Source: an uncultured Planctomycetaceae bacterium (GTDB lineage Bacteria > Planctomycetota > Phycisphaerae > SM23-33). From it: a DNA stretch of 55,658 nt. Numbering within the stretch: the stretch's first letter is position 1; each line of letters starts with the position of its first letter. The stretch is taken from contig CAYZPY010000003.1 of NCBI GenBank assembly GCA_964480425.1, forward strand, positions 1-55,658, given 5' to 3'. The notes under the pieces are model-generated. The model saw only the letters and a program-made list of their open reading frames with translations, made no database searches and was not told the DNA's origin. A program made the translations under genes and the position numbers. Of the stretch, positions 1 through 55,658 are shown piece by piece.

Positions 1-377
1 CATTAGAATAATCGTGTTATCGAAAATTCGAAATCAAACGTTGGGACACTCGTGACTCCGCCGTTTACACAGAAATGCACAAATGAGCGTCCCTGCCTGT
101 TTAATGCAGGTAAGCAGGTATCCTCCCATGGCGGTTTCTCCTTGTAAATTCCTTCCCGAGCATCGTCCGCCCGCCGAGGTCGAGCACGCCCCGGCAGGCC
201 CTTCCGCCCTGTGAGCCCGCACCTAAGGGGTGGACAGACCAGCGGCAGGTTTGATAAGAGCTATAATATGGGCGATTAACACAGACGTTCTATTTTGTCC
301 AGAAAAATTAAATCCGCCTGAAATCCTTGTCCCTTAGGGACTGTAAAGACAGATGGCGGGCGGACAGGAGACTGGAA

Positions 378-1022
378 ATGAATAAAGCGGCCAAAGAATC
401 GTCACAAGAGGCGCCCGCCGAAAAATCTACGAGCGGGCTGAAGCGTTTGTACCTGCTGGTTCAGTGGATATTGAACCTTGTGGTTCTGGCGGCGCTGGCG
501 TACGTTCTGTCGCCCCTGGGGCAGTGGGTCACAGGGAAATTGACCGTCTGCGACGAACTTGACCGGGCGAATTACATCGTGGTTCTGGGGGGAGATCACG
601 AACGTGCGGTCGAGGCGGCCAACCTGTACCGCAGCGGATGGGCGCCGAAGGTGATAATATCCTCAACAGAGACGGACTGTGACGACCTGGCCGGCATCGC
701 CGCCGACTACGGCGTCGCAAGCGATGATATTATGCTCGACCCTGAACCCACCAGGACGCGCCACCATCCGGGGACCGTCGCCGAACTGGACGGCGTTGAC
801 CCAAAAGAGCATAAGTTCATCGTGGTGACATCGCGCCTACACACCGCCCGTGCCCGGGCCTGCTTCCGTTCGGGCGGTTACAAGCACCTTATAATACGAT
901 ATCCCATGTGGGAGGCAAAATACCCCGAAGATCCGGGTCTGTGGAAAAACGCGTCACAACTGCCGTACGCCGTTTACGAGACCATGGCATGGGGCATGTA
1001 CAGGATCAGGGGGTGGATTTAG
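378..1022 (+). CDS. DUF218 (YdcF/ElyC/SanA-like) membrane-anchored protein
   Basis: ORF 327..1022. N-terminal hydrophobic helix (LYLLVQWILNLVVLAALAYVL), followed by YIVVLGGDHERAVEAANLYRSGWAPKVIISS and FIVVTSRLHTARA, typical of DUF218. The ATG at 378 is preceded by AGGAG and is preferred over the TTG at 327. Confidence 0.7.
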   Translation: MNKAAKESSQEAPAEKSTSGLKRLYLLVQWILNLVVLAALAYVLSPLGQWVTGKLTVCDELDRANYIVVLGGDHERAVEAANLYRSGWAPKVIISSTETDCDDLAGIAADYGVASDDIMLDPEPTRTRHHPGTVAELDGVDPKEHKFIVVTSRLHTARARACFRSGGYKHLIIRYPMWEAKYPEDPGLWKNASQLPYAVYETMAWGMYRIRGWI

Positions 1023-1051
1023 CGTTCGTTGATTATCTACAAATCAACGAA

Positions 1052-1846
1052 TTAACGAAGCCGGAGGATTTTCTCGGATCCGCAGACGATGAAGCCGTTG
1101 TGCTTGAGGATGCCCCTGGGATGGTAGTCCAGTGGTCGACCACGGAGGTCCACGATGCGGCAGCCGGCCTGGTTTGCGATTGCGAATCCGGCGGCGGTGT
1201 CCCAGTACCAGGTGGGCCCGTGGCGGGGATATACGTCTGCCTTGCCCTCTGCAACTGCGCATATTTTCAGCGAGCTTCCGGCCGGAATTGTCTCGGACAC
1301 GTCGATCTTTTCCAGAAAATCACGCGTGGCGTCGGACAGGTGCGACCTGCTGACCATGGCCTTTAGTGAAACAGGCGTCTGGCCTGTCGAACGAAAGAGG
1401 CGTTTTGGTTGTTCCGACTTTTGGGCCTTCCATGCGCCCAGGCCATCGGCGGCCCAGTAGCACACGTCAGCGGCGGGGATTAGTATAACGCCCAGGACAG
1501 GCCTGCCGTTTTCGACCAGGGCAATGTTGACGGTGTACTCGGGAAGTTTTTTGACGAATTCCTTTGTCCCGTCCAGCGGGTCAACGCACCAGTAGGTCTG
1601 GAATTCTTCGACATCGAGGTTATCGAGGTCTCCTTCCTCCGAGATTACGGCCCAGGATGGTCGAAGCGAATCCAGTCCTTCTTTGATGGTCCTATGCGAG
1701 GCAATATCGGCCGCCGTCAGGGGCGAGCCGTCGGCCTTGTCCTCGACGTTCACCCGTCCGGCGGCGATTTTCTGTATTTCATCTCCGGCTTCGGCGGCGA
1801 TACGACAGACCTGCGGAAGGATTTTCTGTAAAATTTTGGTGTCCAT
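1052..1846 (-). CDS. cysQ: 3'(2'),5'-bisphosphate nucleotidase (PAP phosphatase), inositol monophosphatase family
   Basis: 264 aa. Motifs SEEGD, WCVDPLDGTKEF, GSSLKICAVAEGKADVYPR and WDTAAG match CysQ-type IMPase-fold enzymes. Confidence 0.85.
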   Translation of the reverse strand: MDTKILQKILPQVCRIAAEAGDEIQKIAAGRVNVEDKADGSPLTAADIASHRTIKEGLDSLRPSWAVISEEGDLDNLDVEEFQTYWCVDPLDGTKEFVKKLPEYTVNIALVENGRPVLGVILIPAADVCYWAADGLGAWKAQKSEQPKRLFRSTGQTPVSLKAMVSRSHLSDATRDFLEKIDVSETIPAGSSLKICAVAEGKADVYPRHGPTWYWDTAAGFAIANQAGCRIVDLRGRPLDYHPRGILKHNGFIVCGSEKILRLR

Positions 1847-1883
1847 TATTATTTGTCGATTCGTTGACTGGTTGACTCGTTAA

Positions 1884-2981
1884 TTAATCGACAATTTTCT
1901 CCAGCATGATTTTTGCTATTCGTTCGGCCGCACGCCCGTCCCACAACGGGGGGGTATCGGGTTCGTCCGACAGCCCGTCCTTGATGCGTTCGTAGGCCTC
2001 GATAATCCTGGCAGGGTCGGTCCCGGTGACCTGGTTGCATCCCACCTCCACCGTTACGGGCCTCTCGGTGTTCTGTCGCAGCGTCAGGCAGGGAACCTTC
2101 AGGATGGTGGTTTCTTCCTGTATGCCGCCCGAATCGGTCAGGACGAGTCTGGCCTCAGACATCAGTTTGAGAAAATCGAGGTATCCCATCGGCTCGACCA
2201 GTCGCAGCGCCTCGATTCGCCCCACACGCTTCTGGAGGCCCATCCGTTCGATGTTCTTGCGGGTGCGGGGGTGGATGGGAAAAATTATTTCCATGTCGTT
2301 TGAGATTTTCTCAAGGGCGTCCAGCAGACGGGCGAAAACTTCCGGGTTGTCGACGTTGGAAGGCCTGTGCAGGGTAAGGGCTGCGTATCGGCCCGGTTCG
2401 ATTTGCAGGTCCCGCAGCACCGTAGATTTTTCCGCCTTGGTCTGGTTCCGCAGGAGCGTGTCGATCATCACGTTGCCCACGAAGTGGATCCTGCCGGAGG
2501 GAATTCCCTCTTTGGCGAGATTGTCCACACCGCTCTTTTCGGTGCAGAAAAGCAGATCGCTTATGGCGTCGGTCAGCAGGCGGTTGATCTCTTCGGGCAT
2601 GTCCCTGTCGAAGCTCCGCAGGCCCGCCTCGACGTGCACCAGTTTGACGCTCATCTTGACGGCCACCAGACCGCACGCAATCGTGCTGTTGACGTCTCCG
2701 ACGACCAGGACCACGTCGGGTTTTTCCCTGGCCACCACCGGCTCGAACGCCTTCATAATCTCCGCCGTCTGAACGGCGTGACTGGCGGAACCCACACCCA
2801 GGTTGATGTCCGGTTCGGGTATCTCCAGCTGAGTGAAAAACAACTCGCTCATCTGCTGGTCGTAGTGCTGTCCCGTATGGACAAGGAGCGGCTCGATTTG
2901 GTTGTGCGCCTTGTAGGCCTCCATCAGCGGTGCTATCTTCATGAAATTCGGTCGGGCGCCGGCTACGTTTATTAATTTCAT
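1884..2981 (-). CDS. wecB: UDP-N-acetylglucosamine 2-epimerase (non-hydrolysing)
   Basis: 365 aa. N-terminus MKLINVAGARPNFMKIAPL, HTGQHYD, and C-terminal LTDSGGIQEE, characteristic of WecB/MnaA. Confidence 0.9.
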   Translation of the reverse strand: MKLINVAGARPNFMKIAPLMEAYKAHNQIEPLLVHTGQHYDQQMSELFFTQLEIPEPDINLGVGSASHAVQTAEIMKAFEPVVAREKPDVVLVVGDVNSTIACGLVAVKMSVKLVHVEAGLRSFDRDMPEEINRLLTDAISDLLFCTEKSGVDNLAKEGIPSGRIHFVGNVMIDTLLRNQTKAEKSTVLRDLQIEPGRYAALTLHRPSNVDNPEVFARLLDALEKISNDMEIIFPIHPRTRKNIERMGLQKRVGRIEALRLVEPMGYLDFLKLMSEARLVLTDSGGIQEETTILKVPCLTLRQNTERPVTVEVGCNQVTGTDPARIIEAYERIKDGLSDEPDTPPLWDGRAAERIAKIMLEKIVD

Positions 2982-3037
2982 CTCTATTCCTGTTTAATCG
3001 ACAAACCGGTTAACGAATCAACCAACTGATTCACTAT

Positions 3038-4753
3038 CTAAACAACGTATCCTTCCTTTTCCAGGTGCAGGAGAATCTGCTGGACGCATTCTTCCGGCGC
3101 CATATCGGTCGTGTCGAATGCCATGTCGGCGTCTTTGGGCTCTTCGTATGGATCAGACACTCCGGTGAACTCCTTTATTATCCCCGCCCGGGCCTTGGCG
3201 AACAGGCCCTTGCGATCGCGTTGCTCACAAACCTCGATCGGCGTGGATACGTGCACCAGTATGAATCCGCCCTTTGGCTGAATCATATCGCGTACCTCTT
3301 TTCTTATGCTGTCGTACGGCGCGATTGGTGCGCAAAGCGCAATGCCGCCGTTCTTGGTAATTTCCGAGGCCACCCATCCGATCCGTCGTATATTGATGTC
3401 CCGATGCTCCTTTGAGAAGCCCAGTTCCGAGGACAGGTGCCTGCGGACAAGGTCGCCGTCCAGAAGCGTCAGCGGGCGCCCTCCTATCTCCAGCAGTTTT
3501 ACCATGAGCACGTTGGCAAGGGTGGACTTTCCCGAGCTCGGCAGCCCGGTGAACAGCACCGTAAAGCCCTGCCTGCTGCGGGGCGGGTAAGTGCGGCGAA
3601 GTTCTTCTATGACCTCGGGGAAGGAGAACCAATGGGGTATATCGCGTCCGTCGGCCAGGCGCGCGCGAAGCTCGGTGCCCGAAAGCGACTTCGCCTCGGC
3701 GCCCTTGGGAACCTCGTCGGCGGGAATGTATTTGTCCTGGTCCTGGAGGTAAACCATCATCTTGAAAGGCACCATCTTTATGCCCAACTCGTCCTGGTGT
3801 TTTTTCAGCAGTTCCTGCGCGTCGTACGGACCGTAGAACGGCTTCCCGCCGGAGTCCTTGCCGGGACCGGCGTGGTCCCTTCCGACGATGAGATGCGTGC
3901 AGCCGTAGTTCTTCCTTATGATGGCGTGCCACACTGCCTCTCTCGGCCCGCCCATCCTCATCGCCAGCGGAAGCAGGCTCAACGCCACGGTGTTGCGCGG
4001 GTAGTGCTTCAGTATGGCCTGATAACAGCGGACGCGGGTGTAGTGGTCCACGTCGCCGGGCTTGGTCATACCCACCACCGGGTGGATCAGCAGGTTTGCC
4101 TCCAGTTCGCTGGCCGCTCGGAAGGTCAACTCCTGGTGCGCACGGTGCATTGGATTGCGAGTCTGGAACGCCACCACCTGCCTCCACCCGAGCTGTCCGA
4201 ACCGCTTCCGAAGCTGTTGGGGCGTCAGTCGGAACTCCGTATAATCGTAATGGCGCGGCGTCTCTACGGCCTGGACGGTGCCGCCGACGTAATACGGGTT
4301 TGTGTTGTTCATCAGGTATGCCACGCCGGGATGTTCGGTGTTTGTCGTGCCGAAGACCTTCTCGGCCTCGGCCTGAAGGTCCGGCTGCCAGATGTCCTCG
4401 ACGTTCAGAACCGCCAGCATAACTCCCTCGAAGTCGCGCAGGGCGAGTTTGTCACCGGTGTTGAGACTCCCGGCCAATTCCTCGCTGACGTCCAGCGTAA
4501 TCGGCAGCGGCCAAATCTCGCCTGACGGAAGGCGCATTTCGTCCCGCACGCCCTGGTATTGCTCGCGAGTTAAGAATCCCCGCTGGGGCGAGAATCCGCC
4601 TATGGTCAGCAGCTCCAGGTCGCATATCTGTCGCGGCGTCAGGTTCCAAGAGGGCCAGTCCTTCGAGAGCTTCTTAAGCTCGGCGGCTTCCTCATCGTCG
4701 ACCAGCAGGTTTACCAGTTCTCCGCCATGGGGGTCTATCAACTTATGTGCCAT
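3038..4753 (-). CDS. sat/cysC: Bifunctional sulfate adenylyltransferase (ATP sulfurylase) / adenylylsulfate kinase
   Basis: 571 aa. ATP sulfurylase motifs QTRNPMHRAH and VGRDHAG lie in the N-terminal two thirds. The C-terminal APS kinase carries the P-loop GLPSSGKSTLA and the motif LDGDLVRRHL. Confidence 0.9.
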   Translation of the reverse strand: MAHKLIDPHGGELVNLLVDDEEAAELKKLSKDWPSWNLTPRQICDLELLTIGGFSPQRGFLTREQYQGVRDEMRLPSGEIWPLPITLDVSEELAGSLNTGDKLALRDFEGVMLAVLNVEDIWQPDLQAEAEKVFGTTNTEHPGVAYLMNNTNPYYVGGTVQAVETPRHYDYTEFRLTPQQLRKRFGQLGWRQVVAFQTRNPMHRAHQELTFRAASELEANLLIHPVVGMTKPGDVDHYTRVRCYQAILKHYPRNTVALSLLPLAMRMGGPREAVWHAIIRKNYGCTHLIVGRDHAGPGKDSGGKPFYGPYDAQELLKKHQDELGIKMVPFKMMVYLQDQDKYIPADEVPKGAEAKSLSGTELRARLADGRDIPHWFSFPEVIEELRRTYPPRSRQGFTVLFTGLPSSGKSTLANVLMVKLLEIGGRPLTLLDGDLVRRHLSSELGFSKEHRDINIRRIGWVASEITKNGGIALCAPIAPYDSIRKEVRDMIQPKGGFILVHVSTPIEVCEQRDRKGLFAKARAGIIKEFTGVSDPYEEPKDADMAFDTTDMAPEECVQQILLHLEKEGYVV

Positions 4754-4861
4754 TGAATTATTCTCCTGTTTTGCATAACCCGCACGTCATTGGTCTTCAT
4801 AAGACGGCAGTCGCGCCGGAAATATATGTTCCATCGGAGGTGAATGTCCAGTTTATTAATC

Positions 4862-4889
4862 GCGGTCTCAACTCTGAGACGCAACACGA
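4862..4889. repeat. Terminal inverted repeat (one end) of the IS30-derived element
   Basis: The reverse complement of gcggtctcaactctgagacgcaacacga matches 5326..5353 with a single g/a mismatch. Confidence 0.85.
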
Positions 4890-4895
4890 ACGGAA

Positions 4896-5251
4896 TCATT
4901 CCCGCATCACTTCACCCGGTGCCTGGTAGCCAAGACATCGTCGCGGCCGCGTATTGAGCAAGTGCTCAACGTAATAAATATACTGATGCGTGGCGCCACG
5001 TATATCGAAGCCTTCCGGGAAAAACTGCCGAAGCAATCCGTTGGTGTTCTCATTCAATTCACGCTCCCACGAATGATACGGATGCGCAAAGTAAACTTCC
5101 AGTCCCAACTGACGCTGTTGCGGTTCAGTTCTCGACTGATTGTCGAACGGTGGCAACCGATACGATTGGCCACCTCGGTTTGGGAGTTGCCGGCGGCGAT
5201 TAATTGTGCAATGATTTCTCTGTCGTCTATGGTAAGATGATGTCCGTGCAT
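4896..5251 (-). pseudogene. IS30-family transposase remnant (HTH N-terminus and C-terminal tail in different frames; catalytic DDE core missing)
   Basis: ORF 5054..5251 encodes MHGHHLTIDDREIIAQLIAAGNSQTEVANRIGCHRSTISRELNRNS (IS30 HTH). ORF 4896..5291 ends with FAHPYHSWERELNENTNGLLRQFFPEG...LNTRPRRCLGYQAPGEV (IS30 C-terminus). Together they total far less than a full-length IS30 transposase. Confidence 0.75.
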
Positions 5252-5325
5252 CGCAAGACTCCTGGCTGGTGGTTGTTGCTTCTAACACCAACCTACCATG
5301 CCGGTCTTGCGATGCTATTAATTAC

Positions 5326-5353
5326 TCGTGTTGCATCTCAGAGTTGAGACCGC
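5326..5353. repeat. Terminal inverted repeat (other end) of the IS30-derived element
   Basis: tcgtgttgcatctcagagttgagaccgc, the partner of 4862..4889. Confidence 0.85.
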
Positions 5354-5503
5354 AAATGAATTAGTTGATTATTGTTTGATTGACTGGTTAATTAGTTGAC
5401 TCGTTGATTAGCGGGTTAGTCGAGAATTCCAATGTCGCTGTTTATACCGAATCAACTAATGAGCGACTTAACGACTCAATTAATCAAACAAGGATAAGGA
5501 AGC

Positions 5504-6820
5504 ATGGTTGAAAAATTGGTAAAGCGTTTCAATGATAAATCAGCCGTCGTCGGCGTAGTGGGGCTCGGCTACGTTGGCCTGCCTCTTGTGAGGCAGTTCG
5601 CCCGAGCGGGACTGAAGGTGATGGGCTTTGACGTGGATGATGAAAAGATCAAGGCCCTGGAGGCAGGGCGAAGTTACATCGAGCACATCTCCAACAAGAG
5701 CATTGCCGAGACGGTGAACTCCGGCAGGTTCACGCCCACCATGGATTTTGACCGACTCGGCGAGCCGGACTGCATACTCATCTGCGTGCCCACGCCGCTG
5801 ACAAAAATGCGCGAGCCGGACATGACCTACGTCGAGTCAACCGTGGAAGAAATTTCCGGTCGACTACGCAAGGGTCAACTGATAATCCTGGAGTCCACCA
5901 CGTATCCGGGAACCAGCAGGGAGGTGATGCTGCCAATACTTCAGCGATCGGGTCTGAAGGTGGGCGAGGACTTCTACCTGGCGTATTCACCCGAGCGGGA
6001 GGACCCCGGCAGAAAGGATTACGACACCCACACCATCCCCAAGGTGGTAGGCGGATACGACCGGAATTCTCTCAAGGCAGCGGTGGCGTGCTACGAGACG
6101 GCAATTAAAACCATCGTGCCGGTCAGCAGTTGCGAGGCCGCCGAGGCATGTAAGATACTGGAAAACACGTACCGCTGCGTAAACATAGCACTGGTCAACG
6201 AATTGAAGACGCTTTTCGACAGAATGGGCATCGACGTGTGGGAAGTGATAAAAGCCGCCGCAACAAAGCCCTTCGGCTTCACCCCGTTCTATCCCGGTCC
6301 GGGCCTGGGGGGGCACTGCATACCCATCGACCCGTTTTACCTTTCATGGAAGGCAAGGGAATATTCCCTTGCAACGCGGTTCATAGAACTGGCTGGGGAG
6401 GTCAATATATCCATGCCCCGATACGTGGTCTCCAGACTGATGGACGCCATGAACGACAGGGGCAAGGCCCTGAAGGGCTCCAAAATCCTCGTGCTGGGCC
6501 TGGCGTACAAGAAGGACATAGACGACGTCCGCGAGAGCCCGTCGCTGGAGCTGATAGAATTGCTGCGCCACCGCGGCGCTAAGGTGGATTACAACGACCC
6601 GCACGTGCCCCGGACGCACAAGATGCGTCAGCACGACCTGAAGATGACGTCGGTGAAGCTCACGGCCTCCAAGCTCGCCTCGTACGATGCCGTGCTCATC
6701 AGCACCGATCACAGCGACTACGACTGGCGGTTCATTGTGGATAACGCCAAACTCGTGGTGGACACCCGCAACGCCACAAAGAATGTTCGACGCGGAAAGA
6801 AAAAAATAGTAAGGGCGTGA
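5504..6820 (+). CDS. Nucleotide-sugar dehydrogenase, UDP-GlcNAc/UDP-ManNAc 6-dehydrogenase type (TviB/WbpA/WecC-like)
   Basis: 438 aa. Rossmann motif GLGYVGLPL and catalytic-region motif GLGGHCIPIDP, typical of the TviB/WecC branch rather than Ugd. RBS AAGGA lies upstream. Confidence 0.8.
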   Translation: MVEKLVKRFNDKSAVVGVVGLGYVGLPLVRQFARAGLKVMGFDVDDEKIKALEAGRSYIEHISNKSIAETVNSGRFTPTMDFDRLGEPDCILICVPTPLTKMREPDMTYVESTVEEISGRLRKGQLIILESTTYPGTSREVMLPILQRSGLKVGEDFYLAYSPEREDPGRKDYDTHTIPKVVGGYDRNSLKAAVACYETAIKTIVPVSSCEAAEACKILENTYRCVNIALVNELKTLFDRMGIDVWEVIKAAATKPFGFTPFYPGPGLGGHCIPIDPFYLSWKAREYSLATRFIELAGEVNISMPRYVVSRLMDAMNDRGKALKGSKILVLGLAYKKDIDDVRESPSLELIELLRHRGAKVDYNDPHVPRTHKMRQHDLKMTSVKLTASKLASYDAVLISTDHSDYDWRFIVDNAKLVVDTRNATKNVRRGKKKIVRA

Positions 6821-6883
6821 ACGGGTCGTAATATACGGTTATCCCGACAGCGAGGCGCCTGTCGTACATTAAGAGGACGGCTA

Positions 6884-8173
6884 ATGAAGATATTGCTTAT
6901 AGGCGGCGGGGGTCGTGAACATGCCCTGGCGTGGAAAATGTCCGCCTCGCCGATGTGCGATAAGATGTGGGCCGCTCCGGGCAACCCCGGCATCGCCCAA
7001 CATGCCGAGTGTGTGGACATAAACGCCGGCGACGTCGAGGCACTGGTAAAATTCGCCAGGGAAAAATCCGCGGACCTGGTCGTCGTCGGTCCGGAGGACC
7101 CTCTGGCGGCGGGATTAGGCGACGCGGTTCGCAAGGCGGGGATACTGTGCTTCGGGCCCGTTGCCGCCGGTGCGCGTATCGAGTCCGACAAGGCCTACGC
7201 CAAAAAGCTTATGCACGCCTCGGCCATCCCGACCGCCGAGGCGAGAATATTCACCGATTACAACGACGCCCGACAGTACGTTCTGTCCAGAGACGCCGGG
7301 GTGGTGATAAAGGCGGCCGGTTTGGCAAAGGGCAAAGGCGTATTTGTCTGCCCGGAGCCCTACCAGGCGAACAAGCCCCTGGAAGACATAATGGTCAATA
7401 AGACTTTCGGTGGGGCGGGCGACACCGTCGTCATCGAGGAGATGCTTACCGGCCTGGAGGCCACCGTCATGGCGTTCTGCGACGGAAAGAACATTTACCC
7501 CACCGAGCCGCTTCAGGACCACAAGCCCATAGGCGACGGCGACAGGGGCGCCAACACCGGCGGGATGGGGGCCTACAGCCCGGTTCCGGCGATTGACGCG
7601 GACATGATGCATAAAATAGAAAACGAGATACTCGTGCCTGTCGTGGACGCAATGAGGCGCGACTTCGGAAGGTACGAGGGAATCCTGTACGTGGGGCTTA
7701 TGCTCACGCCCGCCGGACCGAAGGTGCTGGAGTTCAACTGCCGCTTCGGCGACCCGGAATGCCAGCCGCTGGTGATGAGGATGAAGGGCGACCTGCTGGA
7801 GGTCATGCTGGCCGTGGCGCAGAGGAAACTCGGCGATCTGGACTCCTCGTCCCTGGCGTGGGACCCGCGAGCGGCGGTGTGTGTGGTGATGGCGTCGGGC
7901 GGGTACCCCGGCTCGTATGAAAAAGGGCATCGGATAACCGGCATCGACCAGGCCGAGGAACTCTCCGACGTGAAGGTATTCCACGCCGGAACGGCATTAA
8001 AGGAGGAGCGGCTCGTAAATAACGGGGGACGGGTGCTCGGCGTCACGGCCCTGGGAGACACCATCGCCGAAGCGCAAAAACACGCCTACCGCGCCGTGGG
8101 AAAAATAAACTGGAAAGACTGCTACTACCGAACCGACATCGCCACAAAAGCGATTGCCGAGCAGGCAAACTGA
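6884..8173 (+). CDS. purD: Phosphoribosylamine--glycine ligase
   Basis: 429 aa. MKILLIGGGGREHALAWKM N-terminus and an ATP-grasp core (NCRFGDPE). Confidence 0.92.
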   Translation: MKILLIGGGGREHALAWKMSASPMCDKMWAAPGNPGIAQHAECVDINAGDVEALVKFAREKSADLVVVGPEDPLAAGLGDAVRKAGILCFGPVAAGARIESDKAYAKKLMHASAIPTAEARIFTDYNDARQYVLSRDAGVVIKAAGLAKGKGVFVCPEPYQANKPLEDIMVNKTFGGAGDTVVIEEMLTGLEATVMAFCDGKNIYPTEPLQDHKPIGDGDRGANTGGMGAYSPVPAIDADMMHKIENEILVPVVDAMRRDFGRYEGILYVGLMLTPAGPKVLEFNCRFGDPECQPLVMRMKGDLLEVMLAVAQRKLGDLDSSSLAWDPRAAVCVVMASGGYPGSYEKGHRITGIDQAEELSDVKVFHAGTALKEERLVNNGGRVLGVTALGDTIAEAQKHAYRAVGKINWKDCYYRTDIATKAIAEQAN

Positions 8174-8177
8174 ATCC

Positions 8178-8516
8178 TCAGACTTCCACCGCCAGGTCGA
8201 TTGGCTCCCAAAACCGCACCGCTACGCCCGTGGCGGAGTCGTCGTTCATCGGCTGGCGGCGGACCACCCGCCCCGAAGAGACCACTTCTTCGAGCATGTA
8301 AGTGTTGGGCGTGCTTCGGGGCAGCGAGAATTTTACTTCGACGTCCCGACCGTGCTGCGGCGCCTCGCCGGCGGGGACAATCAAAAGCACCCCGCCGTCG
8401 GAGACGTTCAGGGTTTTTCCGTCGGCGATCAAGTCTCCCTGCGATACGTGCACAGAGACAGGGCGGTCCATCTCGTATCGCTTGTGTTGTCTTCGCTCCA
8501 CGCGCGGGGCGTTCAT
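8178..8516 (-). CDS. Stand-alone PilZ domain protein (putative c-di-GMP receptor)
   Basis: RRQHKR (RxxxR) followed by NVSDGG (D/NxSxxG), about 110 aa in total. The ATG at 8516 with GAGAGG upstream is preferred to the TTG at 8534. The gene lies immediately downstream of pyrC on the same strand. Confidence 0.75.
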   Translation of the reverse strand: MNAPRVERRQHKRYEMDRPVSVHVSQGDLIADGKTLNVSDGGVLLIVPAGEAPQHGRDVEVKFSLPRSTPNTYMLEEVVSSGRVVRRQPMNDDSATGVAVRFWEPIDLAVEV

Positions 8517-8534
8517 GTACGTGCCCTCTCGCAA

Positions 8535-9818
8535 TTACTTCAAATGATATTTTACGTCACCGCCCACGATTGTGGCGACGGGCTTTCCCTTAAGACGCCA
8601 TCCGTGGTACGGGCAGTTGCGGCTGCGAGAGTGAAACTTTTCGACGTTGACGGTCCATTGTTTTTCCGGATCAATAATCGTCACGTCGGCGGTCGCCCCG
8701 TCCGAGAGAGTCCCCATCCCCTCCACCGGCCAGCCGATAACCGAGGCGGGATTGCACGTCATGCAGGCGATAAGTGCCCCCCAGTCCATGTGCCCTGTGT
8801 GCACCAGCGCCTTGGCGTACAGACCCACTGCGCACTCAAGCGAAATCAGCCCGAACGGGGCAAGGGAAAATTCCAGTTCCTTTTTCTCTTTTGCGTGCGG
8901 CGCGTGGTCCGTGGCCAGGCAGTCTATCGTTCCGTTTGCCACCGCCTGTCGCAGTGCCTCCACGTCGTCCGCCGTCCGCAGCGGCGGATTTACCTTGTAG
9001 TTGGAATCGTAAGTCAGGCACGCCGCCTCGGTCAGCAGCAGGTGATGCGGGCTGGCCTCGGCGGTTACGCCAAGCCCCGCGCCCCTGGCCTGGCGGATTA
9101 ATTCGGCGCTGGCCGCCGTGGAAACGTGCATAACGTGGTAACGCGCCCTGATCCGGCGCAGCAGTTCCAGGTCGCGACGGAGCATAATCTGCTCGCCGGA
9201 CGCCGCGATGCCTCCCAGACCCAGTCGCACCGCAACCGCCCCGGAGTTCATAACGCCGGCGAACAGGGCGGGATCCTGGCAATGCTGCATAAGCGGTGCG
9301 CCGAGCATTCCTGCGTATTGCAGCGCCCGCTGCATGACCTGTGTGCTGGATACGCCGTCCCCGTCGTCGCTGAAGGCGACCGCCCCGGCCTGGAGCATCT
9401 GTCCCATCTCGGCCAGTTCCTGTCCTGCGCGGGACTTGGTTATGCATCCCACAGGCAGCACGCGCGCAAGGTCGGCTTCGCAGGCGCGGTCGATGACATA
9501 GTTGACGGAGGTCTCGTCGTCCAGCGGGGGGTCGGTGTTCGGCATGGCGCAGATAGTGGCGAATCCGCCTGCGACGGCGGAGGCGGCGGCGGAGGCGATG
9601 GTCTCTTCTTCTTCGTGGCCCGGCTCGCGACAGTGGACGTGCAGGTCGATAAGCCCGGGGCATACTATTTTGCCTTTTGCATCAATGGTTTTCGAGGCCT
9701 TGGCGGCGACCTTGCCAACTCCTGCGATTCGCCCCCCGGCGATGGCCACGTCGGCAACCTCGTCCACGCCGTTGGACGGATCAATCACACGCCCGTTTTT
9801 TATGACGATATCGTTCAT
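8535..9818 (-). CDS. pyrC: Dihydroorotase
   Basis: Amidohydrolase fold with DLHVHCREPG and ATDHAPH motifs. The start MNDIVIKNGRVIDP at 9818 overlaps the pyrB stop (ATGA). The longer TTG-initiated ORF reaching 9893 was judged unlikely. Confidence 0.88.
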   Translation of the reverse strand: MNDIVIKNGRVIDPSNGVDEVADVAIAGGRIAGVGKVAAKASKTIDAKGKIVCPGLIDLHVHCREPGHEEEETIASAAASAVAGGFATICAMPNTDPPLDDETSVNYVIDRACEADLARVLPVGCITKSRAGQELAEMGQMLQAGAVAFSDDGDGVSSTQVMQRALQYAGMLGAPLMQHCQDPALFAGVMNSGAVAVRLGLGGIAASGEQIMLRRDLELLRRIRARYHVMHVSTAASAELIRQARGAGLGVTAEASPHHLLLTEAACLTYDSNYKVNPPLRTADDVEALRQAVANGTIDCLATDHAPHAKEKKELEFSLAPFGLISLECAVGLYAKALVHTGHMDWGALIACMTCNPASVIGWPVEGMGTLSDGATADVTIIDPEKQWTVNVEKFHSRSRNCPYHGWRLKGKPVATIVGGDVKYHLK

Positions 9819-10813
9819 TTGTTCCCCTGGCTGACCAGGTACAGCACGGCCATGCGGACGGCCAGACCGTTGGTCACCTGCTGGAGAATGCAACTATTAG
9901 GCCCGTCGGCGACCTGGGAAGTCAGTTCCACGCCGCGGTTAATAGGTCCGGGGTGCATTATCAGAACGTCTTTTTTGCATTTACCCAGGCGCTCGGCGTT
10001 CATGCCGTAAATACGGCTGTACTCCCGCACCGACGGGAATAGTTTCGAGGAGAACCGCTCGAACTGTATCCGAAGCATGTTGATTACATCCACCTCGCCG
10101 AGAACGTCGTCGAGACTGTGGGTTATTTCGCATCCCATGGGCCTGATAGCCGCCGGCACAAGCGTGGGCGGACCTACTACGACGACCTCGGCGCCGAGTT
10201 TTTTCAGCCCGAGAATATTGCTGCGCGCCACGCGTGAATGCGCTATGTCGCCGACGATGGCGACCTTGAGCCCAGCCACACGCCCCAGTCGCTGGCGGAT
10301 GGTGAAAATGTCCAGCAGCGCCTGGGTGGGGTGCTCGTGCTGTCCGTCGCCGCCGTTGACGACAGACACATCGAGGTTCTTTGCCAGCATATACGGCGCG
10401 CCGGACTGCGGGTGACGGATGACGAAAATGTCCACGCCCATCGCCTCGACGTTCCGCGCCGTGTCCAGAGTGGTCTCGCCCTTGGAGACCGACGAGCCCG
10501 TCGAAGTGAACAGCAGCGTATCGGCGCTGAGTCGGCTGGCCGCCAACTCGAAACTCATCCTGGTGCGGGTGGACGGCTCGAAAAACATCAGCGCAACCAC
10601 CTTGCCGCGAAGGGCGGGCACCTTCTTTATCGAGCGAGTGGAGACCTCCTTGAAAGTCTCTGCCGTGTCCAGAATGCAGACGATCTCCTGCGGCGAGAGG
10701 TTGTCGAGCCCCACGAGGTCCTTTTTCGTCCAGACAAAGTCCTGCCGGACCGCGACCTCTCTGGAGGCGGGCTTACTCTTCCTGCCCGATGAGATAGACG
10801 CCTTCTTCGCCAT
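9815..10813 (-). CDS. pyrB: Aspartate carbamoyltransferase catalytic subunit
   Basis: Motifs FFEPSTRTR, HPTQALLD and MHPGP. The start is uncertain: M at 10813 or M at 10858. Either overlaps the pyrR 3' end and gives a basic N-terminal extension. Confidence 0.88.
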   Translation of the reverse strand: MAKKASISSGRKSKPASREVAVRQDFVWTKKDLVGLDNLSPQEIVCILDTAETFKEVSTRSIKKVPALRGKVVALMFFEPSTRTRMSFELAASRLSADTLLFTSTGSSVSKGETTLDTARNVEAMGVDIFVIRHPQSGAPYMLAKNLDVSVVNGGDGQHEHPTQALLDIFTIRQRLGRVAGLKVAIVGDIAHSRVARSNILGLKKLGAEVVVVGPPTLVPAAIRPMGCEITHSLDDVLGEVDVINMLRIQFERFSSKLFPSVREYSRIYGMNAERLGKCKKDVLIMHPGPINRGVELTSQVADGPNSCILQQVTNGLAVRMAVLYLVSQGNK

Positions 10814-11309
10814 CGTTTTCCTTGAATTTGACCTGTACCCTTGTTCCGGCCGGGGCATCCAGACGCCTGCCGACGAAGTCCGGCACGATGGGCAGCTCTC
10901 GCCCGCCGCGGTCGATAAGCACCGCCAGGCGGACGATTCTTGGCCGACCGAAATCGTGTATCGCGTCCAGCGCCGCGCGAACGCTGCGCCCGGTCTGCTG
11001 AACGTCGTCCACCAGGAGCACCCAGGCGTCGTCGAGTTCGAAGTTTATGTCGGTGGCGCGCACCAGCGGTGCGCCTTTGCGCCGGGAAAGATCGTCGCGA
11101 TAAAAAGTGATGTCGAGAACGCCGTAGGCCAGATCGATATCGGGGCGATCGGATACGAGTTTCTCCACGATCCTCCGGGCGAGCGTTTCCCCGCGGGTGC
11201 GAATGCCAATAACGCCGACCCGCCCGCTTTCGGGCGTCTCGGAGAGAATCGCCTCGTAGAGCCGGTAAAGCGCCTCTGCTACTTGTTCGGCGGTTAGTTC
11301 CTGCTTCAT
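10773..11309 (-). CDS. pyrR: Bifunctional pyrimidine operon regulator / uracil phosphoribosyltransferase
   Basis: 178 aa. PRPP-binding motif VLLVDDVQQTGRS. Located as the first gene ahead of pyrB-pyrC. Confidence 0.85.
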   Translation of the reverse strand: MKQELTAEQVAEALYRLYEAILSETPESGRVGVIGIRTRGETLARRIVEKLVSDRPDIDLAYGVLDITFYRDDLSRRKGAPLVRATDINFELDDAWVLLVDDVQQTGRSVRAALDAIHDFGRPRIVRLAVLIDRGGRELPIVPDFVGRRLDAPAGTRVQVKFKENDGEEGVYLIGQEE

Positions 11310-11330
11310 GGCATGATAGTCGACGGTTCT

Positions 11331-11397
11331 GCAAAAATAATAATACCCGCCGCTGTGATTTACAAGGAAATTTGATTCTTCCCGTCGAATGCGGCGG
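11331..11397 (-). promoter_or_regulatory. Candidate attenuator hairpin plus U-tract in the pyrR leader
   Basis: On the minus strand, CCGCCGC (plus-strand complement at 11391..11397) pairs with GCGGCGG (11347..11353). GUAUUAUUAUUUUUGC follows directly, about 20 nt before the pyrR ATG. No canonical PyrR-binding box was recognised. Confidence 0.3.
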
Positions 11398-11534
11398 ATT
11401 TATTTTTATGGTTTGCCCGCAACCCGCTAGACCCGGGGCGGGGGCATTTGCTTAAGGCGCTTGCCCGCCGGGTGACTATAGATTACTTTTACGTAACTGT
11501 TTGAAGACGAATTGACAAGATGAAAGGCGATGCC

Positions 11535-12518
11535 ATGGAAATACTGATAACGGGCGGAGCGGGCTTTATCGGTTCGCATCTTGCCGACCGGCTACTGGCC
11601 GAGGGGCACTCGGTCACCGCGGTGGACGACCTTTCCACGGGTGCACTGAAGAATATATCCCACCTCGAGGGGAATGCCGATTTCCGCTTCGTTAGGGAAT
11701 CGGTGTGCAACGTACCCACGATGACTTCGCTTGTCGATCACAGCGAAGTGATATTTCACCTTGCCGCGGCGGTGGGTGTGCAGCTCATCGTGGACCGCCC
11801 CGTACACACCATCGAGACGAACATCCACGGTTCGGAGGTGGTGCTTAATCTGGCCAACAAGTTCGGCAGAAAGATATTCGTGGCCTCGACATCCGAGGTG
11901 TATGGAAAGAACACCAAGGTTCCGTTCAACGAAGAGGACGATTCGACGCTCGGCTCGACGCGGTTCTCGCGATGGTCATACGCGTGCAGCAAGATGGTGG
12001 ACGAGTTTCTGGCCCTGGCGTATCACGACCAGTACGGCCTGGAGGCGATAATCTGCCGGTTCTTCAACACCGTAGGTCCGCGCCAGACCGGGCAGTACGG
12101 GATGGTCGTTCCGCGGTTTGTCTCCAGGGCGCTGTTGGACGAGCCGCTGGAGGTTTACGGGACGGGCAAGCAGAGCAGGTGCTTCTGCAACGTAGCCGAC
12201 GTGACCGAGGCGCTCGTGGCGATGCTTGACTGTCCCCGCGCCGTCGGGGAGGTGGTGAATATCGGAACTGATGAGTCGATAACAATCGAGGAACTTGCCG
12301 ATAAGGTTATAGAGATGACCGGCTCGGGCAGCGAAAAGCGGTACGTAAGCTACGAACAGGCCTACGGCAGGTCCTTCGACGACATGCTCATCAGGGTGCC
12401 GGACCTGGCAAAGATACAAGACCTGGTCGGCTACCGCCCGAAGAACGACCTGACACGCACGCTGCAGGAGATTATCGAACACCAGCGCGCCGAAAGAGGC
12501 GCCGGCGGGCAGGATTAA
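11535..12518 (+). CDS. NAD-dependent epimerase/dehydratase (extended SDR; UDP-sugar decarboxylase/4-epimerase-like)
   Basis: MEILITGGAGFIGSHL Rossmann motif and catalytic YACSK (YxxxK). ORF 11520..12518; the ATG at 11535 gives the canonical N-terminus. Confidence 0.8.
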   Translation: MEILITGGAGFIGSHLADRLLAEGHSVTAVDDLSTGALKNISHLEGNADFRFVRESVCNVPTMTSLVDHSEVIFHLAAAVGVQLIVDRPVHTIETNIHGSEVVLNLANKFGRKIFVASTSEVYGKNTKVPFNEEDDSTLGSTRFSRWSYACSKMVDEFLALAYHDQYGLEAIICRFFNTVGPRQTGQYGMVVPRFVSRALLDEPLEVYGTGKQSRCFCNVADVTEALVAMLDCPRAVGEVVNIGTDESITIEELADKVIEMTGSGSEKRYVSYEQAYGRSFDDMLIRVPDLAKIQDLVGYRPKNDLTRTLQEIIEHQRAERGAGGQD

Positions 12519-12552
12519 CCACAAGCCAAGCGAATATTTTCAAGGAGTAATA

Positions 12553-13497
12553 ATGCCAAAACACCTGGTCACGGGCGGTGCGGGATTCATCGGATGCAAC
12601 CTGGTTCGGCGCCTGCTGGACGACGGTAACGACGTAGTGGTGATGGATAACTTCTCCACCGGCAGGAGGGAGAATATCTCGGACGTATCCGGCCGCATCG
12701 ATCTTCACGAAAAGGACATACGCAACGTTTCGGCGGTAACCAAGGCCGCCGTCGGGTGTGAGGTCATATTCCACCAGGCGGCGCTTGGCTCGGTGCCGCG
12801 GAGCGTCAAAGACCCTCAAACGTCCCACGACGTCAACGTCAACGGCACGATAAACGTGCTCCAGGCCGCCAGGGAAACCAGGGCAAGGCGGGTGGTTTTC
12901 GCATCATCATCGAGCGTTTACGGCGACCAGCCAGTCTCGCCCAAGCACGAGGGTATGACCCCGGCGCCGCTGAGCCCGTACGCGGCAAGCAAGGTCTGCG
13001 GCGAGGCGTACATGCGCGGCTACTCCGGTTCATACGGTCTGGAGACGATATGCCTGCGCTACTTCAACGTATTTGGCCCGCATCAGGACCCGCACGGCGC
13101 GTACGCGGCGGTTATACCGGCGTTTGTCGCCAGGATGCTAAAAGGACAGCCGCCGGTTGTCTTCGGCGACGGGACGCAGAGCAGGGATTTCTGCTACATA
13201 GACAACGTCTGCCGGGCGAATCTCCTGGCGGCAGAGGCGCCCACGGAGGTGTGCGACGGAAGGGCGGTGAACATCGCATGCAACCGGGGAACGAACCTGC
13301 TGGAGATTCTGGACTGTCTTAAGAAACTTTTGGGTGTTGAGATTGAGCCGCAGTTCAAGACCCCGCGCCCGGGCGACGTAAAACACTCACTCGCCGACGT
13401 GTCGCTGGCCTGGGAATCCATCGGATACCGCCCGGAAGTCTATTTCTGCCAGGGGCTGGAAAAGGCCATCCAGTGGTATCGCCAAAATCTCGGGTGA
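12553..13497 (+). CDS. NAD-dependent UDP-sugar 4-epimerase (WbpP/TviC-like extended SDR)
   Basis: 314 aa. TGGAGFIGCNL, SSSSVYG and YAASK. RBS AAGGAG lies upstream. Confidence 0.8.
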   Translation: MPKHLVTGGAGFIGCNLVRRLLDDGNDVVVMDNFSTGRRENISDVSGRIDLHEKDIRNVSAVTKAAVGCEVIFHQAALGSVPRSVKDPQTSHDVNVNGTINVLQAARETRARRVVFASSSSVYGDQPVSPKHEGMTPAPLSPYAASKVCGEAYMRGYSGSYGLETICLRYFNVFGPHQDPHGAYAAVIPAFVARMLKGQPPVVFGDGTQSRDFCYIDNVCRANLLAAEAPTEVCDGRAVNIACNRGTNLLEILDCLKKLLGVEIEPQFKTPRPGDVKHSLADVSLAWESIGYRPEVYFCQGLEKAIQWYRQNLG

Positions 13498-13658
13498 CCT
13501 TCACGACAATCAAAATGCCGTATTTTCCTACAAGCCGGATATACCTTTACGTTGCTGCAAAAAATTAACACATCCTTACACGTCGATTATGATCGGTACA
13601 TAAAAATGAGGGAAAAATACGCGCGACGAGATCGGTATAAATAAAACGCTTGCTTCGC

Positions 13659-14807
13659 CTACGTGGCGGTTTTGCAGGGCGCTTTGCCGCGGTCCAGAAG
13701 GAGTGTGGGCAGGGACTTCATCAGTCCGTAGGGGTGATAGAGACATTCGATTTCGCCTCGGCAGTTGTACCAGCAGTCGCGGCATGTGTTTGCCCGTGCG
13801 GCCTTGCGCAAACGCCTGCGAATGTCGCGCATGTCGTGTCGGAAGATGTTGGCCAGGGGATGATGCCTGTTCTCCACGCAGATTGCCACGTCGCCGCGAG
13901 AGTCTATGTTGAAAAACACCTTGCCCGCCTTGCATCCGCCGATGCCCTCGGCGAGGAACTCGTCGAAACGCCCCAGGTACCGCGGATTAGACAAGAAGTT
14001 GCCCCATCTTCGGCGGAGTTCGACCAGGCGGGGCGACACCATGCCGTTATTGTGTTCGTGCCTGTGCGAGCCGGTCTTGCGAAAACCGTACGGCTGGACC
14101 ATGAAATAGGCGTTGCGCTTGGCCGCCATCTCCAGCAGCGGCTCCATGTCGTCCATGTTGTCTTTCATGAGCACGGCGATGACATTCACCCGCTGGAACT
14201 TGTGAATTCGAGCGGCCGAGAGATTCTCAACCGCGCGCCAGGCCCGCTCCCACGCCCCTGGCACGCCGCGTGCTTCGTCGTGGCGACCCGGACGGGCGTA
14301 GTCTATGCTCACCGAGACGCCCCAGATTCCCGCACGCATCAGATCGCGCGCCGTGTCCGGCGTAACCAGCCAGCCGTTGGTCGTCATGAAGGGGAAGTGA
14401 TAACGCCCCACGGCGCTGACGATGTCGGGAAGGTCCCGGCGCAGCGTCGGCTCGCCGCCGCCAAGAGAGACCATCAGCGTGCCGAACTTCGCCAATTTTG
14501 CCGCGGCCGATTCGTATTGACTAAGGGTGGGCTCTTCCGCGTCGCCCATCGGGTCGCGCCAGTAGGAGCAGAACCGGCAGCGAAAGTTGCAGCGGTAGGT
14601 CACCTGCCACGTGCACCAAACCGGGTTCGCAGACGTCCATGCGCGGAACAACCTTAATTTCTTCTCGCTGGAATCGTACACTGTTTTACCTATCGGATAT
14701 TCATCATATAAAAGTTCACATCCCAGTCCAGCAAACGAATTGCCGATTTCGCTGAGACTGTTGCTATTGCGGCTGCGATATATTAGATTCATTACGATTG
14801 AGGACAA
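13659..14807 (-). CDS. Radical SAM enzyme with C-terminal SPASM/twitch-like cysteine cluster
   Basis: CNFRCRFCSYW (CxxxCxxC), a GGGEP motif, and C-terminal C-x12-G-x4-C followed by CRDCWYNCRGEIEC. The overlapping plus-strand ORF 13650..14657 is Arg/Ala/His-rich shadow sequence. Confidence 0.8.
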   Translation of the reverse strand: MSSIVMNLIYRSRNSNSLSEIGNSFAGLGCELLYDEYPIGKTVYDSSEKKLRLFRAWTSANPVWCTWQVTYRCNFRCRFCSYWRDPMGDAEEPTLSQYESAAAKLAKFGTLMVSLGGGEPTLRRDLPDIVSAVGRYHFPFMTTNGWLVTPDTARDLMRAGIWGVSVSIDYARPGRHDEARGVPGAWERAWRAVENLSAARIHKFQRVNVIAVLMKDNMDDMEPLLEMAAKRNAYFMVQPYGFRKTGSHRHEHNNGMVSPRLVELRRRWGNFLSNPRYLGRFDEFLAEGIGGCKAGKVFFNIDSRGDVAICVENRHHPLANIFRHDMRDIRRRLRKAARANTCRDCWYNCRGEIECLYHPYGLMKSLPTLLLDRGKAPCKTAT

Positions 14808-14878
14808 CAGGCAGAGAAACCGCGCGCAAGGAATCAGGGCTGCAATCGCCCGGATAATTTAATTCAGGGAGGCGTTAA

Positions 14879-15388
14879 ATGGACATATACGAAGCGATAA
14901 GGGCGCGTTACAGCGTGCGTTCGTATCAGGACAGGGAAGTCGAGCAGGACAAGCTGCACCGGGTTCTGGAGGCGGGACTTATGTCGCCCTCGGCCCGGAA
15001 CCGCCAGCAGCGCAAGTTCGTGGTCGTCAGCGACGCCAAAACACGACAGGACATCGCCAAGGCGGCCGACCAGCCATTTCTTGCCGAGGCGCCGATAATC
15101 ATCGCCGTGGTGGGTCTGACGCCGGATTACATCATGCACTGCGACGTGCCGGCAGATCCGGTCGACTGCGCCATCGCCATCGACCACATGACGCTGGCCG
15201 CCGCTGCCGAGGGACTCGGTTCATGCTGGATAGGGCACTTTGACCAGCACGCCTGCCGTAAAATTCTCGGCATGCCCGAAAGCGCAAAGATTATCGAACT
15301 ACTCCCGCTGGGATATCCCGCCGACGACGGAAAGGAAAAACCGCGTCGGCCTTTTGAAGAAATCGTGTGCTTCGAGAAGTTCCAATGA
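14879..15388 (+). CDS. Nitroreductase family protein
   Basis: 169 aa. The MDIYEAIRARYSVRSYQDREV N-terminus and SPSARNRQ are typical of the FMN nitroreductase fold. Confidence 0.8.
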   Translation: MDIYEAIRARYSVRSYQDREVEQDKLHRVLEAGLMSPSARNRQQRKFVVVSDAKTRQDIAKAADQPFLAEAPIIIAVVGLTPDYIMHCDVPADPVDCAIAIDHMTLAAAAEGLGSCWIGHFDQHACRKILGMPESAKIIELLPLGYPADDGKEKPRRPFEEIVCFEKFQ

Positions 15389-15415
15389 TTCCCCCGGCGC
15401 CGCGGCGATAGCCAC

Positions 15416-16330
15416 ATGCGACCGATACGGATAGGCACGCGCAGAAGCGCACTGGCGCTGGCACAGGCGGACCTGGTATGCCGGGCGATATGCAGGCATC
15501 ACCCTCGCGTGCGGATCGAAACCGCACCCATAGACACTGCCGGCGACGCTTACCGGGGACCGCTGGAGCCGGTAGGGGGCAAGGGGCTTTTCACGGCAGA
15601 GCTGGAATCGGCAATGCGCCGCGGCGAAATCGACCTGGCGGTCCACTCGGCAAAGGACCTGCCGGCGATGATGGACGAGGAATTCAGCATCGCCGCCGTC
15701 CCGCCCCGAGCAGATGCGCGCGACGCGCTGATATCGCAGGGGGGCGGCACGGTGGACGACCTCCCCCAAGGCGCCACTGTGGCGACGAGCAGCCCGAGGC
15801 GCGCCGCGCAGCTTCTGGCAATGCGGAAGGATTTGAAGATTACGCCCCTGCGGGGCAACGTGGAGACGCGGCTGGAGAAAGTCCTGGGGGGCGCCCACAT
15901 CAACGCCACCGTCCTGGCAGTGGCGGGACTCGAACGCATCGGATTGATTGAACGATACGAGGCCCATATCCGCCTGATGGAAATTGAGCAATTCATACCG
16001 GCGGCGGGGCAGGGCGCCCTGGCGGTGCAAATATTGAGATCAAGGATGGACCTGTCCGATATCCTGCGCGCGGTGAATGACCCCATATCTCAGGCGGCGC
16101 TTCTGGCAGAGCGAAGCGTGGTTCGTGGGCTCGGGGCGGACTGTCGCTCGCCTCTGGGCGTTCACGTCAGAACGTACAAAGGCCGATGGTGCGGAAGGTC
16201 TTTTGTGAGACCAGGGGCAGCGCAAGAGCTTATCTTTGTCGCGCAACAGGGCGATTCGGCGCAGGACGCAGCCGATAAGATGCTTGGTGCTTTCATGCAG
16301 AGGGACGTCGAAAACATCCGAACCCATTGA
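15416..16330 (+). CDS. hemC: Hydroxymethylbilane synthase (porphobilinogen deaminase)
   Basis: 304 aa. IRIGTRRSALALAQA, DLAVHSAKDLP, and a conserved Cys region near the C-terminus (LGADCRSPLG). Confidence 0.88.
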   Translation: MRPIRIGTRRSALALAQADLVCRAICRHHPRVRIETAPIDTAGDAYRGPLEPVGGKGLFTAELESAMRRGEIDLAVHSAKDLPAMMDEEFSIAAVPPRADARDALISQGGGTVDDLPQGATVATSSPRRAAQLLAMRKDLKITPLRGNVETRLEKVLGGAHINATVLAVAGLERIGLIERYEAHIRLMEIEQFIPAAGQGALAVQILRSRMDLSDILRAVNDPISQAALLAERSVVRGLGADCRSPLGVHVRTYKGRWCGRSFVRPGAAQELIFVAQQGDSAQDAADKMLGAFMQRDVENIRTH

Positions 16331-16741
16331 TCCCGTTTATTGCACGTCGAACATTTCCTGTAGATAAAACACTGTAATTTGCCACGCCGCACACGGTATC
16401 GTAAACTTCAATTACGGCGTTTACCCGACCCCTGCGACGGGTGTTATGTAATCTCCACGGCACGCCGACATTGCGCGTCTCGAGGCGCGATGTTCGTATC
16501 ACAATCACATAATTCGGTTCCATAGTACCGTGCGCTTACGAACGCGGAATTCCCCCGGGCAGATTATGCCGGGACCGCCGGATTAAAAAATTGAAATAAT
16601 TTAATTCGAGTTAATTAAGCGTACATGAGCATTTGACGATATCGCAATTGCCGGACATGTCCGGTAATGGAGCCGAAAACCACCCTGTAAGAGACGACGG
16701 GTATGCCGACGCACGGCGAAGATTCAGAAAGGAGGTGATCT

Positions 16742-16888
16742 GTGAATTCGGCCCTTCGTCGGGGTCACCGGAATTTTACAGGAAGGTTATACGGCAAATA
16801 TCAACAGAGGATGCAGCAGCAGGCAGGGAAGCGCATAAACAGTTGCACGCGAAAACCGGAAATTGAAGTTAAGGAGGCTTACCCATGA
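16742..16888 (+). CDS. Candidate 48-codon leader ORF, translationally coupled to the first pilin gene (hypothetical)
   Basis: AAAGGAGGTGATC at 16728..16740 is a perfect complement of the canonical 16S 3' tail. A GTG follows 1 nt after it (6 nt after GGAGG). The frame is open up to a TGA that overlaps the pilin ATG (ATGA at 16885..16888). The predicted peptide is very basic. Codon bias is not convincing. Confidence 0.25.
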   Translation: MNSALRRGHRNFTGRLYGKYQQRMQQQAGKRINSCTRKPEIEVKEAYP

Positions 16889-17334
16889 ACCGCAGGAACA
16901 AGGCATTCACCCTCGTAGAAATTCTAATCGTGGTGATCATTTTAGGCATCCTGGCGGCGATCGTGATTCCCCAGTTTACCGAGGCGTCCAGCGACGCGAG
17001 GGAATCGGCGCTGTCCAGCGATCTGCAAACCGTACGCAGTCAGCTCGAACTCTACAAGGTCCAGCATCTGGACAAGTACCCCGATGACGGCGGAGCTGAC
17101 GGGGCAACTTTCGTCAACCGGCTGACCAGCAAGACCAAGCAGGACGGCACCGTTGACGCCGGCGGCTCCTATGGCCCGTATCTGCAGACCTTTCCCACCA
17201 ATCCGTTCAACGATCTGGCGACGGTGGAAATAGAAGCAGGCGACGGAAACCTCGGCGGCGGCAGTCACGGATGGCACTTCAACAGCACCACAGGACGTTT
17301 CGCACCGGACGATGACGACCACACTGATATGTAG
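16885..17334 (+). CDS. Prepilin-type (class III signal) major pilin/pseudopilin, GspG-like
   Basis: MNRRNKA/FTLVEILIVVIILGILAAIVIPQF N-methylation motif, with Ala instead of Gly at -1. 149 aa. Strong RBS AAGGAGG. Confidence 0.85.
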   Translation: MNRRNKAFTLVEILIVVIILGILAAIVIPQFTEASSDARESALSSDLQTVRSQLELYKVQHLDKYPDDGGADGATFVNRLTSKTKQDGTVDAGGSYGPYLQTFPTNPFNDLATVEIEAGDGNLGGGSHGWHFNSTTGRFAPDDDDHTDM

Positions 17335-17384
17335 GCGGTCAACCTTTGTCCGACCGACAGGATAGAAACACTAATTCGGATCGC

Positions 17385-17413
17385 GCCGGAGCCGTCGAAA
17401 CGGCGGCTCCGGC
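17385..17413 (+). terminator. GC-rich hairpin downstream of the first pilin gene (possible attenuating terminator)
   Basis: GCCGGAGCCG at 17385..17394 pairs perfectly with CGGCTCCGGC at 17404..17413. No clear U-tract follows on the plus strand. Confidence 0.35.
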
Positions 17414-17530
17414 CGGTCCGCCTGAAAAACGAAATAGCTTTCATTGGAATAATCACGGAATCTATTTATCTCACAGGCGGATATAACCGATTTTGAAGCG
17501 TCAAAAACAGGTCAAAGGAAGGCCAGTCAA

Positions 17531-18031
17531 GTGAAAAGAGGCTTTACATTGGTGGAGATCCTGATCGTTGTGCTGCTGTTGGGCATAATAGCTGCCATAG
17601 CACTGCCTCGATTCTCAAATGCCACCGACATGGCCAGAGCGAGCATGCTCGCCGACGACCTTCGCATCATTCGCATGCAGATAGAAGTATTCAAGGGTCA
17701 GCACCGCGGCGTCGCGCCGGGTTATCCGAATTGCGACACTTCCCAGGCGCCCACCGAAGCGGCGTTTGTGACCCACATGATCAAGGCCTCCAAATCGAAC
17801 GGCGAAACCGCTGAACCTAATACGCCCGGGTTTCCACACGGACCGTATTTCCAGAAGATGCCAAGCAATCCGGTAAACAATAAATCCTCGGTAGAAATTA
17901 TCCCCGACGGAGGTGCATTGCCCGATGCTCCGGACGATTCACACGGGTGGATTTATCAGCCATCCACGATGACATTCAAGGCCGACTCGTCCGGACAGGA
18001 CGAAAACGGTAAGGAATTTTTCGACTATTAA
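17531..18031 (+). CDS. Prepilin-type major pilin/pseudopilin paralog, GspG-like
   Basis: GTG start. MKRG/FTLVEILIVVLLLGIIAAIALPRF. 166 aa. The C-terminal half is alignable with the preceding gene (PNxPxxGPY..xPxNP..N). Confidence 0.82.
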   Translation: MKRGFTLVEILIVVLLLGIIAAIALPRFSNATDMARASMLADDLRIIRMQIEVFKGQHRGVAPGYPNCDTSQAPTEAAFVTHMIKASKSNGETAEPNTPGFPHGPYFQKMPSNPVNNKSSVEIIPDGGALPDAPDDSHGWIYQPSTMTFKADSSGQDENGKEFFDY

Positions 18032-18061
18032 ACCGGGCGTTTTTGCCCCCAGGGTGGCAAC

Positions 18062-18610
18062 ATGAGTCGCAGAACCGCAGAATTCGCTCCGGTTGTGGGC
18101 AACCGGATGACGGACCGCAGGCGCGGGGGTCGGGGGGGATTTACGCTCTTAGAGGCCTTGCTGGCGTCCTCGCTACTTGCGATAGGCACCATAGCAATCA
18201 TTGTGCCCTTCGCTACCGGCGCGCGCAACGAACTGGTCGAATCCCGCCGGATACTCGCCCTGAACCTCGCCAAGGAAATGACCGAGGAGGTGCTCTCGCG
18301 CCCGTTCCTCGATCCCGACGGATATTCCGAACCGGGTCCGGAAATCTCCGAGACGTCGCGAGACCTGTTCGACAACGTTGACGATTACCACGGATACGTA
18401 GAACCGCCCGGAACCATAACGAACCTGGAGGGAGTCATAATCGACGGCCCCGCCGCACAGGACCTTTCGCGGCACGTGTCGGCCCAGTACATATATCTAA
18501 GCGGGCAGGACGTATCCGACGAACCGACGTTCATTCGCCTTATCGTGACAGTCAGGCACAAGAACAATGATATCGTTACCCTCACCAGGCTGGTTTACGC
18601 CAACGAGTAG
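18062..18610 (+). CDS. Minor pseudopilin (prepilin-type N-terminal domain; GspI/PilV-like)
   Basis: GRGG/FTLLEALLASSLLAIGTIAII. The start is either 18062 or the internal ATG at 18107. Confidence 0.7.
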   Translation: MSRRTAEFAPVVGNRMTDRRRGGRGGFTLLEALLASSLLAIGTIAIIVPFATGARNELVESRRILALNLAKEMTEEVLSRPFLDPDGYSEPGPEISETSRDLFDNVDDYHGYVEPPGTITNLEGVIIDGPAAQDLSRHVSAQYIYLSGQDVSDEPTFIRLIVTVRHKNNDIVTLTRLVYANE

Positions 18611-18632
18611 CGATGTATTAAGAGGAATATCC

Positions 18633-19286
18633 ATGAAACGCTCATCCAAGGCCTGGACGGTGATAGAAATGGTGCTGGCGATGTCCATAACAGCAGTAAT
18701 CGCCCTGACCATCGCCAGTGTAACGCTGGGGCTGTCCGCTTCGAATGCGACCACCAGGAATTCGCAACAGGCAAACCGCATTGCCACCTGCGCTGCGCGA
18801 CGCATACAGGCGGCGTTGCGAAAGGCGAAACTGATCACGTGCGCAGAAGACGATTATCTGGCCTACTGGGTCGAGGACACCAACGGCGACGGAAAAATCA
18901 ACCTCGCCGAAGTAGCAGCCATTAAGTACAACTCAGACAACGAAAAAATAAAGCACATACGCCCCACACTGGATCACATAACGGACGAGACCACAAAAAA
19001 GGCCCTGAACGTGAAAATTAATCTCGACTCCATAAAAAATTCGAGCTCCACGGAGCAGGTTCTGACAAATTCCCCCAAACTTAACGAGACGCTGCTGGCC
19101 GACAACGTGACAGATTTCAGTTTCAGCGCTACCCCCGATGTTCCCATGACCAAACTCGTGACGATGTATATGGAAATCCAGGTGGGTAATTACTCAATGA
19201 GATTGACCAGTTCCTCGGCGATCCGGGCCGACAAGATCGGGCAGGTCGGATATTCCGAGGAAAAATACATATTAATCGACGAATAA
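18633..19286 (+). CDS. Minor pseudopilin (prepilin-type; GspJ/PilW-like) with EF-hand-like Ca-binding loop
   Basis: MKRSSKA/WTVIEMVLAMSITAVIAL after RBS AAGAGGA. DTNGDGKINLAE at 18876..18911 fits DxNxDGxIxxxE. Confidence 0.7.
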   Translation: MKRSSKAWTVIEMVLAMSITAVIALTIASVTLGLSASNATTRNSQQANRIATCAARRIQAALRKAKLITCAEDDYLAYWVEDTNGDGKINLAEVAAIKYNSDNEKIKHIRPTLDHITDETTKKALNVKINLDSIKNSSSTEQVLTNSPKLNETLLADNVTDFSFSATPDVPMTKLVTMYMEIQVGNYSMRLTSSSAIRADKIGQVGYSEEKYILIDE

Positions 19287-19301
19287 AGGAGGGCCTTGCA
19301 T

Positions 19302-20531
19302 ATGAAGCATTACGCCCCTGCAAAAGGCAAATCGCACAACAGAGGGTTCGCCCTGTTGCTGGTGCTGATGGCGCTGGTTCTGGCGAGCACTATCGGCGTC
19401 AGTTACGTGGCCGGAAACTCCGTTTGCCTCAGCGGCACCTCGAACCTCCTCGACGCCGACCGCGCGAAATACCTCGCTGAGTCCGGCATACATCATGCCC
19501 TGTACATGATAAGGAAGAATCCGCAGACGGTTCCTTCCGACAGGAGCAGGGCGTTAAACGACAAGTACTACCCGGATTCCTCCGATGACGGGTATATCTT
19601 CTGGGCCCAATACATAGGCACCGAGTCCGATCCCGGTCTGTACATGTTAACCGCAGAGGGATTCTGCGGAGATATCAAACAGTACGTCTCGGTAACCGTC
19701 TCACGCGCCGCGGCTGCGGAGGTGGATATCGGGTACGGAATGGTGATAGCCAAGTCGATGGCGGTGTTGCCATGGAAACTGGATATGGAAGGAGATTTTC
19801 ACATAAACGGCTCCCTGTTAAACTTCGCCAGTATAAACGGCAATGCGTCCGCCGAGGCGGCAATCGATGATCCCGTGGGGCGAATTTCCGGAACCAAGGA
19901 GGAATGGGCGGAACATCAGCAGATTCCCCCAATCCAGTGGGAACAGTACGAAAATTACTCTCTTTACACGGAATCCTACCAGGCCGTCGAAGTTGACGGC
20001 GACGGGTTTGATTCCGGACATGCCCTTGCCGACGGCAGGGCGGTGACCGAGAATAATCCCGGCGGCGTCGTGCTGGTCAAACCTGACGATGGGGATGATG
20101 ACGACGATGATGGTGATGACGATGATGATGACGACGGGGATGGAAATCCGAGTGTCGAAATAAAGGATGGTTTCCACTTCACCGGGACTATCGTAGTAGA
20201 CGGCGACGTAGTACTGGTCGGCAAGGGTATCAAACTGGAGGCGGTTGACGGATTCCCCTCGATCGTGACCTCTGGGAAAATTTACGTCAAGGACGACGCG
20301 CACGCGAACATCGACGGATTCGTCATCGCCGGCGAGGGTATCGCCCCGATGGGCGACACGAGCGGTTCGCGAACGGATATCGAGGGAGGACTGCTTTGCG
20401 AGACCGTCGGATACAACTATTACCTCGATGGCGATCACTCGCTGCAATACGATCCGAACCGCAGTAAACTTTACGATTACACCGGTTCGGGGAACTTACC
20501 CGCGGCCCAAATAGTTACGTGGCACGATTAA
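19302..20531 (+). CDS. PilX-N/GspK-like minor pseudopilin lacking Glu5, with internal poly-Asp tract
   Basis: RBS AAGGAGGG lies 8 nt before the ATG at 19302. HNRG/FALLLVLMALVLASTIGVSYV. DDGDDDDDDGDDDDDDDGDG is encoded at 20085..20144. Confidence 0.65.
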   Translation: MKHYAPAKGKSHNRGFALLLVLMALVLASTIGVSYVAGNSVCLSGTSNLLDADRAKYLAESGIHHALYMIRKNPQTVPSDRSRALNDKYYPDSSDDGYIFWAQYIGTESDPGLYMLTAEGFCGDIKQYVSVTVSRAAAAEVDIGYGMVIAKSMAVLPWKLDMEGDFHINGSLLNFASINGNASAEAAIDDPVGRISGTKEEWAEHQQIPPIQWEQYENYSLYTESYQAVEVDGDGFDSGHALADGRAVTENNPGGVVLVKPDDGDDDDDDGDDDDDDDGDGNPSVEIKDGFHFTGTIVVDGDVVLVGKGIKLEAVDGFPSIVTSGKIYVKDDAHANIDGFVIAGEGIAPMGDTSGSRTDIEGGLLCETVGYNYYLDGDHSLQYDPNRSKLYDYTGSGNLPAAQIVTWHD

Positions 20532-20534
20532 ATC

Positions 20535-20867
20535 ATGGAGAGAAATATGCATAACAGGATTAGACACAACACCGGAAAAGTCTCGAAAGTATCGCACCTG
20601 GCGATGATTGCCGCGACGGTGCTGGCGGCTGCGGTGATCTTGGGACAACTGACCAACGTTCACATCCAGGCAAAGGATTCTTCAAAAAAGGAGTTCGTGC
20701 TCGATTCAAGCGGCCAGCGCAATGCCATAATAGAAGCGCAGAAGAAGACAAACGCCAAACTCGACGAGATTATCAGTCTTCTCAAGAGCGGTCAGGTGAA
20801 GGTCCAGGTGGTGGAAAAGAAATCAACCGCAGCAGGAGGGAGCGGAAATGATTCTGCGGGAACATAA
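20535..20867 (+). CDS. Small bitopic membrane protein of unknown function
   Basis: Single TM (LAMIAATVLAAAVILGQL), then a charged, probably helical segment and a Gly/Ser tail. An alternative ATG at 20547 is preceded by GGAGAG. The gene overlaps the next gene by 20 nt. Confidence 0.5.
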   Translation: MERNMHNRIRHNTGKVSKVSHLAMIAATVLAAAVILGQLTNVHIQAKDSSKKEFVLDSSGQRNAIIEAQKKTNAKLDEIISLLKSGQVKVQVVEKKSTAAGGSGNDSAGT

Positions 20868-21387
20868 CAACATTCCTTCCACCGGAAAACCGCTTTGCGC
20901 CGCCGCCGGCTTCACACTCGCCGAGATAATGGTCGTGCTGGTGATTCTGTCGATCGCCGCGCTGGTGATAGTGCCCGCCGCCATAGACGCCGCCTCTGTC
21001 CAGGCGATATCGGCCGCCAGAATGGTCGCCAGCGACATCGAATACGCGCAGAGTGCCGCCATCACGTACCAGAAACCCATCAGCGTCGTCTTCAAAAAGA
21101 GCGAAAATCTCTACCGAATTGTGGATGCTAATACAAGTCAGGTGCTCGTCCATCCGATTAATAAATCAGATTACGAGGTATTGCTTGGTCAAAAGGGCGG
21201 TTTTGAACAGGTCAGTATATCCTCTGCGGACTTCGGCGGTTCGGATTCGTCCGAATTGACATTTAACGAATTCGGCGAGCCGATTGACGGAAGCGGATGG
21301 GTGCAGATACAGGCGGGCGCCCATCTGTACAAGGTAAAAGTAGCGGCCGCCACCGGCATAGTGTCCGTTACGGATATCAGCCCGTGA
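20848..21387 (+). CDS. Minor pseudopilin, GspH/FimT-like
   Basis: AAAG/FTLAEIMVVLVILSIAALVIVPAA. RBS GGAGGGA. 179 aa. Confidence 0.72.
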   Translation: MILREHNNIPSTGKPLCAAAGFTLAEIMVVLVILSIAALVIVPAAIDAASVQAISAARMVASDIEYAQSAAITYQKPISVVFKKSENLYRIVDANTSQVLVHPINKSDYEVLLGQKGGFEQVSISSADFGGSDSSELTFNEFGEPIDGSGWVQIQAGAHLYKVKVAAATGIVSVTDISP

Positions 21388-21406
21388 AAGGAGCCCGGAC
21401 GGATAG

Positions 21407-22630
21407 ATGTTTGATTCGTTGCTGATAAAAGGGTGTCAACCGATAGGACTTGACATAGGGACCGACAGCATCAAGATGTTCCAGCTGCAGAGAGTCGGTT
21501 CTATTGTCAGGGTCCGCGCATGCGCCAAAATCAAACTGCCCCAAACCTCGCCCGACCAGCAGCAGGATTCGCCCGACCAGCTTGCGCCCGTCATCGCAGA
21601 TGCCCTTAAGGAAGGCGGATTTCGAGGAAGGAGGGTCATTTCTTCGCTCAGTTGCAGGCAATTGAAGGTCAAAAACATCCGCCTGCCCGTCATGCCGCCC
21701 GAAGAGCTCAACGAGGCAATCAGGTGGGAGGCCAAGGAGCGTCTGGGTTTCGACATGGAGCCGGACCAGCTCAATTACATCCGCGCCGGGCAGATCCGCC
21801 TGGACGATGAGACGCACGAAGAGGTGATAATTCTCGCCGTGACCCCCGAGACCATAGAGGAGCACGTTTCACTGCTGGATTCTGCGGGTCTGCATCCTGT
21901 GAACATAGACGCGGCGCCTGTGGCGGTGTTCCGCGGCTTCGAAAGGTTCCTGCGACGCAAGGCCGACGAACAGACCGTCAGCGTCATTCTCGACATCGGA
22001 CACGAAGGAACGCGCGTAATAGTCGCCCGCGGACGACGAATCGTTTTCATCAAAAACATAGACATAGGCGGGCGAAAAATAAACGATGCCGTGGCCGGAC
22101 GATTGAACATCACGCCGTCCGAAGCCATGGAAGTGCGATTAAGATTCTCCCGGAAAGTCACTGCCGACGACAGGGAGTTCAAACCCTCGGACCACTGTGG
22201 CACCGGGATTCCCGACGATTCCAAATTCTCGGGCGCGCCGGATATGGAGGGCGCCGACTGGAGCATATACGAAGCGATTCGCGGGCAGGTCGAGACCCTG
22301 GCGCAGGAGATAAGTCTGCACCTGCGCTATTGCGCGGTAACCTTCCGCGGGCTGCGAGCGAAGAAGATAATTGTCACCGGGGGGCAGGCGTACGACTCGA
22401 TTCTTCTCAAGATGCTGGCCGATAATATCGGTCTTCCCTGCCGGATCGGCAATCCGCTGCGGGGCATAGACGTCTCCGGGGTGGACCTCGGCGCCGACAG
22501 GCGGGGAATGCTCGCCGAATGGTCGGTCTGTGCGGGTCTTGCGATGCGCGGAATGGACTTCCAGGCGGGCTCGAGGTCGCACCAAACAGACAAGGACAAC
22601 GCCGATGAACACCATAGACTTTCTGCCTGA
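21407..22630 (+). CDS. pilM: PilM-like actin-fold pilus/secretion assembly protein
   Basis: IGLDIGTDSIKMFQLQ N-terminus and ILDIGHEGTRVIV second phosphate motif. 407 aa. Followed by PilN/PilO-like genes. Confidence 0.8.
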   Translation: MFDSLLIKGCQPIGLDIGTDSIKMFQLQRVGSIVRVRACAKIKLPQTSPDQQQDSPDQLAPVIADALKEGGFRGRRVISSLSCRQLKVKNIRLPVMPPEELNEAIRWEAKERLGFDMEPDQLNYIRAGQIRLDDETHEEVIILAVTPETIEEHVSLLDSAGLHPVNIDAAPVAVFRGFERFLRRKADEQTVSVILDIGHEGTRVIVARGRRIVFIKNIDIGGRKINDAVAGRLNITPSEAMEVRLRFSRKVTADDREFKPSDHCGTGIPDDSKFSGAPDMEGADWSIYEAIRGQVETLAQEISLHLRYCAVTFRGLRAKKIIVTGGQAYDSILLKMLADNIGLPCRIGNPLRGIDVSGVDLGADRRGMLAEWSVCAGLAMRGMDFQAGSRSHQTDKDNADEHHRLSA

Positions 22631-23231
22631 AAGAATACGCGCCCGGCGCGAGAAGCGCCGCCGGCTTATCAGCCAGTCGTGTCTGCTGGTGGTGTGTTTC
22701 ATCGCACTGGGTATTCTGGGGTGGTTCCGGCAGGCCAAGATCGAAAAGGCCCGGGCGGAACTGGCGTTGTTGCAGAGTCGCGCCCAAAATGTCCAGCGAC
22801 AGATAGAAACCAAGAAACTGCTCCAGGAACAGATGGGCGAGCTGATGATTAAAAAGAGGATAGAAGAACACCTCGGAAGCAGGGCCCGCATTCTGGATAT
22901 CATGGTCGAACTTCAGAACCTGGTGCCGCCAAGCATGGCGCTTACTAAACTCCAGGTCGAAACAAAGGAAATCACGGTTCCCGTCGAACCGGGACCGAAT
23001 GTCGGCGCCAGGGCAAGAACCGCAACAGGCGCGCCTAAAAACAGAAAAATCAAGCGCGTCCAACTGGTCCTGACAGGACTTGCGCCCACGGACGTCGAGG
23101 TGGCGAACTTTATAGGGCAGATGTCCGCCAGCCCGCTGCTGGAAGACGTCAATATGGGCTACGCAAGGACCGTGGAGTTTCGCGGAAGGACTGCAAGAGA
23201 GTTTCGCGCCAACTGTTACGTGGTGCGATAG
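22605..23231 (+). CDS. pilN: PilN-like bitopic assembly protein
   Basis: MNTIDFLPERIRARREKRRR, then a TM helix and a coiled coil. The ATG at 22605 overlaps the pilM end by 26 nt. Confidence 0.75.
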   Translation: MNTIDFLPERIRARREKRRRLISQSCLLVVCFIALGILGWFRQAKIEKARAELALLQSRAQNVQRQIETKKLLQEQMGELMIKKRIEEHLGSRARILDIMVELQNLVPPSMALTKLQVETKEITVPVEPGPNVGARARTATGAPKNRKIKRVQLVLTGLAPTDVEVANFIGQMSASPLLEDVNMGYARTVEFRGRTAREFRANCYVVR

Positions 23232-23243
23232 GAATCACCAGTT

Positions 23244-23774
23244 ATGGCCAAAATTGCAAAAGACAGTCTTATAGCCCTTGGGATACTTCTGGCGGCAGTA
23301 GCCACGGCTACGTTTACGATATACCTTCCCCAGAGAAGCAATCTAAAGGAGCTCGAGGCCGGCATCACCACGCAAAAGGCCGCCCTGGCGAACGATGCCC
23401 GACAGTCCACAACGCTTCCGGAACTGGTCCAGAAAGTGCAGTCTCTCAAGAAGAGATACAGCGGGTTCGACCGCCGCCTTCCCAAGCGCAAGGAACTCGG
23501 CGGATTCCTGAGGGAAATCACCGGGTGCCTCTCGCTGGAGAAACTTTCCAATGAACTGATCGAACCGGGCAATCCGGCTCAGGAAGAACTGTTCCACACG
23601 CTTCCGATTATCATGAAATTCGAGGGCTCATACCTGTCTCTCGCCGGATTCCTCGAACGCATTGACAAAATGCAGCGCCTTACAAGGGTGCAGTCGCTGA
23701 ACATCGAATCGGACTCCAAGGAAAAGACGCTCGAAATCGAGTTGCGCCTGAATATCTACTTCACGGAGAGCTGA
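23244..23774 (+). CDS. pilO: PilO/GspM-like bitopic assembly protein
   Basis: 176 aa with an N-terminal TM, a coiled coil and a ferredoxin-like C-terminus (TLPIIMKFEGSYLSLAGFLERI). Position is directly after pilN. Confidence 0.7.
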   Translation: MAKIAKDSLIALGILLAAVATATFTIYLPQRSNLKELEAGITTQKAALANDARQSTTLPELVQKVQSLKKRYSGFDRRLPKRKELGGFLREITGCLSLEKLSNELIEPGNPAQEELFHTLPIIMKFEGSYLSLAGFLERIDKMQRLTRVQSLNIESDSKEKTLEIELRLNIYFTES

Positions 23775-23815
23775 CGATTATTGCCAGTGGCCCGTCTGAG
23801 GCCATTGAGAATTCG

Positions 23816-24421
23816 ATGACTGAACAACAAAACAAAACGAAAATAACAAGCCGCCTGATAAACGACCTTAAGAGCGATAAGAAAAAGACGGCGGTTCTGT
23901 GCATCCTCGCCATAGTCGCGCTGGTATTGGTTTTAAAAACCACGCTGAAGAAAGGTTCGCCCACGCAGGTCCGCACACTTGCGGCTGCACAAAATACTCA
24001 GGGCGAAAATTCCGACAATACCCGGATTTCCTCCAGTTCCAGGGAAATCGCCCGCGCACTGTCGCAAAACAAGGACCACCATAAAAATCGCCCCAAAATC
24101 GAGCGCGACATATTCAACCCGAACCCGGAATATTTCCCGCCCCGCGTGAGGCGTGACACCAGTACCGACGTGCAGCAAAAGGAGAATCCCAACCAGCAGC
24201 AGCAGCGACTCGATGCCCACAGGCAGACCATATTAGCCCAGGCAAGGGCGCTGTCGCTGCAAAGCACCGTGGTCTCAAAGGAGCCCACGGCAATCATCAA
24301 CGGAAAAGTTCTATGCAAGGGCGACTGGATAAGCGGATTCAAGGTGGTTGAGATTACAGCACGCAACTGCGAACTCACAAAAGAAGGCGTTACTATAATC
24401 CTTACCATGAAAAACCGATAA
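23816..24421 (+). CDS. Bitopic protein with GspB/PilP-like C-terminal beta domain
   Basis: TM (AVLCILAIVALVLVL), a low-complexity linker, then TAIINGKVLCKGDWISGFKVVEITARNCELTKEGVTIILTM, which resembles the (A)xINGxxxxxGDxIxGxxVxxI signature. Confidence 0.55.
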   Translation: MTEQQNKTKITSRLINDLKSDKKKTAVLCILAIVALVLVLKTTLKKGSPTQVRTLAAAQNTQGENSDNTRISSSSREIARALSQNKDHHKNRPKIERDIFNPNPEYFPPRVRRDTSTDVQQKENPNQQQQRLDAHRQTILAQARALSLQSTVVSKEPTAIINGKVLCKGDWISGFKVVEITARNCELTKEGVTIILTMKNR

Positions 24422-24519
24422 CGAAACAGGTGCGGCCAAGCCCACCGGCCCCTGAGGGGGCGTGAATTGAGATCGGCTGCTCAGGAAGCGGCCGGAAAGA
24501 AAACAAGAGGAGTGGTAAA

Positions 24520-26601
24520 ATGAATGGATTCAAGGGCATTGGAGCCCTGCCTGTCTTGCTCCGTCCGGGGTGGGCAGGCCGGATAGCGGTGGCGACTGTC
24601 CTGGCGACGGTTATTTTAACGGGCAGCGCGCTGGGAGAAGATACGTTCCTGGGACGACTTCTGTCGGGAGATTCACCCTCGGCGTCGACCAGGCCATCCG
24701 GTGTGGATGATTCCACATCCGGCGACAGTGATGCGCAAAACGCCCCTGGCCCGGTCAAAATGACCCGCCCGGGCACTTTCGAAATACACGTTCAGGGCGC
24801 CGATCTGCGCGGTGTTCTGCAAATGCTCAGCACCCAGGGGCGAAAAAACATCATAGCCACCAAGGAAGTCACCGGCGAGGTGACGGCCGACCTGTACGGC
24901 GTGACGTTCACCGAGGCGCTTGAGGCAGTGCTCAAGTCCACGGGATTCGTATACGTTCAGAAAGATAATTTCATTTACGTATACACGCCCGAGCAGCTCG
25001 CCGAGATTCACAAGGCCCAGAGAAAAGTCTCCATGGAAGTATTCCACCTGTCTTACATCACTGCAAAGGACGCAAAGGTGCTGATACAACCGGTCCTGTC
25101 GGACCAGGGCGCCGTAGCGCTTACGCCGGAGGCGAGCACCGGCATCGAAACTTCCGATACGGAGGCGGGCGGAAACTCCTACGCCACCAACGACGTGCTG
25201 GTCGTCCGCGATTACCAGGAGAATCTCGACAAGGTTCGCGCAATCATGAATCGCCTGGACGTAAAGCCCGACCAGGTGCTCATCGAGGCCACCATACTCA
25301 GCGCAAAACTCACCGAGAATAACTATCTCGGAATAGACATGAACACGCTGGCCGGCATCGACTTCCAGACGATAGGTTCGGCCACGGGCACCGGCGGCAT
25401 CGGCGACATGACCACGGGCAGTCTTACCAGCGACAGTCTCCGCGGCGTCCGCGCCGGTCAGATCGGCACGGATTTCTCGGGAATAGTGCCCCAGGGCGGC
25501 GTTAGCATCGGCTTTTTGAGCAATGACGTATCGTTTTTCATCCGCGCACTTGAGACGATTACCGACGTAACCGTGCTGGCCAACCCCAAGATACTGGTGG
25601 TCAACAAGCAGCGAGGCGAGGTGATGGTCGGTAACCGCGACGGTTACGTAACCACCACGATAACCGAGACAACCGCCACACAGACCGTCGAATTCCTGGA
25701 AACCGGCACGCGTCTGGTGGTTAGGCCTTACGTAGGCAAGGACGGGTACGTCCGTATGGAACTCCATCCCGAAGATTCCATCGGATCCGTGCAGGTGCAG
25801 GGTGAACTGGCGCTGCCCAGCGAGGAAACCACCGAGGTAACCTCAAATGTCATGGTCCGCGACGGGCGCACCATAGTCATCGGCGGGCTGTTCCGAGAGA
25901 AGACCACCACGGGACGCAACCAGATCCCGCTGCTGGGCGACGTGCCTTACCTCGGCGCCGCATTCCGCGGGACAAAGGACGAAACCATCAGAAGGGAAAT
26001 CATCGTTCTTATAACCCCGCACATAATCAAGCAGGACGCAGCCGAAGAAGTCGGCGAGCAGATTAAGGGCGACGTCTACCGATACCACATCGGCAGCCGT
26101 AAGGGTGTCCAATGGTGGGCACGAGAGCGAATTGCACAGGGATACCTCCGACAGGCCAGGCAGGCCATGCGTGCGGGTCTGTCCCAGGAAGCACTGTGGA
26201 ACATTGACAAGGTGCTCTCGCTTCATCCACAAATGATACAGGCAATACACCTTAAGGAACGCCTCACCGAACAGGCGTACTGGGCAGACGAGTACCGCCA
26301 TTCGAGCATTCAGTACCTTATCAAGCACATTATGTCGCACGATTTGGGCAAATCTTACGAACGAGTCATTCCGCCCAAGAGGCACCGCATAGGCAAAATG
26401 CCAAAAGATAAAAAATTCAGGGATACATTCGGCCTGGAGAAGCGGATTATGGATCCCCTGTCTATGCCAAAGCGTCCGATAATGACGCCGCAGAAAGAAA
26501 CCGACTCGCAAGGTTCCACAAAAGAGCAGTCCCGAAGCGATACAGCCGGAACTGAGAACGAAAAACTCACCGGTCCGGTGCAAAAGGAAGAACCGGAGTA
26601 A
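24520..26601 (+). CDS. gspD: Secretin (GspD/PilQ/MshL family) with long C-terminal extension
   Basis: Signal peptide, N0-like domain (FTEALEAVLKSTGFVYV), and a secretin core (VLANPKILVVNKQRGEVMVG, IPLLGDVPYLGAAFR, IIVLITPHII). About 189 further residues follow the core. Confidence 0.88.
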   Translation: MNGFKGIGALPVLLRPGWAGRIAVATVLATVILTGSALGEDTFLGRLLSGDSPSASTRPSGVDDSTSGDSDAQNAPGPVKMTRPGTFEIHVQGADLRGVLQMLSTQGRKNIIATKEVTGEVTADLYGVTFTEALEAVLKSTGFVYVQKDNFIYVYTPEQLAEIHKAQRKVSMEVFHLSYITAKDAKVLIQPVLSDQGAVALTPEASTGIETSDTEAGGNSYATNDVLVVRDYQENLDKVRAIMNRLDVKPDQVLIEATILSAKLTENNYLGIDMNTLAGIDFQTIGSATGTGGIGDMTTGSLTSDSLRGVRAGQIGTDFSGIVPQGGVSIGFLSNDVSFFIRALETITDVTVLANPKILVVNKQRGEVMVGNRDGYVTTTITETTATQTVEFLETGTRLVVRPYVGKDGYVRMELHPEDSIGSVQVQGELALPSEETTEVTSNVMVRDGRTIVIGGLFREKTTTGRNQIPLLGDVPYLGAAFRGTKDETIRREIIVLITPHIIKQDAAEEVGEQIKGDVYRYHIGSRKGVQWWARERIAQGYLRQARQAMRAGLSQEALWNIDKVLSLHPQMIQAIHLKERLTEQAYWADEYRHSSIQYLIKHIMSHDLGKSYERVIPPKRHRIGKMPKDKKFRDTFGLEKRIMDPLSMPKRPIMTPQKETDSQGSTKEQSRSDTAGTENEKLTGPVQKEEPE

Positions 26602-26682
26602 AATTTTTTGAGCACGGGTGTTAATCCGGGAGTTTTAGGAAACCCAGCGAACTTGGCGACGATCGTCGCCGGGAGCAAAATC

Positions 26683-27912
26683 ATGAAAAGGTACATCATA
26701 GCAGCAGCGGTTATTCTTGCAATCACGTCGGGATGCCAGGATATAGCCCTGTTCCGCAAAGATAACAAGACCGAAGTATATCAGAAATGGCATCACACCC
26801 GGGCAAACGTCCTCTACAAGGTGGCCCAAGAGCATCTTATGGTCGGAAAGCTCGACCAGGCCCACAGTAACGCCACCAGGGCGGTGGCGCTGGACGAAAA
26901 CATGACCGACGCCAAGGTGCTTCTTGGCAGGATTTACATCGAACAGGGCGAGTACCACAACGCAATCGCACAGCTTCAGGAAGTCAAACGCGCCAGCGAA
27001 GATTCCCCGCGGGTATGGTACCTGCTCGGTGTGGCCCAGGAAAAGGCCGACATGCTTCAGGAGGCGTTAAACAGTTACCAACAGTCTTATGCTCTTGACA
27101 ACCACAACATATCCGCCGTCCACGCCATTGTGGAGGTCCTTGTGGCGATGGGGCGCATTCGAGAAGCCCAGATACAAGTGGAAAGTCACATATCCCAGGC
27201 CAAGGATACGCCATCCATGTACGAACTGGGCGGACGGATTGCGATGATGCGCGAAGAATACGCATCGGCGGCCCAGTACTACAGACAGGCCTGCGACCTG
27301 GACCCCGATAACGTTGGCTACCTTCGAGCGCTGGCCCAGGCCCAGTTCCTTTCGGGGCAGTATGAACGGGCGCTGGACGTCCTTCAGGAACTGGTGGAGA
27401 ATCCGAACTCGCCTGCGTGGGTCTTCGCGATGTTGGGAGACTGCCTCATGGCCCAGGGCGATGCGGTAAAGGCCCGCAATGCTTACCGCAAGGCGGTTGA
27501 TAAAAGTGAAAATTCTCCCAGACTCCAGGTCAAGTTAGCCAAGGCCCAGCTCGCCTGCGGCGATTTGGGCGGCGTTATTGTTACCGCCAGAAACGTGCTG
27601 TCCGTCCATCCGCAAGACCGCAACGCCGCAATGCTGCTGGGGTATGCCCTTTTGAAAGCCAACCGTCCTCAGCAGGCGAGGGACGTGCTGAACGGCGCTA
27701 TCGCAAACCGGGACCCGGACGCCCCGATTCTGTGCCTGCTGGGCATGGTCAACGCCGCGGCGGGAGATAAGGCAAAGGCCACAAGGTGTTACGCCAGGGC
27801 TTTGCAGGTCGATCCAGAAAACGACCTGGCACGAGCGCTGCTGGAAAAATTACGCAACGACACGAATGTAACCACTTACCGGCGCGATGTTTCCATGACG
27901 CCGGATAGATGA
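26683..27912 (+). CDS. TPR-repeat lipoprotein (PilF/PilW/MshN-like candidate pilotin or scaffold)
   Basis: MKRYIIAAAVILAITSGC lipobox at the ATG at 26683. Multiple TPR-like A/L/Y-rich repeats across about 400 aa. Confidence 0.75.
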   Translation: MKRYIIAAAVILAITSGCQDIALFRKDNKTEVYQKWHHTRANVLYKVAQEHLMVGKLDQAHSNATRAVALDENMTDAKVLLGRIYIEQGEYHNAIAQLQEVKRASEDSPRVWYLLGVAQEKADMLQEALNSYQQSYALDNHNISAVHAIVEVLVAMGRIREAQIQVESHISQAKDTPSMYELGGRIAMMREEYASAAQYYRQACDLDPDNVGYLRALAQAQFLSGQYERALDVLQELVENPNSPAWVFAMLGDCLMAQGDAVKARNAYRKAVDKSENSPRLQVKLAKAQLACGDLGGVIVTARNVLSVHPQDRNAAMLLGYALLKANRPQQARDVLNGAIANRDPDAPILCLLGMVNAAAGDKAKATRCYARALQVDPENDLARALLEKLRNDTNVTTYRRDVSMTPDR

Positions 27913-27973
27913 ACGCGCCCCGGCGCCGGAAAAAGGGCGCCGCAAGGAGGCAGCCACGGAGAACCCAAAGGCA

Positions 27974-29416
27974 ATGACGATCATCAAACACGGCCCGCTG
28001 GTGGGAAAGGTGCTGCTTTCACTGGTTGCCGGCTTGGCCAGTTATGCCGTGATGAGAACCTTCCATGAAAGATGGGGTCTTGATGCATCGGTGAATCACG
28101 TGATTTTGGGACTCGTTCTGGCCGTGGCGGTCCTGACGCTGTTCGTATTCAGACAGAACTTTTATAAAACGATTGCGCAAATATGCTCACAACTGCGGGA
28201 GATGTCCCGCAGCGGGCGCGTGCACCTGATGGGTCCTTATTCTGTCGGACAGTCCGCCCAGATTACCCGCTCGCTCAACGAGTTCCTCGATTCGGTAAAA
28301 ACCCAAATAGAACGACTGGAGAGCGAGAATCGCGAACTGCAGTTGCAATGCAGGGTAATATCCGGCGAAAAAAGAAACACCGAGGCGATTATCTTTTCCA
28401 TCTCCGACGCGGTGATCGTGACCAATCGTTTCGACGAGCTGCTGCTGGCCAACGAGGCCGCCGAAAACCTGCTGGGCTTTACATTCTCCCGCGACTATCG
28501 CCTGAATATCGCCGAGGTTATCTCGGACAAAGAACTCGTAGATCTCATTTGCGAGGTTCGCAGCCACGGCGAGCACGTAACCCGCAGGCAGGTCGAGCAC
28601 ACCATAACCGTCAACGGCGCCAGTCGGACTTTCAACACCACTTTTGGATGCGTGGTCACGCCCGACGACGAAATATCCGGCGTGGTGGCGGTCCTGCACG
28701 ACATCACCCACGACAAAGAAATCGCCGACATGAAAACAAATTTCGTCTCGCATGTCTCTCACGAGCTGAAAACGCCTCTGGCGTCCATAAAGGCCTACAT
28801 CGAAATGCTGCTGGACGGCGAGGCGCAGGACAAGCAGACCCAGCGGGATTTTTACGAGATAATATCCGCGGAGACAAATCGTCTTCACCGCCTGATAGAA
28901 AACATACTGAACATATCGCGGATAGAGTCCGGCGTGATAAAGGTCGCCAGAAAGCCCATGAGTATCACCGGCGTGGTCAAGCAGGTGCTCGACGTGGTGT
29001 GCGTTCAGGCCAAGGCGAAGAATATAAAAATCGAACAGTCCCTGGCGCCGGTTTTCTACCAGGTTCAGGCCGACCAGGACCTCGTCTACCAGGCGGTCAT
29101 GAACCTTGTATCCAACGCCATCAAGTACACGCCCCGTGGCGGAAAGGTGACGGTAACCGTCGCGGTGGACGAGCGCAGGAGGGTGGTGCGCTGCGAGGTG
29201 GGCGACTCGGGCGTGGGCATACCGCCCCAGGAGCTTCCGCACGTGTTCGACAAGTTCTACCGCGTGGGCTCCAACGAAAAAGTCGCAAAGGGCACGGGGC
29301 TCGGGCTGACACTGGTGAAGCGGATTATCGAGACGGTCCACAACGGCAAACTCGACGTCGCCAGTGAAGAAGGAAAGGAAAGCACTTTCGCCTTCGAGCT
29401 GGCGCTTACAAAGTAA
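27974..29416 (+). CDS. Membrane-anchored PAS sensor histidine kinase
   Basis: Two N-terminal TM helices with a very short loop, a coiled coil, a PAS-like region, an H-box (FVSHVSHELKTPLASIKAY) and N/G boxes (NLVSNAIKYTP, DSGVGI, GTGLGL). Confidence 0.88.
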   Translation: MTIIKHGPLVGKVLLSLVAGLASYAVMRTFHERWGLDASVNHVILGLVLAVAVLTLFVFRQNFYKTIAQICSQLREMSRSGRVHLMGPYSVGQSAQITRSLNEFLDSVKTQIERLESENRELQLQCRVISGEKRNTEAIIFSISDAVIVTNRFDELLLANEAAENLLGFTFSRDYRLNIAEVISDKELVDLICEVRSHGEHVTRRQVEHTITVNGASRTFNTTFGCVVTPDDEISGVVAVLHDITHDKEIADMKTNFVSHVSHELKTPLASIKAYIEMLLDGEAQDKQTQRDFYEIISAETNRLHRLIENILNISRIESGVIKVARKPMSITGVVKQVLDVVCVQAKAKNIKIEQSLAPVFYQVQADQDLVYQAVMNLVSNAIKYTPRGGKVTVTVAVDERRRVVRCEVGDSGVGIPPQELPHVFDKFYRVGSNEKVAKGTGLGLTLVKRIIETVHNGKLDVASEEGKESTFAFELALTK

Positions 29417-29514
29417 AGACACCGACTTATTGTAACGATACAAATAAGGAACGGCCTGCTCATGCCGGACCGGAAACTGAAAGGCAGGAAAAGAAGTTCA
29501 AAGGGAGACTGAAT

Positions 29515-29919
29515 ATGCCTCAGGGTCGAAAAAAAGTATTGGTTGCCGACGACGAATCCCACATTCTTAACGTGCTGTCGCTGAAGCTCAAAAACGCCGG
29601 TTACGAGGTGCTGACCGCCATGGACGGCGAAGAGGCGCTGGAACTGGCAAGAGAGCAGCGCCCGGACCTGATAATAACCGATTATCAGATGCCGGTAATT
29701 ACTGGCCTGGAGCTTTGCCAGCGCCTGCGGAGCGAAAGACACGCCCGGCGGATACCGGCACTGATGCTCACCGCGCGCGGATTCGACCTGGAGCCCGCCG
29801 AACTGTCCGCAGTCGGCATAGCGGGTGTGTTGGCCAAACCCTTTTCACTGCGGCAGGTGCTCACCAAGGTCGAAGAACTCATATCCGACGCCGATGAAAA
29901 AGTTACGGAGGATGTATGA
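29515..29919 (+). CDS. Single-domain response regulator (CheY-like receiver)
   Basis: KVLVADDE, phospho-acceptor context DLIITDYQMP, and AKPF. 134 aa. The stop overlaps the next start (ATGA). Confidence 0.88.
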   Translation: MPQGRKKVLVADDESHILNVLSLKLKNAGYEVLTAMDGEEALELAREQRPDLIITDYQMPVITGLELCQRLRSERHARRIPALMLTARGFDLEPAELSAVGIAGVLAKPFSLRQVLTKVEELISDADEKVTEDV

Positions 29920-31589
29920 GCCGCATTGAAACATCCTCTCAGCAGAGAATACTTCCGCTTCCCGAAACGGTGACTGAGGAGCTTCGCGCCCGTATGGAGC
30001 GGTTGGGCCTGCATCTTTCCACCTGGGACGAAACTGGTCGGTGCGTCGAGGGATTCTGCCCGTCCTGCAGGTTCTGCCGCTTCATACTCGGCGCCGAAGG
30101 TCCGTGCCGCCAAAGCGCTCAAAAGGCCTCGCAAAAGGCGATGACCCGGGGCGACAACGCACTGGAACAATGCTGGACCGGCTGTTTCCAGATGAGCATC
30201 CCCATCCGTCGGCGAAGGCGTCTGACTGGCGCGGTGGTGGCGTGCTTCCCGCCCACTGAAATCCTCGAAGAAGAGCACTTCTGGCGCATGTGCGACCGCC
30301 TCCGCCTGGACCGCCAGGCCACCAGGGGTCTGGCCGAGCGGCACTGCCGATACAACGCCTCTCAGGCCCAATATCTCATGAATGTTGTCGGATGGATGGT
30401 GGAGCTTCTGTTGAACGAGAAGACCGCGCAAGACGAACTTGCCACGCTTAGCAATAATCTCGCCAGGACTTACGAGGAACTCTCCCTGGTCTACCGGATA
30501 AGCGACTCGATTAAAATTACGCAGCAGCCGGGAGATTTCCTCCAGAACGCATGCAACGAATTGCTGGAGGTTATGAACATATCCAGCGCCTGGGCCGTGT
30601 TCAGCCCCCATCGAAAACACCACCAGGATAAACTCGTCGTCAGGGCCGGACACGAAAACGTCCCACCGGACAAAGTTATGCGCCTGGCGGAGGAAATCAA
30701 CAGGAGAATGGACTCCATGCGTCGTGTATTGCTGGACAACTGCTTCGAGCTTCCGCTGACCGGTGGCGCCGAGGAGAATCCGCGCGGGCTGGTGGCAGTG
30801 CCTATTGTCGCGGAAGACCACCAGGTCGGGCTACTCATAGGCGCCGATAAATTAACCGGCGAATTCAACAGCGCGGACCTGCAATTACTCAGTTCGATCG
30901 CCAACCAAACAGGAGTTTTTCTTGCCAACAGCATGCTGTACGCCGACCTCCAGGACCTCCTGATAGGGGTGCTTCACGCCCTGACGGCTTCTATCGACGC
31001 AAAAGAACCGTACACCAGCGGTCACTCCCAGCGAGTGGCGCTTATATCCAAGCACCTTGCCGAGGAATCGGGCCTGGATGCCGAGAGCGTCAAGCAGGTG
31101 TACCTGGCCGGTCTGTTGCACGACATCGGAAAGATAGGCGTGCCCGAGGAGACGCTTCGCAAGGCGAATCAGCTGAACAAGGCTGAATTTGACAAGATCA
31201 AACAGCATCCTGTTATCGGGGCGAGAATCATCGGCGGCTTTCGACAGTGGGAAGGCGTTACCAGAGGAATACTGGCGCACCACGAGAGGCCTGACGGTAA
31301 AGGTTATCCCCAGGGACTCAAAGGCGAAGAAATACCTATCGAAGGAAGAATAGTGGGACTGGCCGACTGCCTCGATGCGATGATAACCGACAGGACATAC
31401 AGAAAAGCCCTCCCGCTCGACAAGGCCGTTGAGGAGTTGCGAGGATACGCCGGAACGCAGTTCGACGCCGACCTTGTTCACAAGCTGCTTTCGATAGACC
31501 TCAAAGAATTCATAAGCTACATCAGTCGCGGGAGTTCGTTCAAACTCGGCGCAGAACCGACGTGCGCGTCGAGGCCCACGACCGCTTGA
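29916..31589 (+). CDS. PocR-like / GAF / HD-GYP domain protein (putative c-di-GMP phosphodiesterase)
   Basis: HSQRVA...LLHDIGKIGVPE...HHERPDGKGYPQGL defines HD-GYP. A GAF-like region precedes it. The Cys-rich N-terminus (FCPSCRFCRFI..GPC....CWTGCFQMSIPI) resembles a PocR sensory domain. Confidence 0.85.
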   Translation: MSRIETSSQQRILPLPETVTEELRARMERLGLHLSTWDETGRCVEGFCPSCRFCRFILGAEGPCRQSAQKASQKAMTRGDNALEQCWTGCFQMSIPIRRRRRLTGAVVACFPPTEILEEEHFWRMCDRLRLDRQATRGLAERHCRYNASQAQYLMNVVGWMVELLLNEKTAQDELATLSNNLARTYEELSLVYRISDSIKITQQPGDFLQNACNELLEVMNISSAWAVFSPHRKHHQDKLVVRAGHENVPPDKVMRLAEEINRRMDSMRRVLLDNCFELPLTGGAEENPRGLVAVPIVAEDHQVGLLIGADKLTGEFNSADLQLLSSIANQTGVFLANSMLYADLQDLLIGVLHALTASIDAKEPYTSGHSQRVALISKHLAEESGLDAESVKQVYLAGLLHDIGKIGVPEETLRKANQLNKAEFDKIKQHPVIGARIIGGFRQWEGVTRGILAHHERPDGKGYPQGLKGEEIPIEGRIVGLADCLDAMITDRTYRKALPLDKAVEELRGYAGTQFDADLVHKLLSIDLKEFISYISRGSSFKLGAEPTCASRPTTA

Positions 31590-31606
31590 ACGCCGGAGGA
31601 CAAAAC

Positions 31607-31963
31607 ATGAACATTAACGCCGAGACATACGGTCATGTGGCCATCCTCTCAATCAAGGGAGAAATAACCGAGGACTCGCTGGAGCAACTTATCAGGGCCG
31701 TGGAAAACCAGCTCAAAGAAGACCAGGTAATCGACATTGTGCTGGACCTTCAGAAAACTCCCACTGTTGACAGCGCCTCTCTGGAGTACTTCCTGGACCT
31801 TCAGGACACACTGGCCGAACGAATGGGAAGGGTAAGGTTATGCGGATGCGACGAAAACATACTCAAGATACTCCAGATTACACGCCTGGACTCCGCCTTT
31901 GAAACTTACGAAAACGCCGAGGAAGCAATAAAGGAACGAATGGACATAGGCGCCCGCAGCTGA
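31607..31963 (+). CDS. STAS domain protein (anti-sigma-factor antagonist family)
   Basis: MNINAETYGHVAILSIKGEI...VDSASLEYFL...LKILQITRL. About 118 aa from the ATG at 31607. Confidence 0.8.
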   Translation: MNINAETYGHVAILSIKGEITEDSLEQLIRAVENQLKEDQVIDIVLDLQKTPTVDSASLEYFLDLQDTLAERMGRVRLCGCDENILKILQITRLDSAFETYENAEEAIKERMDIGARS

Positions 31964-32023
31964 TGGCGCGGCGCCAAGGGTGCCAGCGTATTCCAAAGGG
32001 CACAGACGAACGGACTTGACGGC

Positions 32024-33832
32024 ATGATTTCCAGACCTGAAAACGATTCGAACCGAGCGACGCACGAGGCAGGCGGACCGCAAAGCCGCGGTCCCGTTGC
32101 TTCGGGACCGCCCGAATCCCGGGGGGGGCCCAGGTCCAAATCCGCCATGCCTCTGGGGCAGTTACTTATACGGCAGGGGACTTTGACCCAGGAGCAACTG
32201 GCCCAGGCGCTGGAATACCAGCGTAAATCGGGCACAACCCTGCTGCTGGGCGAGGTGCTTCAGAAACTCGATATATGCACCGAAGACCAGATCATGCAGG
32301 CGCTGGCTGCGGGATACGGCGTGCCGTTCGCCAAGATATCTCCCAGGATCGCCGACCCGAAGGTGATCGACACGCTGCCGAGGGATTTCCTGGAAAAGAA
32401 CACCGTGCTTCCCCTGTTTAACGTAAGGAACCGCCTTTCGCTTGCGGTGAACGAACCTGCCAACGTGTTCCTCATGGAAGAGGTGGCGCGTCTGACCGGT
32501 TGTGAAGTCATGGTGGTGTGCGCAACCGCCAACGACATAAAGGCCACGCTCGAAACGCACCTTCCCTCGGCCAACGTTTTCGTCATAGACGAGATATTCG
32601 AGGACGAGATGCCCGACGAATTGTCCATTGTCGAGGATAAAATAGAAGACATCACGGACCTCGAGGCGGTTTCGGAGGGCTCGCCGGTCGTCAAGCTGGT
32701 GAATTACCTTCTGTTCAACGCCGTCAGGGAAGGCGCCTCGGACATACACATCGAACCGGACGAAAACTCGCTTCGCGTTCGGTACAGGGTGGACGGAATC
32801 CTGTTCGAGAAACTCAAACCGCCACACAAGATGCTGCCCGCCATCGTAAGCAGGATCAAAATCATGGCACAACTGGACATATCCGAAAGGCGCATCCCGC
32901 AGGACGGCGGGATACACGTGCTGATGAACAGCAGGCCCATCGACCTGCGGGTCAGCACCATGCCAAGCCAGCACGGGGAAAAGGTGGTTATCAGAATAAT
33001 CGATAACCGCAGGGTCCTGGTGAACCTGGAAAAACTCGGATTCGCTTACGAGACGCTCAAGGCCTGGAGAAAAATTATCTCCATACCCAACGGGATCGTG
33101 CTGGTGACCGGACCCACCGGAAGCGGCAAGAGCACCACCCTCTACAGCGTGCTTAACGAATTGTGCAGCGAGCAGGTAAACATATGCACGGTGGAGGACC
33201 CCGTCGAATACAATCTAAGCGGGGTAAATCAGTTCCAGGTGAACGAGCGGATCGGATTCACGTTCGCCTCGGCGCTTCGTTCGCTGCTGCGACAGGACCC
33301 TGACATCATAATGGTCGGCGAAATACGCGACGAAGAGACGGCGAGAACCGCGGTGCAGGCCGCTCTTACGGGGCACCTTGTCTTCAGCACGCTGCACACC
33401 AACGACGCGCCCGGCGCGGTTATGCGCCTGGTCAACATAGGCGTCGAGCCGTACCTCGTGGCCGCTTCCGTCGAGGCCGTGCTCGCCCAGAGACTTGTCA
33501 GAAAAATCTGCACGAACTGCAAGGAACAATACGAACCCTCCGCCGGAATCCGACGCGCCGTCGAGCGGGAAGTGGGGCACGTGGAGAAATTTTACAAAGG
33601 CGCCGGATGCAAAAAATGCCGAAGCACCGGTTACGGGGGGCGAATCGGAATCTACGAACTGCTCGTGCCGAACGATGAAATAACGGAAAAAATAAACGTC
33701 GGAGCGAACCAGGAAGAAATACGCGCCGCGGCGGTCAAAAACGGAATGGTCACCCTCCGACGCGACGGAATGTCAAAAGTCGCCGCCGGAATAACCACCA
33801 TGGAGGAAGTCTTCAGGGCCACCGCGGGTTAG
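32024..33832 (+). CDS. gspE: Type II secretion / type IV pilus assembly ATPase (GspE/PilB/MshE family) with T2SSE_N (MshEN-like) N-domain
   Basis: Walker A GPTGSGKSTT, Asp/His boxes, and the tetracysteine CTNC...CKKC. The N-domain LGQLLIRQGTLTQEQLAQALEYQ starts just after the alternative start at 32147. The 41 aa upstream of that are low complexity. Confidence 0.9.
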   Translation: MISRPENDSNRATHEAGGPQSRGPVASGPPESRGGPRSKSAMPLGQLLIRQGTLTQEQLAQALEYQRKSGTTLLLGEVLQKLDICTEDQIMQALAAGYGVPFAKISPRIADPKVIDTLPRDFLEKNTVLPLFNVRNRLSLAVNEPANVFLMEEVARLTGCEVMVVCATANDIKATLETHLPSANVFVIDEIFEDEMPDELSIVEDKIEDITDLEAVSEGSPVVKLVNYLLFNAVREGASDIHIEPDENSLRVRYRVDGILFEKLKPPHKMLPAIVSRIKIMAQLDISERRIPQDGGIHVLMNSRPIDLRVSTMPSQHGEKVVIRIIDNRRVLVNLEKLGFAYETLKAWRKIISIPNGIVLVTGPTGSGKSTTLYSVLNELCSEQVNICTVEDPVEYNLSGVNQFQVNERIGFTFASALRSLLRQDPDIIMVGEIRDEETARTAVQAALTGHLVFSTLHTNDAPGAVMRLVNIGVEPYLVAASVEAVLAQRLVRKICTNCKEQYEPSAGIRRAVEREVGHVEKFYKGAGCKKCRSTGYGGRIGIYELLVPNDEITEKINVGANQEEIRAAAVKNGMVTLRRDGMSKVAAGITTMEEVFRATAG

Positions 33833-33866
33833 TCCCCCGCTCCCTGATGAACGCACAAACACGAAA

Positions 33867-35084
33867 ATGCCTAAATTCGCTTATCACGCTCGTGTTGGAA
33901 CAGGACAGTCCGACGCCGGCGTTCTGGTGGCAAAAGACATGGACGAGGCCGTCGGACTGCTGCGACGAGAGGGCAAGTCCGTCGTTTCAATCAGACCGCA
34001 TGACGAAGAAATCTTCGGCGACAACGCCGCACGCCGGCAAAAAGGCAAAATCAAGCGTGACCATGTCATATTCTTCGCCACGCAACTGGCGGTGATGGTC
34101 GATACGGGTGTGCCGCTTGACGAGGCGCTTGACGCAATAGCCCAGCAAACGGACAAACCGGAACTTTCCCGGGTGGTTAACAACCTCTCTGAACAGGTCA
34201 AATCCGGGCAAACGCTGTCTTCGGCGATGGAGAGCCACCCGAAAGTTTTCAACAGACTTTTAGTGGCGCTTGTGCGCGCATCCGAAGCCTCGGGCACCAT
34301 GGGGAAAATGCTCCAGCGGGCCAGCCAGTATATGCAGTCCGAAAGAAAAACCCGCAAGCAGATAAAAGGCGCAATGACCTACCCGATATGCATGCTCAGT
34401 TTCTGCGCGATAGTTATCATTGCGCTGCTGACACTGATCCTGCCGCGGTTCGAGAAGATTTACAGCACAAAAGGTGCGGTGCTACCGGCCCCGACTCGAA
34501 TACTGCTGGGCGCCAACCATGTCATGGCGAATTACTGGTTTGTTCTAATCCCGGCTGTGGGGGCCTTGGCTGCGGGCCTTTACGCCTATTTCAAATCACC
34601 GGGCGGAAAAATCCTGATGGATAAAGTCAAAATAAACATGCCGGTAATAGGGCCCATGTACCAAAAGGCCTCACTGGCCAGGTCCATGAGGACGCTTTCC
34701 ACCATGGTCGCAACCGACGTCGGCATTCTGGAAGGGCTGCAAATTACCGCCGAGGTCTCCGGAAATCACTATTATTCGAGGATGTGGAGGGACGTAGCCG
34801 ATAACGTCAAGGAGGGCTCGACCCTTTCGGAGCGGCTTTTCGAGTGTGAACTGGTCCCCAGAACGCTGACTCAAATGATAAACGCCGGAGAACGCACCGG
34901 ACAGCTCTCAATCGTACTGGAAAGGGCGGCCAACTTCTGCGACGAGGAACTATCGGTGGCCGTCAAGGCCATGACAAGTCTCATAGAACCCGCCATGATT
35001 ATAATAATGGGGCTTATTGTCGGCGGCATCGCCATAGCGCTGCTTCTGCCGGTGTTCAGTCTGTCAAAGGTCGTGTCGCACTGA
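33867..35084 (+). CDS. gspF: Type II secretion / type IV pilus inner-membrane platform protein (GspF/PilC/MshG family)
   Basis: 405 aa with the duplicated T2SSF architecture (two cytoplasmic domains, three TM segments) and the C-terminal GGIAIALLLPVF. Confidence 0.9.
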   Translation: MPKFAYHARVGTGQSDAGVLVAKDMDEAVGLLRREGKSVVSIRPHDEEIFGDNAARRQKGKIKRDHVIFFATQLAVMVDTGVPLDEALDAIAQQTDKPELSRVVNNLSEQVKSGQTLSSAMESHPKVFNRLLVALVRASEASGTMGKMLQRASQYMQSERKTRKQIKGAMTYPICMLSFCAIVIIALLTLILPRFEKIYSTKGAVLPAPTRILLGANHVMANYWFVLIPAVGALAAGLYAYFKSPGGKILMDKVKINMPVIGPMYQKASLARSMRTLSTMVATDVGILEGLQITAEVSGNHYYSRMWRDVADNVKEGSTLSERLFECELVPRTLTQMINAGERTGQLSIVLERAANFCDEELSVAVKAMTSLIEPAMIIIMGLIVGGIAIALLLPVFSLSKVVSH

Positions 35085-35158
35085 ATACGCCCGGCACGCG
35101 GGCGGGGAAAGCCGACGCATCCATTTCAATTCGCCCAAAAATTCTCGAAAATTTTTCT

Positions 35159-35186
35159 TTGACGTCATTTTTTAATAATATATATT
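35159..35186 (+). promoter_or_regulatory. Sigma70-like promoter for the tRNA-Thr/tuf transcription unit
   Basis: TTGACG (35159..35164), a 16-nt spacer, then TATATT (35181..35186). An A/T-rich UP-like tract lies upstream. The first gene downstream is the tRNA at 35274. Confidence 0.4.
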
Positions 35187-35273
35187 ATTAGTAATCTTGT
35201 CTTCAGCGGCAGTTGAAGTGTATCTTTATTTTATTATGGTCACGGTAGCAGATTGTGTCGTCGGTCATGGTTT

Positions 35274-35345
<72 letters not shown>

Positions 35346-35464
35346 TGGGTTGCCCGACCTTGTCCTCTATGCCGCTGTGAGGATGATCGTTGGGACGGGC
35401 GGGCAAAATACGCAAAACGAAATAAACCAGACAGTCATAAACAAACGCACAAGGAGCATAACTG

Positions 35465-36673
<1,209 letters not shown>

Positions 36674-36696
36674 CAAACTGAACTCGGTTCCCGGAT

Positions 36697-36864
36697 ATGG
36701 CAAAGGCCAAGGCCAGAGAATACGTATGGTTGCAGTGCGGCGACTGCGGCGAATTGAATTATCGCACGGAGGTTCGCACACTCGGCGGAGCGCCGAAGCT
36801 GACCCTGAGCAAGTATTGCCCAAGGCAGCGAAAGCACACCAAGCATAAGATCAAGCGAAAATAA
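36697..36864 (+). CDS. rpmG: 50S ribosomal protein L33
   Basis: Translated by hand (below the ORF-track cutoff): MAKAKAREYVWLQCGDCGELNYRTEVRTLGGAPKLTLSKYCPRQRKHTKHKIKRK, 55 aa, with a zinc-ribbon CxxC...C pattern. It sits in the usual position before secE. Confidence 0.85.
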   Translation: MAKAKAREYVWLQCGDCGELNYRTEVRTLGGAPKLTLSKYCPRQRKHTKHKIKRK

Positions 36865-36953
36865 CGCCAGGCGTTTAACGTTCGCTTGTGTCCGACGGAT
36901 TGGTGTGCATAAACCCGAACGAAAAAAGTCCAAGGATAATAAATACACGGCGA

Positions 36954-37026
36954 ACGGCAGTAGCTCAATTGGTAGAGCAGCGGTCTCCAAAACCGCAGGT
37001 TGGGGGTTCAAGTCCTCCCTGCCGTG
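36954..37026 (+). tRNA. tRNA-Trp (anticodon CCA)
   Basis: Acceptor ACGGCAG/CTGCCGT, D arm GCTC-AATTGGTA-GAGC, anticodon stem GCGGT/ACCGC with loop CTCCAAA, T arm GGGGG-TTCAAGT-CCTCC. Confidence 0.9.
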
Positions 37027-37144
37027 ATTGGGCCCTGCAACTGCAACAGCACGGCGCCCGCGCTGCCTGAAACATCGAACAAGACGGCGCCTTGTCAACC
37101 TTGACAGGTTGGGCTTCGCCTCGCTTCGCTAACTTGTAAACCTG

Positions 37145-37546
37145 ATGAAACTGAATATTTACAAACCAGGACAGGGCAAATACGTGCGGTACATCACTTT
37201 CATCGGAGTGATGACCATAATTACTATTGGCGCCGTGCGTTTGAGCAGTCACCTGGAACAATACAGATGGATAAATATTTACCTGACTTACGGAATCCCC
37301 GCCGTGCTGGTGATAGGCGCCGGATTTTTTATGTTCTGGATGGTGAACCGGCAGAAGTCGGCCGACTTCCTCATCGCCACCGAAAGCGAGATGAAAAAGG
37401 TCTCGTGGTCGAGCAGAAAGGAAGTGGTCGGCTCTACGAAAGTGGTTATCATAACTACGTTTATGATGGCGGTGATACTGTTTGTGGTGGACCTGCTGTT
37501 CGAGATTTTCTTCCAGTGGGCGGGAGTAATGCCCCGGCCGCAGTAA
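37145..37546 (+). CDS. secE: Preprotein translocase subunit SecE (three-TM form)
   Basis: 133 aa. Conserved C-terminal segment ESEMKKVSWSSRKEVVGSTKVVIITTFMMAVILFVVD. Positioned between tRNA-Trp and nusG. Confidence 0.85.
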   Translation: MKLNIYKPGQGKYVRYITFIGVMTIITIGAVRLSSHLEQYRWINIYLTYGIPAVLVIGAGFFMFWMVNRQKSADFLIATESEMKKVSWSSRKEVVGSTKVVIITTFMMAVILFVVDLLFEIFFQWAGVMPRPQ

Positions 37547-37558
37547 TGCCCCGGCCGC
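37525..37558 (+). repeat. Perfect 17-bp tandem duplication spanning the secE stop codon
   Basis: AGTAATGCCCCGGCCGC occurs at 37525..37541 and again at 37542..37558. The secE TAA (37544..37546) lies inside copy 2. Confidence 0.9.
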
Positions 37559-37640
37559 CAAGATGAATCGCGGCCGGATTATGCCGAGGTTCGATATTTG
37601 AAGGTTCTCACGACCGGATATGTTCAACAGGCGGGTATTA

Positions 37641-38192
37641 ATGACTAAGCAATGGTACGTATTGAGAGTGGCCTCCAACAAGGAATCCCAGGTGCGCGAG
37701 GCGCTGGAGCGCAAGGTAAAGATAGAAGGGCTCCAGGATACCATCGGGGAGATACTGGTTCCCACCGAGCGTCGTCCCGCGCCGCGCGGACGCGGTGCCG
37801 CAAAGACCGTCGAGCGCAAGCTGTATCCGGGATACGTCTTTATCGAGATGGAGCCGCAGGAGGACGGAAGGATACCCGAAAAGGCGTGGTTCCTCATCCG
37901 CGAGACGACCGGCGTGGGCGACTTCATCGGGACCTCGGGAAAACCCATCCCCATGAAGGAAGACGACGTGCAAAAAATGCTCATGCAGGTGGAAAAGGCG
38001 CAAGAAGGCGCGCCGGTCTCGGTGGATTTCGCAAAAGGCGACCAGGTGAAAATCAAGGAAGGCGCCTTTGAAAACTTCGAAGGAACCGTGGATGAGGTGC
38101 TGGTGGACAAGGGTCTCATCCGCGTGATTGTAATGATATTCGGCCGGGCCACGCCGGTCGAACTGGAATACTGGCAGGTGGAAAAGACCTGA
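37641..38192 (+). CDS. nusG: Transcription termination/antitermination factor NusG
   Basis: MTKQWYVLRV N-terminus (NGN domain) and a C-terminal KOW (GDQVKIKEGAFENFEGTV). The ORF could also start at 37620. Confidence 0.92.
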   Translation: MTKQWYVLRVASNKESQVREALERKVKIEGLQDTIGEILVPTERRPAPRGRGAAKTVERKLYPGYVFIEMEPQEDGRIPEKAWFLIRETTGVGDFIGTSGKPIPMKEDDVQKMLMQVEKAQEGAPVSVDFAKGDQVKIKEGAFENFEGTVDEVLVDKGLIRVIVMIFGRATPVELEYWQVEKT

Positions 38193-38269
38193 GCGCCACG
38201 TGCGCCGCGAACACGAAGATGACCCGCCTTCGGGCGAAATGATAATAACAGCAATCAGCGAGAAACCAG

Positions 38270-38692
38270 ATGGCAAAACAGGTAGCGACAAAAATCAAGT
38301 TTCAGGCGCCTGGCGGACAGGCGACTCCGGCCCCGCCCATAGGTCCAGCGCTGGGACAGCATAACGTGAACATCGGTCAGTTCGTTTCTCAGTTCAACGA
38401 GCACACCAAGGATCTCGGCGGAATGCCCGTTACGGTGGAAATAACCGTGTACGCCGACCGGACGTTTACCTTCATCGTCAAGAGCCCGCCAGCCGCCGCG
38501 CTGCTGAAAGAGGCCGCACAGATTGCAAAGGGCTCCGGCGTGCCCAACAGGGACAAGGTCGCCACGGTTACAAAAGAACAGGTGCGCAAAATCGCCGAAC
38601 GAAAAATGAAAGACCTAAACGCCCGCGACCTGGAGGCCGCCGGTAAAATCATCGAAGGCACCGCCAGGAGCATGGGAATCACGGTTCAGTAG
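38270..38692 (+). CDS. rplK: 50S ribosomal protein L11
   Basis: 140 aa. [14 protein letters not shown] motif. Confidence 0.96.
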
Positions 38693-38755
38693 ACGGATTA
38701 ATCCAAGGCCTGACCACGGGCGACAACAGTGGAAGGCAATCAAAGAGGAAACGAA

Positions 38756-39439
38756 ATGCCGAACAAACGAAGCAAACGATACAACCAGTGCATCGAAAAG
38801 GTCCCTGAAGAAAAGCAGAATGTCGCCGAGGCGGTGAACGTTATTAAAAGTTTCCCCCAGACAAAATTCGATCCGACGGTTGAACTTTCCATGCAGATGG
38901 GCATAGATCCTCGCCAGAGCGACCAGCGTCTTCGCGGTGCGATATCGCTGCCCAACGGGATAGGAAAGAGCCGCAAGGTGATCGCCTTCTGCGAAGGGCA
39001 GGACACCGAACAGGCCAAACAGGCCGGGGCAATCGAGGCCGGGGCAGACGAACTCATCCAGAAGGTGCAGGACGGATGGACGGATTTCGACGTGGCGCTT
39101 TCAACGCCCGCAATGATGAAAAAAGTATCAAAACTGGGACGGGTGCTTGGACCGCAGGGTAAAATGCCTTCCCCCAAGGCGGGAACCGTTACGGACGACG
39201 TGCTCTCGGCGGTCAGGGAATACAGCGCAGGGAAAGTGGAATTTCGCAACGACGACGGCGGAAATATTCACGCGACCGTCGGAAGGGCCGGATTCCCGCC
39301 CGAGAAACTCGTTGAGAATATCGAATATTTCATCACGCAGATAAAAAAGATGAGGCCGGCGACCACCAAGGGCGCTTACATAAAAAGGGCGTGTTTGTCC
39401 ACGACAATGTCGCCCTCGGTTGAGCTGGATGTTCGCTGA
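38756..39439 (+). CDS. rplA: 50S ribosomal protein L1
   Basis: MPNKRSKRY... with FDPTVELSMQMGIDPRQSDQRLRG. The ATG at 38756 after AGAGGA is preferred over the upstream GTG at 38729. Confidence 0.94.
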   Translation: MPNKRSKRYNQCIEKVPEEKQNVAEAVNVIKSFPQTKFDPTVELSMQMGIDPRQSDQRLRGAISLPNGIGKSRKVIAFCEGQDTEQAKQAGAIEAGADELIQKVQDGWTDFDVALSTPAMMKKVSKLGRVLGPQGKMPSPKAGTVTDDVLSAVREYSAGKVEFRNDDGGNIHATVGRAGFPPEKLVENIEYFITQIKKMRPATTKGAYIKRACLSTTMSPSVELDVR

Positions 39440-39454
39440 ACAGGGAAAATAAAA

Positions 39455-40000
39455 ATGAGTAAACCCGTAAAGCAAATGGTGCGTAGAGAATTAGCAAGGC
39501 GCTTCGATGGCCTGGAGTCGCTGGCGGTGGTCGGCTTTACCGGACTGGACGGACAGGCAACTACCGAGGTGCGCACACGCCTTCTGGAAAAGAACATAGC
39601 CCTCACCGTGGTGAAAAACTCCCTTGCCCGCCAGGCCTTCAAAGACGTCGGTCTCCAGGCCGCCGCCGAACTGCTGGACGGACCCTCGGCAGTGGCGTAT
39701 CCAAAGGACCCCCAGGACATGGACCTGGTGGCCATGGTCCGGGAACTGCTGGACATCGGAAAAGAATCCCCGGCGCTGACGGTCAAGGCGGCATTGCTGG
39801 AAGGCGCCGATTACGTCGGCGATGAGAAAATCAAGGAACTGAGCAACTATCCCACCCGCCAGGAAGCGGTGGCAAGGGTCGTGGGATGTTTGCTTTCCCC
39901 GGGCGCCAACCTCGGGGGAGCCATGCTCGGTCCGGGTCGGTCGCTGGGCGGGGCTTTAAAAGCAAAAGAACAGCAAGAAGACGAATCACAGGCTGCATAA
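39455..40000 (+). CDS. rplJ: 50S ribosomal protein L10
   Basis: 181 aa. Located between rplA and rplL. Typical L10 N-terminal domain. Confidence 0.92.
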   Translation: MSKPVKQMVRRELARRFDGLESLAVVGFTGLDGQATTEVRTRLLEKNIALTVVKNSLARQAFKDVGLQAAAELLDGPSAVAYPKDPQDMDLVAMVRELLDIGKESPALTVKAALLEGADYVGDEKIKELSNYPTRQEAVARVVGCLLSPGANLGGAMLGPGRSLGGALKAKEQQEDESQAA

Positions 40001-40131
40001 TTTCAAACGCGTAAAACATAAACAGGAAAAATTCGTGTCGGCTGCGGATTGGTCCGTAAGGATTAAATGGGCGCCACAGGGGCGCTCACCTATCAGGCCG
40101 GCTTGGTCGTTTACATTACGGAGTCGAAATA

Positions 40132-40701
40132 ATGGCTAAACAAGCAACCAATGAAGAGAAGACCGAAGAACAGGCCAAGGAAGAAAAGGCCAAAGAGGAA
40201 AAAGCCCAGGAAGAAAAAGGCAAGGAAGAAGCCGCCCCCCAAGCCAAGGAAGCCAAAAAGGAAGAACCGCAGGGCAAAGAAGAGCCGGCGGCTGCGGCGA
40301 AAAAAGAATTCGCCAAGGAGATAAAGACCCTTGGCGACAAGATTGCCGAGCTGACTCTCAAGCAGGCGGTTGACCTTGCGGACTACCTCAAGGAAGAACA
40401 CGGCATCGAGCCCGCCGCCGGCGGAGCGGTGATGATGGCCGGAGCAGCAGGCGGCGCAGCAGGCGCCGAAGCCGCCGAAGAAGAAGAAAAAACAGAGTTC
40501 GACGTTGTTCTTAAGAATGTTGGCGACAAGAAGATACAGGTAATCAAGGCCGTTAGAGCGCTGACGAATCTCGGTCTGAAAGAAGCCAAGGAACTCGTCG
40601 AAGGCGCGCCCAAGCCGGTCAAGGAAGGCATCGCCAAGGAAGAGGCCGAAGAGGCCAAAAAACAACTGGAAGAGGCCGGCGCTACAATCGAGGTCAAGTA
40701 G
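40132..40701 (+). CDS. rplL: 50S ribosomal protein L7/L12 with Lys/Glu-rich N-terminal extension
   Basis: The C-terminal domain [71 protein letters not shown] is canonical. 189 aa in total, against about 120-130 for typical L12. Confidence 0.93.
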
Positions 40702-40781
40702 ACCACGCCACAGGCCTGGGCGGACCGGTCTATATTGCCCACGAACGGCACGGACGGCGCCTACAATAAGGAACACTGATT

Positions 40782-44549
<3,768 letters not shown>

Positions 44550-44630
44550 GAATCAAGAATGACGAAACCGGAATGAGGAATTATTTAGACGCGTGCTGGA
44601 TTTTAACCAAGAACGCGGAGCTAAAAAGAT

Positions 44631-48998
<4,368 letters not shown>

Positions 48999-49047
48999 GC
49001 GCCCGCCGCCGAAGCGGCTTCGGAAAGCAAAATTTCAAGAGGTTATT

Positions 49048-49419
49048 ATGCCGACTGTAAATCAATTAGTTCGCAAGAAGCGAAAAAAACAGAAAGTAAA
49101 GAAGAAAAACGTCGCGCTGGAGGAATCCCCCCAGAAGCGTGGCGTGTGCCTGCTGGTAAAAACGGTAACGCCCAAGAAGCCCAACTCCGCCCTGAGAAAG
49201 GTGGCGCGGGTTCGCCTCAGCAACGGCAGGGAGGTCACCGCGTACATCCCGGGCATAGACCACAACCTCCAGGAGCACAGCATCGTGCTTGTCAGGGGCG
49301 GGCGAGTGCGCGACCTTCCCGGCGTGCGGTACCACGTTGTTCGGGGAACCATGGACGCCCTGGGCGTCGAGGACCGCAAGCAGAGCAGGAGCAAGTACGG
49401 TACTTCCAAACCAAAATAA
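49048..49419 (+). CDS. rpsL: 30S ribosomal protein S12
   Basis: [10 protein letters not shown]... [16 protein letters not shown]. Confidence 0.97.
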
Positions 49420-49470
49420 CACCGGCGATCGCCGTCTGAAGCGATAGTCACGGAGATACGGCAAACAGAC

Positions 49471-49947
49471 ATGGCATATAAGAAATGGACAGCATCGGCC
49501 AGGCAGCTGAAACCTGACGCCCGATATAAGAGCAAACTGGCGAGCAAATTTATCAACTGCATCATGAGCGACGGAAAAAAGGCCGTCGCACAGCGCGTCT
49601 TTTACGACGCGATGGATATAATTGACAAGAAGGTCAAGGACGCCGAACCACTGGAAGTGTTCGAAAAGGCGATAGAAAACGTCAAACCCATGATAGAGGT
49701 CCGGTCAAAGCGTGTCGGAGGCGCCAGTTACCAGGTGCCCACCCCCATCAACGAGAAGCGGAAACTGTCGCTGGCGATAAGGTGGATTAAACAGGCCGTT
49801 TACGCCCAGAGCGGAAACAGTACCTGCCAGCGCCTGGCGAATGAACTGATCGCCGCTTACAAACGCGAAGGCGCCGCCATGCAGACACGCGAAAACGTTC
49901 ACAGGATGGCGGAGGCGAACAAGGCCTTTGCACACTTCGCCTGGTAG
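49471..49947 (+). CDS. rpsG: 30S ribosomal protein S7
   Basis: 158 aa, ending in the [10 protein letters not shown] motif. Confidence 0.96.
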
Positions 49948-50113
49948 TCGTATTGACCACCAAGAATATTTTCGGCGGGGGTACACCGAGGTAAGGACAA
50001 TCCGGGCGACCTGAGCGAAGGTCGGCACTCTGCACGCAAGACTGTGAGGATTCGCTCTTCACGGCATTACTGTTTAGTTCATGTAATGGAACTATCCTTG
50101 AGTAGATTTTTTT

Positions 50114-52183
50114 ATGTCTGACAATCTTAGACAAGTTCGCAACATAGGCATAGCCGCACACATAGACGCCGGCAAGACGACCGTCACCGAGCGCGTGTTG
50201 TATTTCGCCGGGCGGACATACAAGATAGGCGAGGTGCACGAAGGCACCGCCGTGATGGATTACATGGCCGAGGAACAGCAGCGCGGCATCACCATCACCT
50301 CCGCCGCAACCACGCTCAAGTGGCGCGACTACACCATAAACCTGATTGACACGCCCGGGCACGTGGACTTCACCGTGGAAGTGGAGCGGTCGCTGCGCGT
50401 GCTCGACGGGGCGGTTGTGGTCTTCTGCGCCATCGGGGCAGTGGAAGCACAGTCCGAGACGGTATGGGCTCAGGCCAACAGATACAGGGTGCCACGCCTG
50501 TGTTTCATCAACAAGATGGACCGCCCCGGTGCTGATTTCGAAATGGCCGTGCGCGACATCGGCTTGCGCCTAAGGGCCCAGCCGGTCGTTGTGCAACTGC
50601 CCATCGGAAGCGGAGAAGATTTCCGCGGGCAGATAGACCTCATCAGGCAAAAGGCGTACTTCTACGACCCGGAAAAAATCGCCACCACTTTCAGAATCGA
50701 AGACATCCCCCCCCGGTACAAAGACGCCGCCGCTACCGCCAGGGTGGAAATGATAGAAAAGGCGGCCGAATATGACGACCGCCTCATGGAAAAATATCTC
50801 CACGATAAGGAAATATCTCAGGACGAAATTATCGCCGCACTGCGCCAGGGCACACTGACCGGCGGGCTTCACCCGGTTCTTTGCGGCTCGGCGCTGAACC
50901 ACATAGGCGTGCGCCCGCTGCTGGACGCCGTCGTCGATTTCCTGCCAAGCCCGCTGGAAGTGCCGCCCGTGCTGGGGCGCAAGGCGTCTGATCCGTCACA
51001 GGAAATCCGCCGAAAGGCCGACCCGGAATCTCCATTTTCGGCCCTGGTCTTCAAAATCACCGCAGACCAGCACGGCGACCTCCACTTCATCCGCATATAC
51101 AGCGGGACGCTAAAGGCCGGCACACGCGTGCTCAACAGCACACAGAACAAGAAGGAAATCGTATCGCGAATATGGGAAATGCACGCCGACCAGCGAATCC
51201 GCCGGGACCATGCCTTCCCCGGGGACATCGTGGCAGTGGTTGGTCTGAAGAACTCACTCACCGGCGACACGCTGTGCGATTCCCACGAACCGGTCATACT
51301 GGAGCGGCTGAAGTTCCCCGAGCCGGTCATCACCATGTCAATAGAACCCCGCACGAACGCCGAGAAGCAGCAACTCTCCGAGGCCCTGAATTCCCTCCAG
51401 AGGGAAGACCCCACCTTCCGCTTCCGGTACGACCAGGAAACCGGGCAGACCGTGATATCCGGAATGGGAGAACTGCACCTGGAAATCGTTCGCAACAAAC
51501 TCCTTCGTGACATGGGGCTGGACGTTCGGGTGGGTAAGCCCATGGTCGCCTACAAGGAGACCATCCGCCAGCCGGCCCAGGCCGAAGGCAGATTCGTCCG
51601 CCAGACCGGCGGAAGGGGGCAGTTCGGCGTGGTCGAGATAAAAATCGAGCCCTACGAACCACCACCATCCACGGACAAGCAGGAAACCATACTGTTCGAG
51701 GACCAAACCAAGGGCGGCGTAGTGCCAAGGCAGTTCATACCCTCGGTCGAACAGGGTATCCGCGACGCCGCCACCGCAGGACCGCTGGCCGGATACCCCA
51801 TGGAGAATATCAGGGTAATGCTGCTGGACGGAAAGCACCACCCCGTCGACAGCAGCGAGGTCGCCTTCCAGCAGGCCGGAAGCATCGCCTTCAACGAGGC
51901 CGTGAAAAAGGCCTCGCCAGTATTTCTCGAACCGATAATGATGCTCCAGGTCACCGTCCCACAGGAATATCTCGGGGCAGTTACCTCCGATTTGAACTCC
52001 CGACGGGCGGAGATTAAACATCTGCAAAACCGTGGCAAATATCGGCTTATATCGGCGGAAGTGCCGCTGGCCGAAATGTTCGGCTACACAACGCGCCTGC
52101 GATCCATCACGCGCGGGCGGGGCACCAGCACAATGGAGCCCAAGAGATATGCGCCGGTGCCAGCCAACGTGGCGGTTTCTTAG
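50114..52183 (+). CDS. fusA: Elongation factor G
   Basis: 689 aa. [22 protein letters not shown] and NKMD. Confidence 0.97.
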
Positions 52184-52260
52184 GTGAACGGATGAAAATC
52201 GATAATTTCAAAATCCTGAAATTTTGCCGCAAATAACCATGAAAAAATTCTCATTAATCG

Positions 52261-52288
52261 TTGACATTATGATTAAAAATAATATCCT
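52261..52288 (+). promoter_or_regulatory. Candidate sigma70-like promoter ahead of the S10 (rpsJ) gene block
   Basis: TTGACA at 52261..52266, a 16-nt spacer, then TATCCT at 52283..52288. It lies in a 209-nt AT-rich spacer, followed by a GC-rich self-complementary segment (TGCGCGC...GCGCGCA). Confidence 0.3.
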
Positions 52289-52392
52289 AACGGGACTTTA
52301 TGCGCGCCGCACGCACACGCAGTGTATCTGCGCGCACGTAATGGCGGCATGCTTTAGCCCCTGCTAATATCCTTTAGGTAAGTGTAATAGAA

Positions 52393-52701
52393 ATGGTGCA
52401 AGACAGGATAAGAATACGGATGGAGGCCTACGACCACCGGGCGCTGGATTCCTCGGCCAAGGAAATCGTGGACCACACCACGCGTACGGGCGCCCGCGTT
52501 CGCGGGCCAATACCTCTGCCAACCCGAATCGGACGCTACACGGTGCTGCGGAGCCCCCACGTGGACAAGAAGTCCCGCGAGCAGTTCGAAATCCGCACCC
52601 ATAAGAGAATTATCGACATTTACGAGCCGACCGTGCGGACCGTCGAGGCATTGAATCGCCTGGTGGTTCCGGCCGGCGTTTTCATAAAAATAAAGGCCTA
52701 A
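52393..52701 (+). CDS. rpsJ: 30S ribosomal protein S10
   Basis: 102 aa. [14 protein letters not shown]. Confidence 0.96.
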
Positions 52702-52711
52702 CGAGTAAATC

Positions 52712-53371
52712 ATGCTTCAGGCGATACTGGGTAAAAAAATCGGCATGACGCAGGTATACGACGACGCCGGGAGACTGCACCCTGTGACCGTCGTACAGGC
52801 CGGTCCCTGTTCCGTCTTGCAGGTCAAGACCGTCCGGACGGACGGCTACGACGCCGTGCAACTCGGCTTCGGGGACGTCAAACCCCACCGCGCCACAAAA
52901 CCACAGATCGCACGCGCCGCAAAGACCAACGTGAAACCGAAAAAATTCATCCGCGAAATACGCCTGCCCGCCGCGCCCGAAGATATCTCGCCCGGACAGG
53001 ACATAACCGTCGAATGCCTCCGGGACGTCTCAAGGGTGGACGTAATCGGAACCACCAAGGGCAAGGGCTTCGCCGGTGTCATGAAGCGGTACGGATTCAA
53101 GGGACAACTCGCCACGCACGGTGTGGAACGAAAACATCGTTCGCCCGGATCCATCGCAGGACACGCCAGCAATCAGGGTAAAAGCGGCGGACTGAAAAAA
53201 GGCAAGCGCATGGCCGGGCATATGGGACACCAAAGAAGAACCTCAAAAAACAACGCGCTGATTAGAATCGATCCGGAAAACAACCTGCTGCTGATTAAGG
53301 GCGCCGTGCCCGGCGCAAACGGCGGGTACCTCGTAATACGTGCGTCCGTCGACCTGGCGGATAAATCCTGA
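52712..53371 (+). CDS. rplC: 50S ribosomal protein L3
   Basis: 219 aa. GKKIGMTQVY and GKGFAGVMKRYGF. Confidence 0.96.
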   Translation: MLQAILGKKIGMTQVYDDAGRLHPVTVVQAGPCSVLQVKTVRTDGYDAVQLGFGDVKPHRATKPQIARAAKTNVKPKKFIREIRLPAAPEDISPGQDITVECLRDVSRVDVIGTTKGKGFAGVMKRYGFKGQLATHGVERKHRSPGSIAGHASNQGKSGGLKKGKRMAGHMGHQRRTSKNNALIRIDPENNLLLIKGAVPGANGGYLVIRASVDLADKS

Positions 53372-53390
53372 ATTGAAAAAACAAAAAGAC

Positions 53391-54020
53391 ATGCTGGAAG
53401 TACCTGTTTACAACATCGAGGGGCGCAAGGTTGACACCTTCAAGGTGGACGACGAGGTGTTCGGCTCGGAGGTGAACGCAGACCTGCTCAAGCAGGCAAT
53501 CGTGGCATACCACGCAAACCGGCACCCCGGAACCGCCAAAACGCGTGGGCGAAGCGACGTAAAGGGCTCCCGGCATAAGATGTTCCGACAGAAAGGAACC
53601 GGATTCGCCCGAAGGGGCGCCAAGAGGGCGAACATCCTGCGGGGCGGCGGCGTGACGTTTGCAAAAAGTCCAAAAACCACCAGGAAGAAATTGCCCCGCA
53701 AGATGAAAAAGGCCGCACTGAAATCGGCCGTGCTGGCAAAGATAATCTCCGGCGACCTGATGGTGCTCGAAGACCTCAGTGTCCACGCACCGAAAACCGC
53801 AACCATAGCCGATATGCTTCGCAAGATGAGCATCGACCGCTCGTGCCTGCTGGCACTGGAAAAGCACGACAAAAACATCTACCTCAGCTCGCGGAACATT
53901 CCGGACCTGGCGGTGTGCGCCGCCGACGAACTGAACGCGTACGACGTGGTCCTTAAGCAAAAATTGGTAATTACCGCAAAGGCCATGGAAGAACTGGTGA
54001 ATCGGAGTTCGAACCGGTGA
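53391..54020 (+). CDS. rplD: 50S ribosomal protein L4
   Basis: MLEVPVYNIEG start at 53391; the ORF extends upstream to 53340. RQKGTGFARRG motif. Confidence 0.94.
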   Translation: MLEVPVYNIEGRKVDTFKVDDEVFGSEVNADLLKQAIVAYHANRHPGTAKTRGRSDVKGSRHKMFRQKGTGFARRGAKRANILRGGGVTFAKSPKTTRKKLPRKMKKAALKSAVLAKIISGDLMVLEDLSVHAPKTATIADMLRKMSIDRSCLLALEKHDKNIYLSSRNIPDLAVCAADELNAYDVVLKQKLVITAKAMEELVNRSSNR

Positions 54021-54304
54021 AGCAAAAAGATATTTACAACGTGATTATAAGGCCTCTGATTACGGAGCAGAGCACGCACCAGTCCTCCGCGTACAACGCA
54101 TACGCGTTCCAGGTCGTACCGGACGCCAACAAGGCCCAGATTAAACAGGCGGTCGAAAACATATACGACGTGAAGGTCGTACAGGTGCGCACGGCCAACC
54201 AGAGCGGCAAACCCCGACGGACCGGGTACCGCTGGGGAAAGACCAAGCACTGGAAAAAGGCCGTCGTCGTACTCCACGAGGACCATCGTATAGACCTGTT
54301 CTGA
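54017..54304 (+). CDS. rplW: 50S ribosomal protein L23
   Basis: The GTG start overlaps the rplD stop (GTGA). 95 aa. VIIRPLITEQS. Confidence 0.93.
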   Translation: MKQKDIYNVIIRPLITEQSTHQSSAYNAYAFQVVPDANKAQIKQAVENIYDVKVVQVRTANQSGKPRRTGYRWGKTKHWKKAVVVLHEDHRIDLF

Positions 54305-54321
54305 CGCAATGATGTGCAGCA

Positions 54322-55170
54322 ATGATTAAGAAATACAACAAAACATCAGCAGGACGCCGTTTCAGCTCGGTTAATATCCGAAAGGAACTGACCGAAGACA
54401 AGCCGGAAAAATCGCTGCTGCGCCCGCTGAAAAAGACCGGCGGTCGGAATCATAAAGGCGTGATAACATCGCGGCACCGCGGTGGCGGACACAAGCGAAG
54501 ATACCGCCTGATAGACTTCAAACGCGACAAGGACGACCAGTCCGCACGCGTGCTGAGCATCCAGTACGACCCCAACCGAACGTGCAACATAGCGCTGGTC
54601 CAATACGAAGACGGCGAGAAAAGATACATCCTTGCCCCACAGCGGTTGAGCGTCGGCGCGCAGATACGCTCCGGCGAACAGGCCGAACCGAGGGTAGGAA
54701 ACTGCATGACGCTTTCGAAAATTCCTGTGGGCATGGAAGTCCACAACATCGAAATGACGCCGGGACGCGGCGGCAGGATGGTCAGGTCCGCCGGCGCCGG
54801 CGCCAGGCTGATGGCCAGGGAAGGCAACTACGCGCAACTGGTCCTGCCCTCCGGCGAGATGCGCATGGTTAACGCCAAGTGCCGCGCCACGATAGGGCGC
54901 CTGGGCAACGTGGACCACGCCGGCGTGCGATGGGGTAAAGCCGGACGTAAAAGGCACATGGGCAAACGCCCGAGGGTTCGCGGTTCGGCGATGAATCCCG
55001 TGGCGCATCCGATGGGCGGCGGCGAAGGAAGAAGGGCCGGCGGAAGACATCCGGTATCTCCGACCGGCAAACTCGCCAAAGGCGGAAAAACACGGAAGAG
55101 AAGAAAAACCTCGAACAAAATGATAATCAGACGCAGGAGAAATGTCCGGGCCGGTCAGACAAAACTGTAA
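54322..55170 (+). CDS. rplB: 50S ribosomal protein L2
   Basis: 282 aa. [19 protein letters not shown] and HPMGGGEGR. Confidence 0.97.
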
Positions 55171-55191
55171 CCGCCCCGGGAGGCATAATCG

Positions 55192-55470
55192 ATGACAAGA
55201 AGCGTAAAAAAAGGTCCGTTCGTAGACGAAAAATTGTTCCGGAAGGTGCAACGGGCAAAGGAAACCGGTAGCAACGAGCCCATTAAAACCTGGGCGCGTG
55301 CGTGCACCATTGTTCCTGAGTTCGTGGGGCACACCTTCATGGTCCACAACGGAAAAACGCACCAGAAAGTGTTCGTATCCGAAGAAATGGTCGGGCACAA
55401 ACTCGGAGAGTTCAGCCCCACGCGAATGTTCCGCGGGCACGGCGGAACCAGGCCCGAAACGAAACGATAA
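55192..55470 (+). CDS. rpsS: 30S ribosomal protein S19
   Basis: 92 aa. [12 protein letters not shown] and [11 protein letters not shown]. Confidence 0.97.
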
Positions 55471-55481
55471 GGATATTTCAG

Positions 55482-55658
55482 ATGCCCTGGCAGGCAAAAC
55501 ACAGATACGCTCGCATAAGCCCGCGCAAGGCCAGACCCGTGGCGAACATGATTCGCGGGCTGGACGTGCAGGACGCGCTGAACATGCTGAAGTTCATGCC
55601 CGAACGGGCCGCCGGTATGATCGCGAAGGTCCTCAACAGCGCCGTGGCCAATGCGGAC
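55482..55658 (+). CDS. rplV: 50S ribosomal protein L22 (5' partial; runs off the window)
   Basis: Translated by hand: [58 protein letters not shown]... It occupies the position after rpsS. Confidence 0.9.

Follow-up and report, generated by a model that had tools for sequence, protein, structure and literature searches.

An ∼18 kb locus on this contig appears to encode a complete type IV pilus-like machine whose gene order is nearly constant among relatives in the Phycisphaerae. The reading that we favor, and judge probable, is a single-locus pilus of type IVa (T4aP) grade, particular to the Phycisphaerae and controlled by a phosphorelay, c-di-GMP and a STAS protein.

A conserved locus in the Phycisphaerae

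An ORF listing returned the 19 co-directional genes that a first-pass annotation had placed at 16885-35084, with the same coordinates and all on the + strand, and searches with Pfam and NCBIfam recovered their family assignments. The inventory comprises six prepilin-type proteins, a bitopic protein (g6), PilM, PilN and PilO, a GspB/CdsD_C-type protein (g11), a secretin, a TPR lipoprotein, a histidine kinase, a lone receiver, a PocR-GAF-HD-GYP protein, a STAS protein, an MshEN-bearing ATPase and a platform protein. Likely starts were revised for g3 (∼18107), g4 (18633), g9 (22605), g13 (26680) and g17 (31607) because motif positions and ortholog alignment pointed there. Among the components, only PilM, PilN, PilO and GspH reached the cutoff of a curated family.

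We looked for absent genes in the window, i.e. the whole stretch of DNA analyzed (55,658 bp, the entire contig). It contained neither a PilT paralogue nor the prepilin peptidase PilD; both absences had been reported before. A PilP lipoprotein, AMIN domains and PilY1 were not found at the locus, nor did it contain a diguanylate cyclase or a PilZ protein.

A relative of the secretin was found in 292 GTDB species-representative genomes. We kept 80 of these, all of them Phycisphaerae/Planctomycetota MAGs. Related loci were colinear in 34 of 35 cases. The locus appears to have been inherited as one block within the Phycisphaerae. The earlier suggestion of a distinct, poorly characterised Tff lineage in the PVC group is borne out by this distribution.

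The pilins lean toward GspG but the tip pilin is predicted to be ComZ-like

The first seven genes encode the pilins and one small membrane protein:

g1, 16885..17334, + strand: major pilin candidate A, 149 aa, KA/FTLVE, cysteine-free
g2, 17531..18031, + strand: major pilin candidate B, 166 aa, RG/FTLVE
g3, 18062..18610 (likely start 18107), + strand: minor pilin of the I/PilV type, GG/FTLLE
g4, 18567..19286 (likely start 18633), + strand: minor pilin of the J/PilW type, KA/WTVIE
g5, 19296..20531, + strand: K-type tip pilin, beta-solenoid (ComZ-like), poly-Asp loop, RG/FALLL
g6, 20535..20867, + strand: small bitopic membrane protein
g7, 20848..21387, + strand: minor pilin of the GspH/FimU type, AG/FTLAE

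The class III signal motif is present with E5 in g1, g2, g3, g4 and g7 and without E5 in g5; the window holds no prepilins beyond these six. No Pfam or NCBIfam family matched g6, whose ORF was recovered from a tblastn match in 36/80 related loci.

g1 scored 33.2 bits against N_methyl, and its PDB matches were confined to the N-terminal helix (best, Geobacter PilA-N, 66.9). g2 is its paralogue (39% identity), and the pair occurs in most related loci. The profile of the major-pilin family scored 57-66 against GspG versus 38 against E. coli PpdD, and T2SSG matches were found in 8/50 family members. The description of g1 and g2 as GspG-like thus stands as a leaning and not as an assignment, since TIGR01710 (GspG) gave 54.6 against a cutoff of 88.85. 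T4a pilins carry a disulfide, whereas g1 and g2 have no cysteine.

These properties of g1 and g2 favor a divergent T2SS, a reading that we consider unlikely. Here a short periplasmic GspG-like pseudopilus with an H-I-J-K cap would export folded exoproteins, e.g. polysaccharide-degrading enzymes, through the secretin, with PilM/N/O replacing GspL/M and g11 replacing GspC/GspB. g7 argues for it too, scoring just above the Pfam GspH cutoff (21.1 versus 21) with GspH matches in 21/21 scanned family members, as does the T2SS-like layout of a single locus with adjacent pilins (PMC6668835).

g3 remained under cutoff with both PilV TIGR02523 (21.2) and GspI (17.7), and its family profile had its top score (26.4) on the Comamonas T2SS pilin that occupies the GspI position. 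g4 had only weak family matches, its family profile scoring 28.1 on the Comamonas J-position pilin, 24.9 on PpdC and 20.3 on GspJ.

An AF2 model of g5 (pLDDT 82, pTM 0.69) matched ComZ in Foldseek (6qvi, probability 1.00, E 3.6e-6), albeit with low TM-scores of 0.2-0.27; the next matches were ice-binding beta-solenoids, and GspK was not among the matches of the model. The g5 sequence profile also picked ComZ (E 2.9e-4). The fold of g5 is thus modeled as ComZ-like. ComZ is the Thermus T4aP tip pilin with a beta-solenoid, while GspK has an alpha-domain; g5 shares the solenoid, which argues against a T2SS. A G-H-I-J-K set had been taken as the hallmark of type II secretion. This does not hold: homologous minor pilins occur in T4aP, those of Thermus resemble T2SS pseudopilins (PMC6561018), and g5 itself is ComZ-like.

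The likeness to ComZ, by profile and by fold, raises the prospect of a Thermus-like competence (DNA-uptake) pilus with g5 as DNA receptor, since DNA binding by ComZ takes place at the tip of the pilus (PMC6561018). The DNA-binding residues of ComZ are lysines. The g1+g2 pair would likewise recall the two Thermus pili made by one machine (PMC13039148). We nonetheless regard this reading as very improbable. comEA, comEC and dprA were not found in the window, the TM-scores to ComZ are low, and the g5 solenoid resembles those of ice-binding proteins or adhesins just as much. Moreover, among the pilins g5 shows the lowest conservation (mean column identity of 27%), which fits a variable adhesin better than a DNA receptor.

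The alignment complex and the secretin

Downstream from the pilins lie six genes for the envelope-spanning components:

g8, 21407..22630, + strand: PilM, actin-like cytoplasmic component
g9, 22605..23231 (ORF opens 22530), + strand: PilN, likely start MNTIDFLPE
g10, 23244..23774, + strand: PilO
g11, 23816..24421, + strand: bitopic protein whose C-terminal beta-domain is of the GspB/CdsD_C type
g12, 24520..26601, + strand: secretin with N0/STN, one N domain, the secretin domain and a C-terminal extension
g13, 26608..27912 (likely start 26680), + strand: TPR lipoprotein, lipobox-like ITSG/C (preceded by A, AITSG/C)

As proposed earlier, PilM/N/O stand in place of GspL/M/C: g8 scored 133.4 against TIGR01175 (cutoff 133) and 107.2 against PilM_2, g9 scored 33.5 against Pfam PilN (cutoff 22.8) and g10 75.3 against Pfam PilO (cutoff 22). 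At least 53/67 PilN orthologues carry the N-terminal [IVL]DFLP motif. GspC, mandatory in the TXSScan T2SS model, is absent, and so are GspL and GspM, all of which speaks against a T2SS.

g11 had been called GspB/PilP-like. Its family does show CdsD_C in 37/41 and T2SSB in 29/41 members, a GspB-type signature that a T2SS would explain, but the likeness covers only the ∼40 aa C-terminal domain. g11 had no match in the PDB. We infer that it is the PilP/GspC-equivalent link to the secretin.

g12 scored 134.9 against the Pfam secretin domain. PilQ TIGR02515 gave 213.2 over the whole model and GspD 213.8 over the C-terminal half alone, with MshL at 127.9; every one of these three scores was under cutoff. 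The limited GspD alignment and the lack of an N1-N3 array argue against a T2SS. The C-terminal extension (∼190 aa) is lineage-specific. g13 matched TPR families, PilW TIGR02521 (84.9, cutoff 154) and Tgl (36), and is a candidate pilotin or MshN/PilF/Tgl analogue.

The V. cholerae locus has the order mshI-J-K-L-N-E-G. The order found here (PilM-like, N/O-like, small protein, secretin, TPR protein, ATPase, platform) mirrors it, as had been noticed before, and suggests an MSHA-type, c-di-GMP-activated adhesive pilus like Vibrio MshA. All MSH loci also lack a prepilin peptidase (PMC6668835), and MSHA is known to be controlled by a phosphodiesterase, of which this locus has one (PMC8851539). Still, we give an MSHA-type pilus little credence. 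The MshL score lies far from its cutoff (250.2) and below those of PilQ and GspD, the MshA match is limited to the N-terminal helix (46.4 bits), and the locus has no MshM-type ATPase. Its pilins, moreover, lie upstream and form an H/I/J/K-type set with a ComZ-like tip.

The motor and PilT in related loci

The last two genes of the locus encode the motor:

g18, 32024..33832, + strand: extension ATPase, MshEN domain at the N terminus
g19, 33867..35084, + strand: platform protein of the PilC/GspF family

g18 scored 461.9 against T2SSE, 57.5 against MshEN, 627.4 against PilB (cutoff 675.65) and 621.4 against GspE, the latter near its cutoff of 630.25 as a T2SS would have it. Its best full-length PDB matches were Geobacter PilB (535 bits) and Myxococcus PilB (498 bits), but the scores of the ATPase core tied (Geobacter PilB 441, Vibrio GspE 421-423, Myxococcus PilB 419), and the family profile scored highest on the Comamonas T2SS-variant GspE (617 bits), again in favor of a T2SS. 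In a NJ tree the Phycisphaerae ATPases fell outside the sampled canonical GspE clade (100% bootstrap for the latter), which counts against a T2SS; a link of their clade to GspE had a bootstrap of 17%. g18 also passed NF053729, the MshE-related c-di-GMP motif model (48.8, cutoff 38), as an MSHA pilus would predict; however, MshEN is also found on PilB, PilF and some GspE.

The platform leans toward PilC. Although g19 scored 203.2 against T2SSF and its top NCBIfam match was GspF (332.3, cutoff 424), as a T2SS reading would expect, its family profile favors PilC (326 and 314) over GspF (245-268).

The lack of PilT, which also favors a T2SS, holds for the window but not throughout the lineage. In 11/32 orthologous loci the ATPase gene is separated from the platform gene by a PilT ORF of ∼355-385 aa (pilB-pilT-pilC), and the four such ORFs scanned scored 402-447 against TIGR01420 (cutoff 319.1). 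Such a retraction ATPase is foreign to T2SS and its place inside the locus tells against MSHA. With PilT inside a third of orthologous loci, a T2SS is unlikely and a T4aP-type machine likely.

No single canonical type fits cleanly, as had been anticipated: the major pilins lean toward GspG and the platform toward PilC, while the ATPase and the secretin tie between T4aP and T2SS, below cutoffs. The scores are thus a mosaic and "hybrid" describes them, but recombination need not be implied because T2SS and MSH arise within a paraphyletic T4aP in published phylogenies (PMC6668835). PilM/N/O, PilQ over its full model, the PilC preference and PilT in relatives are features shared with T4aP.

The signalling cassette is a conserved part of the locus

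Four signalling genes separate the TPR gene from that of the ATPase:

g14, 27974..29416, + strand: membrane PAS-HisKA-HATPase histidine kinase
g15, 29515..29919, + strand: stand-alone receiver (Response_reg 88.7)
g16, 29916..31589, + strand: PocR-GAF-HD-GYP phosphodiesterase (HD_5 132.4, PocR 43.9, GAF)
g17, 31562..31963 (likely start 31607), + strand: STAS protein, anti-sigma-antagonist-like

This cassette had been described as interrupting the locus. We found HK-REC-HDGYP-STAS in the identical place and order in 43/45 related loci, with invariant active-site residues: H263 of the g14 H-box (55/55), D12, D13, D56 and K108 of g15 (56/56), the HD and HHExxDGxGYP motifs of g16 (48/48) and D70-S71 of g17 (47/47). 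The cassette is therefore not an interruption but an ancestral, syntenic part of the locus. g17 scored 59.1 against STAS and 59.4 against TIGR00377 (cutoff 53.45). In two loci that lack its three companion genes (L070 and L071) it still adjoins the ATPase: g17 is the signalling gene with the tightest linkage to the ATPase.

Binding of c-di-GMP by the g18 MshEN domain is plausible but uncertain. Motif I is near-canonical; motif II departs from the relaxed published pattern at ∼5/11 positions, and its spacer is 7 residues long. In PilF GSPII-A, small deviations abolish c-di-GMP binding (PMC12002112). Control by c-di-GMP has been described for MshE, PilB and PilF, as has retraction driven by a phosphodiesterase (PMC5013675, PMC11656802, PMC8851539).

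A model for pilus assembly and control

We propose that a filament built of the cysteine-free major pilins g1, g2 or both would be primed by four minor pilins: g7 (H), g3 (I), g4 (J) and g5 (K/ComZ type, with its tip beta-solenoid). The hexameric ATPase g18 would drive assembly together with g19 (PilC), both kept in register by PilM-PilN-PilO, where the [IVL]DFLP N-terminus of PilN presumably contacts PilM. g11 would connect the inner-membrane complex with the N0 domain of the PilQ-type secretin g12, and g13 may assist secretin insertion or stability.

The embedded signalling module would gate extension. The PAS kinase g14 may phosphorylate the receiver g15, which would be translationally coupled with g16 (the g15 stop and the g16 start share 4 nt) in a split-RpfG-like arrangement. 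g15 probably controls g16 and, by acting on it, would set local c-di-GMP, which the MshEN domain of g18 may sense. The STAS protein g17 may influence the motor, either directly or via partner switching. Retraction would use PilT wherever a locus encodes one; in the organism of the window, retraction would either depend on a PilT gene located elsewhere or proceed without a motor. The likely output of the locus is a dynamic surface pilus with which the cell would attach to particles or polymers or capture them.

A 19-gene locus conserved across the Phycisphaerae

We scanned the window with Pfam and NCBIfam models. Positions 16885-35084 contain 19 consecutive ORFs (g1 to g19), all on the + strand, with short gaps or overlaps between neighbours and an even composition (GC 0.54–0.58 throughout the block). 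The gene list of the first-pass annotation was reproduced, and start codons need refining for g3, g4, g9, g13, and g17 only.

Genes of the locus (16885-35084, + strand), in order, with model scores in bits
g1 (16885-17334) and g2: prepilins; top named model GspG (TIGR01710), 54.6 and 39.6, cutoff 88.85
g3 and g4: prepilins; weak PilV/GspI and J-type matches only
g5: prepilin-like N-terminus without Glu5; weak PilX_N and GspK N-terminal matches
g6: bitopic protein of 110 aa; no family match
g7: GspH/FimU-type pilin
g8: PilM; TIGR01175 133.4, cutoff 133
g9: PilN; Pfam PilN 33.5, cutoff 22.8
g10: PilO; Pfam PilO 75.3, cutoff 22
g11: bitopic protein
g12: secretin
g13: TPR protein; lipobox-like ITSG↓C
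g14: membrane PAS-HisKA-HATPase kinase
g15: receiver domain (REC), no output domain
g16: PocR-GAF-HD-GYP protein
g17: STAS protein
g18: T2SSE ATPase with an MshEN domain
g19: T2SSF platform protein

A six-frame motif scan of the window detected five class III signal sequences with E5 and no others, and tblastn with the ATPase found no paralogue there. Housekeeping genes flank the locus, with hemC on the upstream side and tRNA-Thr, tuf, tRNA-Trp, nusG, rpoB/C, and ribosomal protein genes on the downstream side. An Rfam scan of the whole window returned two tRNAs only and no riboswitch (e.g., for c-di-GMP) ahead of the pilin genes. When the 330 nt upstream of g1 were aligned from 17 loci, there was no conserved leader except the ribosome-binding site, and promoter and terminator consensus scans gave counts no higher than the shuffled expectation. 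Upstream of the locus, two + strand ORFs (8154-9101 and 9126-10010, each ~300 aa) have no Pfam match; since the second runs over the 3' end of a pyrB-like gene on the minus strand, either or both may be spurious.

The ATPase has >8000 database relatives; the best 120 of these share 72–90% identity, and those with a named source derive from Phycisphaerae/Planctomycetota MAGs. Such MAGs also supplied the secretin relatives (47–80% identical). Searching the secretin alignment against one genome per GTDB species, we found a relative in 292 genomes, and the 80 loci kept of those found all belong to Phycisphaerae or Planctomycetota MAGs, Tepidisphaeraceae included. We then located the 19 window proteins in these loci by tblastn: of the 35 loci in which g1 and g19 both occur, 34 are colinear with the window. 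Few large gene blocks other than this locus are conserved throughout the class Phycisphaerae.

The kinase, receiver, HD-GYP, and STAS genes lie in unchanged order between the TPR gene and the ATPase gene in 43 of 45 loci, the denominator being loci with both a TPR gene and an orthologous ATPase. The two exceptions, the more distant loci L070 and L071, keep TPR-STAS-ATPase and lack the other three. This synteny, with STAS kept even in the exceptions, indicates that the signalling genes are an ancestral part of the locus. The idea that a signalling cassette interrupts the filament genes was thus not borne out: the cassette is syntenic and its key residues are invariant over 47–56 orthologues. 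A recent insertion of the cassette is ruled out by the synteny, and GC is uniform along the locus.

The assembly machinery is probably of T4aP grade

The locus probably encodes a conserved single-locus pilus system of Phycisphaerae that is of T4aP grade and has traits peculiar to the lineage: its two major pilins lean towards GspG and are cysteine-free, the tip pilin is ComZ-type, the connector is GspB-type and TM-anchored, the secretin has an additional C-terminal region, PilT is optional within the locus, and an HK/REC/HD-GYP/STAS switch is embedded.

PilM, PilN, and PilO are present as separate alignment proteins and all three pass their model cutoffs. The N-terminal [IVL]DFLP of PilN, the peptide that in T4aP docks into PilM, is kept in at least 53 of 67 orthologues. 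We detected neither GspL nor GspM (the GspM model gave 22.8 and 15.9 against a cutoff of 60), and no window protein has the T2SSC or PDZ match expected of GspC. The first-pass proposal that PilM/N/O take the place of GspL/M/C therefore stands. The C-terminal domain of g11 (~40 aa) matches CdsD_C in 37 and GspB (T2SSB) in 29 of 41 family members, and T2SSC was matched by a single member of the 41 (E 0.079). The protein is TM-anchored, no PilP family match identified a PilP lipoprotein, and the g11 family profile has no significant match in the PDB. We infer that g11 is a PilP/GspC-like linker.

Model scores did not place the motor, the secretin, or the platform in a single class. The ATPase g18 scored below the cutoffs of both PilB (TIGR02538, 627.4 versus 675.65) and GspE (621.4 versus 630.25). 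Compared at full length with solved structures, it is closest to PilB of Geobacter (535 bits) and Myxococcus (498 bits). Its motor core ties between Geobacter PilB (441), Vibrio GspE (421–423), and Myxococcus PilB (419), and is less similar to Thermus PilF (378) than to Geobacter PilB or Vibrio GspE. The secretin g12 is below cutoff for PilQ (TIGR02515, 213.2 versus 284.35), GspD (TIGR02517, 213.8 versus 351.35), and MshL (TIGR02519, 127.9 versus 250.2). It covers the PilQ model end to end (positions 5-428 of 428), and the GspD model in its C-terminal half only (positions 305-594). One Secretin_N domain was found, i.e., not the N0-N3 array of GspD, and there is no AMIN domain. After the secretin domain follows an extension of ~190 aa (residues 505-693, window 26032-26598) that has no Pfam match, exceeds the GspD S-domain in length, and carries three family-invariant tryptophans (W532, W560, W588). 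For the platform g19, GspF scored 332.3 (cutoff 424) and the PilC models 276–299 (cutoff 700).

We also scored profiles of the Phycisphaerae orthologues against annotated reference proteins, namely Gsp, Etp, Hof, and Ppd of E. coli, PilBCD of Acinetobacter, Gsp of Ralstonia, Cupriavidus, and Comamonas, and TapC/TapD of Aeromonas.

Scores (bits) of orthologue profiles against the reference panel
g1 major pilin: GspG 57–66 versus PpdD 38; leans T2SS
Platform: GspF 245–268 versus PilC 326 and TapC 314; leans T4aP
Secretin: GspD 128–156 versus HofQ 147; neutral
ATPase: GspE 494–531, Comamonas variant 617, versus Acinetobacter PilB 510; neutral

By these sequence scores, the components form a mosaic. 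The top-scoring panel reference for the ATPase profile (617 bits), the Comamonas GspE, comes from a plasmid-borne T2SS variant of Comamonas odontotermitis (NZ_CP083452.1) with the order gspE-F-G-H-I-J-K, an L-like gene with a 'PilN domain', and M-?-D. It aligns from query residue 44 of the Phycisphaerae ATPase, i.e., through the MshEN region. On the Aeromonas caviae replicon NZ_AP026896.1, tapB is interrupted by an ORF of 380 aa that is probably an insertion sequence; this PLSDB 'plasmid' spans 4.94 Mb and is hence a chromosome.

We built a neighbour-joining tree of the ATPase core (342 columns) with 10 outside references (4 annotated GspE and 6 PilB/PilF-like or unassigned, no MSH reference among them) and PilT outgroups. 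The Phycisphaerae clade (100%) falls outside the canonical GspE clade (100%), and the deeper nodes have 17–46% support. With such support at depth, we do not read the tree as evidence for a sister relationship to T2SS. Architecture tells more about the filament class than the scores do.

T2SS and MSH systems have been described as offshoots of a paraphyletic T4aP, with many unassigned 'generic' systems (PMC6668835). The Phycisphaerae locus fits this picture; planctomycete systems are not mentioned in the main text of Denise et al. 2019. The first-pass label 'hybrid' is apt for the mosaic scores, but a recombinant origin is not required if T4aP is paraphyletic (PMC6668835).

The pilins include a ComZ-like, probable tip subunit

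T2SSG is matched in 8 of 50 members of the major-pilin family. There is no cysteine in g1 and one in g2, and 47 of 57 g1 orthologues are cysteine-free; neither protein shows the C-terminal disulfide-bonded region of a T4a-type major pilin. Nothing in the PDB significantly matches their globular domain, the MshA match covers the N-terminal helix only, and the best match of the pilin N-terminus is Geobacter PilA-N (66.9). The single-sequence AlphaFold model of g1 is unusable (pLDDT 50) and so makes no call at fold level between GspG and a T4a pilin. At prepilin position -1, Ala replaces Gly in g1 of the window (KA↓FTLVE), in 14 of 57 g1, ~27 of 57 g2, and ~16 of 52 g7 orthologues, which implies that the peptidase of this lineage tolerates Ala.

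Among the minor pilins, g7 and all 21 orthologues scanned match Pfam GspH, a family that covers FimU-type T4aP pilins too, and the g3 and g4 families match at the N-terminal methylation motif only. The GspK model matches g5 in its N-terminal 62 residues only (22 bits versus 130), and g5 is predicted to lack the alpha-helical insertion domain of GspK. A model from a 10-sequence alignment (pLDDT 82, pTM 0.69) predicts a long N-terminal helix, the pilin beta-sheet, and then a beta-solenoid. In Foldseek it retrieved Thermus thermophilus ComZ (probability 1.00), then ice-binding beta-solenoids, and no GspK; the g5 sequence profile found ComZ independently. A low-confidence solenoid loop of g5 holds a poly-Asp/Gly tract, DDGDDDDDDGDDDDDDDGDG (residues ~264-285, window ~20085-20150), which might serve in cation binding or as a variable spacer.

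In ComZ, a GspK-like pilin domain carries a beta-solenoid insertion whose nearest relative is FfIBP, and the protein has been argued to occupy the pilus tip; the minor pilins of the Thermus T4aP are nearer to T2SS pseudopilins than to T4a pilins (PMC6561018). Thus 'T2SS-style pseudopilins', as the subunits had been called, have a precedent in a T4aP machine. As a mark of T2SS, a G-H-I-J-K set fails on the ComZ-like g5 and the Thermus T4aP precedent.

A PilT-family gene in orthologous loci argues against a T2SS

No PilT-family gene lies within the window. In 11 of 32 orthologous loci, however, the ATPase and platform genes are separated by an additional ORF of ~355–385 aa, and tblastn found the same in four further, truncated loci. 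We scanned four of these ORFs and all pass the PilT/PilU model (TIGR01420, 402–447 bits versus 319.1).

PilT-family genes between ATPase and platform
L004: 18767-19867
L071: 15473-16603
L052: 13128-14219
L077: 18775-19929
Seven more loci

The earlier remark that PilT is missing thus holds for the window but not for these orthologous loci. PilT-positive loci occur on the basal branch of the ATPase tree (L071, L077) and scattered through its crown, and the window's lineage, with L001 and L002, has no pilT at this junction. Such a patchy distribution fits an ancestral pilT followed by repeated loss or relocation. Myxococcus and Geobacter have this pilB-pilT-pilC order. With Acinetobacter PilD and Aeromonas TapD as tblastn queries, no PilD turned up in the window or in the 10-kb flanks of the 80 related loci.

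These data bear on whether the locus might encode a T2SS. With canonical Gsp systems (E. coli, Ralstonia, Cupriavidus, and the Comamonas plasmid variant) it shares GspG-leaning major subunits, adjoining GspH-type and I/J/K-position minor subunits, a single locus, a GspB-type domain, and an ATPase just below the GspE cutoff; the GspE of the Comamonas variant also has an MshEN-type N-terminus. Unlike a canonical T2SS, it lacks GspC, GspL, and GspM, its secretin has a PilQ-type architecture, its tip is ComZ-type rather than GspK-type, and its platform leans towards PilC. Moreover, a T2SS is hard to square with orthologous loci that include a retraction ATPase, and we regard it as unlikely.

A T4aP-grade machine agrees with the likeness to the Myxococcus and Geobacter systems, which supply the top full-length ATPase matches and (Geobacter) the best match of the pilin N-terminus and whose pilB-pilT-pilC order recurs in the PilT-positive loci. 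Their clusters read pilB-pilT-pilC-pilS-pilR-pilA ... pilMNOPQ, with Tgl; in this textbook layout they too contain two-component genes within the pil cluster, as well as a TPR lipoprotein. The Phycisphaerae locus differs in having no PilP lipoprotein, no AMIN domains in the secretin, and GspG-leaning major pilins. PilS-PilR is a kinase with an NtrC-type transcription factor, whereas here an output-less receiver, an HD-GYP enzyme, and a STAS protein are found.

The Thermus thermophilus T4aP/competence pilus (PilF, PilMNO-W-Q, pilA1-A2-comZ-A3-A4, PilA4/PilA5) likewise has PilM/N/O with a secretin, more than one major pilin, T2SS-pseudopilin-like minor pilins, a K-type tip pilin bearing a beta-solenoid insertion (ComZ), and an extension ATPase with MshEN/GSPII-type N-terminal domains, linked there to c-di-GMP. 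Thermus has three MshEN domains and the Phycisphaerae locus one; all genes lie together here; PilW is replaced by the TPR lipoprotein and the GspB-type bitopic protein; and an HK-REC-HD-GYP-STAS module is embedded in the Phycisphaerae locus. A competence pilus is, in our view, highly improbable.

An embedded signalling module and a diverged MshEN domain

The kinase gene g14 lies directly upstream of g15. We counted invariance over 47–56 orthologues: the H-box His and the G-boxes of the kinase, D12, D13, D56, T86, and K108 of the receiver, and an Asp-Ser pair of the STAS protein are invariant. In g16 (HD_5, 132.4), H370, H402-D403, and H455-H456-E..D-G.G-Y-P are invariant in 47–48 of 48; these correspond to the predicted metal-binding/catalytic HD and HHExxDGxGYP motifs of HD-GYP phosphodiesterases. 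The g15 stop and the g16 start overlap by 4 nt (ATGA, window 29916-29919), so the REC and HD-GYP pair, which resembles a split RpfG, may be translationally coupled. In Xanthomonas RpfC/RpfG, a kinase with a receiver controls an HD-GYP c-di-GMP phosphodiesterase. Kinase, REC, and HD-GYP are common to both systems; here, REC and HD-GYP are separate proteins, g16 brings PocR and GAF sensor domains of its own, and the module is embedded in a pilus locus. We infer that g15 and g16 are functionally coupled, as in RpfG. The PocR domain of g16 (window 29916-30420) contains a cysteine cluster (C48, C51, C54, C64; C54 and C64 kept in 37–38 of 48 orthologues) that may be a metal or redox site.

The ATPase g18 matches Pfam MshEN (57.5) and passes the MshE-related c-di-GMP motif model (NF053729, 48.8 versus 38). 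We compared its motifs with the published motif (PMC5013675). Motif I, PLGQLLIRQGTLTQEQLAQALEYQ at residues 43-66, comes close to the canonical form. Motif II (LLGEVLQKLDICTEDQIMQALAAG) fails ~5 of 11 relaxed-pattern positions and has a spacer of 7 residues rather than 5, yet is nearly invariant within the Phycisphaerae family. Because motif II deviates, and because binding in GSPII-A of PilF is lost through small deviations (PMC12002112), c-di-GMP binding by g18 is no more than plausible. C-di-GMP activates MshE, PilB, and PilF, and a phosphodiesterase triggers MSHA retraction (PMC11656802, PMC8851539); M. xanthus PilB binds c-di-GMP through MshEN (PMC11656802).

An MSHA pilus would account for the assembly-gene order, the MshEN ATPase, and the lack of an in-locus peptidase, all as in Vibrio cholerae, where extension and retraction are phosphodiesterase-controlled; g16 is a candidate phosphodiesterase gene in the locus here. 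The 'MSHA-style core' of the first-pass annotation is correct as to gene order. In contrast to V. cholerae MSHA, the secretin (127.9 against 250.2 for MshL), pilins, and other components fall short of MSH models, and MshEN motif II is degenerate. No MshM (ExeA-like ATPase) is present among the 19 genes, and the pilins do not form an MshA/B/C/D set. An MSHA pilus is therefore very unlikely.

Since L070 and L071 keep TPR-STAS-ATPase without the other three signalling genes, we consider STAS a core partner of the motor; it is the signalling gene tied most tightly to the ATPase. In the literature we searched, no paper connects STAS proteins with PilB-type motors, and nothing relevant on this locus came up. 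As far as this literature shows, STAS and a split REC/HD-GYP paired with an MshEN ATPase are undescribed. The novel part of the system is its proposed control mechanism.

Discussion

Phycisphaerae are abundant polymer degraders of sediments, soils, and digesters, and to our knowledge almost nothing has been reported on their surface machinery. Taking the features of the locus jointly, a more far-reaching reading is a separate, deep-branching filament family near the divergence of T2SS and MSH from T4aP, with a three-input motor switch and a polymer-capturing tip. We hold this to be quite unlikely. If true, the family would fall outside T4aP, T2SS, and MSH as TXSScan defines them; a co-inherited, dedicated switch of phosphorelay, HD-GYP, and STAS would act on a diverged MshEN domain; and the ComZ-like solenoid tip would capture polymers for planctomycete-style macromolecule uptake.

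For the T4aP-grade pilus that we favour, the mix of characters (GspG-like subunits, a PilMNO/PilQ-type core, an optional PilT, and a ComZ-type tip) makes the locus a data point for the origin of T2SS and MSH from T4aP. With structural genes and regulators within 18 kb, it is a compact, self-contained model that could show how type IV filaments are switched by second-messenger and phosphorelay signals.
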